NCBI RefSeq assembly: GCF_026571515.1
Contig: NW_026865099.1
Coordinates: 62,001-126,000 of the forward strand
Length of the DNA stretch: 64,000 bases
Source of the DNA: Ruditapes philippinarum
Lineage: Eukaryota
Direction: 5' to 3'
The position numbers were made by a program, and so were the translations under genes. Below, in pieces: positions 1 through 64,000 of the stretch; position 1 is the stretch's first letter, and the number at the start of each line of letters is the position of its first letter. The notes beneath the pieces are model-generated. The model made no database searches. It worked only from the letters and a program-made list of their open reading frames with translations, and had not been told where the DNA came from.

Positions 1-554
1 GGATATTTAGATCAAAACAGCAGCCTCTAGAGTGTTTACAAGGTTTGTTCCATATTTGGATTGTGTGACCTAGTTTTTGACCCCAAGTGACACATATTAG
101 AACTTGACGTGAAGATCATCATAACAACCTTTCAATCCTATTTCTAGGATATTTGGACTGGAACAGTAGCCCCAAGAGTATTAACAATGTTTATTCATAT
201 TTGGGTTTCGTGACCTACTTTTTGACCCCAGATGTCCTATTATTGAACTTTACCTAGAAATCATCAAAACAACCTTTTGGAACAATTTCCAGGATATTTG
301 GATCAAAACAGTAGCCACTAGAGTGTTGTTAACAAGATTTTTCATTATTTAGCTCCTGTGACCTAGTTTTTCATCAGCGGTGACCCATGCTTAAACACAT
401 CCAAGCAATTACTTAGACAAACAACATGACCAAGTTTGATGACAATTGAGGCTAAAATGTGACCACTAGAGAGTTAATGAACTAAATGTGGATGGACAAC
501 AGACTATTGACATTCAACAATCCTAAAAGCTCTGCGAGCCAGCTCAGGTGAGCT
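1..554 (+). mobile_element. 3' part of a satellite-bearing Helentron/HINE-like non-autonomous element (about 145-bp units)
   Basis: Same GTGACCTAGTTTTT...TAGAGTGTTAACAAG units and the same GCTCAGGTGAGCT terminus as 26852-28518. Ends 166 nt before the ATG of paralog 1. Confidence 0.75.
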
Positions 555-720
555 GCACAGCAAAAGGGACCTGACGTAATATTTATTTTTAGAGCTCCAA
601 TAATCATTGTTTAAGAATTTGAATAAATGATCATTCATTGGAGGGAAAATCTTTAAATTGTCAGTACTGCACAAAACTGTTAACAGAAATGTTAAAAGGT
701 GCATTAAAGTTAAATAAGAT

Positions 721-2825
721 ATGGAAGAAAGACACAGATCAGCTCTTAGAAGAGTGCGTCTTGAAATTGTTAAAGATCTTGATTTGGGAACAAAGCTTTA
801 TGCTGAACTGATACGAGCAAAAATCTTTAAAGAAGATCAGATTGAACAAATAAAGGTATTTAGATTTTTCATATTCTGTAAAGAAAATGTTTAAATATGG
901 CAACAATGTAGCTTTGTAAAACTATTTTAGATGAAAGATTTCAAATATTTTTTCATAAAGCTGCAAAAAGAAAATAGACTGGTTATCAAAATTTGTAAAC
1001 TGTTAATAATGGGCATAACAGTTATTTTGATATTTTATTTGTCATCTAAATTGCATTAAAAATGAAGTCATTTACTATGTAAAATTCTGGTTAATTACAT
1101 AGAATGTGACCAGGCAAAAGTTTAATGCATTCATATTGGACAGACAATGACAAAACAAGTAGCAGTCAAAGACTCACATATCTACGCCAAACAAGAAAAA
1201 AACTTACTTTGCACCAAAAAATTATAAAAAAAATGATGTCAAATTTCATCTGTTCTACATTCTATTATAGGCACAATCTACAACTTGTGATCAAGTAAAC
1301 AAACTGTTGGACTTTCTACCAAAAAGAGGACCACAGGCTTTTGATAAGTTTTTAAATCTTGTCAAAAAGGATTATAACTGGCTTGCAGATGAGCTAGAAA
1401 ATGAGCTTGAAAAAGGTAAATTGGACAGAATGATGGATTAGTCAGTATTAATCTTCATACATTGATTCACTCAGTACAATAAATTTGAAGAAACAATCAA
1501 GACTTTTTAACTTGGGTATAGAGACAATAAATATTTAAATTGAAAATATCAAAATGTCTTGTCTCAATTCTTAGACAATATTAACTTGATATGTTAATAC
1601 CTTTACCTACTTCCTTTTTTATTAAGTACCCACAAAGAATTATCCAAAAAGAAGTTGTAAAAAAAAAATCTTCGGCATTACATATCACTTAAGATTTTAA
1701 AACAAGTATAAGGTAATTGTCAAAAATTATGTTTCAGTCTCACCTGGAAACCAAATCAAACAACTCCCTTCAAACAGTCATGAGAACTTGAGTGAGCATG
1801 AGCAGACACAAGAGATGACTAACACTTACCTCACCACTGCTGCTGCTTTCAATGGAACTCACACAGATACAAACAAAAAGTTGATGAATAGAGGTGCAAG
1901 TCCTATTCAAATAATTGAACCTATAAGAGAAATTATAAAAAATAGGAGGCATAATGCAACTCAAACTGAAGAAGGACTATTTGCTAATGCAGACGACAAG
2001 GCCATAAATGAGGGTGACTTATCAAAAACTAAAAGTCATCCTGCAGAATCCACAAATATTGAATCTTTGGATAATGATGATGTAAATCATACAAACACTG
2101 CTCTACCATGGAATAAACAGGTTCAAATGGAGGCCATGAAGCAATTGTATACAAAAGTTATTGGCATAACATCCCAAAATACAGAAACTGTAGAAAGCAA
2201 AGAAGTTACATGGGAGCATATGAACTGTGAAATTGACAAATTGGCAGAAATGTTGAGAAATTCTGATGATTCAAAAATGCTTAATATGTGCTATGAAATA
2301 CTTCCCAACGAAACTTCAAGACAACCACTGAATCAAACTATGAAAAGCTTGCTACAAGACAAAGAAAATCTTCATAAAGAGGTAAAAAAACTAGAGAAGA
2401 TTTGTGAAAAATTAGAGAAAGAGAATGAGAAGTATATAGATGATGTGTATAAAAAATCTAACGAACTTAAAAAAGTCCAAAATGAACATGATAAAGCACT
2501 AAAAAAAATTAAAGAAAATTGCGAAACATTATTAGATGCTAAGGATAAGACATGTATGGAACAGATAGAAGAAAAAAACAAGACATGTCTGGAACAGATA
2601 GAAGAAAAAAACAAGAAAATTGAGGATCTGGAAAAGAAAGTGGAGGAACTCTCAGCACAAAAGCCTAGTCAGAATCCCTTAAAAGTTGATTCTACCAGAC
2701 AACTTGGAAGAACAAGGGCTCAAAGATCTTATTCAGTTTCTTCACAGTCATATACCACAAATAAAACATTTTCCAGGCAAAAAGATGGTCACAGCAAGGT
2801 TCTAAAAGTTATGAAAAAAATATAG
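721..2825 (+). CDS. CARD + coiled-coil protein, paralog 1 (455 aa, 3 coding exons)
   Basis: Exons 721-855 (MEERHRSALRRVRLEIVKDLDLGTKLYAELIRAKIFKEDQIEQIK, donor gtattt), 1271-1415 (AQSTTCDQVNKLLDFLPKRGPQAFDKFLNLVKKDYNWLADELENELEK; acceptor ttatag, donor gtaaat) and 1738-2825 (acceptor tttcag, in frame with ORF 1788-2825). Intron phases 0 and 1 join into an open frame. CARD motif followed by a K/E-rich coiled coil. Confidence 0.9.
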
Positions 2826-2922
2826 TTTGTAGACATAAATATCAAACAGTGATTTTACAATCAACAGAGGCTTAAATCATTATTATACATTTCTGAAACT
2901 AGAGGGTCATGATGATCTATTT

Positions 2923-3654
2923 CATGGTTCATACAGGACTTAAGCAAACAAATTCAAGGATTTTTAAGAACCTTTTATCAATATTTAAGGACTATTTTAG
3001 TCGCTTGTGGCTTAAATCTTTATGACCATTCAGGCTCTTCATGATGGAACAAAAGTTATAAATCAGTTTTATTTCTGAAAAACTACCTTTATGATTTACA
3101 TAGAAAAAGTTCCAGTCACTTTAAATGTCAATAATAGATTTATCTGCCTACATACAAACAAAACAGTTACAAGTCACTTTAGAGCACTTTTTCTCATTGT
3201 TTCTATGTCTATAAGTTTATCGCAGAACGTACATAAACACTTATGCTTGTCAGACTTAAACTCCTTAAGCCACAGTGAATATTTATCCTCTGGAAGTCAT
3301 TTAGTAGTAGCAAAACACACTTATTTTCAGGACCACTCATCTTGACCTTGCTTTGTTGTGCATGATCACACTAGAAATTATTCATGTTGTGAGAATTGTA
3401 ATTCATACCTTAAACCCGTATTTATCCATACCAAAATCGCGTTTAACTTGTGTTCACAATCAGAGTGGGTGGGATGCACGTACATTTTCTTATTGTTTTT
3501 TTTTTTTCACTTTTTTTGATGTCATTGTTATTACACCCTCCATTTTTTTCAAAATCCAAGGACTTTTCCAGCTTTTTTTGAAAATTCAAGGACTTTTCCA
3601 AGGGATTTTTTACAAGCAATATTCAAGGACTTTCAAGGACCTGTGCAAACCATT
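2923..3654. mobile_element. degenerate hAT-like MITE
   Basis: Imperfect TIRs (CATGGTTCATACAGG / CCTGTGCAAACCAT) and clusters of TTCAAGGAC subterminal motifs at both ends. TSD not clear. Confidence 0.5.
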
Positions 3655-3767
3655 CTTTAAATTTCTTGTAATACTTTTTTTATTTTTATTTTTTTATTTA
3701 TTCTTTGTTTATAAATATTTATTTAAGCTTGATAGCGAAACAAGTTCTTGTAACTTATGTTAATCAT

Positions 3768-3895
3768 TTTCGAGTTCGCTTCCTGGATCTAACCAGAACT
3801 GGTGTCATATGAAGAAACATGGTCATGACCTATAGCTTGAACCCATGATCCCTGGGTTGAGTGGCAAACACTTTAACTACTAGGCCACAACTCCC
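3768..3895 (-). mobile_element. tRNA-derived SINE fragment
   Basis: Minus-strand GTGGCCTAGTAGTTAAAGTG...GGGTTCAAG head (A/B-box-like) with a body similar to 58305-58475. Confidence 0.5.
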
Positions 3896-4083
3896 CTATT
3901 AATTACTTACATGTATACAGTTTTGAGACTAGAAAATTCTTGATATCATTTGCTTATTGTTTTATAAAATTTCTTTTTGACTCAATATACATTGTTGAAC
4001 TATTTTCAGTATCTGAATTTTGCTTGTTGGTTAATGTTCTTTGTTTTTTATAAATTTTATTAATATGATATTCTTTGATGAAA

Positions 4084-4273
4084 TGAGCCGTGTCACGACA
4101 AAACCAACATAGTGCGTTTGCGACCAGCATTCGCGCAGTCTGATCAGGATCCATGCTGTTCACTTACCAACTCTATAACAAGTAGAGAAACTGATAGCGA
4201 ACAGCATGGATCCTGATCAGACTGTGTGGATGGTCGCAAACGCACTATGTTGGTTTTGTCGTGAAACGGCTCA
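4084..4273. mobile_element. palindromic (foldback) MITE, 190 bp
   Basis: 43-bp TIRs with one mismatch (4084-4126 / 4231-4273) plus an inner inverted repeat CAGTCTGATCAGGATCCATGCTGTTC / GAACAGCATGGATCCTGATCAGACTG. Confidence 0.85.
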
Positions 4274-4427
4274 ATTGTACTTTGTTGTTTCATTCATTAA
4301 ACAGATATAGCCAATTAAATCTTATTTTGTTTCTTGCAATTAATATTGTCTATTTGACCCGAGAAAAACAAGAGCACCCCATAGGTGTGGCATTATACAA
4401 CTGAATGCAATTTTGTTTCAAGTAAAT

Positions 4428-5886
4428 ACTAGAAATGTGTCATCATGCCACGGATGCCCCCGCATGCAGCCAAAATTTCAGATGTTATAATATTTAGTTC
4501 CAAATTTGTTTGCACAAATAATTTTTTTCATTTTAAGTTCAAAGCCCTTAAAACTTTTCAATGTTAACACAAACCATTTTCATACACTGTTCAAGGCACT
4601 TGAAATTATTCAGTCTAAACCTTTTTTGAAAATAGCATATTTCATATTTGTAGCCAAAATAATGGCTACATACATTTCAGTGCCTGAAACTGAAAGTTCA
4701 AAATTTTTACAACATTCAAGAAAGATAAGTTTGTCCAAATCATTGAACCACAACCAAATTCAAACTTAAACTGCTTATTCCTAAGATGTATCTATATTAT
4801 TCTCAAAGTGAAAGGACATAACTCTGCCAAAAAGTCATCGAACCATGACCAAATTCAAACTTGACCTGCCCATTCCTTTGACATATCCATTATTTGAGTT
4901 GAATATGTAAACACTGTTGGGTAGATAATGAACAGAAAACTGTAAATTTCATATTATTTTCAAAGTGAAAGGGGCATTACTCTGCCAAAAAATCATTGAA
5001 CCATGACCAAATTCCAACTTGGCCTGGGCATTCCAAAAATATATCCATATGTCAAATTTGAGTTGAATGTGTTGTACCATTGGGGAGATAATAAACAGAA
5101 ACTGAAAATTTCATATTATTTTCAAAGTGAAAGGGGCATAACTCTGCCAAAAATCATTGAACCATAACCAAACTTTGAACTTGACCTGCGCATTCCTGTG
5201 ACGTATCCATATGTCAAGTTTGAGTTAAAAAGTGTTGTACCATTGGGGAGATAATGACCGGAAACTGAAAATTTCATATTATTTCCAAAGTGAAAGGGGC
5301 ATAACTCTGCCAAAAATCATTGAACCATGACCAAATTCGAACTTGACCTGTATTTTGTCACGACATATCCATATGTCAAATTTGAGTTGAATGTGTTGTA
5401 CTGTTGTGGAGATAATGAACGGAAACTGAAAATTTCATATTATTTTCAAAGTAAAAGGGGCATAACTCTGCCAAAAATCATCGAACCATGACCAAATTCG
5501 AACTTGACCTGTATTTTCTCATGACATATCCATATGTCAAGTTTGAGTTGAATGTGTTGTACCATTGGGGAGATAATGAACGGAAACTGAAAATTTCATA
5601 TTATTTTAAAGTAAAAGGGGCATAACTCTGCCAAAAATCATCAAACCATGACCAAATTCGAACTTGACCTGTATTTTCTCACGACATATCCATATGTCAA
5701 ATTTGAGTTGAATGTGTGCAACCGTTACTAAGATAATGAACGGAAACTGATGATGACGGAATGACAGAATGACGGAATGACGGAAGGACGGAATGACGGA
5801 AGGACGGAATGACGGAAGGACGGAATGACGGAAGGACGGAACAGGGTAACACTATATGCCCCGGCCATTACATGGCGGGGGCATAA
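4428..5886 (+). mobile_element. satellite-bearing Helentron/HINE-like element (about 161-bp units)
   Basis: 5' ACTAGA...ATGCCCCCGC sub-terminal IR, about 6 tandem units (GGGCATAACTCTGCCAAAAATCA...), a (GACGGAAT/GACGGAAG)n microsatellite at 5755-5840 and a 3' hairpin ATGCCCCGGCCAT-TAC-ATGGCGGGGGCAT. Confidence 0.85.
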
Positions 5887-6785
5887 AAATTTAAAGCTAT
5901 CAAAAAAATATGTTTAAACTAAGAGGATACACATTTACAACATTTGTCCAAAACATGTTTTATTTCAATTATCAATATTTTTAAGATCTTTATTGAGACA
6001 TGCCAAAGAGCTATGCTCTTGTCACATGAATACTTAGTGACAATAATATATGCGACAGCTTTCCCTTGTGGAGTACAGACCTAGACATGTCACCAGTCAT
6101 GCCATTTTGAAGCAAAGAGTGGTAATTATTTATCTCATTGTATGTGTGTATGTATTCTAGGCTTAATGAGGGTCCATCTACTCTTTCAGGCACTAAGATT
6201 ATGATCCCTAGACATGTCACCATTCATGTCCTAAAATGTTATATCAACCAAAACTTGACATATAAATTTTGACATTTTTGAAATTACAGTTACCATAGCA
6301 GGGACTCACAGGTATAGACATGTTAGAAATTACATAACTTTACAGTAGCAGGGGCTCACAGATATAGATATGTTAGAAATTACAGTTACAGAAGCAGGGA
6401 CTCACAGATATAGACATGTTGCAGTAATTTGCTGAATGATACTAAATATGTATGCAAGTCAATTTTTGTGACGATACTATTTTGATGCATGGTAGGCCAA
6501 TGAGACCATTTTATGCATAATAGAGAAAAATAAATGCTCATATTTTTCAGATGAGTTTGACTGACTGATTATGCAACTCAGACTGCTACCTGACACATAT
6601 TTTCCATATCCACGACCTACATGTAAGTGCAATCTTTCCCTTTTTTTTCAGGCGAATTTGTAGCATATATACTGACTGAAAACAACAAAAATGTTGGTTT
6701 TTAAAGTATAAAAATTAAAAAAAAACATACAAATAATACTATACTAGAAATTCAAAAGCACAAAACATTATGCCTTAAAAATAAT

Positions 6786-7265
6786 AACAAGAGCCATGTT
6801 AACATGGCCATCCCCAGCTGAATGTGGTTGCTCATTGGAAGAATGTATATGAAGTAGAGTAGAATAATTCAATTTTTAGAGATCTTTTGGTAGTGAAAAC
6901 TGATGGCTGAAGTGATTACAAATTTGAAACCTATGTGAATACTGATGGCTAAAAATAACAAAGGGCAATAACTTAAAATTATGCAGGGTAGGTTATCATT
7001 CTTGTGTGCTGCACTCCTCCTCAATGAGATCTATCCACCTATGAAGTTTCATGTTGATATCTCAAAGGCTTTTGAGTTATGCTCTGGACAAAAATTTAGT
7101 TTGAAAAATAACAAAGGGCAATAACTGAAAAATTATGCAGGGTAGAGTTATCATTCTTGTGCAATGCACTCCTCCTCAATATGATCTATCCACCTATGAA
7201 GTTTCAAGTTGATACCTCAAAAACTTCTTCAGATATGCTACGGACAAAAATGTGGGAAGGAAGGT
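6786..7265 (+). mobile_element. truncated HINE-like element (2 repeat units)
   Basis: AACAAGAGCCATGTTAACATGGC 5' hairpin and two AACAAAGGGCAATAAC...GTTATCATTCTTGTG units related to the 36-37.6 kb array. Confidence 0.6.
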
Positions 7266-9354
7266 GATGCAAAACCTAAAATTAATGATATGACTAGTTG
7301 ACACCTGGGTAGGTATGATTAGCTCCACTATTCATTCATCATTTTGTTTGTTTTACTGGATTTTAAGTGACAACAACTCTCTTAAGGTGACTATAACTTT
7401 ACTGGAGCTGGAATACCTTCCGTACTGCTTTGTGCATTATTTCAGACACAAGCTAACACATGTCAGTAACACCACTCCCCTTACATGAGCTAGCTTGATA
7501 GCTTCCTTATAAGAAAGAAACCAAAGTCATTAGGGGATTCGAGCCCACAACATTGAGGGGAAAGTGATTTGAACTTAAGGACACAGCCACACCCAAGAAC
7601 TATGAGGGAGGGGTAAAAACAATGTAGGTTTGGTTTTACGCTGACTTGAACATAATTTTTGGTCTTCTCTCAACATTAAGTTCACCTTCACTTGCTTCAC
7701 TGGCTATCCAACCGGAAATAACAATTTCTCCATAACAACTATTAATCCAACATGATTTTTGAATCAGTGGTGAGAGAGAGACTCAACTGTCACAGACAAA
7801 TTTTGCCTCACCCATTAGATTCAAACCTACAACATCTAAACCAAACTTTCTAAAACAGTAGTTGAAAAACTAGTGGAAGAAAACAAATAGAATTCCATTA
7901 CAAAATAAGAATTTCAAGAATTGGTGATTACATTTAACTTGTATTATAACTTTTTTTCCTTTTCAGTCCATTCTTAATTTCATAAAACAAAAGAAACACA
8001 TTTATTTTTTTAAAAAAAGACAGTAATCATGCCACTTGATGTCATAAAATTATATAATGATCTTATATCTTAATCTTTTCATCACATTAACTAGACCCTA
8101 GAAGCTATCATATACAACTTTAAATAATCAATGTTATGTTAATCTTTTGTAAATCTTTGGTACAGTATTTCAAATGCTGTCGAGGCCACCTGATAAATTA
8201 TAACCTATCATTGGATATTCCATTTTGTCTTACCACATACAAAGCCAGAGAGGCCTTGGAAGTAGCAAACTTCAGCAAACATTTTTTTCAAATTTGGAAA
8301 AACACAGTACTATTCATATCAGTATATAAATTGGGAAAACCTTCAGCTAGCATAGTGACCAACAATTTTGAAGATTTACAAAAGGAAATTGGGAACAAAA
8401 CACTTTTCTTTTACATGGTATATTTGTTAACAATATACATAAAAGCTTATTGAGGTAAACCATTTTAAATATGAAATTATATGCAAGAAAAAATATCTGA
8501 CATATGTTTGCAGTTCGAATGGGAATATCTGTCCCTCGGGAAACCGCCCAATGGGCGGGGTCCCTCAAGATCTGAATATCCTTCCTGAGGGGACCAATTT
8601 ACTCATGGGAAGTTTCCCGAGGGATGGATATACCAATCCTTACCGCAACATATGATAGAAATTATTACTCTTAAAATTTGTATTATTATTTGATAATTTT
8701 TTTTTTTAACACTTCACATAAGAATTTTCATCAGTTGTATCAATTACAGACTAAGTGAAAACTTTTATTCCACATCTATTTTATGCCAAAATAGGGGGGA
8801 AAAATAACAGAAGAATAAAATTATAACTGTCAGAGGTGCTACCAAGGTTACCCTATGTTTTGACATGTCATAAATTTCAAGCAGGTCTGGTACTTCATTT
8901 TCTAATATACAGATATATGATTATTCTACAATATGATAAGAATACATAGATTCAGTGGGAATAAAGGTTTGATTGCACTAAAGCTGAAAAAAGCTATCCT
9001 GGTTTCAAGGCCTCAATAGACTTACTCCAGAATAAAGAATATTTTGGGTTTTTCCCAGCTTATCCAGGGATACAAATTACAGTTCCGAAAATATGCGCAA
9101 CAGGTATCTATTGTGACCGGTAGTGCACCATGAAGCTAAAACGGTATAGGTCTGTATGTACGAAAACTAACATCTATTGATCATTGATAATGGACAGACA
9201 GTAGAAGTTTCCAATTTTGTGAGGATTAATAGTAAATACATGTGGAAGAAAAGCAAATAATGATGCCTCTAAGGCTTCCCATGATTATTAATAATGTTAA
9301 TATGCCCACATATAGGATTTATTGCAAACATATTAACACACTGTCAGATAAGCA

Positions 9355-9860
9355 AAGCTGGTAGCAGGGGCCTTGAAAGTTCAAGACACATTTGATCATT
9401 ATGTTGATCCTTAAGGATTTAGCCATGCTGCCAGCAAGGCCTCAATTGACAATTATGAAGAATTGAAATATTTAAGATTAATGAAATCACTGTTTCCAGC
9501 AGGGCCTCACCTATTCATTATGTTGATTTGAAACATTAAGGAATAATGAAATCAGTGCTTCCAGCAGGGCCTCACCTTTTCATTATGTTGATTTGAAACA
9601 TTAAGGTACAATGTATAATGAAATCAGTGCTTCCAGCAGGGCCTCACCTATTCATTATGTTGATTTGAAACATTAAGGAATAATGAAATCAGTGCTTCCA
9701 GCAGAGCCTCACCTATTTATTATGTTGAATTAAATGAAAACTGAGTGCTGCCAACGATGATAAAAAAGAGTTGACATTTATGATTTTAATGAAATCAGTG
9801 CTTCCAGCTGGGCCTCACCAGATCATTATGTTGAATTGACACATAAAGGATTAATGATCT
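9355..9860. repeat. tandem repeat, about 60-70-bp unit, about 7 degenerate copies
   Basis: Recurrent AATGAAATCAGTGCTTCCAGCAGGGCCTCACCTATTCATTATGTTGATTTGAAACATTAAGG. Confidence 0.85.
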
Positions 9861-10917
9861 TCAGAAACATGTACCGATTAATTCCATATGCCGTATTTGA
9901 TCTACCTCTTATCGGTATTTATTTACATAAACTTTGAATGCAATGGCAACACTAATTCAAAACTGTTTATTGTAACAAGTGATCATTCTCAAGGATTTTT
10001 CGTGATTTCTTTTTAAAACAAGTCATTATATATCTATAATACAATAATTTGTTTTGCTTCTTTGACAAATAAAAGGAAATTTATCAATCAATCAATCAAT
10101 TAATCAAGAAAGCTTCTTCCTTTTCAGTATCTAACTGTAATTCTTATCTTCAAAATTTAAATGTGGTATATCAAGTTACAATAATCCAAACTTTAAAAAT
10201 TTAGACGGAAGATGGACACCCATGGCATAGAGTGGAATAAAAAAAACAATTTAAGGACTAATTATTGCAAAATATCGTTATGATAGGATTACTTATCATA
10301 TGCTTTACTCTAAAGTGCTTTACTTACGATCGACACAATTACAACTTTGTGAAGGGATTACCGGAATAAGCGCGAAAAACAAGACCACTGATCAGACTGA
10401 CCTAAATATTATTAATCTTATAAACTTTTTTAGTGGGTTGGTCAGTGAAGCCGATTAGTTTTTTTTTAATTGTTTCTCTTAACGGCAGTTGCTATATACA
10501 TGGTGGGGTTTAAGTTCCTGACTCACTCACACGTACAGTGACTACATCAAAGACGTGATATTGTAAATTACTACTTGTATCATTGTGTCATTGAAAAACA
10601 ATAATAGCAATAAAAAAAATATGATTATATTTAGAACTAGGAAAAAAATGGATTTCATAGAATTGGAAATAAGATGAATGGACGAAATTGACGCAATTAA
10701 AAGACAAAAAGTTGCGTATTATCAATATCACAATAACTGGAAATTATTTGATTTAGATTTACAAATACTGAAATAAAATTGTGATAATTTTAATGACTCT
10801 AAGGTCTAGTTAAAAGTAATCATTGTGAATCTACAACAACAGTCTATTAAACACATCAAATTTAAATTTTTGTTATAAATCTTTTGTGACAATTTCAAGT
10901 CTTGAGAACAAACCACA

Positions 10918-13900
10918 ATGAACGAGATACAGAAATCGGTTTTACAGCGGCACTATAAGCAGTTGTCAGATGATATTATGATGACAGAAGATCTACTGGC
11001 AACACTCTTCACTAGAAAGGTGTTTGAGAGGGGGATGATTGAAACAATAAAGGTAATGCTCTCTTTTTTAAAATCTCTATAAAATTATTTCGCTATTTAT
11101 TATTTATCTCGTTTTTCAAAAAAAAAATCTCTTTGTAAAAACTGTTTTACTATGTTATATAATGTTTTGTTGTGCTTCTTTTTTTTTGTTTCAAAACTGG
11201 GGTTCATTTTGATTTGTTGTTATTTGTTTATTTAAAAAATAATCCAAATGTCATTATCATCATCATCATCATTATCATCATCATCATCATCACCATCTTC
11301 ATCATCATCATCATTATTATGTACATCTTATTCTTGTTTTTGTATTTATCATTATTATGATATCATCATCATCGCCAGCCATCATAATCATCAATATTTC
11401 ATAATTGAAATTTCTTATCATTTATCTAATCTTATTTTATTATTATTGATGTTTTATTCTTAATTTTATTTTATAAATACCGGTATTATTATAACATCAT
11501 CACCACTCATCTACTTATTCATAATCGCAATTATCAGTTCACCTGCTTACTGAGTGAGTTACTTATTCTGACTATGCAGCCAGTGCAATCTGATCATGGT
11601 CTGCACAGAGTTAGTTATTCAGTTGGTACATATTTTATAATCTCCCTAAAATTGATGAATTAGTATAATCCAGATTGAAGATGGGCAAGTCTATTTAAGA
11701 TATATATTGTGGTACCGGTTATTACATAAAAAAGCCGATGGTACATTAAAAAGATCTATATCCCTAAGTTTTGACAAATAAAATTTTAAATAAATAAACT
11801 GAATAATATAACTGCATGTAACACATTAAGATTTCATTTTAATTCCTGAATACAGTCAAACCTGTGAACAAGGTCATACAAAGGAGGGACCAAAAGTGAC
11901 TTTTATAGCCAAGTGGTCTTTATTGAGGGGTTGTCTTTAACCGTTTGTTAAATTTGTTGAAGAATGGTCTTAACTTGCAGGGTGGTCTTTCTTCAGAGGT
12001 AGTGTTTAACACAGGTTTAACTGTTACTTTGAGTTTCAAATTAAGATTTGAGTTTTCTCACACTTGCTGTATCTCTTTCTTTTCTTGAATGAAAAAGGCA
12101 AAGAATACCTGACATGCAAAATAACATTAACTTACAAAAAAGTGGTATTTTTTATCTGATAAGAATTCAAATAAGGTAAATTGAGCCTGTTTAGATAAAC
12201 TGCATGTAACCAAATAAAACTTCAGCTCAAACTACTTTTATGTTAAGGTGTTCAGTAAATTGCACAACACCATATGGGTTACATAAATATATAAAAAAAA
12301 AAATCAAAGTATAAGTTTAAGAAATGTATCCAGGTGAAATCGCAAAGGCTCAATTCTGGTTGAACTGATCACACCCTCTCCTCTATCCCCAATGATAACA
12401 TTAAGGTCTGCAAAACTTTAATTAATTAGATAATTCAATTCATTCTAGTGGCAATTTTCATTAATACAGGCTGAGAAGACCCCAACGGACCAAGTGTACA
12501 AAATGTTATCAATGTTACCAAAACGAGGTCCCGATGCATTTGACATCTTTGTTGACATTGTAAAAGACGAGTATCCTTGGTTGGCTGCGATGCTGGAAAC
12601 CAGTCTTAAAAATGAAACAGAGTCAATGCTGCAGCTGCAGCGTCAGAATTCCCTCCTAAACCTGAGATGTACGTCTGCTACAACAACATCACAGAAAATA
12701 GAAAATCAGTCTCAAGTAGATGGTAAGTGAGAAAATATTTTAAATTTCGTCTTGAGTTACTTTTTCTTCTTTTTCATTTTTCAATATAGTTACAATCTTA
12801 TAATTTCAAAAGTTTGTGTACCCCCTGGATTTCCTGGGAAAAACCAAAATATTCTAAATTCTGTAGTAAGTCTATTATCAGTCTATTATCATTGGAATAG
12901 GTTGAAATGTATAAATGTATTAAATGCCCATCATTGTTTATGTATTCTTTACCAAAATAAATCTATATATTGACAATGTTTTCAGTTGATTACAATTTGT
13001 GATGGATAAGTTTTCTTAAGCATTCAGAATCTTCTCTTAGACATTTGTCATGTTTTCTTAAACATGATGTATGTTTTCTCAAACATTAACTATGTTCCCA
13101 TCTAATTTGGCTACCTTGCTACCATTTCCTTTTTTTTTAAATAACAGCAAACCTTTCTCTTTTACTTTATGCAATTTATTATTCAAAGTCATGGAAATCT
13201 TAATTATACAAGTTTGTCATCTTACCATTCTGCTTAATTTATGTTTAGGAACTACACCAAGACCACTGGAAGTGAATGCTGACCCTGACATAAAGACAAA
13301 AGTGGGAACCTTTATACACAAACAGTTTGGTCAGAGCAAAAGAATCTCACAACAAGATAAGAAAATCATGGAAAAATGGTTATCTGAACAATTACAAGCA
13401 GAGAGAAAAATTAGGTAATTGTCACTTATTTAGAAAACAAAATTCAGCAGTGTTATAATGGGTTAAGTATTTTTGCCTGTAACACAGTTGCTTTTTGATT
13501 AATACTCTTTGCCCATTGAGATATTTTGTATTCTTTGAATATATAGTCAAATTAGGTAAAATTTCTTAAGTCATTTATTGTCATAGTCAAATCATTGTCA
13601 GATATTTTGCAGTTCCTTAAATATATATGCATAGTTTCCAAGACAGTCTTTCAAGCTACCTCTGCTTTTACATTAAAGTCTAGACACTGAGAGTCAAATT
13701 AAAGTTATAAAATCCATGCTATTTCAGAATCCCAAGCTTATTTGTAAGCAAAATTAATACCTAAGTACACAGGTAAAATGTTTAAGATGAATAAAATCCT
13801 AACCATGTTTGTGTTTTTTGTATTTTTTTATATTTTATAACATTTTGAGAACATAGATAGAAAATTAATCTGCAATAAAAACAGCTAATTTCCTTCTCTA

Positions 13901-14988
13901 TATCTAGTATTAACACTTAGTTGACACAGACCAGGACTACATTATTATTAACATAAATATTGTTATTAAAAATATGACAATTGTTGACACAAGAGAAACC
14001 TTTGGCGGTGAATTGTAAAAACATGCTTAAAACAAGTACAAATAAACTTTCAAAATATGTAACTTGTCTAATATCATATCTAAATATTATGGTTATGAAT
14101 TATGATAATTCCAGGGCCAAGAAAAGTTCAATTTCAACAGAGGAAGAGATGCAAGACCGAAGTGCATGTACAAGTCCTGATCCTATTCAAGGTGACTTGC
14201 AAAAGGTTTACAACAAAGTACGAGATGAAAACCTCAGTGACCTTCTAAACAGTGCACATGCTAGCAAACATTTTGAAGGTGAGAATGAATCCAAAGGCTC
14301 TGATGAAATTGATGCATCTTTTAAAAATGATACACCCATGGACATGGCAACAGTTGTAACGAAGCTTGACATGGAGATAGACAAACTGATCAACAGAATG
14401 AACCATATGGAAGGTCTTCTAACACAATGCCACTATATCCTCGGAGACCCAGACCGAAAACAAAAGCTACCAACTCTTATTAAAGACTCCCAAATGGAAG
14501 GTAAACAGTTTGAAAGAGAGCTGAATAAGGAGAAAGCTAAAACTGAAAAGATGCTTCATGAGTTATATGACTATTGTAAGTCTATCAATAAACTAGAAAA
14601 TGTCAGGCAACAGCAGAGAACAAATATTGAAAAGAATAGTGAAGAAATTGAAAGACTCAAAGCCGAGAACGCTGTCCTCAGGGAGAAATGTACAATGCTT
14701 GAAACAGTCAACAACAAGCATTTGGAAAAGGAAAAGACACTTAACAACTTGAAAAAGATGGTTGATGATTTGAGAAGTAGTCACACAAATCTAGCAGATG
14801 AGAATGCCAACTATAGAATCAATTATGGAACAAATGCTCTAAGAAACAATAGAAGACTAGGAGGAAGAAATGCAGTAATTCGTCGAGGGTCAACTGTTGC
14901 TGAAACCATGACAACCACAGTCAGAAAACCAGTTACAAAACAGGTTTTAAACACAAACAGAAGGTCCAAACCTTTGAGTAGAATTTGA
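10918..14988 (+). CDS. CARD + coiled-coil protein, paralog 2 (475 aa, 4 coding exons)
   Basis: Exons 10918-11052 (MNEIQKSVLQRHYKQLSDDIMMTEDLLATLFTRKVFERGMIETIK), 12470-12722 (AEKTPTDQVYKMLSMLPKRGPDAFDIFVDIVKDEYPWLAAML...), 13249-13414 and 14115-14988. All introns GT-AG, phases 0/1/2; total 1428 nt, in frame. Confidence 0.92.
11249..11320. repeat. (ATC)n microsatellite in intron 1 of paralog 2
   Basis: Direct inspection. It explains the poly-Ile and poly-Ser ORFs. Confidence 0.9.
11853..12023. mobile_element. Tc1/mariner (pogo-like) MITE, 171 bp
   Basis: TA|CAGTCAAACCTGTG ... CACAGGTTTAACTG (14-bp TIR, 1 mismatch). Confidence 0.7.
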
Positions 14989-17174
14989 TGAAATGTTGCA
15001 TTAGGAAATTGACATCCTAAATGATTAAACTGAAAAACTGGTCTTTAATTTTTATAAAGACGAATGTTCAGAGGTGCTGTAAAGTTAGAGATAAAAGGAT
15101 GAAATCTGATTCTGTATTAGAATCTTCAATATGATTATGATCTCTCTGATGGTCATAAAACTACAGGAATAATTCATTTCCTATGATGCCTTTATCACTT
15201 GAACTTCTGTGACAAATTTATAGAATTATTCAAGGGAGAGGAGGCTTCAGTGAAAAAGGTAACTACTATGTAACAAAGAGTTACCATTATGGAACAGAGA
15301 ATAAACAATTAAATATTGTTATTATTTCACACTGAATCTGTGTTAATCCTGAAAGGTTGATGACATGCATTCTGACAAAGGTTCTTTAGTTATATAATAA
15401 CATGACTATTCTTCCAGTTTGGACCTGTTCTTCCATGCCGTATGACAAGGGTTCTTTCGTTACGAACATGACTATTCTTCCAGTTTATATTCAAGCCTGA
15501 GCTATACTGTTTGTTGCTCAGTTTTACAAATATTACTCTGAAATCCATGTTACTACCATGTGACTTTTTCAAATTTAAAGAAAGACATGTCAGACATATC
15601 AATTCAGCAGAAACAAGGGCTACTATCTGAATGTGCTGGTCACAGCTTACTTGTTGTTTGTTTTATGGTGAAAAATGAATGGTTTTCCCATCATTTATGA
15701 TTTTGTAGGTAATATCTTATTACTTTAAACATGTACAATATGCATTATTTTATAGAATTTTATCTATACAGCCAAACCACTGCATTTTCTCATTTTATGT
15801 TTTATATGATTTATGATTTGTATTGACTATAATCTCCAACATTATTTCACAGAGTTTATCAAAACATCATTTTATCTAATTTTGTAAAATAATGTTTCAC
15901 TTCATTTTCAAAATTTTGACATGTATTTTCTGCATTTACAAACATATGTGTGCATTCAATCAAATGAGAAGCATGTATACTTTGTATGTTCAATTTTTTG
16001 CTTTTTGTTGCTTGTTTCATGCTTTTACAAGAGACATTAAAGTATTCTTCAAGTTTGAGTAAATTTGAGTTGGCCTTACCTTACCCACAAACACTAGGGT
16101 CTGTATTTGCTTTCTTTAACTTGAACACAGAATGAAATAGAGAAAATCATTAATCCATAAAGAACGTCTAAAGGGCAAAAAGTGAAAATGTTCTAGGCTG
16201 CATTTGATTGAGCCTGTTCATGGACGGTACTAACAGCAGAATTCAACATTAAACATGAAGGGATTAAATTTTGAATTTAGAACTTCCATAGATGTGGTCA
16301 AAGCTTGTCAAGCAATAAGCATTAGATTTAAAGGATTTAAATATGTTATAATTTACTGTTCTTGTATATTATGAGATGCTTTTCACCTTAGATGAGGTTA
16401 GACATTAGACCTAATCCTGTAAGGGAGTTATCAATAATCAAGTTACCATAAGGAAGGATGGTTCTATTCAGATAAACCGAGTCCCTGTCCCACACCTTTA
16501 CCTGATTACCCCCACCCTCACACCCAACCATTTCACCCTCCTTTCCTTCCATTCATCCTTAGGAGTAAGCTTTACCATTACAGCTATAGTGGGTGGCAAA
16601 ATCACCATCATAATTATATAAATCTGAATATAAGCAATTGTTAGTGTGAATAAATACTGAACAATACTTAACAAAATATAAATAGTTATAAAAGAATTAA
16701 AATATGATGTACCTTCACTACCTTGACTTAAAGGACACACAAGGTGATATTTAAGAGATAAGATATTGCTTTGTTACTAATTCATTGACACATGACAGTG
16801 CTATCTCAGGGTCAATATAGGTAAAACGTCTAATACAGGAAAGAGTATGAGGACTCTTTTTCAACATTTTTTTGTATTAACATACTATCTAAAGAAAGGT
16901 AAATATTGGAAAAATTCTGAAAGTAAAAGTGAATTGTCTCCCTTTTATCACTTTCCATATATGTTCCACTGAGGCACTTTAATTATCAATCAATCAATCA
17001 ATACAAAGATAAAAATAGCAAATAAAATTTTAAATCACTATTATTAATTCTTACATAATACCTTATTCTAATTGATCACAGATAATCTGATACTTTGTCA
17101 TTTTAGAAAACCATGAAAATATATAAATAGTGTGTAATCACAACTTTTCAAGTATCTGGATCAGCGTTTTGTTC

Positions 17175-17405
17175 ATTTTTATAACGTCACACCAATACAG
17201 TATAAGTCATATGGCAACTTTCCAACTTTCTGGTTCCCCTCTGTACCTTTTTTCAGGCACAAACAGGCACCTGAGTAGAACCACTGACATTCTGTAAGCT
17301 AGCTTTCTCATGTATAGAATCCAAAGACACTTGCCCACCTCGAACCTACAGCCATGAGAGGCAAGTGGTATGTAGTTAACGACCTTCACCATTCGACCAC
17401 AGTCA
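17175..17405 (-). mobile_element. tRNA-derived SINE (possibly V-SINE/RUDI-like)
   Basis: Shared core GGCACCTGAGTAGAACCACTGACATTCTGTAAGCTAGCT plus a tRNA-like head. Related copies at about 7375-7592, 40810-41000, 46160-46310 and 55180-55425. Family name recalled from memory only. Confidence 0.65.
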
Positions 17406-20400
17406 CCTAAAGTTTTTGTTCATGATATCTTAATGTTTCTAGAAATGTGTATGTAACCATTAATATAGAGCCAAGTCACAAATCATGTCCATTATTAACA
17501 AAAATAAAGTATTATTAATTGAACAAAGACTGTAATATATTCAGATGACTATTATCAATTTATAGATTTTTTTTTTGGTTATTCACTTACAGGTAGTCAT
17601 GATTAATAATCTCGCAAAGTCTTGTATTATCTTCTTAATCCTTTAAAACTTATCTTTCTTATTTAAGGCACATCTCGACAAAGTTGTATTTTTTTGAAAG
17701 CTATCAAAGCTATTGAATAATCTATTCTTTTATATATTTGAACATTGAAACAAAATTAATGCTGAAGTTTTATATAGAGCTATATATAGACTGTGGCTAG
17801 TTTCCTTTCAAATAAAAGCTATTCACTAAAAATTTATTTTTATACAGAATTGAACAGCAGAACAAATAACTTAGTATTAAAACCAGCATCCTGATTACAT
17901 ATTTATTTCTCTGAAAATGTAACTTTTTACTATAACATTGACATGGATCTAGGAGGGTCAATAATGGTCTTTAATATTTAGTGGTTGCTTATAAACAAAG
18001 ACAAGACAAGTCTTTAAAAATTTGTAAAATATGCTAGTCATATCAATATCACCATTACTATCTTTTATGACTATACCATTATTATTATCTATATCACTTT
18101 GTTGTATAGGTTCTTCAAATTACCTTATATTAGATTACATTTTAATATTTTCTTGGTTCTTATCTTCAAAGTAACCTAAATAAACTGTTAATAAAGTTTC
18201 AATCATATATACATGTAGAACATTTCAAAATCCAATACCAATATTACCCTGACCGAAATATTCTTTATGAAAAGAAATTTTTACTGGCTTCTATTCAAAA
18301 CCGATATATTGATATAATATAGATATAGTCAAAGTATATTGATACCATTATAATGGTATTATTGTCAGCTTGAATTTGATTGGCTGAAGGATTTAAATAT
18401 AGATCTAAAAATAAGGCTGGTGTCATTTTTGTCATGTGGTGCCACGTCGTTACTAGTCTCCCATTAAAGGCTATTAAAAGAAATTGATTTTGATTAAAAT
18501 TACTATTATGGGATCAAAACAAAAGAAACTGATAATGATGAAATTGCTGTTAAGGATCAAAGCAGTTTATTTTAATACTGTTAAAAGAATAGAAATGAAA
18601 TAGAAATAATGTAGGATTTTCCAAATTAGTCTGATTAAAAAATTATATTGGTATATAACATTTTCCTTTTTTTACAAAATCATTAAAGTTAAGGTACCTT
18701 AAAATTTAATGAATCTGTTTCATATGTAAAACAATAGAGGTTTGAAACCAACATATGTGAAGATAATACCAGAGTATTTATATGGTGTCACTTGCATGGA
18801 AATTGAATAAAAAAAACAAAATTCCCCAATGAATTTGATATAAACTAATATCAATCATAAAATTGACTGTCTTCCGAGAAAAAGGACTTTGGAACGAAAG
18901 GGGAAAAAAGCACCCAACTGCATTCCTGCAGAGCTCTTCATTTCAATAGGCCCACTTTAAATATTCGATTGACGTCAATAGGTATTAAAATTATCGCCGA
19001 CCTCGTAAACTTTAATCAATTATTGTTATATATGACATACTCATGTCTAAATATAGCCACAGTTTATCTCCCCTTAATACCCCATACACAGTAGTCCTGA
19101 CATACCACTTATATATACACAGCCACTTGTTACCTTTATATTTATATTGTATATCTATAATTTATTGAATAGGTGCGGGTAAAGAGGGGGGGGGGTATAA
19201 AAACCAAGTATCATTATTGCCTTCAAACAATTTTTAATAAACTTATATTTTTTTATGATCAGTCAAAGGTTGAATCAATGTTATCTTATATAAAGAAAAA
19301 TTCAAGGTTTTACAGATATTTTATCTCTTTTTAAATCTGAAAGAACTTAAACCATGGCACTTTTAAAGCTTTTCAATCTTGTACAAACTAAGTCCAGGTT
19401 CATGTGATGATCTCATGGGCAAGATTTGATTCCGATAACAATTTATTAAGTGAAAAATTTTCATTCCTTAATTCATACCAATTCTATTGGGATTTTTTTT
19501 TGCTCAAGTTTTACAGGTTATTTGATTCACAAATAAGAACCTGATAGGACTCATTGGATAAGCAGGCTTCGAAAATTCCACTTGTCTGCTCGTATTTACA
19601 AGTAAAGATCGAGGCAGGACAACTACAAAATTGAAGTAAACTTTGCCCATGCATTAAACCGTTAGAATTCTTATAATCAGTTTATTAATGACATTTAATG
19701 ATGGAAAATTGGAAAAAAGCTTGTGTTTTAGGTTATGTATAAATAACTCTGAACCCATAGTTAATTGGAAATGGGAGTGTCTGGAATGAGCCTGAAAACG
19801 CTGTATGAACTGCACAATTTATAACATAACTTAAACCTCTCGCTTTCCATCAATCAATTGAAACAAAATGTTTAAGTCTATAGGGCTGGGGTGAGTATCC
19901 GAGTACTGGGATAATCACGAATCAAAATGAAAAATCGAGTACAAATATTCATCATTCTGCGATCTCATTTGTTTATTATACATTCGCTGTTTCTCACAAT
20001 AAAATGTCCAAAAAAAATCAAATTGAATCAATATGAATTATGCGACATTTACCTAATTACAATTTACAGAGATACAAACAAGCATGTACCATGATGCTGA
20101 GCTAGGATTTAGTCATTAGTTTCAAAAAAGGAATCACTTTATCTTTATTGAGCACTATGTTTTTACATGAAAATAAATAAATATTTTTAGTCGCTTTGTA
20201 TAGATTTATAATAACGTGACATGTATCAAAGACTGTTTTATTTTTAATAATCCAAAATTTGCGAAACGCAAGTTAAAAGTCACATGTTCATGTTGGCTGA
20301 AAAGGAGTCGCGCCGATATAAAATCCCACCAGCAAAATTTTTTAAATAATTGCCTTTTCATGTGAGTACCACCTGTATAAGTCATTTCACCATGGCATGT

Positions 20401-23159
20401 TTTAAAAACTGCTTTTTCCTCATTTTCATTGAAAATAAATTTTGCTTGTGGAATTTTATATTGGCGCGACTCATTTTCAACCTTTAAACCTAGTTTATAT
20501 TTGCATTGCATATATGTTAAATGAAATTAATGTTAAGTATTGTTTTAAGAAAAATAAACATGTTTTCAAAACTAATGTCTTGATAACAAAAGATACGTGG
20601 TTCGATTTGGGAATCACAAGTGCTGAATTGTGGACCAGATCATATCGTCAATTTTCCGACGATCCACACCCCTATAAGTCTAATGCATCGGTAAAATTTA
20701 TCTTAAAAATCATGCGTAAAATGAAGGATGAGTAGTACAGCATGCAGGACGAGTAGAAATTTTAAGCTACCCGTCCTGCAGAAAATATTTTTTTGATCCC
20801 TGATTAGTGGTATTTACTTTGGCCCTACATTCAAGGCTGTACAAACAAACTTTTACAGTTACAGCGTTGAAAAAAAGTACAACAGGACGACCAATTTATT
20901 ATGACCGGTAGTGCACCATGAACCTGTAACAGTAAATGTTTGTTGGTACCAGGGAATTCCAGCAGCTTGGAGAAACCAACATAATTTTATGCCAAGTTCA
21001 AGACAACATATATTTGTAATTAATTACTGGTTTATAACTAGTATATTAATTATCCAGGAAAGCCAATTAAGTGGACCAACCAGTGTCAGATATGATCTAA
21101 AAAAATATGTTAAAAGCAACTTTAAAACTTAACAAACAAAACATGATCTTTGAACAAATTTTGCACCTCATTCAATACAACAGAATAGATTTAATCCACT
21201 TATGAGTCACAAAATTTATAGGAAGCTCAATTTAGTATCTGATATTTGCAACAAAAAAAAACTCTCCATTTCATATTCTATAACCTTACATTTTTAACAG
21301 TGCTTGTGGTTTTGGGCTAATATTTACCTTCGTTCTAAAATCATTTAGACAGTTCTTTGCTTATTCAAACTTGGTTTTGCATTAAATGTAAATTTTGTAA
21401 AGAGTAAATAAAGATGGTTTGTAGTACCTAAATACAGTTTTAATTGCATTTTGACAAGTGTATTGTAATGAAGAATGAGCAAAATGTACAGGTCTTAAGC
21501 AGTACAACATTAAAAAACTTTGGGCCTATTCTTAACCCTTATGATAAAATTTTATCTTACATAATTTTACTTATCCGATTTTCAATCTGAACAAAACTGT
21601 TTGTCATTTATTCAAGGGGAAATTTCAAAATATGTATTGAGGGAAAAGCGAACAGTGAAGACCATGATCCGAATGCCAGGATGTGCTGACTGAACCAGGT
21701 TTTCACTGATCACATGGGTAGTTTCTGTGCCATAAACAGACAACCGATTAAGGGTGTGAAAAAGAAGTTGAAAGTTCCTGTTAAATTGAAGGAAAATCCC
21801 TTGATTGATAAATAAAAAAAAGTGCACAGTTTATATTCTTGGACAATTTCCAGAACTGTACCATATAGGAAGTATATGACCTCTCTATAAAAGACCAATG
21901 ATTCCCATCTTCAAAGGGTGGCCTTAATTAGCAAGTTATACTTTATTTGCTAAAGGTGGATTAAAAGTTCAATACCATACAATATAACAGCTTTGAAATA
22001 TTGAAATACCGAATAAGAAGAATGTATGTCCCATATTAAAATGACCATCAATAGTCGAACACTTGGACAGGGTCCAGAATACTTATGCTATGTAAACTTA
22101 CAAAAATCGAACAACCTGCGATTTAAATTGATCAAAACTGTCTAGATTAAAATGTCCTTATGAACATTAAAGAACGTTGAATACCTGAAGCAAATATTAT
22201 CACTTATTGGCAATTTTTAAGAGTCGTAAAATAAACACCGTTATAGATAAAAGATACGTATAAATGCCTCCTGGAGATCTGGCATACATGATGTCCGAGA
22301 TATTCCATATTATGCTTTACGGTCACTCCTGAATTAATTTATAGCAATGTCACAGTGAACAAATTAAATTTATTTCCCCATTAAAAAAGTAGAAGCTAGG
22401 GCACTGATCGTTTTAAGTATACAATCATAATTATATCTATAACTTAAATAATAAGTCAAAATGTTTAGAGAGATAACCTTATTTCAATTCTTTTGTATGT
22501 ATTTTTTATTAAAAAAAAAACAACAACAAACATTAAACATACTATTATAAATATTACAGATATCTTTGTTTTATCTTTGACTTTTACTAAAAGTAAACAT
22601 ATACTGACCACATGCTGTCACCATTGGTCAATCTCAAATGGTAAATCAACCAATGAGATAATAGAGTTTTTGAAATGTGACCTTTGAATAATACTTAATG
22701 CTTGTACTTTTATATGAAAGGAGGCACAGCTTATGAATGGGAAAGTCAAATAAAAAACTTTCATTCTTTTATTATTTTACATTTTTTTGTTTTAAAGGTG
22801 TCATTCCAGATTTCATCCACTGCTTCCGTTTTCAAGGAACACCTCAACGATTATTCTTATGCCGAAAAGGTGTGACTGTTCCGTTATCGGAATACCCGAC
22901 CGATTATCATTGAGTTACATTAAAAATAGCTGCACCTAACTAAAGATGACACTGATAATTTCAGTGATAAGAATAGAAATCAATGTATTTTTTAATTGCA
23001 TTTTATTTAATTATCTTTTAAATTTGTCTATAGCCAGGCAAGCTAAAACCTGGGCTCGCTTTATGGTCTCGGCCTTTGACTTCCCCATATTAATTTAAAT
23101 TTAAAGGTCCAGATACTGAATCAATATTTCACTGGCTAGCATCTCATCATACAATCACC

Positions 23160-24545
23160 AAACCAGACTCCCCCACCCCAAATACAACAAATGTTGTACG
23201 GAGGGTAGACTGGTTATTAAGGCTGTCCCAAAGTCCGGCTGTCTGGCCATGCTGCTGTCTGGTTGCCTGGTTGTCTGTCAGAGCTCAATCTCTTAAACTG
23301 CTCAACTAATTTAATAAAACTTGATAGAAATAATTGTCATGTCTGTCATCATGCTTTACTTGCACATACCATTTATCTTGTATTTTGTTCACATGAATGA
23401 CCTTAACCATATTCATTAAAATGAATGACCTTAACCATATTCATTAAAATGAATGACCTTAACCATATTCATAAAAATTTGCTGAAATTGACCAAATATT
23501 ATCAATAAATGTATTGTATTCACCTGCCACATTACATTCCTTTTTTTAAACAATAACTACTGTAGAGTGTTTAAGTAGGCCAAACTCAACTTGACCTTGA
23601 CCTTCATATGATGTTTACCTTTATGATTAAATGTCTGAATTCTGCTGACATTGTCCATAAATTTGCTATTTATAAATAAATTTAATTCATACTTTGAAAA
23701 ACAAAACAATATATAGCATAAAGTTGTCATGTTTATTAACTCAAACTTGGCCTTGACTTTAAATGGTCTTGACCTTTAAGGTCAAATATTGAATTTTGCT
23801 AAAATTGGCAATAACTTTGTTAATATTTGATATTTTGAGTTTATTCTTGGGCAAAACAATCATTTAGTAAATACCTTCAAGAAGGTCAAGCTGAATGTGA
23901 CCTTGACTTTTAAATAACCTTGGCATTCATGATTAAATTATTGATTTTTTCTTATGGCCTTTTTTATTTATGGACAGATTTGATTAATACCAGGACAAAC
24001 ACAACTGTCATGTCAACAAATTGTGTTGATCTTGTACTGCAACTGACCTTAAAATAACCTTTACAGTTAATGCAAAATCATTTAACTTTGCTTAAGTTGC
24101 CATAATTGTGTTATCAAAACACTGATGTTTTTAAAATTTGACTTATCACCAACTAGGATAAATTACTGTCAAGTGAAGCAATCAAATTATCACTTTGATC
24201 TTTATGTGACCTTGACCTGCAAAGTAAAATTATCAAATTTTCATTAAATTTGCAAAGATTTTGGTATGAAAGAATGGGTATGCTTCATATTTAGATATAA
24301 CAAAACTTTGGACAAAACTTTCAATGTGATGTAGCTCAGGTATGGCCTTGACCTTAAATTGTCCTTGACCCTCAACTCCAAGACATGATGAATTATTTGA
24401 ATTATGTAACTTAATTAAAGTAATTTATGCACAGATATGATTATTATTTGGACCCAATGATTGTATGATACCACTTGAAGTATGATTTAAAACTTTAAAT
24501 GAGATCTTTAAAGTCTATTTCTAATTCAAATATGACCTTGACCTA
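23160..24545 (-). mobile_element. old degenerate HINE-like repeat array
   Basis: Hairpin CCAGACTCCCCC...GGAGGGTAGACTGG, a (CTGT/CTGG)-type microsatellite, then recurring TGACCTTGA...ACCTT units. Includes a 28-bp x3 tandem at about 23393-23473. Confidence 0.5.
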
Positions 24546-25536
24546 TGACAGACTTTTGACAGGGACAAGTGCAGAAAAAGATCAGCTGGTACATTTGTGC
24601 CAATTACACTTAAAATGTACACCAATTATAATACTTGAAATTTACACCAATTATACTGATAAACACCCAAGGTTAAAAGTTAAACAAATAATGTTTAAAT
24701 TTACTACAAGACATCAACAAAGCTTAAACTAACTGTGATTGAACCATAAATAGAAGTTAATTGACAGAACTAGTAATATTACAAAGACATAAAGAAATAC
24801 AATACTTTCTAATCATTATTTCAATTGATTTGTTGCATAAAATTAACAGTACCATTGTTTGAACGAACAGCTTTTCAAAACAAATAATGGGCTAGATAAG
24901 AGCATTATGATTTCGGATCAAATATTTTCGCGACAAAGGGTTCTTTAGTGCCCTAATAATCGATCAGTGGTTGCCGATTGGAGATAAAGTATAGTATATG
25001 GTACTGGGTTTTAAAATCTTTTGGCAAGGATTGAATAGAGATTATAGATTGTATTATTTGAGTGTTATGCTAAGATATGCGGCTTTTAATAATTTCAGTC
25101 AGTGTCGATCGTGGGTCAGGCAGTAGCGAACTGTTTGGAATAGGTCTTAAAAACGGTAGTTAAATTAATTGTGTAACTGACAACTCAATTTTACATTAAT
25201 AAGCTACAAACGTTTTTTCTTAAATTAGGCATTAGTTAGACCTATAGAGTTTAGTTTCACTACAGTCATCATTGGAATAAAAATTACATCAGATTTTCTT
25301 TCTCACATTATTGGGATTTATACCATAAGGAAGACAATTAAAATTGATTTAATAAAAGAATTAAAAGGAACATCTGTTAAAAATTTATTACATTGTCAGT
25401 GTATTAGAAGAAGAGAACACAGAACAAAATATCAAGACATTAAGAAAAGAAGAAAAACAAAAGGAATAATTACACATAATGAATTAAGAATATAATTGAT
25501 ATCCTTAGGAAAAAAACACAGAAAAAAACATAGAAG

Positions 25537-28500
25537 ATGAACAAATCACAAAAGCGTACGCTACAGAAACACAACCCTGAACTGGTCCATGATCTAGAAT
25601 TGAGCGCCGATCTTGTAGCCAAATTCATACACCATGGACTCTTTAACGAGGACATGATTGATGATATTAAGGTAGGAACTATTTTTTTATTTACATAATT
25701 TTTGTTGCTGTTTTTTTTGTAATTTTTTCATTATTGTTTTTTAAGTTTTTGTTTTTGTTTAGGGTTTTTTGTGAGTATTTTTGGTCAGTTTAGAAAACAT
25801 TATCTCACTTACAAACTTTTACAGATTTAAACAAGAACACAGACTTTTCTCTCTCTTTTTCCATGAATTTCTTATGGCATATGTAGGATTCAATCACTGA
25901 AGAAAAAAAATATAAAGACCTTAAATTTTAAATATTAAAATGGCAGTTTTTTAAGTATTTCAAAAAAGTATTTAATTATTCTCTTAAATTCATAATTTTA
26001 ATACCCTTTTTTTGAATTACTCTATGAAACCTAAATGGCAGATGTACATTCTCTTAATATGAACATTTTCGCAAAATTTTTCTTCCCCGTATAGTTATCA
26101 ATTGAGTGGTCATTCCAATAATGTACTTTTAGAGTTGAAATTGAAAGTGCCTATTTCTTAGTGATAATTTTATCAATTTGTTGACAAAAAAAATATTACT
26201 CTTATCCTTACACTTTGATTCAACTTCTAAATTGTCATATAAATATAAGTCATGACTTACAGAAAACTGTAAAAGTAACTGTCCAAAGGTATAGTTACCA
26301 GTATACTGTTTAGTTTAGTATCATCGAGAAAATGAAATATATTTCGAATGACAAGATATAAAAATTTGTTAAGAGTAGTGAAAGTATCATGAATTGGTAA
26401 CTTGGTATCATTAAAAGTATTGGTGAGTGTATTGGTATCATACCATTTCCTTAATTCTTAATGATATCTGCATTTCGAAGTATCATATAAATTGAAGACT
26501 TTTAAGCATTATTATTTCAATGAGTCGTTCTTATTTTTCCTTAAGCCATGTGGTCAAATATAGTTTTGATTTCCAGAGTAACTGACTCACTTTCAGAACC
26601 TTGAATTACAAAATTAACAAATAAAGCTTTCAAACTTTTAAGTCACCTCAGATTGTTTATTATTTTCATCAGAAAAAGGAAATTTAACTTTTAAGATTAT
26701 CTTATAATTCAATTCAGTACCAAAAATGAATTACGAACTATATTTAATTCTACATTTCATTCATTTACTTTACAAAGAACCAAAACAACAATTTTTAAAA
26801 TCATTAATTCGATTTCAAAATCCTGTTTGTTCATATGCCAAATAAAAATGAAACAAGAGGGCCATGATGGCCCTAGATCGCTCACCTGAATTATCAAACT
26901 CATCCAAACAATTACCTAGACAAGCATTCTGACCAAGTCTCATGACAGGTGAGTCAAAAATGTGACCACTACAGTGTTAACAAGGATTATCGCATATTTG
27001 AGCAGTGCGACCTAGTTTTTTTACCCAGGTGACACATATTCAAACTTGACCTAGAAATCATCAAAACAAACTTTCAGACCAATTTCCAGGATACTAATGG
27101 ATCAAAACAGTAGCAACTAGAGTGTTTAACAAGATTTTTCTATTTTTAGCTCCGGTGACCTAGTTTCACATGCGATTTCGAACTCATCCAAGCAATTACC
27201 TAGACAAGCATTCTGACCAAGTTTGATGATAATTGGAGTCGAAAATGTGACGCACTAGAATGTTAACAAGGTTTTTTCCATATTTGGGCAGTGTGACCTA
27301 GTTTTTCATCCAAGATGACCCATGTTCGATCTTGACTTAGAAATCATCAAAAACAAACTTTCAGACCAATTAACAGAATATTTGGATCACAACAGTAGCC
27401 ACTAGAGTGTTAACAAGATTTTTTCTATTTTTAGCTCTGTGACCTAGTTTTTCATCCGAGATGTCCCATGTTCGATTTATTCCCAGCAATGACGCTAGAC
27501 AAGTTTCCTGACCAAGTTTGATGACAATTGAGTCAAAATTGTGACCACTAGAGTGTTAACAAGGTTTTTCTATTTTTAGCTCCTGTGACCTAGTTTTTCA
27601 TCCGAGATGACCCATGTTCGAACTCATCCGAGTTATTACCTAGACAAGCATCTTGATCAAGTTTGATGATGATTGATGCAAAAAATGTGACCGCGCTAAA
27701 GTGTTAACAAGGTTTTTCTATTTTTAGCTCCGGTGACCTACTTTTTCATCCGAGATGACCCATGTTCGAACTCATCCAAGCTATTAACTAGATAAGCATC
27801 CTGACCAAGTTTGATGATGATTGATGCAAAAATGTGACCGCTAGAGTGTTAACAAGGTTTTTCTATTTATAGCTCCGGTGACCTAGTTTTTCATCCGAGA
27901 TGACCCATATTCGAACTCATCCGAGCTATTATCTAAACAAGCATCCTGACAAAGTTTGATGATGATTGGGTCAAAAATGTGACCACTAGAGTGGTCACAA
28001 GGTTTTTCTATTTTTAGCTCCTGTGACCTAGTTTTTCATCAGAGATGACCCATGTTCGAACTCATCCAAGCAATTGACTAGACAAGCATTCTGACCAAGT
28101 TTGATGATGATTGGTTCAAAAATGTGACCACTAGAGTGTTCACAAGGTTTTTCTATTTATAGCTCCTGTGACCTACTTTTTCATCCGAGATGACCCATGT
28201 TCGAACTCATCCGAGCTATCACCTAGACAAACATCCTGACCAAGTTTGATGAAGATTGGGTCAAAAATGTGACCTCTAGAGTGTTCACAAGGTTTTTCTA
28301 TTTTTAGCTCTTGTGACCTAGTTTTTCATCTGAGATGACCCATGTTCGAACTCATCCGAGCTTTCAACTAGATAAGCATCCTGACCAAGTTTGATGATGA
28401 TTGAGGCAAAAATGCGACCGCTAGAGTGTTCACAAGCAATTGTGGACGGCCGGACGGACGACGGACGACGGACATTCATCGATCCTAAAAGCTCACCCTG

Positions 28501-31500
28501 AGCAAGCTCAGGTGAGCTAAAAATAAATGATTTTAAATGGCTATTTGGTAAACAAACTTCGGTTTCAATTGCCAAAACTCACAAAAGCTTCAGATAAGAA
28601 CAGACCAAATAAACCATTTAAATTGACTGGTTCTTTTATAAACTTAGAAGCCTGCACTTCACTAAAACAAATAAAATAAACCTCAACTAATTGATAAAAT
28701 GTTATCACAGAATGTTATCACAGAAGGTTATCATGCCTGAAATTCATTTTGTTTTGCTCTTAAATTTCAGTCTGAGAGGACAAGAAAGGACAAAATACAA
28801 AAACTTCTCTCTCAGCTGCCAAGAAGAGGTCCACGTGCATTTGATATGTTCGTGCACTCAATTCAAGACAATTACCCATGGTTAGCAGATTCTCTACGCA
28901 AAACTCATCACAAAATCAGCATGAAATCAGGTATGTTGATTCAAATCACTTTCAATTATGATGATGATAATAACAAATATTCTATTTAACCTCTTTATCC
29001 ACCCAAACTCCTCACAGTGGTTACTTCCATTTATAAGTACCCTATGCCAAAGAATTAAGGCGAGATCACTGTGTGGAGATTGGGATTGCACTGGTTGCAT
29101 AGGTAGATTCAGTCACCGGCATCAGGTTAATGGTTAAAGAGGTAACACAGTTAGGCATGCCCAGTCTTCCCGATTAGGCTTTATCAAATTAACAATAGTA
29201 TAGAGTAACAAACAAAAGATTTGATAAACATAATTTTTTTTTAAAGAGATGCCATACACAAAGTAATTTTTAATTTTTATTTTTATTAAGTTATCCTAGA
29301 AATTAGTGGCTTCACAACTCAAGGATCATGGGTTTGTGTCTACTGGGATCTGATAAACTCATAGAAAATTAAATAGTTAATAAAGGAGGCTGAATCCCAA
29401 ATGATTCCACTAAAATTCACCGTAACCTTTATCATGCTAAAATAAAAATACGGTAACTTAAATTTAAATAACTAAAACATTCAACTTTTTCATGGAGATC
29501 TGAGACAGAGATTTCATTAAAAAAATGTGAACTTTAATGACCTTTATGACTATATTTTTACCTGTCAAATTTGTATTGGACAAGAAATGATTCACTTTTG
29601 AGTTATGAAATAACTTTAATCTTTGATCTCCGTAATTGGGCCTTTCTAATTACCCAATATAATGTGCCCGAAACTTAAACACAATAGTGTGAACGACTTA
29701 ATCTCTATTTTCCGCTCATGTATACACGTACCACTATTACTATAACTATTATCATTATTATTATGAGATATAAGCTTCAATTTTTTTTTTTTCAATTATA
29801 CCAAAAATAAATAAAATATAAGCAAGGAAAATTGTTTCACTAAAATACAAATATCATTTTTTATTTTTGTTGTTTTTGAAAAGATTTTTTTTTTGTCTCA
29901 AATTTCATAGAATTTTTTTTCTATTATTCCATAAATAAAATATCAATTAAGGAAAAATTGCATGTTTCACTAAATTACAAATATCTTATTTTTCTTTGTT
30001 GTTTTTTGAAAAGATGTTTTTCTCTATCTCTAAAATTTCATAGACTCAAGGTGAGATTTAAAATCCTGTGATATTATATTCAATAAAGAAAAATTATTGT
30101 CAGTGTCATTTGCCATTTAAATTTAAAACCCATACAAAACATGTCTCCTGGCTGTTCAAATCTATTCAATATTTACATTTACATAAACAGCCGGTGTCAT
30201 GAATGTAGAAATACATTGAAGGGTAAACAGTAACCCCCAATTTACGTCAATATGTTCAATATTACATCAAACAACCTATATAAACCTATTAATGTCAACT
30301 TTCAATGGAGATATAAGCTCAATATTAAATTTAGTCATAGCCACATAATAGTGACAAGGCTTTAGAAAGGTTTAATTTCAATCATTCAAATGAATGACTA
30401 CATTTCCAAATCTAAGCTGATCAAATCTGTATTAAAACTTTGAAAGAATATAAGGGATTGAAGGCTTAAAATTTTAGCTGAATTGCATCACAAGAATTTC
30501 TTTTCCTTGGCTTACACCCCCAAAAAAGTACAAAACAAAAGATCAATCTCAGACAAATTAATTTCCATCAATATTTAAAAAAAAAATTTTTTATTCCATG
30601 CCCTGTATACACTTCAAGAATAATACTCAAACACTTATTCGAGGAAACATATTAACCTGTTCAATCATATTGTTAACAGTATAACTAATGTTAATCAGAT
30701 TAATTGCACATTTTTTTCCCTCTCTTCCAGAGCCTGAACTGATGAGCCTGAAAGAGAAGGTTGACATATATGTGCATGAACATTTTGGTAACAGTAGAAG
30801 ACTATGCGAAGAAGACAAGAAAGAGATCAGGAAATTCCTGTATAAACACCTTAAAAGTCACGCTGAGGAGCCTATAGACAATGGAAATGATCGAAGAGAC
30901 AGTATTCAGAGTGATATCAGTGAAGACATTAAAGCACTCCAAGAATCACACAAAAACCAAACACAGTTAAATGAAAAAGATATAGAAAATCAAGTGCTCC
31001 AGCGGGTGTATTCAATTCTAAATGGTGTTAAATTAGATGAGATAAATGATGGTTTCGAGGATCTAGATTGTGTTGATGGTCCATGTATCACGTTAGAAAC
31101 AATTGAAAAGAAAGTTAATCAAATGAATAGACAAGTGAAAGACCTTCAAAATGAAATTGCAGATTGTTTTAGTGTACTTGGACTAGAGAATTGTGAATAT
31201 ACATTATACGAAGTTCTTGAGGCATACAAAGAGAAAACAGATGGTGAAATGAAAGAAATGAGAGACAGAGTGGAAGCACTTGATAGAAGAAGGCGAAAAC
31301 TTGAAGAAAAACTAAAAACAAAAGAAAAAGAACTTCACAATTGTATGAATGAACTTGCAACTTCAGAGCATGAGAATGAAAAATCAAAAGTGCTACTTAA
31401 AGAACTGCAATCAAAATGTGATAAACTTGAGCAAATACAGGAGAAACACTTAGAAACACATAAGACATATCTGAAAAAAATAGTTCACGAGTTAACGCCA

Positions 31501-31713
31501 ATGCAGAGACAAAGCCGCGAGACATTTCGAATGCAAAGTGTGTATGATGAAGTTGATGGCAACATTGTTCCACTTCCAAATCTAGGTCAATCACGTGCCT
31601 CGCGCACAGTTAGACAATCAAGGAAAAGTGGATACCGTGAAAGGTCTAGTTCAAACCATCATTCCCTACCAAAGCTTCAAAATCAGAACTCTAGTTCACC
31701 TTGGAAGTATTGA
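25537..31713 (+). CDS. CARD + coiled-coil protein, paralog 3 (425 aa, 3 coding exons)
   Basis: Exons 25537-25671 (MNKSQKRTLQKHNPELVHDLELSADLVAKFIHHGLFNEDMIDDIK), 28771-28930 (SERTRKDKIQKLLSQLPRRGPRAFDMFVHSIQDNYPWLADSLRK...) and 30731-31713 (acceptor tctcttccag, in frame with ORF 30688-31713). Total 1278 nt. Confidence 0.92.
26852..28518 (+). mobile_element. complete satellite-bearing Helentron/HINE-like element in intron 1 of paralog 3
   Basis: 5' AACAAGAGGGCCATGATGGCCC hairpin and GCTCACCTG sub-TIR; about 10-11 units of 145 bp (GTGACC at 27733, 27878, 28023, 28168, 28313); (GGAC/GAC)n microsatellite; 3' hairpin GCTCACCCTGAGC-AA-GCTCAGGTGAGC; A-rich flanks. Confidence 0.88.
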
Positions 31714-32639
31714 CCTCTTTTAAATTTGCCTGAAATGGTAATTTATATAGGTCAATCAAAAGTGCCAAGATGTTTTCTTACAAATATTCAAGACAAGAAT
31801 AAAATTAAACAAACCTAATTCCAATTTCAGAAATCAGTTGATCATACTATAGATCCAAAGTATTAAAATTGTCATAGAAATAAGTAAATAAATTGACATA
31901 TTACATGTATCAGCAAAAAAAAAAGAAATAAAGAAAATATAGGTATATAGTATTACATGTCAAACTGATGACAGTAAGATTGAAAATATGGATGAGTTTG
32001 ATAATGACATGGGAAATGAATTAAATGGATCGTAAATGTGACTGATTGATTGATTGATGATTGATTGATTGATTGATTAAATAAATGGCTTAATTATGTA
32101 TTATTCTGTGATATAATAACAAACTCTGTGATTATAGTTATGTGCTAAAGTATTAGGTTATAACAGTATTTTTTTAAGGTCAGGATAAAAAAGGTAATTT
32201 TGGTGCCAGAAGTATTTTTTTTTTATATCTTTTTTAAATATTTTTGCTTCTTCCATTTTTTATATTTGGTAAAATCTCTGTGATACAATAATATAGATAT
32301 ATTTATAAAGTATGTTTGTTTAATTTTGGAGATACATGATAAAATTGTTTGATTGTTGACTTATGTTGTTATGAATAGTTTATATTTTGTTAAGTTTGTT
32401 AATTATTTATGTTTTTTTGGGGCCATAATAAATGGATTATTAATGGATTTCAGCATTTTTTTCCAAAACATAATACTTAAAAATATTGCTTCTGATTAAA
32501 TCATTGGATTAATTTTGGAAATTAGTATGTACTAATGTTATATACTATATCATGTACTAATGTTATACTGATATATTAGGTGAATAGCTTTAAAGATCAT
32601 TTTTTTTAAATCTATTTATCAATAATTATTGATTGATTA

Positions 32640-32676
<37 letters not shown>

Positions 32677-34544
32677 CAATCTTATTTACTGACTGAAAAT
32701 CTGAGACTTATTTATTTATTGTGGCCCAGTAGTGTTTTTTAATTCCAAGGAAAATAACAACATCTGAATGTGTTATTTTGTTGTGCCAATTATTTTAAAG
32801 AAAAAATTGCAAACTAATATACATAAAGTTTTAAGACTGTTTAGTTTTTTTAAAAAAGCATCACTTTCAATTTATTGAAATAGGTTAAACCCATTCTATA
32901 TTTACAAAATTAAATGTAAATTTTAAATTTTATTATTGTCATAAAAGTTGTACATTTTTCCGTTTGTTTAACCTTGGCAAACCAGTGAGTGGGTATCAAA
33001 AAGTACAAGGATTTTAGTTTAGTTTATATTTAACCAAGATTATAGGTGACAGACCATCCAATAATGGTCATAAAATGTAGACAGAATGACTAAATAAAAC
33101 TTTGTAACTGAGAAAAAATCCACCAATAACTTTAAGAGCTAAAAACATTCTATTCTAATAAAATTTTTGCTATGACTTTTTAAAACATGATCAAACATTT
33201 CCTACATTTTTTTTTACATTTTTTAACATTAAACATTCTCTTATTGGTTCTGACTTAATATTTATAAACACTAAGTCTGGATAAAAAATATTTTTTTATA
33301 TTTTTAATAATAATATTCTTATTAATGCATTTAACCGCTATGCAGATCTTAATTTGAGAAGGGTAAAACATCAAAACTTTAAACATAAAACTACCTTAAA
33401 AGATTTAGAAAGTCATGAATATTTATTTTTTGGAAGTCAACTTTTTATAGACATATAAAAATTGTTGCCACTAACATTCCACTTTTTTTCTATGTTCACT
33501 GTTAAAAATAGTGCACAAGATGATATGGAACAAAATCATCTAAAATCAGCACCCATTAGTGCCAAAATTAATGGTGTAAATTATTTTTTTATCACTACTA
33601 TCATTAAATCAAATCACCTCATGTTCATCCATGTTTTTTCATCATTACTCTATTAATTTATTTTTTAACTATTTTTTCGTTTCCTTTTTTGGTGGGGAAA
33701 GGTGAGGACAATAATCTGTTTCCATCCAACAAATAACAGTGGGGGAGGGGGGGTCATAATTTTTTTCACTTGTTTTTTGTTGGTTTTTTTTACAAATATT
33801 TTGATGATTTTTCCTATCAAATAAATACATTTAAGCAAAATCAACTTCCTTTGAAAAAAACTGTGTCCAATAATCCATTAAAGAATTTGATTTACTCCCA
33901 ATAACTACTAACCACAAAGACTTATCCCCATCTTTTGATCTGAACAAAACCATTCATTATTCTAGGAAAACTTTCAAAATATTTACTGACTGAATAGCAA
34001 ACAGTGCAGTCCATGTTCAGATGGTGTGCCAGCTGAGCTTGGATCTGTACTGGTTCCCAGCATGAGTAGAATCAGATGCCACTCGAAATATCATAAATTA
34101 TGTTCTTAAAAATAACAACAAGAATCTAACAAATTCAAAATGACAAAATTCAATCAAATTGCTTTTGAAGAACCTGTTTTTTTTTTATTCTGCCATTCAC
34201 TTCATTACAACCTGACCATTTTTATCTTTTAAACAGAATCATTACATCTAGCTAGTGTGATCTTCAAGTTCTATTATTTTGCTGTTCTGTCTTCTGTGTG
34301 TTTCATTCTTTAAATCAGAAATAATTTATTTCATTTTCATCTTGCTACCCTTTTTGTTATCAGGAATCTTATTTGACATTGTTCATTTTTCCTGTCAAAA
34401 AGATAATTGAGGCTGGTGGGAGAAAAATGTTTGTCAGACAGTTTCTGTAGAATATCAATTGATCTACACATTTTCGCAAATTTCGAAGTAGTCAAAGTTT
34501 AACCCTATAGATTGTGTTTTTGTGTGATAGATTTCTCCAGTATA

Positions 34545-34830
34545 ATGAATATAAGACAGTCCCTTTATGAGACAGTCCCTTTTTCAGGTATTATGAACAT
34601 AGGTTAGTCCCTATGTCTGGTATTATGGATATGGGACAGTCCTTTTGTCAAGTATCATGGATATGGGACAGTCAGTTTGTCAAGTATTACGGATATGGGA
34701 CAATCCCTTTGTCCAGGTATTATGTATATGGGACAGTCCCTTTGTCCAGATATTATGATAATAATGGTTCCCCTTTCCTTTATTGATATCAGTTCGGCTA
34801 ATGGGACATTCCCTTTGTCAGGTATCCTTG
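34545..34830. repeat. minisatellite, about 31-bp unit
   Basis: Repeated ATGGGACAGTCCCTTTGTCCAGGTATTATGGAT variants. Confidence 0.8.
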
Positions 34831-35277
34831 AGTTCTGTCAGACTGCAGGGAAATATGCTGAGAGTTTGTTTAAGAGATGATTGAGCTAACTTTGAAAAAC
34901 AACAAAAAAACATGACATCAAAAGATGTTCACATTGTATTTTTTTTTTGTTCCCATAGTTTTCTATTTCTATTTTTTTTTTTCAAGAACTAAACAAAATT
35001 TTAATATCTTTAACTAGTAACTATGTCAATTGAGAAAAGGAATAAATGACATTAAAAGTTAGTTCCTCATGCCAATAGTGATATGTAAGCACTCAAACAA
35101 AAGGGTTAAACTTTACATTATGATAGTTAAGTGTAGATATATATGGATATTTATTATGCTTGAAGAGATCTCATGATTTGAGTAACACAACTACTACAAC
35201 TTTTCTATCTATTGTGTGAAAAAAGAATTAAAAAATCCTGTTAAAAAGAATGTTGTTTGTTTTCATTGAAAATCCTC

Positions 35278-35875
35278 TATCAGCTGTCCTTGGAATTATT
35301 AATGAATGTTCATCAGCTGTCCTTGGAATTATAAATGAAAGTTCATAATCTGTCATTCATCAGCTATCCTCGAAATTATAATGTTCATCAGCTGTCCTTG
35401 GAATCATAAATGAATGTTCATAATCAGCTGTCCTTGGAATTATAATGTTCATCAGCTGTCCTTGGAATTATTAATGAATGTTCATAAACTGTCCTTGGAA
35501 TTATAAATAATTGTTCATCAGCTGTCCTTAAACTTATAATGTTCATAAGCTGTCATTGAAATTATAATGTTTATGAGCTGTCCTTGGAATTATAAATGAA
35601 TGTTCATCGGCTGTCCTTGAAATTATAATGTTCATCAGCTGTATATGGTATTATAAATGAATGTTAATCAGCTGTCCTTGAAATTGTAATGTTGTTCAGC
35701 TGTCCTTGAAATCATAATGTTCATCAGCTGTCCTTGTAGTTATAAATGAATGTTCATAATCTGTCCTTGGAATAATTATGTTCATCAGCTGTCCTTGTAA
35801 TCATAAATGAATGTTTATAATATGTCCTTGAAATTATAATGTTCACCAGCTGTCCTTGGAATTATAAATGAATGT
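35278..35875. repeat. minisatellite with mixed 28- and 33-bp units
   Basis: Repeated TCATCAGCTGTCCTTGGAATTATAA(ATGAA)TGT. Confidence 0.9.
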
Positions 35876-35977
35876 TGATATCTATTGAAATACTTTGGTG
35901 TTGATATAAGTGCAGTTGATGCTTGTCAAATAATAAATGACTACATTTAGGAAGTCATTATGAATGTGTCAGACTGA

Positions 35978-37624
35978 AACTAGAAGAATCACTAAATGTG
36001 ACTGCTTCGGAAATGAGGATGTTACTAGTAACAGAATACCTTGTAAAGAATTGAAACAGAGTTATGGTTGTGGGCAATTAAAGATAGTTGTGGCTCTTGT
36101 ATGTTGCATTTCCTTTCAATGTGGTTGGCCATTGATGAAGTTTTATTGGATTACTCTGTAAGAAGTCCAGAAAGACAAGGAAAAGGAACAAAGAGCAATA
36201 ACTCTATAAATACTGAAGATTGATTTATGGCTATTGTACACTGCACTTCCTCTCATTGGCACTTGACCATAGTTATGAAGTTGTATTGAATTCCAACTAC
36301 TTAGTTTTCAAGTTATGCACTGGACAAAAAAGTAACAAAAGCAATAACTGTAATTAGTCCAATAGAGTTTTATTGTTCTTGTGCACTGCACTTCATCTCA
36401 CTGCCCTTGAACCATTGTATAAAGTTTCATTGAATTCCAACCATTAATTTTCAAATTATGCACTGGACAATAAAAAGTAACAAAGGGCAAAAAACTTTTA
36501 AATTAGTCAAAAAAGAGTTATGCTTTCTGTGCACTTGCACTTCCTCTCAATATACTTGATCATAGTATGAAAATAGTTTTGAATTCCAACTAGTAGTTTT
36601 CAAGTTATGCTCTGGACAAGGAAAAGTAACATAGGACAGTAACTCTGTAATTAGTCAAAATGGAGTTATGGTTTTCTTGTGCACTGCACTTTCTTCTTAT
36701 TGTGCTTGACCATTGTATGAAGTTTTTTAAATTCCCAACCAGTATGTTTTAAGTTATGCTCCAGACAAGGAAAAGTATCAAAGGGCAATAACTCTGTTAA
36801 TTTGTCAAAATGGAGTTATAGTTCTTGTGCAACTGCATTTCCTCTTTAATGTGCTTGACAACTGCAATGAAGTTGTATTGAATTCCAACCATAGTAGTTT
36901 TCAAAAAGTTATGCTCCAGACAAGGAAAAGTAACAAAGGGGCAATAACTCTGTCATTAGTCAAGATGGAGTTATGGTTCTCATTGCACTGACTTCCTCTC
37001 AATGTGCTTGAACCATTGTATGAAGTTATATTGAATTCCAACAAGTAGTCTTCAAGTTATGCTCCGGACAAAAAAAAAGCAATCGAAAATATTAAAGGGC
37101 AATAACTCTGTAATTAGTCAAAATGGAGTTATGGGTTCTGTGCATGGCACTTTCCCTTATTGTGCTTGGCCATTGTATGAAGTTGTTTTGAATTCCAACC
37201 AGTAGTTTTCAAGTTATCTTCCGGACAAGGAAAAGTAACAAAGGGCAGTAACTCTGTAATTAGTTAAAATGGAGTTATGGTTCTTGTACACTGCACTTCC
37301 TCTCAATGTGCTTAACAATTGTATTAAGTTATATTGAATTCCAACTATTAGTCTTCAAGTTATAGTCCGGAAAAAAGAAAGCAATGGAAAAATAACAAAG
37401 GGCAATAACTCTGTTATTACTTTAAATAGAGTTATGGTTCTTGTGCACTGCACTTCCTCTCAATGTGCTTGACCATTGTTTGATGTTATATTGAATTCCA
37501 ACCATTAGTCTTCAAGTTATGCTCCGGACAAGGAAAATGCAACGGACCGCTGGACTGACCGACCAACCGACCGACCACCGGGTGACTCCTATATACCCCC
37601 CAAACTTAGTTTTTTGGGGGTATA
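35978..37624 (+). mobile_element. satellite-bearing HINE-like element (about 145-160-bp units, about 10 copies)
   Basis: Tandem AACAAAGGGCAATAACTCTGTAATTAGTCAAAATGGAGTTATGGTTCTTGTGCACTGCAC... units, a (GACC)n microsatellite and a 3' hairpin TATACCCCCCAAAC...TTTGGGGGTATA. The 5' boundary is approximate. Confidence 0.82.
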
Positions 37625-39414
37625 ATTAATGTATTTTAATTAAATATTCACTTGTGTTTTTCAATTTTACGCAGATTTTAATTTTTAACAAATTGTTGGC
37701 GATATTTCGACAGTCGGACCTTTTGTGGTAAAGGTCCATAATGACCTTTTGACCTTAAAACCAATGGAAAGGGTGAAAGACAATACCAATCTTACCGCCT
37801 AATCTGATGATGTTGGCAAGGTCAATATTCTACAGGAAATGATGCGGCAAGTTTTTTATTGTCAAGATCACAACAGACCTTTTACCTGTTGACCTCAAAA
37901 TTAAAAGGATAAACTACTTATCACCAATCCCCCTAACTGAATCTGATGATCTTTTTTTGGTTAAGACCACTATGGCCATCATGACCTTGACCTATGACCC
38001 TGGTTCGTTACCTTAAAATAAAAAAGGATCCCAAGCTGTATGGGCTTACACCCCATTGATGCAACCTGCTGTTTCCTAGAGTAAGAAACTAAAATTTCAC
38101 TCATTGTTTAGTAATGGCTGGTTCCAGGTACAGATTTGAGAGCATGTCTTTAAGCTTATACTTTCATACACAATCAAATGATCAATAAATAAATTCTGTA
38201 TAAACTAAAATAAAATGGGCAGATCATAACAATCTTTCCAACAAATCAAAGGACATGTACAAAGTCACAGTTCCATATTTATTGATCAAACAAGGTCATA
38301 ATGACAAGCAAAAAAAAGTGTATCAGTAATTTAAGCCATTATCACTTAACATTACCCAAGCAGAAAAATACCCGTTGGTAATAAAACAAGCTTGAAAAGT
38401 TGTGGTGCCTATAGATACAGGTAAATAAAACCACCGCCCTGGACTTGGCAATCATAGCAAAAGACCTGTGAAAATAAACCTCTTCAAACAATTAGTTTTA
38501 TTCAATCTTGAACTGACCTGAAATTGAAATAGTTCAATGCCAGACTGTGGTTATTTTAACTTTGCTTAGGTCTTTTTAACATGAAAATGAAATATAATAC
38601 GGCCTCACAGAGTACCACCTAGTTGCAAGTGAACATATTAAACTCTCTAAAACAATAACAATACATTAAGAACTCATTAAGCATGTCCGTTACAAATGAC
38701 GTTTTGATTATATCAGCCCTGAATTTAAGATTGCATTACATGTAGGCGAAACGAAAATGATTATTCCCCATTTGTGAATGATCTGCTTTTGTTTAAAACA
38801 AAGTTGGCTGATTTTTCTTATTCAGTCATTATTTAAGAATAACTGCCACACAGTTGTAACAAAGTCTTTAAATTAATTTAATTAGTATAGTTCTAAGTTC
38901 ACCAAAGATCATATGCAAATGAGGCACAGACTAATTGTGTTTCTTTAGACTGTAATTGTTTTAACATATATATTTGGAATGTACGTCATCACCAATTTAC
39001 ATATAATTTTTTTGTTATTTCAATAGTGTTATGAAATAATACAATATATTTCAAGCTAAAACAGTGAACATTGCTTCTAGGAAAAGGAACAGTCATTAAA
39101 AACAAAACTGGACTTTATAATTTTGAAAAAAAAAAAGTTTTTTTTTCTTCATTTAAATTATTTAATCATTTTCTAAGATTAAATCAAAAAATATATCTGC
39201 CATGGAGAATGATATATTTTACATAGCAAGTGTGACCAAAAAAGTCAGAACATAACATAATTAGAACAGTTAAATAAGCAGGCCAAAACAGGACATTGGT
39301 GTAATTAGTGGGTTTATTTTAAACAAAACTGAATAGACCATACAAACTGGTCACAAATTCAAAGGACACAAAGACAATGAAGGATTTAACATCGTTGCAA
39401 CTGCAATATAAACA

Positions 39415-40211
39415 GGTGACAACACATCAGTAGGCAATAACACAACAGGCATCAACACATCAGCAGGACTGTGTCAACACAACAGCAGGCAACAACAAAT
39501 CAGCAAGCATCAAGTGGGGAACAAAAATTAGCAGACAAGAACACATCAGTAGGTGTTAACACATCAGCAGGTAACAACTCGTCATCAGATAACTACATAT
39601 CAGCAGGTGCTATCACATCAGCAGGCAACAACTCATCAGCAAGCAACAACACATCAGCAGGCAACAACACATCAGCAGACAACTTATCAGCAAGTAACAA
39701 CTTGTCAGCAGATAACTACATATCAGCAGACAGCAAACACATCAGCAGAAAACAACACATCAGCAGACAACAACACATCAACAGACAACAAACACATCAG
39801 CAGATAACAACACATCAGCAGACAACAACACATCAACAGACAACAACACATCAACAGACAACAACACATCAACAGACAACAAACACATCAGCAGACAACA
39901 ACACATCAACAGACAACAACACATCAACAGACAACAACACATCAGCAGACAACAACACATCAACAGACAACAAACACATCAGCAGACAACAACACATCAA
40001 CAGACAACAACACATCAACAGACAACAACACAGCAGGCAACAACACATCAACAGACAACAACACATCAGCAGGCAACAACCACTTCAGCAGACAACAACA
40101 CATCAACAGACAACAAACACACATCAGCAGACAACAACACATCAGAAGACAACAACACAGCAGACAACAACACATCAGCAGAAAACAACACATTGGCAGG
40201 CAACAACACAT
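39415..40211 (+). repeat. CA-rich minisatellite (about 18-bp unit CAACAACACATCA(G/A)CAGA) just upstream of the paralog 4 start
   Basis: About 40 copies, more homogeneous in the 3' half. Produces the stop-poor ORFs seen on both strands. Confidence 0.92.
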
Positions 40212-40282
40212 TAAAGAAACAAAAATTGAGCTGAATTTATACAAGGATCAATATCAAAGGACACACAGACAGAGACATAATA

Positions 40283-43200
40283 ATGAATGAATTACACAGA
40301 GCTGTGCTACAAAAGCACACACAGGATATTGTCAGAGACATGATTGTTACTGAAACCTTACTAGGAACAATGTTTCAGAATAAAATCTTTGACAGTGAAA
40401 TGGTGGAAATTATCAAGGTAAAATCAAAAACATTCATCTTTCAAATGAATTTAACAGTACATGCTTAAGATTAAGTAAATAAAGGTTTATTTTATCAATT
40501 TAAAGTGTATATATAGAGCTATATATCATTCTGTTGCCTGTATTTTGAAAAATTGTTCTTTAAATTTTGCAAAAGGATACACTGCAGTCCCATTATAAAA
40601 CTCATGTTGGAGTCCAAGGTATTGCGTAAAAGTTCTAATAACATGTGATCTACCCGTTATAACTGCGTTCTGATATGTAAAACTCATTGTGAGTGAGTAG
40701 GTTAGTTTTAATTTCATACTGAAGGCTTAACAATCTTTGCAACTAGAACTCTCAGTGTAAATGAAGATTTTTTTTTAAGATATACCTAGTAGAGGTCAGT
40801 TGATGACTTCTAAAGCTTTATTGGTGTGTGAATATCTCCCTCCTTGCATAATTTAAGGCGCAAACTGGCACCTGAGTAGAACCACTTTTTATAAGCTAGC
40901 TGGATAGCTTCCTCACATGGAAGAATCCAGACTCCCTGACAGGATTCAAACCCACAGCAGTGAGGGGCCAGTGGTTTAAGGTCAGTAACCTTAACCACTA
41001 TACTACAAACATTCAAATTATGTTCTGTTATTTGTTATTTAGTCTGGAAGAACACACAGTGAACAAGCGTACAAGATGTTAGAGTTTCTACCAAAGCGAG
41101 GACCAGATGCCTTTGACAGCTTCTGTGAGGCTTTACACGAAGATTATCCCTGGGTCGCAAAACTGCTGAGAGAGACTGTTGAAACAGAAAGTGAAAGAAT
41201 TTTAGCTGTACAAAGCAAGAAAGATGATATTGCTACTGAACAACGTAAGTTGCTTTTATATCAATCTAATAAGGATGAACATAAAAAGGTAAGTAACTTA
41301 TGTTAAAATCTATAAATTTATCAAATAAAGGATATGCACATTTACTTCCCTTTTTGATAACAAAATTAATTTTGTATATTTCTTCCGAAATGGTGCACAA
41401 TTGAATTTTAAAATAGTCCTTCATCACTGTAGGCTGAATTCAGTGCTTGACCTAAACCGAATACATTTACTTTCTTCATGGAAAAGTGACAGCTTCCATT
41501 TAAGAACGTAAAAGTTCTGTCATTTCCGCATTTATTTACATGCATTTATTTGAATAAAGTACATCAATTAAATCAATAAAAATCAATTTCCCGATCTAAT
41601 TTTATATTGAAATGAACAAAATAACTAAAAATTAAATTGGAAATCATCATCTTTTTGACGGACGGAACTCGCAGCTTCTTCACCAGGTCGGATATATACT
41701 CGCATTTTCGAATAATATTGGAAGTTTTATTTCAACAAAGACAATTTATTGTTGGGGTATGTATTGCCTTACATTCTATTTGATTAGTTTATGTGTTTTT
41801 CAATTATTTTGCAAAATAAAGGAATTAGAATAATGTAGATGATGAACAATGAACGTCTGTCAAAAAAGCAACGTTCGCAAAAAACTGTCCATCGACTCGG
41901 TTATTGTGTGATTATGTATTGGGTGGGGATTCAAAGTTAGTGTTAAACTTGGTACTTTCTGGTTTTACAGGTGGTTTCTTAAGTTTTGAAGCCATAACCA
42001 GAAATTTTATTGAAAAAAGGTTGCTAACGTAATTTCTGTCAATTTTAGTGAATGACGTTCGCACATTTGTTCCTCAGTTTATAGCTGTTACTTCCCTTTT
42101 TTGCGTAGTGACAAGAAACTACGATTAAATCTGTAAGTATCCGAATGCAAAAACATGGCCGAATTGAGACGCTCGATTACATGATCCAAATTATTTTGAG
42201 TAAGTTTGTGTCTGTCAAGTGTTTTAAATGTTGACGATAGCAACAATAAGTACATATAGATATTTTTATATATTTTAAAGAAGAGAAAACATATTAAAGT
42301 CGAGTTGTATGCAGGAAATAGACAAATACACGGACGTCTACTGCTTCCAATGACTGATTACGCTTAAAGCTGTTGCGAATGTCATTTTTTGACGGACATT
42401 CTTGTTGCATACGTCATTTATCGACATACACAATTGGTGCTATCGTCATTCTTTGACGGCTGTTAATGATGCGATCGTCATATTTTGACAACTGTCAATG
42501 TTTTGACATAATAAATCTACATGTAAACATTGTAGTGTCAGTAATACTAGGGAGTGAGAGATGGATTGAGTTGAATTACAGTCAAATCGGCCCCAAGTCA
42601 GATCGGCCCCAAGTCAGAGCGGCCCCAAAATAGTCAAATCGGCCCCAAGCAAAATCGGCCTCAAGTCAGATCGGCCCCATTTTTTTTCTTTGTTCATTTT
42701 CTTATTTAAATGTTGTTAAAAAAAATGTGTGGATTGGAATATCAAATGACTAACAATGGATTACATAGAAAACCAGAACAAAACATAATAATCAATATAA
42801 TTTATTGTCTGAGTATAACATTTATCTTCACTGTACTAAACTATTTATTGTCTATAAACATATGAACAGTATGTAAATGTCACTTTTCATGTAATTGTCA
42901 CTTCTCAAGCAAAGGTATAGTGGAACCCCATTGTATCGTGCTATTCATTGTATCGATCTATTCACAAATCTTTAGATTTTTTGCAAAATACGTCACCTAC
43001 TGATTGTTAACATTAACAACAGTGTCACGAAAATCTTTCGCATTTATTTTTGTACAGTAAAATGATCAAAAACATGTTTCCAGTACCGTAAGACGCTGTA
43101 GATAATAAATAGACTTATAAATAATATGTTCTTATTAAAAGTACATTTACTGTCTGTTAAAAGTTCCTAAATTTATGCTGACATTTTAAAACAGACATCT

Positions 43201-46200
43201 ATGTTATTAATTGACTTATTTATCTAACATAAAGATGGTTAATGTTTCCCAAACTTTGGCTAACTGAGCAATTCTCACAATGCATCGATATAATGGCGTG
43301 ACCTAATTCTTCAACCTGTTTGACATGTCTGTAAATATCCGTTTATTCCAAAGCTAAAAACTATATATCAGTGATGTTTGCCAAGTAAATATTATGGCAA
43401 AAGGATCAAAATAAATGATACAAATTAAATATTCAGTGAGATTTGATTTTTTTAAATTCAGTTGTGATTTATGGGTAAATAGATCGATACAACAGGGTTC
43501 CAGGCTAAACTATGAATAACTTGCCTTATTACAAATTAATGCTTTCTGTTTTCTCATTTATATGTCTTTAAAAGTTATGTCTCTACAAGTTTGCAGAAAG
43601 GTATACCTAAAAATTCTGAGTAATGATATATGTAGGAATACTTAATATTAACTTTATAATGTAAAATCTTGTTTGTTTGCAGTGACTCGAAGCAATTGAA
43701 GACTTGTGGCGATGATTTGGCCGACAGTTTGATTGAAGACATTGGTATACCTGCTACCAAGCAAAGGTAAACTATGAATAGTAAATGAAACAATTTCTCT
43801 TTGTATACCCACCCTATAAAATGCCGGGCATGATGGCGCGGTGGTTAGTGCACTTGTTTTTCATTTTGAGAGTTGTAGCTTTGATTCTCGGTCAGGCCAT
43901 TTCTCTCGGACCAATTGATAAAAGTCCTTGTGTCTTAAGTCTTTCGTCTCGCACCTCTGTTTCAAGTGAGGCAGAAAAAGAGGTAATATGTCTAAAATGA
44001 TATGGAGAGTGTGTGCACAAGTTAATTTTTGAATCAGTTTTTAAAGGCGTGGTTATCAGTTTTTAAAGGTCTACATTTCAACAACTTTTCATGCAGGTAC
44101 CCTGTAGGAACTAACCTTCTCATCAGAAATGGATCAGAAAGTTTTAAAGCTGTTGTAAGTAGTAATGTTTTAACAGATTGGTTAAATTCAGTACACAAAA
44201 AAAGGCAATGCAAACTAGCAAATTTGTCAGCTGTCTGTCAAAAGGTGCAATCAGTATTTTTTTTCAATTTTTCTGGAAATGGACAAAGATTTATCAGCGT
44301 TTATAAGAAGCTAAACAATTAGTACTGACTTTATTCTTCAATGCATTACTTTTGTTTGGCCTGTATTGTGCTGTTCCATTTTTGTTACTTTGGAAGTTAT
44401 GTTTTTAAAAAAAATTGTTACTTGTGAGTTAAAAAGTTGTTTTTTTGTCTTCATCACATTTAATATATGTTAAAACCCAATATAAGGCACTCTTGCTGAC
44501 AAGATTTGCAGTCAGATATCAATCTCCGGAGTTCATGAGTTTAAGCCTTAGCCATACAACATGAGTTGAATTCCCAGCCATATAACAGTATTTCAAGCCC
44601 CAGCCATATAGCATTTATTTAATAAAGATTAATTATTAAATAATTTTTATAATACTGCATGTTTGTAACGTCGCTTTTCATTGGATAATCTTGATGTTTA
44701 TATAGTGTTTTATACACGTGACACAGCTATTGTTGATTAATAAAGAAATCTTGCTTTATTCCTCTAAAAATGATCCTTGCTAGCGATTTGGGTTTTATTT
44801 TACAAACAGCCATTTATATAGGGCCATATAACCTGTCAAAAATCTTTATAACTAATAATATAGCCTTACTATTCAGGTAAAGCAGTTGTCTGTTCATGTG
44901 CAAATATTATTTGTTTATACATGTAGTGTATATGCATTTTTAAGTCTTTTCTTCCGGTTAATATTGTGATGATATGAAGCAACATTTGAATGTCAATCAG
45001 CTTGACTTCATTACCAGTTGTGGATACTTGGTAAATACATTTGATTGGTTCATTGAGTCCAGTTTGACCTCTTTGATAGATACTGGTAATTGATTAAATG
45101 TTATTGGTGCAACAAGTCATTGATTGTACATCATTTTGCAGGTTGTTCAAACCCATGAGCTGCACAGAGAGGAGAAAGTCTATGGATTGTGGGTCCAGTT
45201 CTATAAGAAAGGAAAGCGACAATTATGGACATTGGAGGAGAAATCTTTCTTTGTTTGTTGGGAGGATATCATTAAACAAGTTGCTGAACCTACTGTCTAT
45301 GCATGGATCTAGATAATACTACAAATTTTGAGTGTTTGGTGTACAGTTACACTTAATAGCCCATCAGAAAGGCCGACATGGTGACTTGTGCTTTTACATC
45401 CAATTTGGTGTAGACTGTTTTCATACTTTCTTACAAAAACTGTTAGAAATATAATATATCTTTTGAAAAGTTTCAATAGCCATTGTCAATTTATTTTGTA
45501 AAATACGTTCTTTAGTGCCTAGAACAGTTGATGGCCAGTGTTTTGACAGTTAATTTCGGATAATGTCCAAATAAATTTACATAATTTACTTGTTTGCTCT
45601 TAGAAAACTTTTACTTGTTGTCATTTGTTTTCTTGTATCCATTGCGAAAAAGTACTTTAGAAATTGTGAAAGAACATTTGTTCCGTCCAAAAATGATGGT
45701 AGCAACAATTTGTTCCGTCCAAAAATGATGCTAGCAACAATTTGTTCCGTCAAAAAATGACGTTTAGCAACATCATCAAAAATGAATAAATCTGTATCTG
45801 GCCTGTTCCCTGCAGAGATAGTACTTCCTTTACATACAGTTTTCAATCTTTTATTACTTAGAATAAAATGCTGCTAATTATAATAAAGAGAATGCTTAAT
45901 TTTTCCAATTTCTGAATGTTGTGAACGTAAAAATATCCGTCAAATATTCTGTCAAATAATGACGTTAGCAACATGAAATTTAAAACATGATTAAAACTCA
46001 AAAATACATCTGCTATAATTTTTATTTTCATGTTTTTGACCTAATATAATAGCAATCTTATCATATATATTAAAAAAACTGCAATTATTTTATATGTACA
46101 AAAAAATATCCTTGGGAGCTATTTTGACGGAAATTTTATGTTCTTAAATGGAAGCTGTCTGTTGTAGATTCGAATCCCACTAGGGACATCAGATTTTTTC

Positions 46201-48919
46201 ATGCAAGGAAACTATCCAGCTAGCTTACAGAATGTGAGTGGTTCTACTGTGGTGGAAATGCACAGATATTTACTTTTAAAACTTGTTGTCACACCAGTAA
46301 AGCTGACAGTGTCATCTGACATGATGAAAGTCATAGTGTCTCAATGCCAAAAAAATATCCAAAGTAAATAATTATCATTCATGTACATTATAATGAAATT
46401 GTAAACTACAGAAGTTTGTATTTTTTTCAGTAACCACACCCAGAAGTTCATCAGCATGTGGTAAGGCGGATTCAGATATCAAGATACGCGTCAGCGCATT
46501 TGTACAGAAACATTTTGGACAGATACGTCGTATATCTAATGGTGACAAGAAAGCTATTGAATGGATGATGATTAAATGGTTACAAGCAGAGAGAAAAAGA
46601 CTTACTAAATCTATAGACGAGGCATATATGGGTAAAACGTCTTCTAATTTTTCTAATTTTGTTTCTTTGATTTAAATCACACTGACTATGGTGACAATCC
46701 AGTTTTATGAAAAGAGACAAAGGTATCTCTCTGTGCATCATTTGAGACAATTGTGAAGGCACCTTAGCAGAACCATCAACCTTTTGTTATCTTAAAGCAG
46801 GATAGCCTCTTCCAAAGAAAGAATCAAAAGTCCCTGTTTTAACTTATGTTTATACAGATACTTGTTTTCCATATGGTTTTAGAAATTTATCAAACATTTC
46901 CCAGGATTTATACTTAGATATATAATGTAATCCAATTTAATTTTCATTTAAAAATTTAAGACTATATATTAAGTTGATAATGAATGACAAATTTCTTTAT
47001 CTAGGCAACTGACATAACACAAGTTACCTTGAAATTATTCCATAGGAAAGAGTATAGCAAGTTGCTGACAGTTTCAGTGCAATAATTTGCCTCAAATGGA
47101 AACGGCAATCCTTTAAAAATTGTCTTACTTTTTGTCAATAAATTGTATTTTGTCAATACAGAAACCCATCAGACGGATGTTCTTCAGAGTGAGAAGGTGA
47201 AGGACAAACTTTTCTTCCTTTACACCAAGATTGTGATGAAACAACAGAAATCTCCAGTGAAAAAGATCCTGGGCAGAGCAAAGGTACATCAAATATTACA
47301 GGGACTCCACTGAGGTTTTTTGACATGATGGGATTAGGATTTTTTTCAAAGATTTGTGTACCATTTGATGTATATCTGAACCACTAGCTTTTTGCAAATT
47401 TTCAGATTATTCTCTTGTCCTGTTTTTATAGAATATTCATTACAACCTTCTCCCTTAATAAAGTCAGTAAGATCTCCCTTAATAAAGTCAGTAAGAATTG
47501 CAGTTACTATAAATTTTCACTTTAATTCTGAGTATATTTCTTTATTATCCATTCTTTTTGCATTCTAAGTACTTCACTTGATTTATGTAAAAGTTTATGT
47601 AGTCAGTGGAGCTATTTTAGCTATCTTTTTACTTACATTGTTAAATGAAACTTTGCTACAGTATATATTTCATGGGTATACTGGAACCTAGAAAGAGAGT
47701 AGTCAAGCAATGTTGCAAACCATCAATATTTAAATGCACATTATGTCATAGAAATGAATTTATTGTTCCTTCCTCAGAAAGGACAAACATGTATTTTATA
47801 ATGTTTTACTAACAGATATAGAGCATTTTGGATGATTTTCATCTGAAGAAAATACAAGTAAATGTAAAATAATCTGTCAAAAAAGTAGCAAAATGTACAA
47901 TATTTTGACTTAAATTACAAAATACTTAATCACTACAACTGAACTTATTTCCAAAAATGCATCAGAAGGAAATGATGTTTGAGCTATATAGTTCAAGAAT
48001 AACTTTTTGGAAATTAAAACCGGGCACTTAAATTTGATTTTTAAAGATTTTGAGGCATTCTCCTCTATACTATAAAGTAGGCCTAATATTTTCTAAGAGC
48101 TTATAGGCCTGTTAAGCATACTTACAGCCACTATATATAAGGCAACTACTATTGTTAAGTCATGATGTTAGTCACTTCATACAAATACAAAAACAAACAT
48201 TATAAATTTTTTTTAATGATTCACTAAAGGCAATAAGTGATGGAGTTGAAGGAGCAGTTACACCTATAGAAGACAAGAACAGAGACATTGCTCCACAAGA
48301 TATAAACTTTGATGTCCTTAAAGCAGAAATTGATGATCTCTTCACTCATATGGACTACATGGAAAAACAAATTGACAGAAGTTATGACTATATAAATGGT
48401 AGAATGAGTGGGAAGGACATATCTATACTTGTACATGAATTATGTGGAGAGTACAGATATAAAGAGAAAGAATTGGTTCAAGAAAAAGTGAAGACAGAAA
48501 AAATGTTAGTCGAGTTGTACACTTTCTCCACAAACTCTAGTAAGCTTGAGAATACGATACATGCTCAAGAGCATGAAATCATAGCACTTAAAGAGCAGAT
48601 AAATAGAGTAAAAGAAGACAACTTGTTGCTTATTAAAGAAGTTACGGAACTTGAAAAAGCCAAGTTAATTCATCTTGAAAAAGAGAAGACACTGATTGAG
48701 CTGAAGAAAGCAAAGGAAGATCTACATGTAATGATATCAGTGGTAAATAAAGAGAATAAAGAATTAAGGGAGAAGATGCAGCAAGGAATAGCAAGAAATA
48801 CTGGAGGTAGACTGTATCAAAATAATAGAAGAGCACTGGCAAATACAACAAACAATGCACAGAAAGCTGTACCGAGAAGAGTGGTGCAAAAGAAAAGATC
48901 TGTTAGTTTTAAGATGTGA
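40283..48919 (+). CDS. CARD + coiled-coil protein, paralog 4 (about 449 aa, 5 coding exons)
   Basis: Exons 40283-40417, 41043-41244 (MLEFLPKRGPDAFDSFCEALHEDYPWVAKLL), 46431-46631 (TTPR...ADSDIKIRVSAFVQKHFGQIRRISNGDKKAIEW...LQAERKR), 47162-47283 and 48230-48919. Phases 0/1/1/0, total 1350 nt. The last acceptor is a weaker AAG. The C-terminus aligns with paralog 2 (EKxKTEKMLxELY, KLEN, HLEKEKTL). Confidence 0.85.
40810..41000 (-). mobile_element. tRNA-derived SINE in intron 1 of paralog 4
   Basis: Core GGCACCTGAGTAGAACCAC...AAGCTAGCTGGATAGCTTCCTCACATG and a tRNA-like head. Confidence 0.65.
42580..42680. repeat. short tandem AGTCA(A/G)ATCGGCCCCA repeats (orphan transposon terminus)
   Basis: About 6 copies of a 16-18-bp unit. 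No inverted partner seen in the window. Confidence 0.7.
42918..43505. mobile_element. degenerate pogo/Tc1-like MITE nested in the 4.67-kb element
   Basis: TA|TAGTGGAACCCCATTGTATCG ... CGATACAACAGGGTTCCAGGC|TA. Confidence 0.55.
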
Positions 48920-49554
48920 ATTTACTGATAAATTTTAAATATAAATTGTTATTGAATAGATAATGTTATTGAATGTTTATGCCAAACATTAATGCTAGCT
49001 ATTATAATCAAATCATAGGGCAAAAAAAAATCTACTTTCTACTGATTTACTTGAAAAATTTGTGAAATGATTGTATAAAAGAAATAAATCTTTCAAATCA
49101 TGATACATATGTATATATTTATGATATTTAATAAAAATTTTCATACTAAATGTTTAGATACTTTACATATAAATGCCATTTGTAATTCATATTCATGCAA
49201 TGGCATCTAATCACCAAAACATAAAGTTCTCAAACTTTACAGCAGCCCAGTGTGACTTTCTGTTCCCTTAAAAAACATGTTCATACAAAAGATCAATCAC
49301 CAAAACAGTCTTCAAATAAAACTCCCAATTTTCCTGCAATGGGGCACATAATTTCATATTTGGAACTTAATTTGACAAAAGTGGATTTTACTTTGCCAGA
49401 CTCAAAATTATGATCTGTTTTGTTTACCTTTACTAAGTAAGAAAATATATATATATTGCTATTATAATACAGTGTACTCCATTTATAACGAGATCGGTTT
49501 TAACGAAGTACTGCTTATAACATACATTCTTTTGTGTCCCGGCCTTTTCCCTTA

Positions 49555-49648
49555 AATTTCCTAAGGTTTTGTTGCTTCAATTTCCTAAGGTTTTGTTGCT
49601 TCAATTTCCTAAGGTTTTGTTGCTTCAATTTCCTAAGGTTTTGTTGCT
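49555..49648. repeat. 24-bp tandem repeat x4 inside a pogo-like MITE fragment starting at about 49470
   Basis: AATTTCCTAAGGTTTTGTTGCTTC repeated; upstream TA|CAGTGTACTCCATTTATAACG terminus. Confidence 0.8.
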
Positions 49649-51122
49649 CGCTCTGAGCTCCTGGCTAATTTGTCCTTTAAGTGACAAAATGTTATAACAA
49701 AACAACATTTTTGAGTAATTAACACAAATGAAACAGCTTATTTCTTACAGTGTTATTCGGTGCTCGTGAGAAATTCACTGCATGAATTTTGAAACTTAGA
49801 TTTAAAATGTACATTAAAATAAAATCACACATGTTTAGAAGTAGAAGTCATCGACTCTTACCCCTCGAGTCATTTTAGATTTTGGAGGATAGTTCAAGAT
49901 ACAGATACAGAAAAAATTCTAGAAGCTAGCTTATTCTAGAAGCTTCTCCCAGTTCTTTAGTGTGCCAAGTGTTAAAGCACTCATAGCTGGGACCTCAATT
50001 TAAGGTCTTATCTGAAAGACTGCTTTAAAAGATTTTTGTTAGCAACCTTGGGAATCGAACCCACAATGTCAACATTACAAGTCTCGCGCTCTTACGGATT
50101 TGCCTATGCGCCCGTATAGGTTCACTGCCAAAATAACATTTTAATATATGATATTTACAATTTATATTAAGGGAGGAGTTACTTTTTCAAATCCAAAATA
50201 TAAGACAACCCTTTTATTTAAATATATGTATCTACAGAACAATTAACCTGTATAGAAGAGGCCATGTGGATCTGGCATTGTGATTTGATATGAACAATAA
50301 AATGAATTAACTAAAACAAGCCTAAATGTGTTATCTATGAACAGATTTTCAAAAGAAGTGAAATTTGATAGAAAGAACACAATGACACTAGTGAGTCACT
50401 CTTTGTTTCATATTGCTTAAAGACAATAAACTTTTGTAATAACTACAATGAGGCAATGTGACATACTGAAAAGTGAATTTAAACATAATGTGGGTGACAA
50501 CAACCTGGATAAATCGCTATTTTTATAGGCAGTTATTTAAAAGAAATATAAAAAAACAGCCAAAATAAGCTTTAATTAAGATGTGAATCTGAATGGATAA
50601 TTAGAATTTTAAATATGTGTTAGGAAGAACTGGCAAAACCTTTGCATTAATGTTGTTTAAGGTCAAAGAAAATGAATTGTTTAGGTCATAAAAACCATGA
50701 AAACAAACATTATAATACTCATGGAAAGATTGAGGAAATACTTGTTTTGCCATTTTGGAAAGTAATGCTCCAAGTTGAAAAACCAATGAGCTTGAATGTT
50801 TGACTTAACACTGGAATTTTTAAAACTTGAAAACATTTTGAATCAAATTGTGAAAAGGAGAAGCTCTGTCAATTTATTTCAATTTTATATAATCTCTAAG
50901 CTGTTTATCTTAATCAAAACTCAAAGCAATTATGCCAGTGTTTTTTCTCACTTAAATGGGCTTTTGGAAAAAATCATCACTCAAATTGATAATTTGGGAA
51001 GAAAGAGCTGGTGAAAGTTCAGAAGTTTCAGAAAACTGCATGATATTAATGAAAATTTATATTGGTAAGAGAGCTTTTATTGGTCTTCGTGATATGTATG
51101 GTGAAAAATCACTGCATACATC

Positions 51123-51130
51123 TATATAAA
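51123..51130 (+). promoter_or_regulatory. candidate TATA box of paralog 5
   Basis: TATATAAA(G) starts 43 nt upstream of the ATG and no strong acceptor lies in between. The AT-rich background lowers confidence. Confidence 0.3.
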
Positions 51131-51165
51131 GACAAAATCTAACCTCAGACATTAAACCATCAAAC

Positions 51166-52467
51166 ATGGACCAGAAGGAACGGCGAGCCTTGGACAAATG
51201 CTTCGATGGATTTCTCCGTGACCTTGACCCATCCACATCATTCATACATTCCTTGTATGCAGAGGGTGTCCTTACTGAGGAACAAATGGACAGAATCAGT
51301 GTAAGTACCCTTTATGTGTATGTAAGAATTACATAAAAAGTCAAATCTTTATTGACTAGTCTTGGAAATTTGGTAAACAGGTTGTCTACATAATTATCAC
51401 TGTATTTTTGTGCAGCGTGATGGTCTATAGTTTAAAGAAATTTAAATCAACAAATAAACTGATTCGAAAAAGGTGTTTTGTGATCAGGTTGATAAATTTG
51501 ATAAAAGGTAGTAAACTTTTCACTTGAAGTTTTTTAAATGATTTAAAACATATCTATTAATAGAAGAAAGGAAGCTGAGAAGTTATCCTTCACTAGACCT
51601 CCGTATATAACTGTAAACTAACGAAATTAAAACAGTAATCCAGTGACCGAGGTTTCCCTATTATTCTTATTTCAGGATTTAAACCTATCAAATATGAACT
51701 TATAAATGCTCATTGAGCAAACTTATCCTTTGTTGCTTCTCAAATGAAATGGGAAAAAAATCATTTTTTATCTGTATCTTCAGAAAATCTCTTCAAGAGA
51801 GACCCAGGTAGCCATGTTGATTAGATTCCTCCCTCATCGTGGACCAAATGCCTTTACTGTGTTCAAAGACAAGCTTGAGAAGGACTATCCCTGGCTTGCC
51901 CAGAGGCTTGCAGATGAGCTAAAGAAGCTTCAAAGTGGTCAAGCAAGCATTAATAAGAGACTGGTAACTACAATAGAAACAAAGCTTGTTCCACTGGTAT
52001 ATTCTGGAGGAGCAGGTTTTGATATGTGCGATGAAAAAGCACACCCTGGTGTCATTATAGAAAAACTTGGTGATTTGTTAAACAGTCTTGAACTGAAGTG
52101 TCACAAAGCTCTTGATATAACAGCAATTGGAAAGCACAAAACTCCAATACATAAACTCATAGAAGATAGACTAAGACAAGAGAAGAGGAAGGAAGGTAAT
52201 GAAGATGTAGATGACCTTAACAAAGAGGTTAAAGACTTGAAACGGCAAGTCAGAGAGATGACTAAGCTGAAATCTGAAAATGAAAAACTGAAAACTGTTA
52301 TATCTAGACAGAAGGAGAAGCTAAAAGACTACAATAAAATGTCAAGAGATTCTAAAAGACATAAGCAGGATATGGAGAAGTTTAAGAAGGAGACTGAAAT
52401 GTTAAGATATGAGGTAGAGACATTGAGAGAGCAGCTTAGGAGTAATATATCTAACCCTTATGCTTAA
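51166..52467 (+). CDS. short CARD + coiled-coil protein, paralog 5 (272 aa, 2 coding exons)
   Basis: Exons 51166-51300 (MDQKERRALDKCFDGFLRDLDPSTSFIHSLYAEGVLTEEQMDRIS, donor gtaagt) and 51784-52467 (KISSRETQVAMLIRFLPHRGPNAFTVFKDKLEKDYPWLAQRL... then coiled coil). Confidence 0.93.
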
Positions 52468-54788
52468 AGCTGTTCATTGAAGTAAACTGGGAATGTAAAA
52501 CCAGTTTTTTTCTTTTACTCGACTTTGTCATCTAATATACTCTTAGATTACAAGGGTTGTTCAAAATTAAAAAGGACTCAAGAGTATGGCATCTTTATAA
52601 TCCATTTACTAATGAAACTTTTTTAATGTAAATTTTTTCGAAGAGTGGGGGAAGAATTTGAACATTTTATTTCTCCCTTCATCACCACAAATGAGGACTG
52701 GCTATAGTTACATGATCAAGAAACCTTGTGCACTCGGGGAGAAAACTTTCAGAAATAATGATGTTTGTTGCAATTTGTATTCATTTTGGCAACAGCATGA
52801 ATGTCATTCACTGTATTGTTGTTGTGCTCCGTGTCACATACCCCTTGTTATTTATAATTTTTACAGAATTGTTACACTTAAACATATTGTATTGATTTTT
52901 TTCACTGTATATAAAGAAAATATGTGCCCATAATTATGTCTTTTGTAAAACTGTGTACCGAATTAAAGGATGTAACAGTAGAGCTGCAGTCCTATTGCTT
53001 TTTACCAACCCTTGTTCTAGAATTGATAAAGAAATTTTGATCTTCCTGTTTACAACAAAAATGTGATATTCCACTTCTTTGTGTGTTACTTAAAGTAGTT
53101 TTATTTCTTTACAACAACAATACATATCTAAATAATAAATTGTTTCAATGTGTTGTATTTGGTGATTTTAAACCAATGGTTTGTTTGTTTTTCTACTTTT
53201 TATGTAGATTTCAATACATTTCTTTGGTCATATCCCTGCACTCTATCCACTTAAAATGTCCTTCAGCTTCTCTAAAGGTTATATATGTAAATTTTAGATT
53301 AATAGTTTCAAATAATTGTCAAATCAAAAACAATTAATGTGAAAAATGAATTTGCCAACGATAGAATAAATAAACAATAAGGACACTTCTTGGTACCTCT
53401 TATCTACCGAAAAGTTTGATATTTTTTCTCTAATGAATAAACAGGACAAGTACATATTGCAGGTCAGGACAAGTCGAACTGACATCCTTACAGAAAATTA
53501 CAGGGTTACAGTAAGACAACATAATAGTAATAGTATACCATAATTATGAAAATTAATGTTCATCTGAACCCATATTAACCTGCTGTGAATTTGTGTAATG
53601 ACTTTGCCCAGCTTTCAAGTTTGAATAGTCCTGTGACATTCACAGTTTCAGACATTTCAATATCAAAATACAAAAGTTAAGCTACCAACTGTGCAGAGCC
53701 TGACCAGACTGGGTTGGAAGCACAAAAGAGTCAGGCTGAGACTACACTAGTAGAAAAACAGCTCATTAATTGATTTCAGTACCACTAAATAATGTTAAGA
53801 TTAATGCTTCTAGATAAAGAATCAGGTTTTGGTTGGTTTCTTGTCAAACGATTCTCAACTTTCTAACGCTGAATCAAATATTTTGACCTTACAGAAGAGT
53901 ATATTTTTTTGTCACTCCTGCAGTTTCGCAAATTGAAAATTCTTATAACCACTCACTGGTAGTAGGCAGTGACCTGAATGACTTTATTATACAGTACAAT
54001 TGTTCTAATTTTAACAAAATCAACAAGGAAAATCGTGTAGTACGGACCTTGACATGACATTAAGTGTTTCTAAATATATATTTGACTAAATAAATTTTAA
54101 AGTTCTTTTTAATTTTTCTGAAATAAGACACTGTTCCAAAACATTAAGGGTTATACTTGAGATATAATTATCAAAGAAAATGTAAAATATCCTCATATAT
54201 AAAAATAACAAGTCGTTGGTATTATAACAAAAGACTGAAATTAAAATCTTTTATCAAAGACAATAGAAAATTAATGGTTTGATAATCTCCAATCACCTTA
54301 TGATATGTAAATAGAAATAAACTTTAAAAAGGGAATCTTTAATTTTCCATTAAGTCATGCATTTTGGTCAGGTTCCAAACAAATAACTATTTCTTATATT
54401 TATAGACTTAGAGAAGACATTTTGATAGAAAATTTTGTGTCAGCTTAAAGGGCTGTTGCCTGATTAATAGCACTCTTATTTACACTCTTAAGAACACACA
54501 AGAAAATTTGTTGCAAAATTGTTTTTTTTTATTATTTAAAGCAGTGGAATAGTGTATGAAGTTGAAATACAAATAAATAAAGCAGACACATTAAATTCTT
54601 TTTTTAAGTGACTAAATAAACTGATATGACAGTCAAACAAAAGTAATTAAAAAAACAATGGCAGAATAAATTATGTTAACTGATGTGAAAAGATTTTATA
54701 CACTTTGAAAAGGATTAGTATATTAGACAAACATTAGTATAAAACAAACATTTCGGATATATAGAATAGTATAACATATAAAATAAAC

Positions 54789-56827
54789 ATGAATTCAAAG
54801 GAGGTGGCTGCCTTGAAAAAATGTTCAGAGCGGATAAAGAAAGACCTGGATCCAACATATCCCTTTCTTCATTCGCTGTATGCAAATGATGTCATATCAC
54901 ATGAGCAAATGGAGACAATAATGGTGAGAAATTAACCTTTCACTTTCATTCTTACCAAATAATGATAAATAAAAAATATCTTTTCTACTTTTTTGTTTTA
55001 AAACAAATTCTGAATATATACTATATTTCTAAACGGCGGCTATAAACCATAATTATGCAAACTGCATTTTTAATTTTCTTCCTTTCGATTGCACTAATCT
55101 AAGGAAAATAGTTCTTATATAAATGCTACAATAAAAGAATGATTTGCACAATTTGTTTAACTTTTTTCTCAACAACACTCTAAAGGTCATATGGCAACAT
55201 TCTGGCTTTACTGATGGAGGAAGACATCAGGTGCCCTTCCATGCATTATTTCGGGCATGAATGGATACCAGAGTAGAACCACTGACATTCTATAAGCTAG
55301 CTGGATAGCTTCCTCGCATGAAAAAATTCAAATTCCCTGGCAGGATTTGAACCCACAGCAGTGAGAGGCAAGGACTCAAGTGGTTTGAGGACAACATCCT
55401 TGACCAGTCAGCTAGGCATGTCCCTTACTTGAATCATTTTCAGACTGATAATTAACAGTTTTAAAAATACTATTGAACATCATTACTTAAAGTGGTCTTT
55501 TATCAATCCTTTTTGAAAAAAGGTTCAAGCCCTGAAGAAACAGGAAAAACATTAAACTTGTAAAATGAGTTAAATTTGGGTGAACAAAAATTTATAATAC
55601 ATGTCACGGTTCAGAACTGTTCACTATTTAGGGGAGAAGATTATGTAAGCAGCCGGATAGCTCAGTCTGTAGATTCCGAGGGTCCCGAGCTCGGGTCCCA
55701 GTCAGGCTGCACATTTTTCTCACCCTGTGACATTTGATGCCAAACGGGGGACCGTGACTAATATAGGTCAGAGTTTAATTTACATTGCTCTGTAACTCTG
55801 TGAAATTCCAGGAAGAATTTCAATATAGCAGGGGAGTACATGTATGTCACGGTTCAGAGCTGTTCACTATTTAGAGGAGAAGATATGTAAGCGGACAGAT
55901 AGCTCAGTCGGTAGAGCTGTGGAATGGTATTCCAAGGGTCCTGGGTTCGAGTTCCAGTCAGGCTGCACATTTTTCTCACCCTGTGACATACATAATCTGC
56001 AAAGATTGTAACTCACACAGTTTTGGGGGGAAACCCTAAGGAATTTAACGAGGAAATAATTACTCAATACCATTATCTGGTTCATAAAAACAATTATCAA
56101 TGCATTGTCAAATTATTTTCTTTTGATACAGGCAATCAGTGTCAGCTTAGAAAGAGTCACAAAGTTACTAACTATATTACCAAGAAGAGGTCCGAGCGCT
56201 TTCACAACTTTTCGTAACCTTTTATCAAAAGATTACCATTGGCTCGCTGAAGACCTAGATGCCGCTTTAAGAATAAAAAGGAAGGATGCCACTAAAGAGG
56301 AAATACACTTGAAGCTTATCAATGTGATCAATAACCAGGTCGTACCCCTCGTTTTCCCTGAAACTTTTAACTTTGTCAGCAGCAAGGACCATATCCATCA
56401 TACTATTACCAAACTTGGTGATTTGACCAGAATACTGGAGAAAAGGGTTCTTAAAGCGTTAGAGCTGATGAAAACTTCGACCAAGACCATTTGCATTGAA
56501 ACCCTCATTAATGAGAAGCTCAAAGCAGATAGATCTGCAGATGCCTTAAGTACGGAAATCAAGGAATTAAAAAGGAGGGCCAAACAGGATGAGAAATTGA
56601 AGAAGGAAAATGAAAAGCTTAAAAGAACAAACGAAAGCTTGATGAAGAAGCTAAAGGAGAAAAGTCAGGAAATTAAAGATGGTAAAAAACACTACAGTCA
56701 CTTGAAAAGGGAAAAAGATGAAGCAACAAAGAAAGTCGAGCAGTTGAAGAGGGAAATACAATGCATGAAGAAAGAAATTGAGTCTACAAATTCTATGTGT
56801 GAAATAACACCTTTGTACGGGAATTAA
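54789..56827 (+). CDS. short CARD + coiled-coil protein, paralog 6 (276 aa, 2 coding exons)
   Basis: Exons 54789-54923 (MNSKEVAALKKCSERIKKDLDPTYPFLHSLYANDVISHEQMETIM, donor gtgaga) and 56132-56827 (AISVSLERVTKLLTILPRRGPSAFTTFRNLLSKDYHWLAEDL...). Clearly the sister of paralog 5 (DLDP, HSLYA, VPLV, KLGDL, ENEKLK). Confidence 0.93.
55180..55425 (-). mobile_element. tRNA-derived SINE in the intron of paralog 6
   Basis: GAGTAGAACCACTGACATTCTATAAGCTAGCTGGATAGCTTCCTC core, same family as 17175-17405. Confidence 0.7.
55602..55988 (+). mobile_element. complete TRIM (miniature LTR retrotransposon) with tRNA-like LTRs, Helenus-like
   Basis: LTR1 55602-55732 and LTR2 55845-55988, both TGTCAC...GTGACA. 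112-bp internal region with a degenerate PBS (TGATGCCAAACGGGGG) and a PPT (AGCAGGGGAG). 4-bp TSD TACA on both sides. LTR2 holds the A box TAGCTCAGTCGGTAGAG and the B box GGTTCGAGTTCC. Confidence 0.88.
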
Positions 56828-57530
56828 AAACTGAATATATGTACATATTAAGTAAAGCTGTTAGGATACATTTTATGATATTTAAGACAATGTCTTTTAA
56901 AGTCAGGCTTCAAACAGGCAAAATACATTATTATGAAAAAAGGAAATAACTTGAAACCAGGACCTCTCATGTTTTACCTAATGGGTCGGGATAATCCCTG
57001 AAGCAATAAACCTGGTTAAAATTCAACAAAGATCTTAAATATACATATTTGGCAGTGTCCTATATTTCATTTTTTACACATAATCAAAATTTTAAGTAAA
57101 CAAGTAGCCTTAAGCAATAATCTATCTAAAATGCTTACTTTTGGTATGTTTCCAAAAGTTGAAAAACTATATAAACCACATTTATGTTATACTATGTATG
57201 ACAGTTTTATATTTACCTATCATAACATGTATAAATGATATTGATTGTGACACTTAGTTTTTAACTATTATTTGCTAGATGTTAAGATACTATACATGTA
57301 TAAATGATTGATTATGACACTTTGTTTTCAACTATTATCTGCTATATGTTAAGACATTATTTAGATTTGAATACATATTACAAATAAAATTCATTATGAA
57401 TACAATATTAAATTATTATTTGTGCATATTGCCTTTGAATTACTGTATATTCACACTGAATTGTTCTCCCTCAGCATATGCTGGTCATTCTAAAGCTGAA
57501 TACCAAAATCAAGAGGCTTAAATGCCTCTT

Positions 57531-58010
57531 CAGACTTCCCGAAAGTTGAAAAAAACTGTCAGACATTCGGTCTGACATACCATGAAAATCTGTCGGACCG
57601 AAACAAAATCAGTCGGACCAAATAAAATTGATCAAAATCAAATAAAAACTTGTGTGTGTATTTCTAAGACACTTTTTGTTTTTCATTTTTTCGCCGTCAA
57701 AATCGGCACAATCCGTACAGCGCATTTTCATCCCCTCCCTGTCAAACATCAATGATTCATGGTTCTGCTTCCATTTTTCATTAAATTTTGTCTCAGGTCT
57801 ATTCTTTTCATCATTTTATTGCTGTTCTGCGCACTTTTCTGATGTAGATTTTCGGTTTTTCCAAGGTTTGGCACCTTTAGCAACGCCATTTTGTATACAT
57901 GCGGCTTGGATAAAAGCCGGACAGTCGGACCGATCCGGAATAAAAAATTGTCGGACCTGATCAAAATTTATCGGACATGTCCGTCGGACCGACGTATTTC
58001 GGGAAGTCTG
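57531..58010. mobile_element. hAT-like MITE with 5-bp TSD (hAT5-like), 480 bp
   Basis: Perfect 14-bp TIR CAGACTTCCCGAAA / TTTCGGGAAGTCTG, CTCTT duplicated on both flanks, and many (T)CGGAC subterminal motifs. Confidence 0.85.
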
Positions 58011-58090
58011 CTCTTCCCAATTAAGTTAGGTAAACTTACGGGTCACCCAGTTTACACCAAACCTTTCAAATAAACAACTAAATAACTCAC

Positions 58091-61000
58091 AGTCTGCATC
58101 AAGTTGATCTTGTTTCGATGTTAACTGTTTCATTAGGATATCCAGTTGACCTAGCTGAGACTCGAACCTGGACACCTGGCAAATATGTTGCTCCCTCTCG
58201 TTAGCCTGGATCTTCTCCTGACGCTCCGACTCTCTCACCTTCTTCTCTAATGAATAGTTAGCTAACTGAAGAACAAAATATCAATGTGATTATGAAACAT
58301 AGGCATCGGAGGTCTCGTGGTTACACTGTCTGCCTCTCAACCCAGCAATCATGGGTTTGAGACCTACTAGGGTTACGACCATGTTTCTTCATATTATCAG
58401 TACTGTGAACTCAGGAGTGGTAGAAATAAGGCTTAAGCTTCAAACTTTCATTACAAATAAATAGTAAGTTTAAACAAAAAATATTGTAAAAACACTTCTT
58501 GATTCTGGACAAGTGTTTCAAGATTATTATGTAACTGTGCAGGCATTTCTGGATATTGTACAAGCATTTCTAGAAACTGTACAAGCATTTCAAAAGACAG
58601 CATATGCATTTCTAGATAATGTCTACAAGCAATTCTAGATAATGTTCAAGCATTTCTATACAAATTTCTATACAAATAGTTATCTCTCTTTTTTTAAAGT
58701 AACTGTCAACCCCATCACATGCTCATGTCAATATCTAAGAGCTGCAGCAGTTTACTGATATATACTAGCCACTTACTTGAAGTCTTCTAATTTCATCCTT
58801 CAGGGCATCTTTCTCTTTCTCTGCCATCTTTCTATACACCTGCTGTTGAGACTGTAAAAATATACAAGAAATAAATTTAGTGGCAGCATGGCCAAGTGGT
58901 TTACATGTCAGACTAGTAATCTAATGATCGCAAGCATGGGTTTAAAGCCTTTCAAGGGCAAGTTGTTGTTTCCTTGAGCAAGAAACTTAACACTCATTGC
59001 TCAGTACTGGTTGGTTCTAGGAACGGATTTGAAAGTGTGTCTATAACAGTCATCGAATTTAGCACTGGCCTGGTGGCCCATGGCCAGTGAAAATTAGTTC
59101 GGGCCAGTGTACATTTTAAGAAAATGTAGTTAAATATATAGTAGAATAAATTCAGAACTTGAATTCGGGCCAGTAAATTCAAAACCTTAAATTCAATGAC
59201 TGCTATAAGCTTCTAACTTCCTAAGCAATTGAAATAAAATAAATTCTGCATAAACCAAATAGATTTATTGAAATATACTTTAGGTACAAGCATTTAGTCA
59301 AAAGTAGAAAATTTCAAACTAACAAAAAAAAAATCTTCGAAATGCATTAATTAACTAAGCTTGAAATGAAAATAGGTTTGGAAAATTTTCAATTACATCA
59401 AAAAAAGAAATACTGTCAATTCACTTCATTTTGTTGGCATGAAATTTCGTGGTTTTGTCACAAAAGGGTAATTTCAGCAATGTTTTGTTAAAAAATGGGA
59501 AAAAATGCATGACTGAAATTTTGCAGTGATTAAATGAATGAAAACAATCACTGTCTAGGATGGCATCTTCAAACATTTTAAGCACTATCACAGTGAATAT
59601 ATAAGCCCTTATTTTCAAAGATTTTATAATTTTTCATTCAATATTTTGCAACTTTCAACTGGGAATTTTTTTCTGTGGATTGGGAAAAAAATATAGTATT
59701 TTCAATTGGGAATATGACCAAATATTAGCAACAAAATAAGCCAAAAAAAACATAATACTTACAGCCTCTACTTGATAGTCCCTCATCTTCTCCTCTAGTT
59801 GCCTCCTTGTCTCCCTCAACTCAACCTCGTGCCTCTCACCAAGGTTAGCCACCTTACCAGATTCTTGATCCTGTATTTTAAATCTTTGTCACAGAACAAT
59901 TTTCTCCTTAGAAGTCTTTTAATATTTACTTATCAATCTGTAATGGTGACTTAAAATTTATACTTAAAGTATAACTTGCTCTTTTTAATGACATTTGATT
60001 ATAATGACATTAACAGCACACCAACATATTTGTTCAGTCCCATCTTTATTTTCCATATCAACTTAATATCATTTGGATCTGGTTGTATTTTTGGACACTT
60101 GTAATACCTGCCAGGTGACCATACATTAATGCTACTTTTTTTAGGAATTCCTATAGAAGTGTAGCCTTCACCTTGAGGTACAGGCACAATATGCTGTTAA
60201 GCATTTTGATTTATGTAGAATTATTTCAAACTTCATTTATAAATGACAAAGTTTTGGAATGGAAATAATTGTGGATGTCTGTCATTGTATCCAAACCAAC
60301 ATCCAATGGTTTATGAGCTTCATTCCATGGCCTCTACACAGTCAGAAAACCAAAGATCAGTCCATAACTCAATCTTTTTTAACTAGCATATTTTACTGCT
60401 GCATGTTGACAATGGAAAACTTGTCTAAGCCAATTCTTTTTGGATTGTATATCCAAGAAACTTACACTTCAGTAGCTGACAGAAAGTTCTACAAGCTCTT
60501 AATTCACAAGATAGAGCCCAACCACAGCCTTACCTTTTCTGTCATGATTTTGATCCAAGACAAAGTGTCAAACTAATATCATTTAGATGTCACTTCAGTT
60601 CTTAGTCTGACAGTAAATAATTTAATTACCCAAAAAAGCAACAACAATAAATACCAAAAAAAAAACAAGTAAAAAGCTACAATTTCATGTTACCAGTTTC
60701 CACCCCATGTTGTATCTCTCATTGATCAGTTTTTCTATTTTCTTTTCATTCTCTACAGCCAGTTCTCTTCTCATTTTTAGCTCCTCTATGATCTCATATG
60801 TCAAAGTACTGAACCTCATTTTGTCTGCTCTGCTAAAAGCTGGACCTGAGAATTTTGTTAACACCAGTTACAATTTTAAAACTACTGTAACTAACACAAT
60901 AACTCACTCTCTTTAAATATTTGATACCTGAGAATAAACCTTTTTTCACATGCAAAATGATGAGCGGTTTCATTATGACCAGATAGTTGTGTCAAATCCC

Positions 61001-61894
61001 CTGGCCAACTGAGTTGATATACTTTCTGTAATTTCATTGCTCGTTTTTTTATATATGTATATAACAAGAGCACTGCACAGGGTGTACGTTAAGGCTTTTT
61101 CATTAAAATAACAATTTTTGACAAAATTCTAAGTTAAAAAGGAGCATAACTCCAAAAATATAGCTTTCAGAATAATGCCCCTTGTCTGACAACTGCACAT
61201 AGTCAAGTTAAGCAAATATTCCAAGTTTCATATTGATAATTTTTTAAATGTTTGAATGATAGGCTATTTTAAAGTTTTTCCAAGACAACAATCACAATGA
61301 TGATGACAATAACAACTAGTATAATGACACAGCAGTCATAATAGCAGTGTTTTATTTTCACTTTTGGAGGAAGGTGGTCGGTGCCTTTTGAAGGGGGAAA
61401 AATGCAGTAGGAGGGGGATTTTATTTGTTTACTTATTTTACATTGTTTTCTTTGTGGTGGAAAAGGGGAGCAACTCTTGCAACACAAGTTTAAAATACGT
61501 CTCTTTTTCTTAATATACTGATCTAAAATTTGATGCGTCATATGTAAAACTTATTGGGTAGCTCCCCTTACCAACCAGAGAACGATTTGTAAACAACCTT
61601 GCTTAACAGTAACTCTTACAGGCATTAAATAAAACATTTTTCAGCAGTTAGTTGCAAAAAAAAAAAATATTTATTGCAAGAAAATTCAGGCTGCCATATA
61701 GGAGGAAATTTAGGCTTTGAAGGGGAAAAAACATACTGTTTTGAGTTGGGGGGAATGGGGCAAAATTTCGCCTAATATTTTGGTGAAAAAAAAAACACTG
61801 TTATTATTATAATACATTCGGACATTATTCTGACATTTTTCATCAACATACCAGAACTTGTAGCATCTCCTTTACAGTCAGTTTCCCTCTCCAT
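58091..61894 (-). CDS. CCDC73: coiled-coil domain-containing protein 73-like, 5' coding exons (3' end unresolved)
   Basis: Minus-strand exons 61894-61852 (MERETDCKGDATSS), 60845-60694 (...YEIIEELKMRRELAVENEKKIEKLINERYNMGWKL), 59870-59763 (DQESGKVANLGERHEVELRETRRQLEEKMRDYQVEA), 58851-58777 (SQQQVYRKMAEKEKDALKDEIRRLQ) and 58265-58091 (LANYSLEKKVRESERQEK...QLDAD). All GT-AG and phase-compatible. Colinear with my recollection of the human CCDC73 N-terminus (ALEELRMRRE...QELKWQK...[21 protein letters not shown]). Confidence 0.8.
58305..58475 (+). mobile_element. tRNA-derived SINE in a CCDC73-like intron
   Basis: GTGGTTACACTGTCTGCCTCTCAACCCAG...GGGTTTGAGACC head; body related to 3768-3895. Confidence 0.5.
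58880..59260 (+). mobile_element. tRNA-derived SINE interrupted by a MITE
   Basis: GGCCAAGTGGTTTAC head; TTCCTTGAGCAAGAAACTTAAC and GTACTGGTTGGTTCTAGGAACGGATTTGA body (a related copy lies at about 38030-38200). The body resumes after 59202. Confidence 0.6.
59047..59202. mobile_element. hAT-like MITE with 6-bp TSD (hAT6-like), 156 bp
   Basis: TIR CAGTCATCGAATTTA / TAAATTCAATGACTG (1 mismatch), CTATAA duplicated at 59041-59046 and 59203-59208, and internal GGCCAGT motifs. Confidence 0.8.
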
Positions 61895-62914
61895 ATTGTT
61901 ACTGCAATGTATACAAACAAATTTCCAAGCAATTAAAAATTTAGTATCTGCTACACAGTTTTACCCATTACCCCTGTCTTAGTTTTACTAAAAAATAACT
62001 TTATAGGTAATTTTAAATTGCTTGGAAATTACACATAGACAAACAATTTCCTTTTCATATGAAAATGTGATACCACTAAATATTCATCAGACTTTACACA
62101 TGGGTCTTTTTTAATTTGTTTGTTTGTTTGTTTCATTTTACGCCTTTTCCCAACAAAATTTCAGTCATACAGGTGGGTAGTTTCCTAACCTTTGTTCCTG
62201 GAGAGTTACACCAGTACTAGTCTACCTTCCTCCAAACTAAACTACCAAAGCATCTCCCAGGATCAAACCCACGCCAGAGAGGTAACTGGATTAGAAGTCA
62301 TCGATTCTTACCCCTCGACCACGGATAAAATCTAAATTTGATATAAAGATTTTTCATGTGATGACTCTGTGAAATATTTTCTAAAAGTGATACCAGCCTG
62401 CAGATCTTGGACAAGTTCCCATAGAGTGCGTGTGGGTATTACTGAATATGCATGCATTGCAAAATATTATTTTCTTTTCATCATAACCTTCTTGATATTC
62501 CTCTAATAAGGCAGTGACATCATAAACATGATGTCACTTCCTTTCCAGACATATCTGACATAATTCCATCAGAAGCAAAGATTTTCAAGACAAAAATACC
62601 ACAAAGCTTCACATTCACACAAGTTGAAGTACATGTACTCTGATACAGATTTTCAAATTTTAGATACTTGATGTCATAAGTTTAAATGGTCATGTGATTC
62701 GGATAAACCGCATGTTTCTTGTTATTTGTGAAACAAATACATGTATGTGATATGGAAAATAACTCCATTAGTCACTAAGATATTTATTTACTGATTTATT
62801 TGCAAGTACGGAACAACAAGCAGTTTAATTTTGTCTTGTGTGTAAATTACTGAACACAGTGCTCACAATGATTAAAACAACACAGTTATCTGATTATTAT
62901 AGCATTACAAATTT

Positions 62915-63160
62915 ATCTAAATACAGTTATAGTAGTAAAATAAATAATTTTATACATCTAAATAAATAAAATGATTAATCAATAATTAATTAATCAATCA
63001 ATATATCAATCAATCAATTCATTAAGCCAATTTATCTAAATACAGTTATAGTAGTAAAATAAATAATTTTATACATCTATATAAATAAATAAATAAAATG
63101 ATTAATCAATAATTAATTAATCAATCAATATATCAATCAATCAATTTATTAAGTCAATCA
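62915..63160. repeat. local tandem duplication (about 120 bp) with (ATCA)n tracts
   Basis: ATTTATCTAAATACAGTTATAGTAGTAAAATAAATAATTTTATACATCTA... present twice. Confidence 0.8.
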
Positions 63161-63490
63161 ATCATTTATCAAATAGATAGATAGATAAATAAATAAATAG
63201 CTCTTCTAGTATTTTAGGAATGAGCAGGCAGATTGGCACAAAACGGCAGAAATGCTTCACCATGTAGCTGAACAAGTTTGTATTGAAACCAAGCGTAAAA
63301 AGTTTGGGATTTTGAGTAAAGTTCTGAGTAGAAAGACCCTGCTTAGTTTGAGGAAAGACGTAAAAATGCACATGTCACGTCATAACTCTTTATAAAATGT
63401 TTTTTGCATAAACCTCATATTCGTCTGAAAAAGTCATGATGTGATTGATGGTATTTAATTGTTGTAACATATTAAATCTAACAGTCCTAC

Positions 63491-63575
63491 CTTAAAACTA
63501 TTATAAGCACAAGAAAGAAATTGCTTATTAAAAAAATCACGACATCTTCCTTCGTCTGCACATCCGGGCTATTTA
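63491..63575 (-). promoter_or_regulatory. probable promoter and non-coding first exon of the CCDC73-like gene
   Basis: Locally CpG-enriched, with an ETS-like CCGGATGT on the minus strand and a donor AAG|gtagga at 63491/63490. The ATG-containing exon has an acceptor just upstream (61902), so a 5' UTR exon is required. Confidence 0.4.
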
Positions 63576-64000
63576 CGCAATTCGTACCAACTAAATTTCG
63601 AACCAGACAATGTCCTGCGGACCATTCACATACGATAATATGTGTACGTTCGTATATTTACATTACTGGTACACTGTCATAGGATGTAAATTATTTTGTA
63701 ATAAACGTAATTTTCAGCATTTAATTAGAGAGTGGTTTTTTAACCAAAAGCAATCTATTTCTTTAGAAGAGTCCCAAGACAAAAACTAAGTTTGCATCTG
63801 GGACATAAGATAACTTATGTCCCAGGTTTGCATGTATGATTTCTGAGAGTGAGATAGGCATAATCAAGTAAATATGTACATGAAGATAGTAAACTAGATA
63901 CAGCATTAAAATATTCCTTCTGAATTTGGTAGCTTCCTTTATTATGTTTATAGTATTATTTTATATATACTTTATATTTCCCAAGGTTAAAAATTACTTC

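What the first reader, a model, noticed from the sequence alone, without database searches (positions are those of the whole stretch)
721..56827. Six-gene tandem cluster of caspase-2/RAIDD-type CARD + coiled-coil proteins: candidate undescribed death/immune adaptor family
Seen: six same-strand genes splice into intact ORFs, each a CARD followed by a long coiled coil, with no protease, death domain, NACHT or helicase. They are highly diverged yet carry no stops or frameshifts, which points to an old, maintained expansion. Known: RAIDD couples this CARD type to a death domain for PIDDosome assembly, and the CARD9/10/11/14 family couples a different CARD subtype to coiled coils to nucleate BCL10. 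Inference: these proteins are a hybrid architecture that could self-oligomerise through the coiled coil to activate or sequester a caspase-2/9-like initiator without PIDD. I know of no named family matching it.
Basis: partly seen in the sequence, partly recalled or inferred. Interest (0 to 1): 0.9.

Follow-up and report, generated by a model that had tools for sequence, protein, structure and literature searches.

The report
Clam CARD coiled-coil adaptor gene cluster
A Manila clam genome region holds a row of related genes whose proteins join a caspase-2/RAIDD-type CARD (a cell-death signalling handle) to a self-pairing helical rod. The family is conserved across bivalves, is unstudied, and may help switch initiator caspases on or off in animals that lack the usual activation platforms.

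Summary
The window is Ruditapes philippinarum contig C13586:62001-126000. It carries six + strand genes, each with a 45-codon first exon, a phase-0 GT-AG intron and a second exon that completes a CARD. Helical and coiled-coil sequence follows. Genes 1, 2 and 5 equal NCBI models exactly. My gene 3 model is 98% identical and collinear to a database protein. Gene 6 has a Mercenaria orthologue. Only the 3' part of gene 4 is unsettled.

CARD is the only Pfam domain found. The best solved relative is the RAIDD CARD (E down to 5e-11). CARD9, CARD11 and BCL10 are not hit, so these are not CARD9-type CARD-CC orthologues.

New points:
- The array has at least nine genes, and relatives lie on two other contigs.
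- The clam's own CARD-caspases share the same two-exon CARD layout. Its CARD+death-domain gene does not.
- There are two subfamilies. The short one (genes 5 and 6) occurs in seven bivalve orders.
- A homodimer test of the gene 5 rod passed (0.37 against 0.00).

Function is inferred: oligomeric CARD adaptors acting on caspase-2-like caspases. I rate it a new variant of a known kind, of moderate interest.

The parts
721..2825 (+). Gene 1 (NCBI LOC132727816, 455 aa). Exons 721-855, 1271-1415, 1738-2825. CARD, then a linker, coiled coil and a basic tail.
   Evidence: The joined model equals P0031 exactly. Pfam CARD 1.6e-14.
10918..14988 (+). Gene 2 (LOC132727803, 475 aa). Exons 10918-11052, 12470-12722, 13249-13414, 14115-14988.
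   Evidence: The joined model equals P0016 exactly. Pfam CARD 9.4e-16. AF2 gives a long helix at 297-415.
25537..31713 (+). Gene 3 (own model, 425 aa). Exons 25537-25671, 28771-28930, 30731-31713.
   Evidence: Best splice-site pair. The ORF is intact. The model is 98% identical and collinear to P0173, also 425 aa. Pfam CARD by exon: 0.017 and 9.1e-9.
40283..48919 (+). Gene 4 (model uncertain, 376-394 aa). Exons 40283-40417, 41043-41244, 46431-46631, possibly 47230-47283, and 48327-48919.
   Evidence: CARD exons score 5.6e-4 and 3.1e-6. The last exon is 37% identical to that of gene 2 (E 2e-17). The 3' junctions are weak, with several stop-free solutions.
51166..52467 (+). Gene 5 (LOC132727813, 272 aa). 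Exons 51166-51300, 51784-52467. Short subfamily.
   Evidence: The joined model equals P0001 exactly. Pfam CARD 3e-12. AF2 shows a CARD fold plus helix 167-267. The dimer test passed.
54789..56827 (+). Gene 6 (own model, 276 aa). Exons 54789-54923, 56132-56827. Short subfamily.
   Evidence: The ORF is intact with a GT-AG intron. It is 54% identical end to end to Mercenaria P0036. Exon 2 scores CARD 0.0026; the orthologue scores 5.7e-15.

Best explanation
SHOWN. The window holds six members of a tandem gene family with at least nine genes on this contig. Each gene encodes an N-terminal CARD of the caspase-2/RAIDD sequence class, built from two exons split by a conserved phase-0 intron. Helical sequence follows, ending in a helix of about 100 residues, with no catalytic or other known domain. 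The short subfamily (genes 5 and 6) is conserved across bivalves. The long subfamily (genes 1-4) has disordered linkers, a basic tail and some young, fast-evolving copies.

PREDICTED. The C-terminal helix of gene 5 pairs with itself as a parallel, in-register coiled coil.

INFERRED. Each protein is a constitutive dimer or higher oligomer that displays two or more CARDs. Through CARD-CARD contacts it binds the CARD prodomains of the clam's caspase-2-like initiator caspases, or CRADD. It thereby sets their local concentration. Most likely it acts as a proximity platform for activation, in a lineage reported to lack an Apaf-1 CARD platform and PIDD.

CARD class:
- RAIDD (3crd) is the top solved relative at 6.7e-8, 4.8e-7 and, with the profile, 4.8e-11.
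- The next CARDs score no better than 0.02.
- Three other clam CARDs show no such preference.

Shared gene structure:
- The clam CARD-caspases on C14595 and C1293 have the same first exon of 44-45 codons, the same phase-0 intron, and an exon 2 that starts the same way.
- They score 56-60 bits against the cluster's CARD profile. The CARD+death-domain gene on C10044 scores 27 bits.

Structure and pairing:
- AF2 gives a six-helix CARD plus helix 167-267 at pLDDT above 90. The nearest folds are CARDs.
- Homodimer test of residues 120-272: score 0.37, best of 3 controls 0.00. The runs agree in at least 72% of contacts, and the partner's pLDDT is at least 69.
- The mark was reached by 21 of 30 proteins solved as pairs of one chain and 0 of 23 solved as single chains. 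Those counts are for microbes. For eukaryotes they are 17 of 29 and 0 of 30.
- The interface runs in heptad spacing from 183 to 267 with same-residue contacts.

Conservation:
- Orthologues are 88% (Mercenaria) to 65-70% (Dreissena) identical.
- Named members occur in Unionida, Mytilida, Pinctada, Tegillarca and a scallop.

Context in the literature:
- Molluscs are reported to lack APAF-1, PIDD and PYCARD, with CRADD taken as the only CARD activator (PMC11463336).
Against: - No binding partner was tested. The caspase CARDs are split over two exons and could not be handed to the complex tool.
- A constitutive dimer would need some regulation to act as an activator, and none is identified.
- The dimer pass could be generic for any long amphipathic helix, although the controls scored 0.00.
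- The CARD tree does not resolve the family's position among caspase and other CARDs, nor the joint monophyly of the two subfamilies.
- The homologous CARD aside, the rods of the two subfamilies are not demonstrably related. They may do different jobs.
Confidence: 0.5

Rival explanations
1. Decoy or brake. The proteins bind caspase-2-like CARDs (or CRADD) and keep them from their activation platform. Vertebrate CARD-only proteins and ARC/NOL3 work this way.
For: - There is no effector domain.
- The CARD module has the same exon layout as the caspase genes. That is the route by which vertebrate CARD-only decoys arose from caspase-1 (established knowledge).
- Young copies evolve fast: dN/dS is 0.59 overall and 0.81 in the CARD.
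- Bivalves are known for large anti-apoptotic expansions such as the IAPs (PMC7831173, listed).
Against: - A decoy needs no conserved 100-residue dimerising rod, yet the rod of gene 5 is as conserved as its CARD.
- Multivalent CARD display usually nucleates rather than caps.
- Nothing here separates the two directions.
Confidence: 0.25
2. Immune signalling adaptors that feed NF-kB or MAPK-type pathways. They would work like CARD9/BCL10, or like the oyster CARD protein CgCARDCP-1, rather than controlling caspases.
For: - The CARD + coiled coil architecture resembles CARD9.
- The protein-language search placed gene 5 nearest to chordate CARD and CARD9 clusters, but at lead-only scores of 0.78-0.82.
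- An oyster CARD-containing protein is reported to act in LPS recognition and NF-kB activation. I saw the title only (PMID 29751033, cited in PMC7836458).
- The tandem, partly fast-evolving array is typical of immune genes.
Against: - The CARD class is RAIDD/caspase-2, not CARD9/BCL10.
- The relation to CgCARDCP-1 could not be tested, because the paper and its sequence are not held.
Confidence: 0.17
3. Straightforward orthologues of the invertebrate CARD9-like CARD-CC family that partners BCL10 and the paracaspase.
For: - The architecture is similar.
- Molluscs are reported to have CARD-CC, Bcl10 and a type 1 paracaspase (PMC5978004).
Against: - Neither the single proteins nor the profile hit CARD9, CARD11 or BCL10 chains at E up to 10, while RAIDD scores 5e-11.
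- The rod is about 100 residues, not about 300.
- There are nine or more copies instead of one.
Confidence: 0.03

Closest known systems
RAIDD/CRADD (CARD + death domain adaptor of caspase-2)
   Same: It has the closest CARD by sequence: 34% identity to the human RAIDD CARD, E 5e-11 with the profile. Both share the 'LP-K/R-RGP-x-AF' helix 4 motif. That this motif is also in caspase-2 is from my memory of the human sequences. Some members are auto-named 'CRADD-like' in Mya arenaria.
   Different: No death domain, so no route into a PIDD-type death-domain complex. A coiled-coil rod stands in its place. The clam's own CARD+death-domain gene (C10044) has a one-exon, distant CARD.
CARD prodomain of caspase-2-like caspases
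   Same: Same two-exon CARD with the same phase-0 intron and the same exon 2 start in the clam's own caspases. A two-exon CARD is also reported for oyster caspase-2 homologues and for vertebrate caspase-2 and -9 (PMC7836458).
   Different: No p20/p10 protease domain (there is no PF00656 hit on this contig).
CARD-CC family (CARD9/10/11/14)
   Same: An N-terminal CARD followed by a coiled coil that oligomerises. By analogy, the rod could also regulate the CARD.
   Different: The CARD belongs to a different class, with no similarity to CARD9, CARD11 or BCL10 chains. The rod is much shorter. The genes form a multi-copy tandem array. A BCL10 link is untested.
CARD-only proteins and ARC/NOL3 (decoy CARDs)
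   Same: A CARD without an effector domain. The CARD probably shares ancestry with a caspase prodomain module.
   Different: These clam proteins carry a conserved dimerising rod and, in the long subfamily, linkers and a basic tail.
CgCARDCP-1 (oyster CARD-containing protein, Fish Shellfish Immunol 2018, PMID 29751033)
   Same: A bivalve CARD protein without a protease domain, reported in LPS recognition and NF-kB activation (title, seen).
   Different: Whether it belongs to this family is unknown. Neither the paper nor its sequence was available.

Membership tests
CARD domain (Pfam PF00619, death-fold) | Sequence match above the curated cut-off (23.9 bits) | tested here: met
   - Gene 1: 54.1 bits. 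Gene 2: 58.1 bits. Gene 5: 46.8 bits.
- Gene 3 exon 2 alone: 35.7 bits. Gene 4 exon 2 alone: 27.5 bits.
- Gene 6 exon 2: only 18.2 bits, but its Mercenaria orthologue scores 55.5 bits.
CARD domain (Pfam PF00619, death-fold) | Six-helix bundle fold | tested here: met
   The AF2 model of gene 5 has helices at 3-18, 24-32, 38-46, 50-60, 66-79 and 81-. The top Foldseek matches are all CARDs, with target TM 0.66-0.76. The gene 2 CARD is modelled at low confidence.
CRADD/RAIDD | RAIDD-class CARD | tested here: met
   RAIDD (3crd) is the best solved relative at 6.7e-8, 4.8e-7 and 4.8e-11.
CRADD/RAIDD | C-terminal death domain | tested here: not met
   No PF00531 hit in any protein or exon. No Death hit on contig C13586.
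CARD-CC (CARD9/10/11/14) | CARD followed by a coiled coil | tested here: met
   AF2 long helices. The homodimer test passed at 0.37 against 0.00.
CARD-CC (CARD9/10/11/14) | CARD of the CARD9/BCL10 sequence class | tested here: not met
   No CARD9, CARD11 or BCL10 chain is hit at E up to 10 by P0001, P0016 or profile A1.
CARD-CC (CARD9/10/11/14) | Nucleates BCL10 filaments and signals through the paracaspase | not testable with these tools
   Needs biochemistry.
Caspases (Peptidase_C14) | p20/p10 catalytic domain | tested here: not met
   No PF00656 hit in the proteins or on this contig.
Caspase-derived CARD-only decoys | CARD exon structure shared with a caspase gene of the same genome | tested here: met
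   The same first exon of 44-45 codons, phase-0 intron and exon 2 start are found in the C14595 and C1293 caspases. The direction of descent is not resolved.

The most novel reading that the evidence does not exclude
A bivalve-wide, so far undescribed family of caspase-2-class CARD + dimerising-rod proteins shares its two-exon CARD module with the caspase genes. It would be the missing activation (or gating) platform for CARD-caspases in molluscs. These animals are reported to lack an Apaf-1 CARD platform and PIDD, and CRADD is currently thought to be their only CARD activator.
Probability: 0.2. Interest if true: 0.75.

Novelty: new variant of a known kind. Interest (0 to 1): 0.55.

Why it matters
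How molluscs activate their expanded set of caspase-2-like initiator caspases is an open question. Recent surveys report no APAF-1, PIDD or PYCARD in molluscs and name CRADD as the sole CARD-bearing activator (PMC11463336). That survey's text never mentions coiled coils.

This family is conserved and multi-copy. Its CARD is of the same class as caspase-2 and RAIDD, and it carries its own oligomerising rod. It is therefore a concrete, testable candidate for a further layer of control over cell death or immune signalling in commercially important clams, mussels and scallops. It also gives a clean example of a death-fold module recombined with a new oligomeriser.

Lineage-specific reshuffling of death-fold domains is common in bivalves, however, so the architecture alone is no great surprise.

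Tried and rejected
RNA evidence:
Junctions in this species rest on NCBI models and collinear database proteins.
Synteny in other bivalves therefore rests only on shared contigs and on consecutive locus tags: Mactra 022722/022725, Mercenaria LOC123540555/6, Potamilus 008512/3.

Spliced models:
- The joined models of genes 3, 4 and 6 were not sent to any search tool. Those genes were searched exon by exon by reference.
- Joining was done only inside local scripts, for ORF checks, identity tables, a local BLAST against already fetched proteins, and the tree.

Homology beyond the CARD between the two subfamilies:
- hhalign aligns only columns 1-92.
- The cut C-terminal parts give 11% probability. 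I noticed a helix-loop motif before the rod by eye, but it is unproven.

Leads that went nowhere:
- Foldseek and the protein atlas found nothing for the post-CARD part beyond generic long helices.
- Three other clam CARDs (C8499, C8738, C6638) were searched against solved structures to find the clam's true CARD9/BCL10-type CARD. None was of that type, so the true CARD-CC orthologue was not located.
- My crude heptad script places coiled-coil segments in the C-terminal halves but barely beats shuffled sequences. I rely on AF2 and the dimer test instead.
- The CARD tree has too few columns (101) to place the family.
- The CgCARDCP-1 paper is not held.
- The 247-aa ORF at 39471-40214 is an 18-bp minisatellite, not a gene.
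Full report
WHERE THE WINDOW IS

The window is contig C13586:62001-126000 (+) of the genome G000. The protein of gene 5 is letter-identical to an NCBI protein of Ruditapes philippinarum, the Manila clam. The sequence is AT-rich (about 32% GC) and has no N.

CHECKING THE OBSERVATION

A tblastn of gene 1's exons against the window finds six copies of a first CARD exon (starts 721, 10918, 25537, 40283, 51166, 54789). It also finds six copies of a second CARD exon, all on the + strand. Every first exon runs 45 codons from an ATG and ends in phase 0 directly before GT. Every second exon follows a pyrimidine tract and AG.

Three database searches returned the NCBI models of three genes. Brute-force GT-AG joining in a script reproduces them letter for letter:
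- Gene 1 = P0031, 455 aa, exons 721-855, 1271-1415, 1738-2825.
- Gene 2 = P0016, 475 aa, exons 10918-11052, 12470-12722, 13249-13414, 14115-14988.
- Gene 5 = P0001, 272 aa, exons 51166-51300, 51784-52467.

The other three genes rest on my own models:
- Gene 3: the best-scoring splice pair gives 25537-25671, 28771-28930, 30731-31713. The resulting 425-aa protein is 98% identical and collinear over its whole length to a 425-aa database protein, P0173.
- Gene 6 (54789-54923, 56132-56827; 276 aa) is 54% identical end to end to Mercenaria LOC123540555. Its locus number directly precedes that of the gene 5 orthologue, LOC123540556.
- Gene 4 has clear CARD exons, a middle exon and a last exon related to those of gene 2. 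Its last junctions have weak splice scores, and several stop-free solutions (376-394 aa) exist.

All six models are intact ORFs with GT-AG introns.

Joining was done only in local scripts.

DOMAINS

CARD is the only Pfam family with a meaningful score:

| Gene | Pfam CARD score |
|---|---|
| 1 | 54 bits |
| 2 | 58 bits |
| 5 | 47 bits |
| 3 (exon 1 + exon 2) | 15.5 + 35.7 bits |
| 4 (exon 1 + exon 2) | 20.3 + 27.5 bits |
| 6 (exon 2 only) | 18.2 bits; its orthologue scores 55.5 bits |

No peptidase C14, death, NACHT or helicase domain appears.

AlphaFold2 on the gene 5 orthologue alignment (mean pLDDT 81.5) gives a six-helix CARD, two further helices, and one helix from 167 to 267 at pLDDT above 90. 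Its nearest solved folds are CARDs only.

The gene 2 model is poor overall (57.6). It shows disordered linkers, a helix from 297 to 415 at pLDDT 87-95, and a disordered basic tail.

The rods are thus about 80-120 residues, shorter than in CARD9. The six proteins share 20-39% identity overall and 26-48% in the CARD.

WHICH KIND OF CARD

- Against all solved structures, gene 5, gene 2 and the gene 5 profile hit the RAIDD CARD at 6.7e-8, 4.8e-7 and 4.8e-11.
- The next CARDs (Apaf-1, CED-4, caspase-9, CARD8) score no better than 0.02.
- CARD9, CARD11 and BCL10 are not hit at E up to 10.
- Four other clam CARDs searched the same way show no such preference.
- The exhaustive profile search also pulls in a mite 'CRADD-like' protein through the CARD.

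WHAT THE SURROUNDINGS ADD

1. The array continues upstream of the window. Three more genes on the same strand have first exons at contig positions about 15559, 24057 and 52377. None lies in the 30 kb downstream. The nearest upstream gene is P0032, 70% identical to gene 1 by BLAST (73% by global alignment).
2. Relatives with the same split CARD lie on C10133 (one gene) and C10757 (at least four exon-2 copies with coiled-coil-like exons downstream).
3. A whole-genome scan with the CARD, death and caspase models matters most.
   - Two CARD-caspase genes (C14595, C1293) have the same layout. Their first exon is 44-45 codons from the ATG, the intron is phase 0, and exon 2 begins the same way.
   - The clam's CARD+death-domain gene (C10044) has a one-exon CARD.
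4. Scored against a profile of the nine cluster CARDs, that one-exon CARD reaches only 27 bits. The caspases reach 56-60 bits and the C10757 genes 80 bits.

A published survey reports the same two-exon CARD for oyster caspase-2 homologues and for vertebrate caspase-2 and -9 (PMC7836458). The family's CARD module is thus closest in gene structure to the caspase prodomain module.

A maximum-likelihood tree of 54 clam CARDs supports two subclades: (5,6) at 99/97, and (3,(1 and two upstream genes),(upstream,(2,4))) at 95/71. With 101 columns it cannot resolve their joint monophyly or their sister group.

AGE AND CONSTRAINT

- Gene 5 has orthologues at 88% (Mercenaria), 70-72% (Mactra), 65-70% (Dreissena) and in Mya.
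- Gene 2 has orthologues in Mercenaria, Mactra and Mya.
- Locus tags suggest kept neighbourhood: Mactra 022722 and 022725, Mercenaria 123540555/6, Potamilus 008512/3.
- The profile search over 1.8 billion representatives finds 13 proteins below 1e-30. Named full-length members occur in unionids, Mytilus, Pinctada, Tegillarca and a scallop. The short subfamily is therefore at least as old as the main bivalve radiation.
- No named member outside bivalves matched beyond the CARD.
- Several orthologues sit whole on contigs of about 1-2.6 kb from sequencing-run assemblies. These are shorter than the clam genes with their introns. This implies spliced transcripts in relatives. It is indirect evidence only.
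- Gene 1 and its upstream twin differ by dN 0.115 and dS 0.197, a ratio of 0.59 (0.81 in the CARD). Part of the array is young and under weak constraint.
- Between the two subfamilies only the CARD is demonstrably homologous.

HOW IT MOST LIKELY WORKS

A controlled prediction of two copies of gene 5 residues 120-272 gave 0.37, against 0.00 for the best of three controls.
- The runs agree in at least 72% of contacts, and the partner's pLDDT is at least 69.
- The mark was reached by 21 of 30 proteins solved as pairs of one chain and by 0 of 23 solved as single chains. Those counts are for microbes. For eukaryotes they are 17 of 29 and 0 of 30.
- The interface runs from 183 to 267 in heptad spacing with same-residue contacts, which is a parallel in-register coiled coil.
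- This supports self-pairing but does not show it.

From established knowledge, CARDs signal by homotypic contacts and initiator caspases are activated by induced proximity. I therefore infer that these proteins are dimeric or oligomeric CARD displays acting on the clam's caspase-2-like caspases or on CRADD.

The direction of action (platform or brake) is not decided by any result here. I put activation or scaffolding first, because the rod is as conserved as the CARD. Molluscs are also reported to lack Apaf-1, PIDD and PYCARD (PMC11463336). Next come a decoy role and an NF-kB-type signalling role. An oyster CARD protein, CgCARDCP-1, is reported in LPS recognition and NF-kB activation. I could not read that paper or get its sequence.

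COMPARISON AND NOVELTY

- The proteins are not CRADD: they have no death domain.
- They are not caspases: they have no p20/p10 domain.
- They are not CARD9-type CARD-CC proteins: the CARD class is wrong, the rod is short and there are many copies.
- They resemble CARD-only decoys in lacking an effector and in sharing the caspase CARD exon layout, but they add a conserved dimerising rod.
- Public annotation calls them 'uncharacterized', 'CARD domain-containing', 'CRADD-like', or gives spurious coiled-coil names such as keratin, GRIP-and-coiled-coil and KIF15.

I found no paper describing the family among those searchable. I rate it a new variant of a known kind.

Interest is moderate (0.55). 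It offers a concrete handle on an open question in mollusc cell death. Death-fold reshuffling in bivalves is common, though, and function is untested.

LIMITS

- Vertebrate reference CARDs could not be brought in for a tree.
- Gene 4's 3' structure is open.

Noticed in passing
G000:C13586 contig positions about 15559-18000, 24057-35000 and 52377-54450 (upstream of the window; loci L002-L006): Three more same-strand CARD genes extend the array to at least nine. The nearest is P0032 (456 aa), about 70% identical to gene 1. The two further ones share a near-identical large acidic exon of about 515-540 aa, which suggests a recent segmental duplication or exon exchange.
   Followed up: partly
G000:C10757:50001-96000 (L016-L019) and G000:C10133:16001-32000 (L014-L015): A second array sits on C10757, with at least four split-CARD exon-2 copies and coiled-coil-like exons downstream. 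A single close relative of gene 1 lies on C10133, with exon 2 73% identical.
   Followed up: partly
G000:C14595:44226-55304 and G000:C1293:147764-159146 (L010-L013): Two CARD-caspase genes have a CARD split by the same phase-0 intron after a first exon of 44-45 codons, as in the cluster genes.
   Followed up: partly
L061:2195-4423 (+), that is G000:C8315:68195-70423: A single-exon 742-aa ORF carries two N-terminal CARDs (Pfam 8.3e-24). About 550 further residues have no Pfam match. Its first CARD is the nearest non-family CARD to the cluster profile (77 bits).
   Followed up: partly
L062:4224-5177 (-), that is G000:C10169:202224-203177: Two adjacent small one-exon CARD ORFs of 99 and 109 aa. 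The second carries the same 'LPRRGPQAFDKF' motif. Its best solved relatives are the CED-3, RAIDD and caspase-9 CARDs.
   Followed up: partly
window 39530-40211: An 18-bp minisatellite of about 38 copies lies directly upstream of gene 4's start codon. It creates a spurious 247-aa low-complexity ORF at 39471-40214.
   Followed up: yes
window 1-324, 4794-5750, 26897-28436, 36174-37537: Satellite-like tandem arrays with units of about 145-161 bp lie between the genes and inside intron 1 of gene 3. The arrays at 1-324 and 26897-28436 share a similar unit.
   Followed up: no
window 55893-55966 (+): ARAGORN calls a tRNA-Thr(GGT)-like sequence inside the intron of gene 6. It could be a tRNA-derived repeat or a chance call.
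   Followed up: no
window 13249-13414, 30748-30858, 46431-46631: Genes 2, 3 and 4 share a short conserved helical segment (about '...F-I/V-H/Q-K/E-H/Q-FG...DKK...W/F-L') between the CARD and the rod. It is a separate exon in genes 2 and 4 and is fused to the last exon in gene 3. It matches no known family.
   Followed up: partly

Follow-up and report, generated by a model that had tools for sequence, protein, structure and literature searches.

Between the CARD and the coiled coil of three clustered paralogs of Ruditapes philippinarum (paralogs 2, 3 and 4) lies a real, unnamed element of ~41 residues, which structure modelling predicts to be a two-helix hairpin (~45 residues for the whole two-helix unit). 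The analysis defines a small domain and, with it, a protein family whose members automatic annotation labels as keratin, SAS-6, DNA ligase 1, caspase 9 or CRADD. No description of the module or the family was found in the literature searched (subscription journals lay mostly outside its scope, and the oyster protein CgCARDCP-1 appears there by mention alone).

Gene models and position of the module

The window, by which we mean the whole stretch of 64,000 nucleotides that was analysed, contains the following features.

721..2825, + strand: paralog 1 gene; exons 721-855, 1271-1415 and 1738-2825; CARD, hairpin C and coiled coil, without the module
10918..14988, + strand: paralog 2 gene, 475 aa; exons 10918-11052, 12470-12722 (CARD), 13249-13414 (module) and 14115-14988
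13287..13409, + strand: module core of paralog 2, residues 143-183 of P0001, in exon 13249-13414
25537..31713, + strand: paralog 3 gene, 425 aa; exons 25537-25671, 28771-28930 and 30731-31713
30745..30855, + strand: module core of paralog 3, opening the last exon 30731-31713
40283..48919, + strand: paralog 4 gene, 449 aa; exons 40283-40417, 41043-41244, 46431-46631, 47162-47283 and 48230-48919
46475..46597, + strand: module core of paralog 4, in the 201-nt exon 46431-46631 with phase-1 introns on either side
51166..52467, + strand: paralog 5 gene; exons 51166-51300 and 51784-52467; CARD and coiled coil, without the module
54789..56827, + strand: paralog 6 gene; exons 54789-54923 and 56132-56827; CARD and coiled coil, without the module

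The gene model of paralog 2, whose exon 14115-14988 encodes helix B, hairpin C, the coiled coil and a basic tail, equals P0001 letter for letter. The junctions of its exons 2, 3 and 4 are present in one spliced contig, which confirms the module exon, with none of the contigs listed as carrying paralog sequence being recorded as RNA; three raw-read runs placed only 20-66 reads on paralog 2, with no exon junction among the joints listed. The model of paralog 3 is open, has GT..AG introns and matches P0002 at 95-100% per exon. That of paralog 4 is likewise open and collinear with its Mercenaria orthologue P0003, from which the phase-1 donor at 41244 was inferred; the later GT at 41288 would break the frame. 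Exon junctions of paralogs 4-6 were not among the joints listed, beyond which there are 59 further joints.

A preliminary description of the window had proposed a conserved segment in paralogs 2, 3 and 4, always preceded by a phase-1 intron. All three quoted peptides are present there on the + strand, and the three pairwise module scores (85, 111 and 70) each exceed all 5000 shuffles (maxima of 48, 52 and 45). The intron is found before the module exon in each of the three genes, with GT..AG ends; paralog 1, however, has a phase-1 intron at the equivalent place yet no module, and the intron phase is thus not module-specific. The module was said to be unrecognisable in paralogs 1, 5 and 6, in agreement with module HMM scores of ≤0.9 bits for each, compared to 88, 83 and 74 bits for paralogs 2, 4 and 3, all three of which were built into the model. 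By hhalign, no module was found in the last exon of paralog 1. The C-terminal part of paralog 1 is homologous to the family (E 2e-5); the post-CARD part of paralog 6 gave no significant match to the family profile. Because six family members on the contig (paralogs 1, 5 and 6 together with three upstream) have the CARD without the module, the CARD does not need it.

The linker upstream of the module is unconserved, as described, with 35-50 residues in the paralog-2 and paralog-4 types, but it comprises only ~10 residues in paralog 3 and generally in paralog-3-type and annelid-type members, where the second helix extends for ~65 residues without Pro or Gly. A search of the clam's own genome with the paralog-2 module gave at least 3 matches from 3 candidates, all inside the window, and a search with the gastropod-type member P0082 gave nothing with that query.

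Conservation and predicted fold

Searching 1.84 billion proteins with the profile returned 60 matches, 58 of them with the module; the other two, P0071 and P0083, are repeat artefacts and were set aside. Two entries are not independent, P0043 being the exon of the window itself and P0001 perhaps coming from the same genome. A Pfam CARD is found in 23 of the 60, and in all 23 the module stands behind it. The other 37 comprise two artefacts, one protein, probably from a chimeric gene prediction, whose N-terminus is Mutator-like, four with a partial CARD and 30 fragments that have at most about 40 residues ahead of the module. Named carriers are bivalves, gastropods, Lingula and Capitella, hence molluscs, a brachiopod and an annelid. 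The preliminary description had not recognised that the module predates the window's gene cluster by far.

No part of the protein is better conserved than the module in the ten paralog-2-type relatives retrieved with the full-length profile: its identity of 60-77% surpasses that of the CARD (51-67%) in every case. Two divergent relatives reverse the order (28 vs 34% in P0042; 33 vs 45% in P0004). Among the filled rows of a 76-sequence alignment, partly picked by module similarity, Gly157 is kept in 96%, Phe156 in 92%, Asp166 in 95% and Lys167 in 92%. The conserved basic residues of the hairpin (Lys145, His153, Lys160, Arg161, Lys167, Lys168) would, judged from helical spacing, be surface-exposed and form a basic face, and the net charge of the three copies is +4, +1 and +6. 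Hydrophobic positions are conserved on both helices (144, 148, 151, 152, 156, 162, 170, 173, 174 and 178).

The core of paralog 2 is predicted as a helix, a 7-residue loop that opens with the conserved Phe-Gly, and a helix opening with Asp-Lys-Lys. The small helix-loop-helix originally envisaged is supported by the AlphaFold2 model, in which helices 142-156 and 164-188 (pLDDT 94-96) are predicted between low-confidence linkers; folded in isolation, the module reaches a pLDDT of 90.8. Long C-terminal helices are predicted at 262-293 and 303-409, followed by a disordered tail, and the protein shows many sub-threshold coiled-coil Pfam hits.

The module could not be assigned to a known domain at the outset, and it matches no Pfam family, no PDB sequence and no specific fold; it is neither a confidently matched Pfam domain nor a disordered, unconserved segment, being predicted as ordered and strongly conserved in other species. 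A Pfam scan of 20 of 20 members at E up to 10 gave no match, LEM, SAP and HeH included (the HMMER filters drop weak matches). Searching PDB sequences with the module profile gave 4 matches, the best at E 0.11; a resemblance to RbfA (E 0.7) was discarded as chance. For the isolated module, Foldseek gave 18 matches in the PDB, none with E below 3.6, and a viral structure library gave 81, none below 2.3. A wide fold search of 48,161 chains reached at best Z 5.6 (rmsd 2.1, 44 aligned), with only generic helical hairpins among the best 50; LEM, SAP and HeH structures are not among these 50, which excludes nothing. These and other small two-helix domains presumably resemble the module in being helix-loop-helix, basic and ~40 residues long, but none of the 20 members has the Pfam match and the fold matches are generic. 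ESM Atlas gave no usable feature match for residues 128-235 of P0001, and the leads for residues 100-175 of P0097 were all below 0.9.

A RAIDD-like CARD

The CARD (residues 7-89) is RAIDD-like and not CARD9-like as judged by sequence, which the preliminary description had not noticed. The family CARD profile matches RAIDD in the PDB at E 3e-17, followed by caspase-9 at 2e-5 and CARD8 at 0.03, a lead of 12 orders of magnitude for RAIDD in a library that may or may not include the caspase-2 CARD. For the CARD of P0001, RAIDD (3crd) is again the closest solved sequence (E 5e-7). Unlike in CARD-CC proteins, the family CARD is not closest to CARD9 or CARD11, both absent from the best 60 of 70 family-profile matches (down to E 0.5). 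In model fitting, caspase-9 (5wvc_B: Z 16.0, rmsd 1.3, 98 aligned) was ahead of CARD9 (6n2p: Z 10.9, rmsd 1.8, 85 aligned). The CARD intron lies after codon 45 in phase 0, and another CARD gene of the clam, with an exon for a caspase domain downstream of it, has an intron at the identical site. The CARD ends in the RAIDD-type aromatic-Pro-Trp, an end that the clam caspase CARD does not have. Pfam scans of 60 relatives (49 at E 1e-4 and 11 at E 1e-3, with one protein overlapping) revealed no death domain, and no catalytic domain was seen in any relative so scanned. Given a RAIDD-like CARD and no death domain found, the family belongs neither to CRADD nor to CARMA/CARD9.

CRADD/RAIDD, reported from the same three phyla (PMC11463336), shares with the family an N-terminal CARD of RAIDD type. 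The family proteins differ in that the module, two more helical blocks and a long helix of ~150 residues stand in place of a death domain, and in being 425-475 aa long and tandemly duplicated. CARD-CC proteins (CARD9, CARD10, CARD11, CARD14 and the invertebrate CARD-CC of PMC5978004) also have the CARD first and a coiled coil later. As in the family, CARD9 has a short helix and a glycine turn between the two, which form its autoinhibitory interface together with the CARD and a long helix; the coiled coil of CARD9/CARMA starts ~15 residues past the CARD and spans ~300 residues (PMC6624267). The main coiled coil of the family, in contrast, starts ~170 residues past the CARD and has roughly half that length, and paralog 2 has the module and two disordered linkers in between, its long helices spanning 262-409. 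Annelid-type members come closer to the CARD-CC layout than paralog 2 does.

Possible roles of the module

The preliminary description suggested autoinhibition, dimerisation or ligand binding as possible roles. The reading that we prefer, with a probability of roughly 0.4, is that the module serves as a latch on the CARD of its own protein, covering it until a signal arrives. In these CARD-coiled-coil proteins, oligomerisation would be brought about by the coiled coil, the conserved basic face of the hairpin would fold back onto an acidic face of the CARD, and release would free the clustered CARDs to engage a caspase with a CARD or some other CARD protein. Such a latch would resemble the CARD-linker-coiled-coil latch of CARD9/CARD11 by convergence, not by homology. 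It is consistent with the invariable position of the module behind the CARD (23/23), the retention of the four loop and helix residues in 92-96% of filled alignment rows, the conservation above the CARD in 10 of 10 paralog-2-type relatives, and a CARD that has RAIDD as its best solved relative and shares its intron site with a caspase-linked gene. The short linker and long second helix of the paralog-3 and annelid types correspond to the autoinhibitory layout of CARD9 (PMC6624267). Against the latch stand the unconserved linker of 35-50 residues in the paralog-2 and -4 types, compared to the short fixed linker of CARD9; the six contig members that have a CARD without the module; and the lower conservation of the module in P0042 and P0004. 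The full-length model of paralog 2 has a pTM of only 0.39 and a linker pLDDT below 50, hence it demonstrates no module-CARD contact.

The conserved basic residues would suit an outside partner equally well, and it is conceivable, if somewhat unlikely, that the hairpin is an input domain docking such a partner in the role of the RAIDD death domain. Candidate partners named are a receptor tail, a kinase, a phosphorylated peptide, a membrane lipid and nucleic acid. PIDD, the upstream partner of RAIDD, is reported missing from lophotrochozoans (PMC11463336), and the death domain was not found in the 60 relatives scanned. The conservation over the CARD in all ten paralog-2-type relatives, the conserved His, Lys and Arg with the positive net charge of each copy, and the predicted flexible linkers at both sides fit this role as well. 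Docking domains, however, are often shuffled between architectures, whereas none of the profile matches places the module in a clearly different one, and the partner is only hypothetical.

We consider it improbable that the hairpin is structural, as a four-helix dimer cap or by packing on helix B and hairpin C, and sets the coiled coil's register and oligomer state. With 45 residues, a two-helix unit is small for standing alone, its hydrophobic positions are conserved on both helices, and the annelid-type second helix runs into a long helix. The tied fold matches include the dimerising hairpins of GLD-1 (Qua1; 3k6t, Z 5.0, rmsd 6.2, 48 aligned) and SIP (N-terminal; 2a26, Z 4.8, rmsd 5.6, 47 aligned), but at a high rmsd and no better than unrelated chains. 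The conserved His and Lys/Arg are not easily accounted for by packing, and paralogs without the module retain their coiled coils. A homodimer prediction (score 0.06 vs a mark of 0.32), run without alignment or folded controls, was counted neither way.

Least credible, and in our view very improbable, is a family of decoys whose CARD, which may stem from a caspase gene, sequesters CARD caspases or CRADD, with the module serving localisation or stability: the shared CARD intron position, the lack of a catalytic domain in the relatives scanned and the repeated tandem duplication (module-less copies included) agree with it, but the CARD retains the RAIDD-type end missing from the clam caspase CARD, a long coiled coil would sooner be expected of a clustering scaffold, and the high module conservation is left unexplained. 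The CARD-only decoys COP, INCA and ICEBERG are similar in being tandem non-catalytic CARD genes that share an exon boundary with a caspase-linked CARD gene; the family proteins (272-475 aa), however, are far more than a bare CARD, having 180-380 further residues with conserved structure, including conserved C-terminal blocks.

Lastly, both APAF-1 and PIDD are reported missing from the named phyla, and this turns the family into a candidate regulator of caspase-2 that can be put to the test. It could even be, though we think this quite improbable, the missing platform on which molluscs, annelids and brachiopods activate caspases, in which the hairpin would sense or gate, the coiled coil cluster and the RAIDD-like CARD recruit caspase-2 in a death route free of the apoptosome; the paralogs that lack the module would tune it constitutively or as dominant negatives. 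Naturally occurring pairs of module-bearing and module-less paralogs allow a direct test. Should the family prove to regulate CARD caspases, a CARD9-type latch would have arisen here independently, and the finding would bear on how apoptosis is triggered without an apoptosome in farmed bivalves and other lophotrochozoans.

The module within the gene cluster

In the clam genome (1.41 Gb), the window (G000:C13586:62001-126000) contains a tandem array of six + strand genes. Each has a CARD interrupted by a phase-0 intron behind codon 45, together with a C-terminal coiled-coil region; all six have open exon models and GT..AG introns. The paralog-2 model matches letter for letter the protein P0001, labelled at source as an uncharacterised Ruditapes philippinarum protein. 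The upstream 62 kb adds three family members, and the cluster therefore holds at least nine genes.

CARD genes outside the window
G000:C13586 15559-17800 (locus L010): CARD-coiled-coil gene, C-terminal part paralog-1-like, no module detected
G000:C13586 24057-34760 (L009/L008): as preceding
G000:C13586 52377-54438 (L004): as preceding
L014:4495-5502 and 9007-9177, contig C10133, - strand: another paralog-1-like gene
L013:728-862 and 5200-5340, contig C14595, + strand: caspase-linked CARD gene

L008 and L010 contain near-duplicate long exons. Open frames inside the upstream cluster (L008:3345-4782 and L005:3149-6863, both - strand) are presumably a LINE-type reverse transcriptase and a DIRS-type retroelement. 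In the window, arrays resembling satellite DNA, with repeat units of 145-161 bp, lie between or within genes (4794-5750, 26897-28436, 36174-37537), and an 18-bp tandem repeat of ~38 copies (39530-40211), open in all three + frames, stops ~70 bases ahead of the paralog-4 start codon. Two open frames with coiled-coil-like peptides (58029-58280 and 59658-59888, - strand) probably represent exons from an adjacent gene that faces the cluster.

The preliminary description had placed an unassigned ~45-residue helix-loop-helix module behind the CARD of paralogs 2, 3 and 4. All three peptides were found at the positions it gave, their similarity exceeding that of 5000 of 5000 shuffles in each of the three paralog pairs, and the paralog-2 module, searched against the whole genome, gave at least three matches, every one inside the window. 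Paralogs 1, 5 and 6, described as lacking a recognisable module, each score ≤0.9 bits against a 20-sequence profile. Behind the CARD, paralogs 5 and 6 have a segment in common (window ~51940-52120 and ~56310-56480), whose by-eye likeness to a gastropod-type helix B, rather than to the module, was unsupported by profile comparisons.

A Logan contig (run X3) spans paralog-2 exons 2, 3 and 4 with both introns spliced out at GT..AG ends. It differs from paralog 2 at 22 bases; 15 of the 19 translated differences (10 in exon 2, 3 in exon 3, 6 in exon 4) are silent, including all three in the module exon. Paralogs 3 and 4 stand as predicted gene models; for paralog 4 the RNA joints listed gave no confirmation. 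The paralog-4 module exon (window 46431-46631; 201 nt) has phase-1 introns on either side, so that its skipping would preserve the reading frame; the listed joints included none of this kind.

Predicted fold and phylogenetic range

The full-length AlphaFold2 model (72 sequences; pTM 0.39) supports the helix-loop-helix, with module helices predicted at residues 142-156 and 164-188 (P0001 numbering) at pLDDT 94-96, contradicting a disordered segment. Elsewhere it places a CARD at 3-106, a helix at 208-235 and long helices at 262-293 and 303-409; the linkers and the tail fall below pLDDT 60. The isolated module has the same predicted fold (pLDDT 90.8, pTM 0.70). Conservation in a 76-row alignment is highest at Gly157 (96%), Asp166 (95%), Phe156 and Lys167 (both 92%), followed by Val148, His153 and Ser159 (83%) and Lys145, Arg161 and Lys168 (82%). 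The window modules match no Pfam family, in keeping with the lack of an assignment; the best stray match in a Pfam scan of 20 module members had E 0.016. Foldseek and other fold searches returned generic hairpins only, and the fold, as modelled, is an ordinary helical hairpin.

A profile built from the three segments found 18 proteins, the named ones all clams; a full-length profile found 35, adding Saccostrea, Mytilus, Pecten, Haliotis, Gigantopelta, Elysia and Nucella. Across ten paralog-2-type proteins from the latter search, identity to paralog 2 is 60-77% in the module, 51-67% in the CARD, 24-62% in the coiled coil where present and 2-26% in the first linker, contradicting an absence of conservation in other species. 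Three more distant proteins give module/CARD identities of 51/46, 33/45 and 28/34.

Searched against 1.84 billion representative proteins (E up to 0.001), the 20-sequence profile matched 60: 23 have a Pfam CARD, invariably preceding the module, four retain a partial CARD, and 30 are fragments starting at the module or shortly ahead of it. One has a Mutator-like N-terminus and the appearance of a chimeric gene call; two were rejected as repeat artefacts. Look-ups named Lingula anatina, Pinctada, Sinanodonta, Patella and Aplysia among the matches, and a profile of divergent members (27 matches) newly included Capitella teleta. The profile searches gave no named match outside molluscs, brachiopods and annelids, a range that is a lower bound because many matches are unnamed.

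Family members in Mya, Sinanodonta and Haliotis have neighbouring locus numbers, and in a Pinctada model a gene with the module is fused to one resembling paralogs 5/6, which suggests that the cluster is old, adjacency being judged from numbering rather than coordinates. In a CARD tree (92 columns), paralogs 2, 3, 4, 1 and 5/6 form separate groups, and genes lacking the module occur at three positions; since 19 of its 45 inner branches are open, repeated loss of the module is only suggested. Four database models (relatives P0023, P0038, P0059 and P0089) show a truncated module, a missing coiled coil or two fused family genes; they are probably annotation variants and may alternatively represent a short CARD-module isoform.

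Proposed function and relation to known CARD proteins

We rank first, at a probability of about 0.4, the reading that the module would act as a latch on the CARD. The module keeps to its place behind the CARD, the intervening gap is ~10 residues in the paralog-3 and annelid types, and in these the module enters a long helix via a conserved glycine turn, like the CARD9 linker, which leads through such a turn into a long helix according to PMC6624267 and PMC11874512. The long variable linker in paralogs 2 and 4 and the six genes without the module speak against an obligatory latch. Docking of an outside partner, which would explain the conserved basic residues equally well and is consistent with the reported absence of PIDD, ranks after the latch as a rather doubtful option. 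A role in dimerisation or packing is unlikely, and a decoy role very improbable.

The family would resemble a CARD-coiled-coil adaptor in its working, but belongs to neither CRADD nor CARD9/CARMA: unlike in CRADD, no death domain was found, and it differs from CARD9/CARMA in CARD type and coiled-coil layout. Invertebrate CARD-CC proteins are taken as CARD9 homologues in PMC5978004 and its preprint (10.1101/046789); given the CARD test, overlap of the present family with those proteins is unlikely. The nearest solved sequence relative of the family CARD is RAIDD, and its shape is nearest to the caspase-9 and APAF-1 CARDs. Elsewhere in the genome, two CARD genes have caspase-domain exons downstream (contigs C14595 and C1293), and the C14595 CARD has a first exon of 45 codons and a phase-0 intron, matching the family in both intron codon and phase. 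These genes are candidates for the family's partner or ancestor; that the family itself forms a caspase-activating platform is improbable. The module is a real, ancient small domain, apparently undescribed, and it characterises a family of RAIDD-like CARD-coiled-coil proteins in lophotrochozoans.
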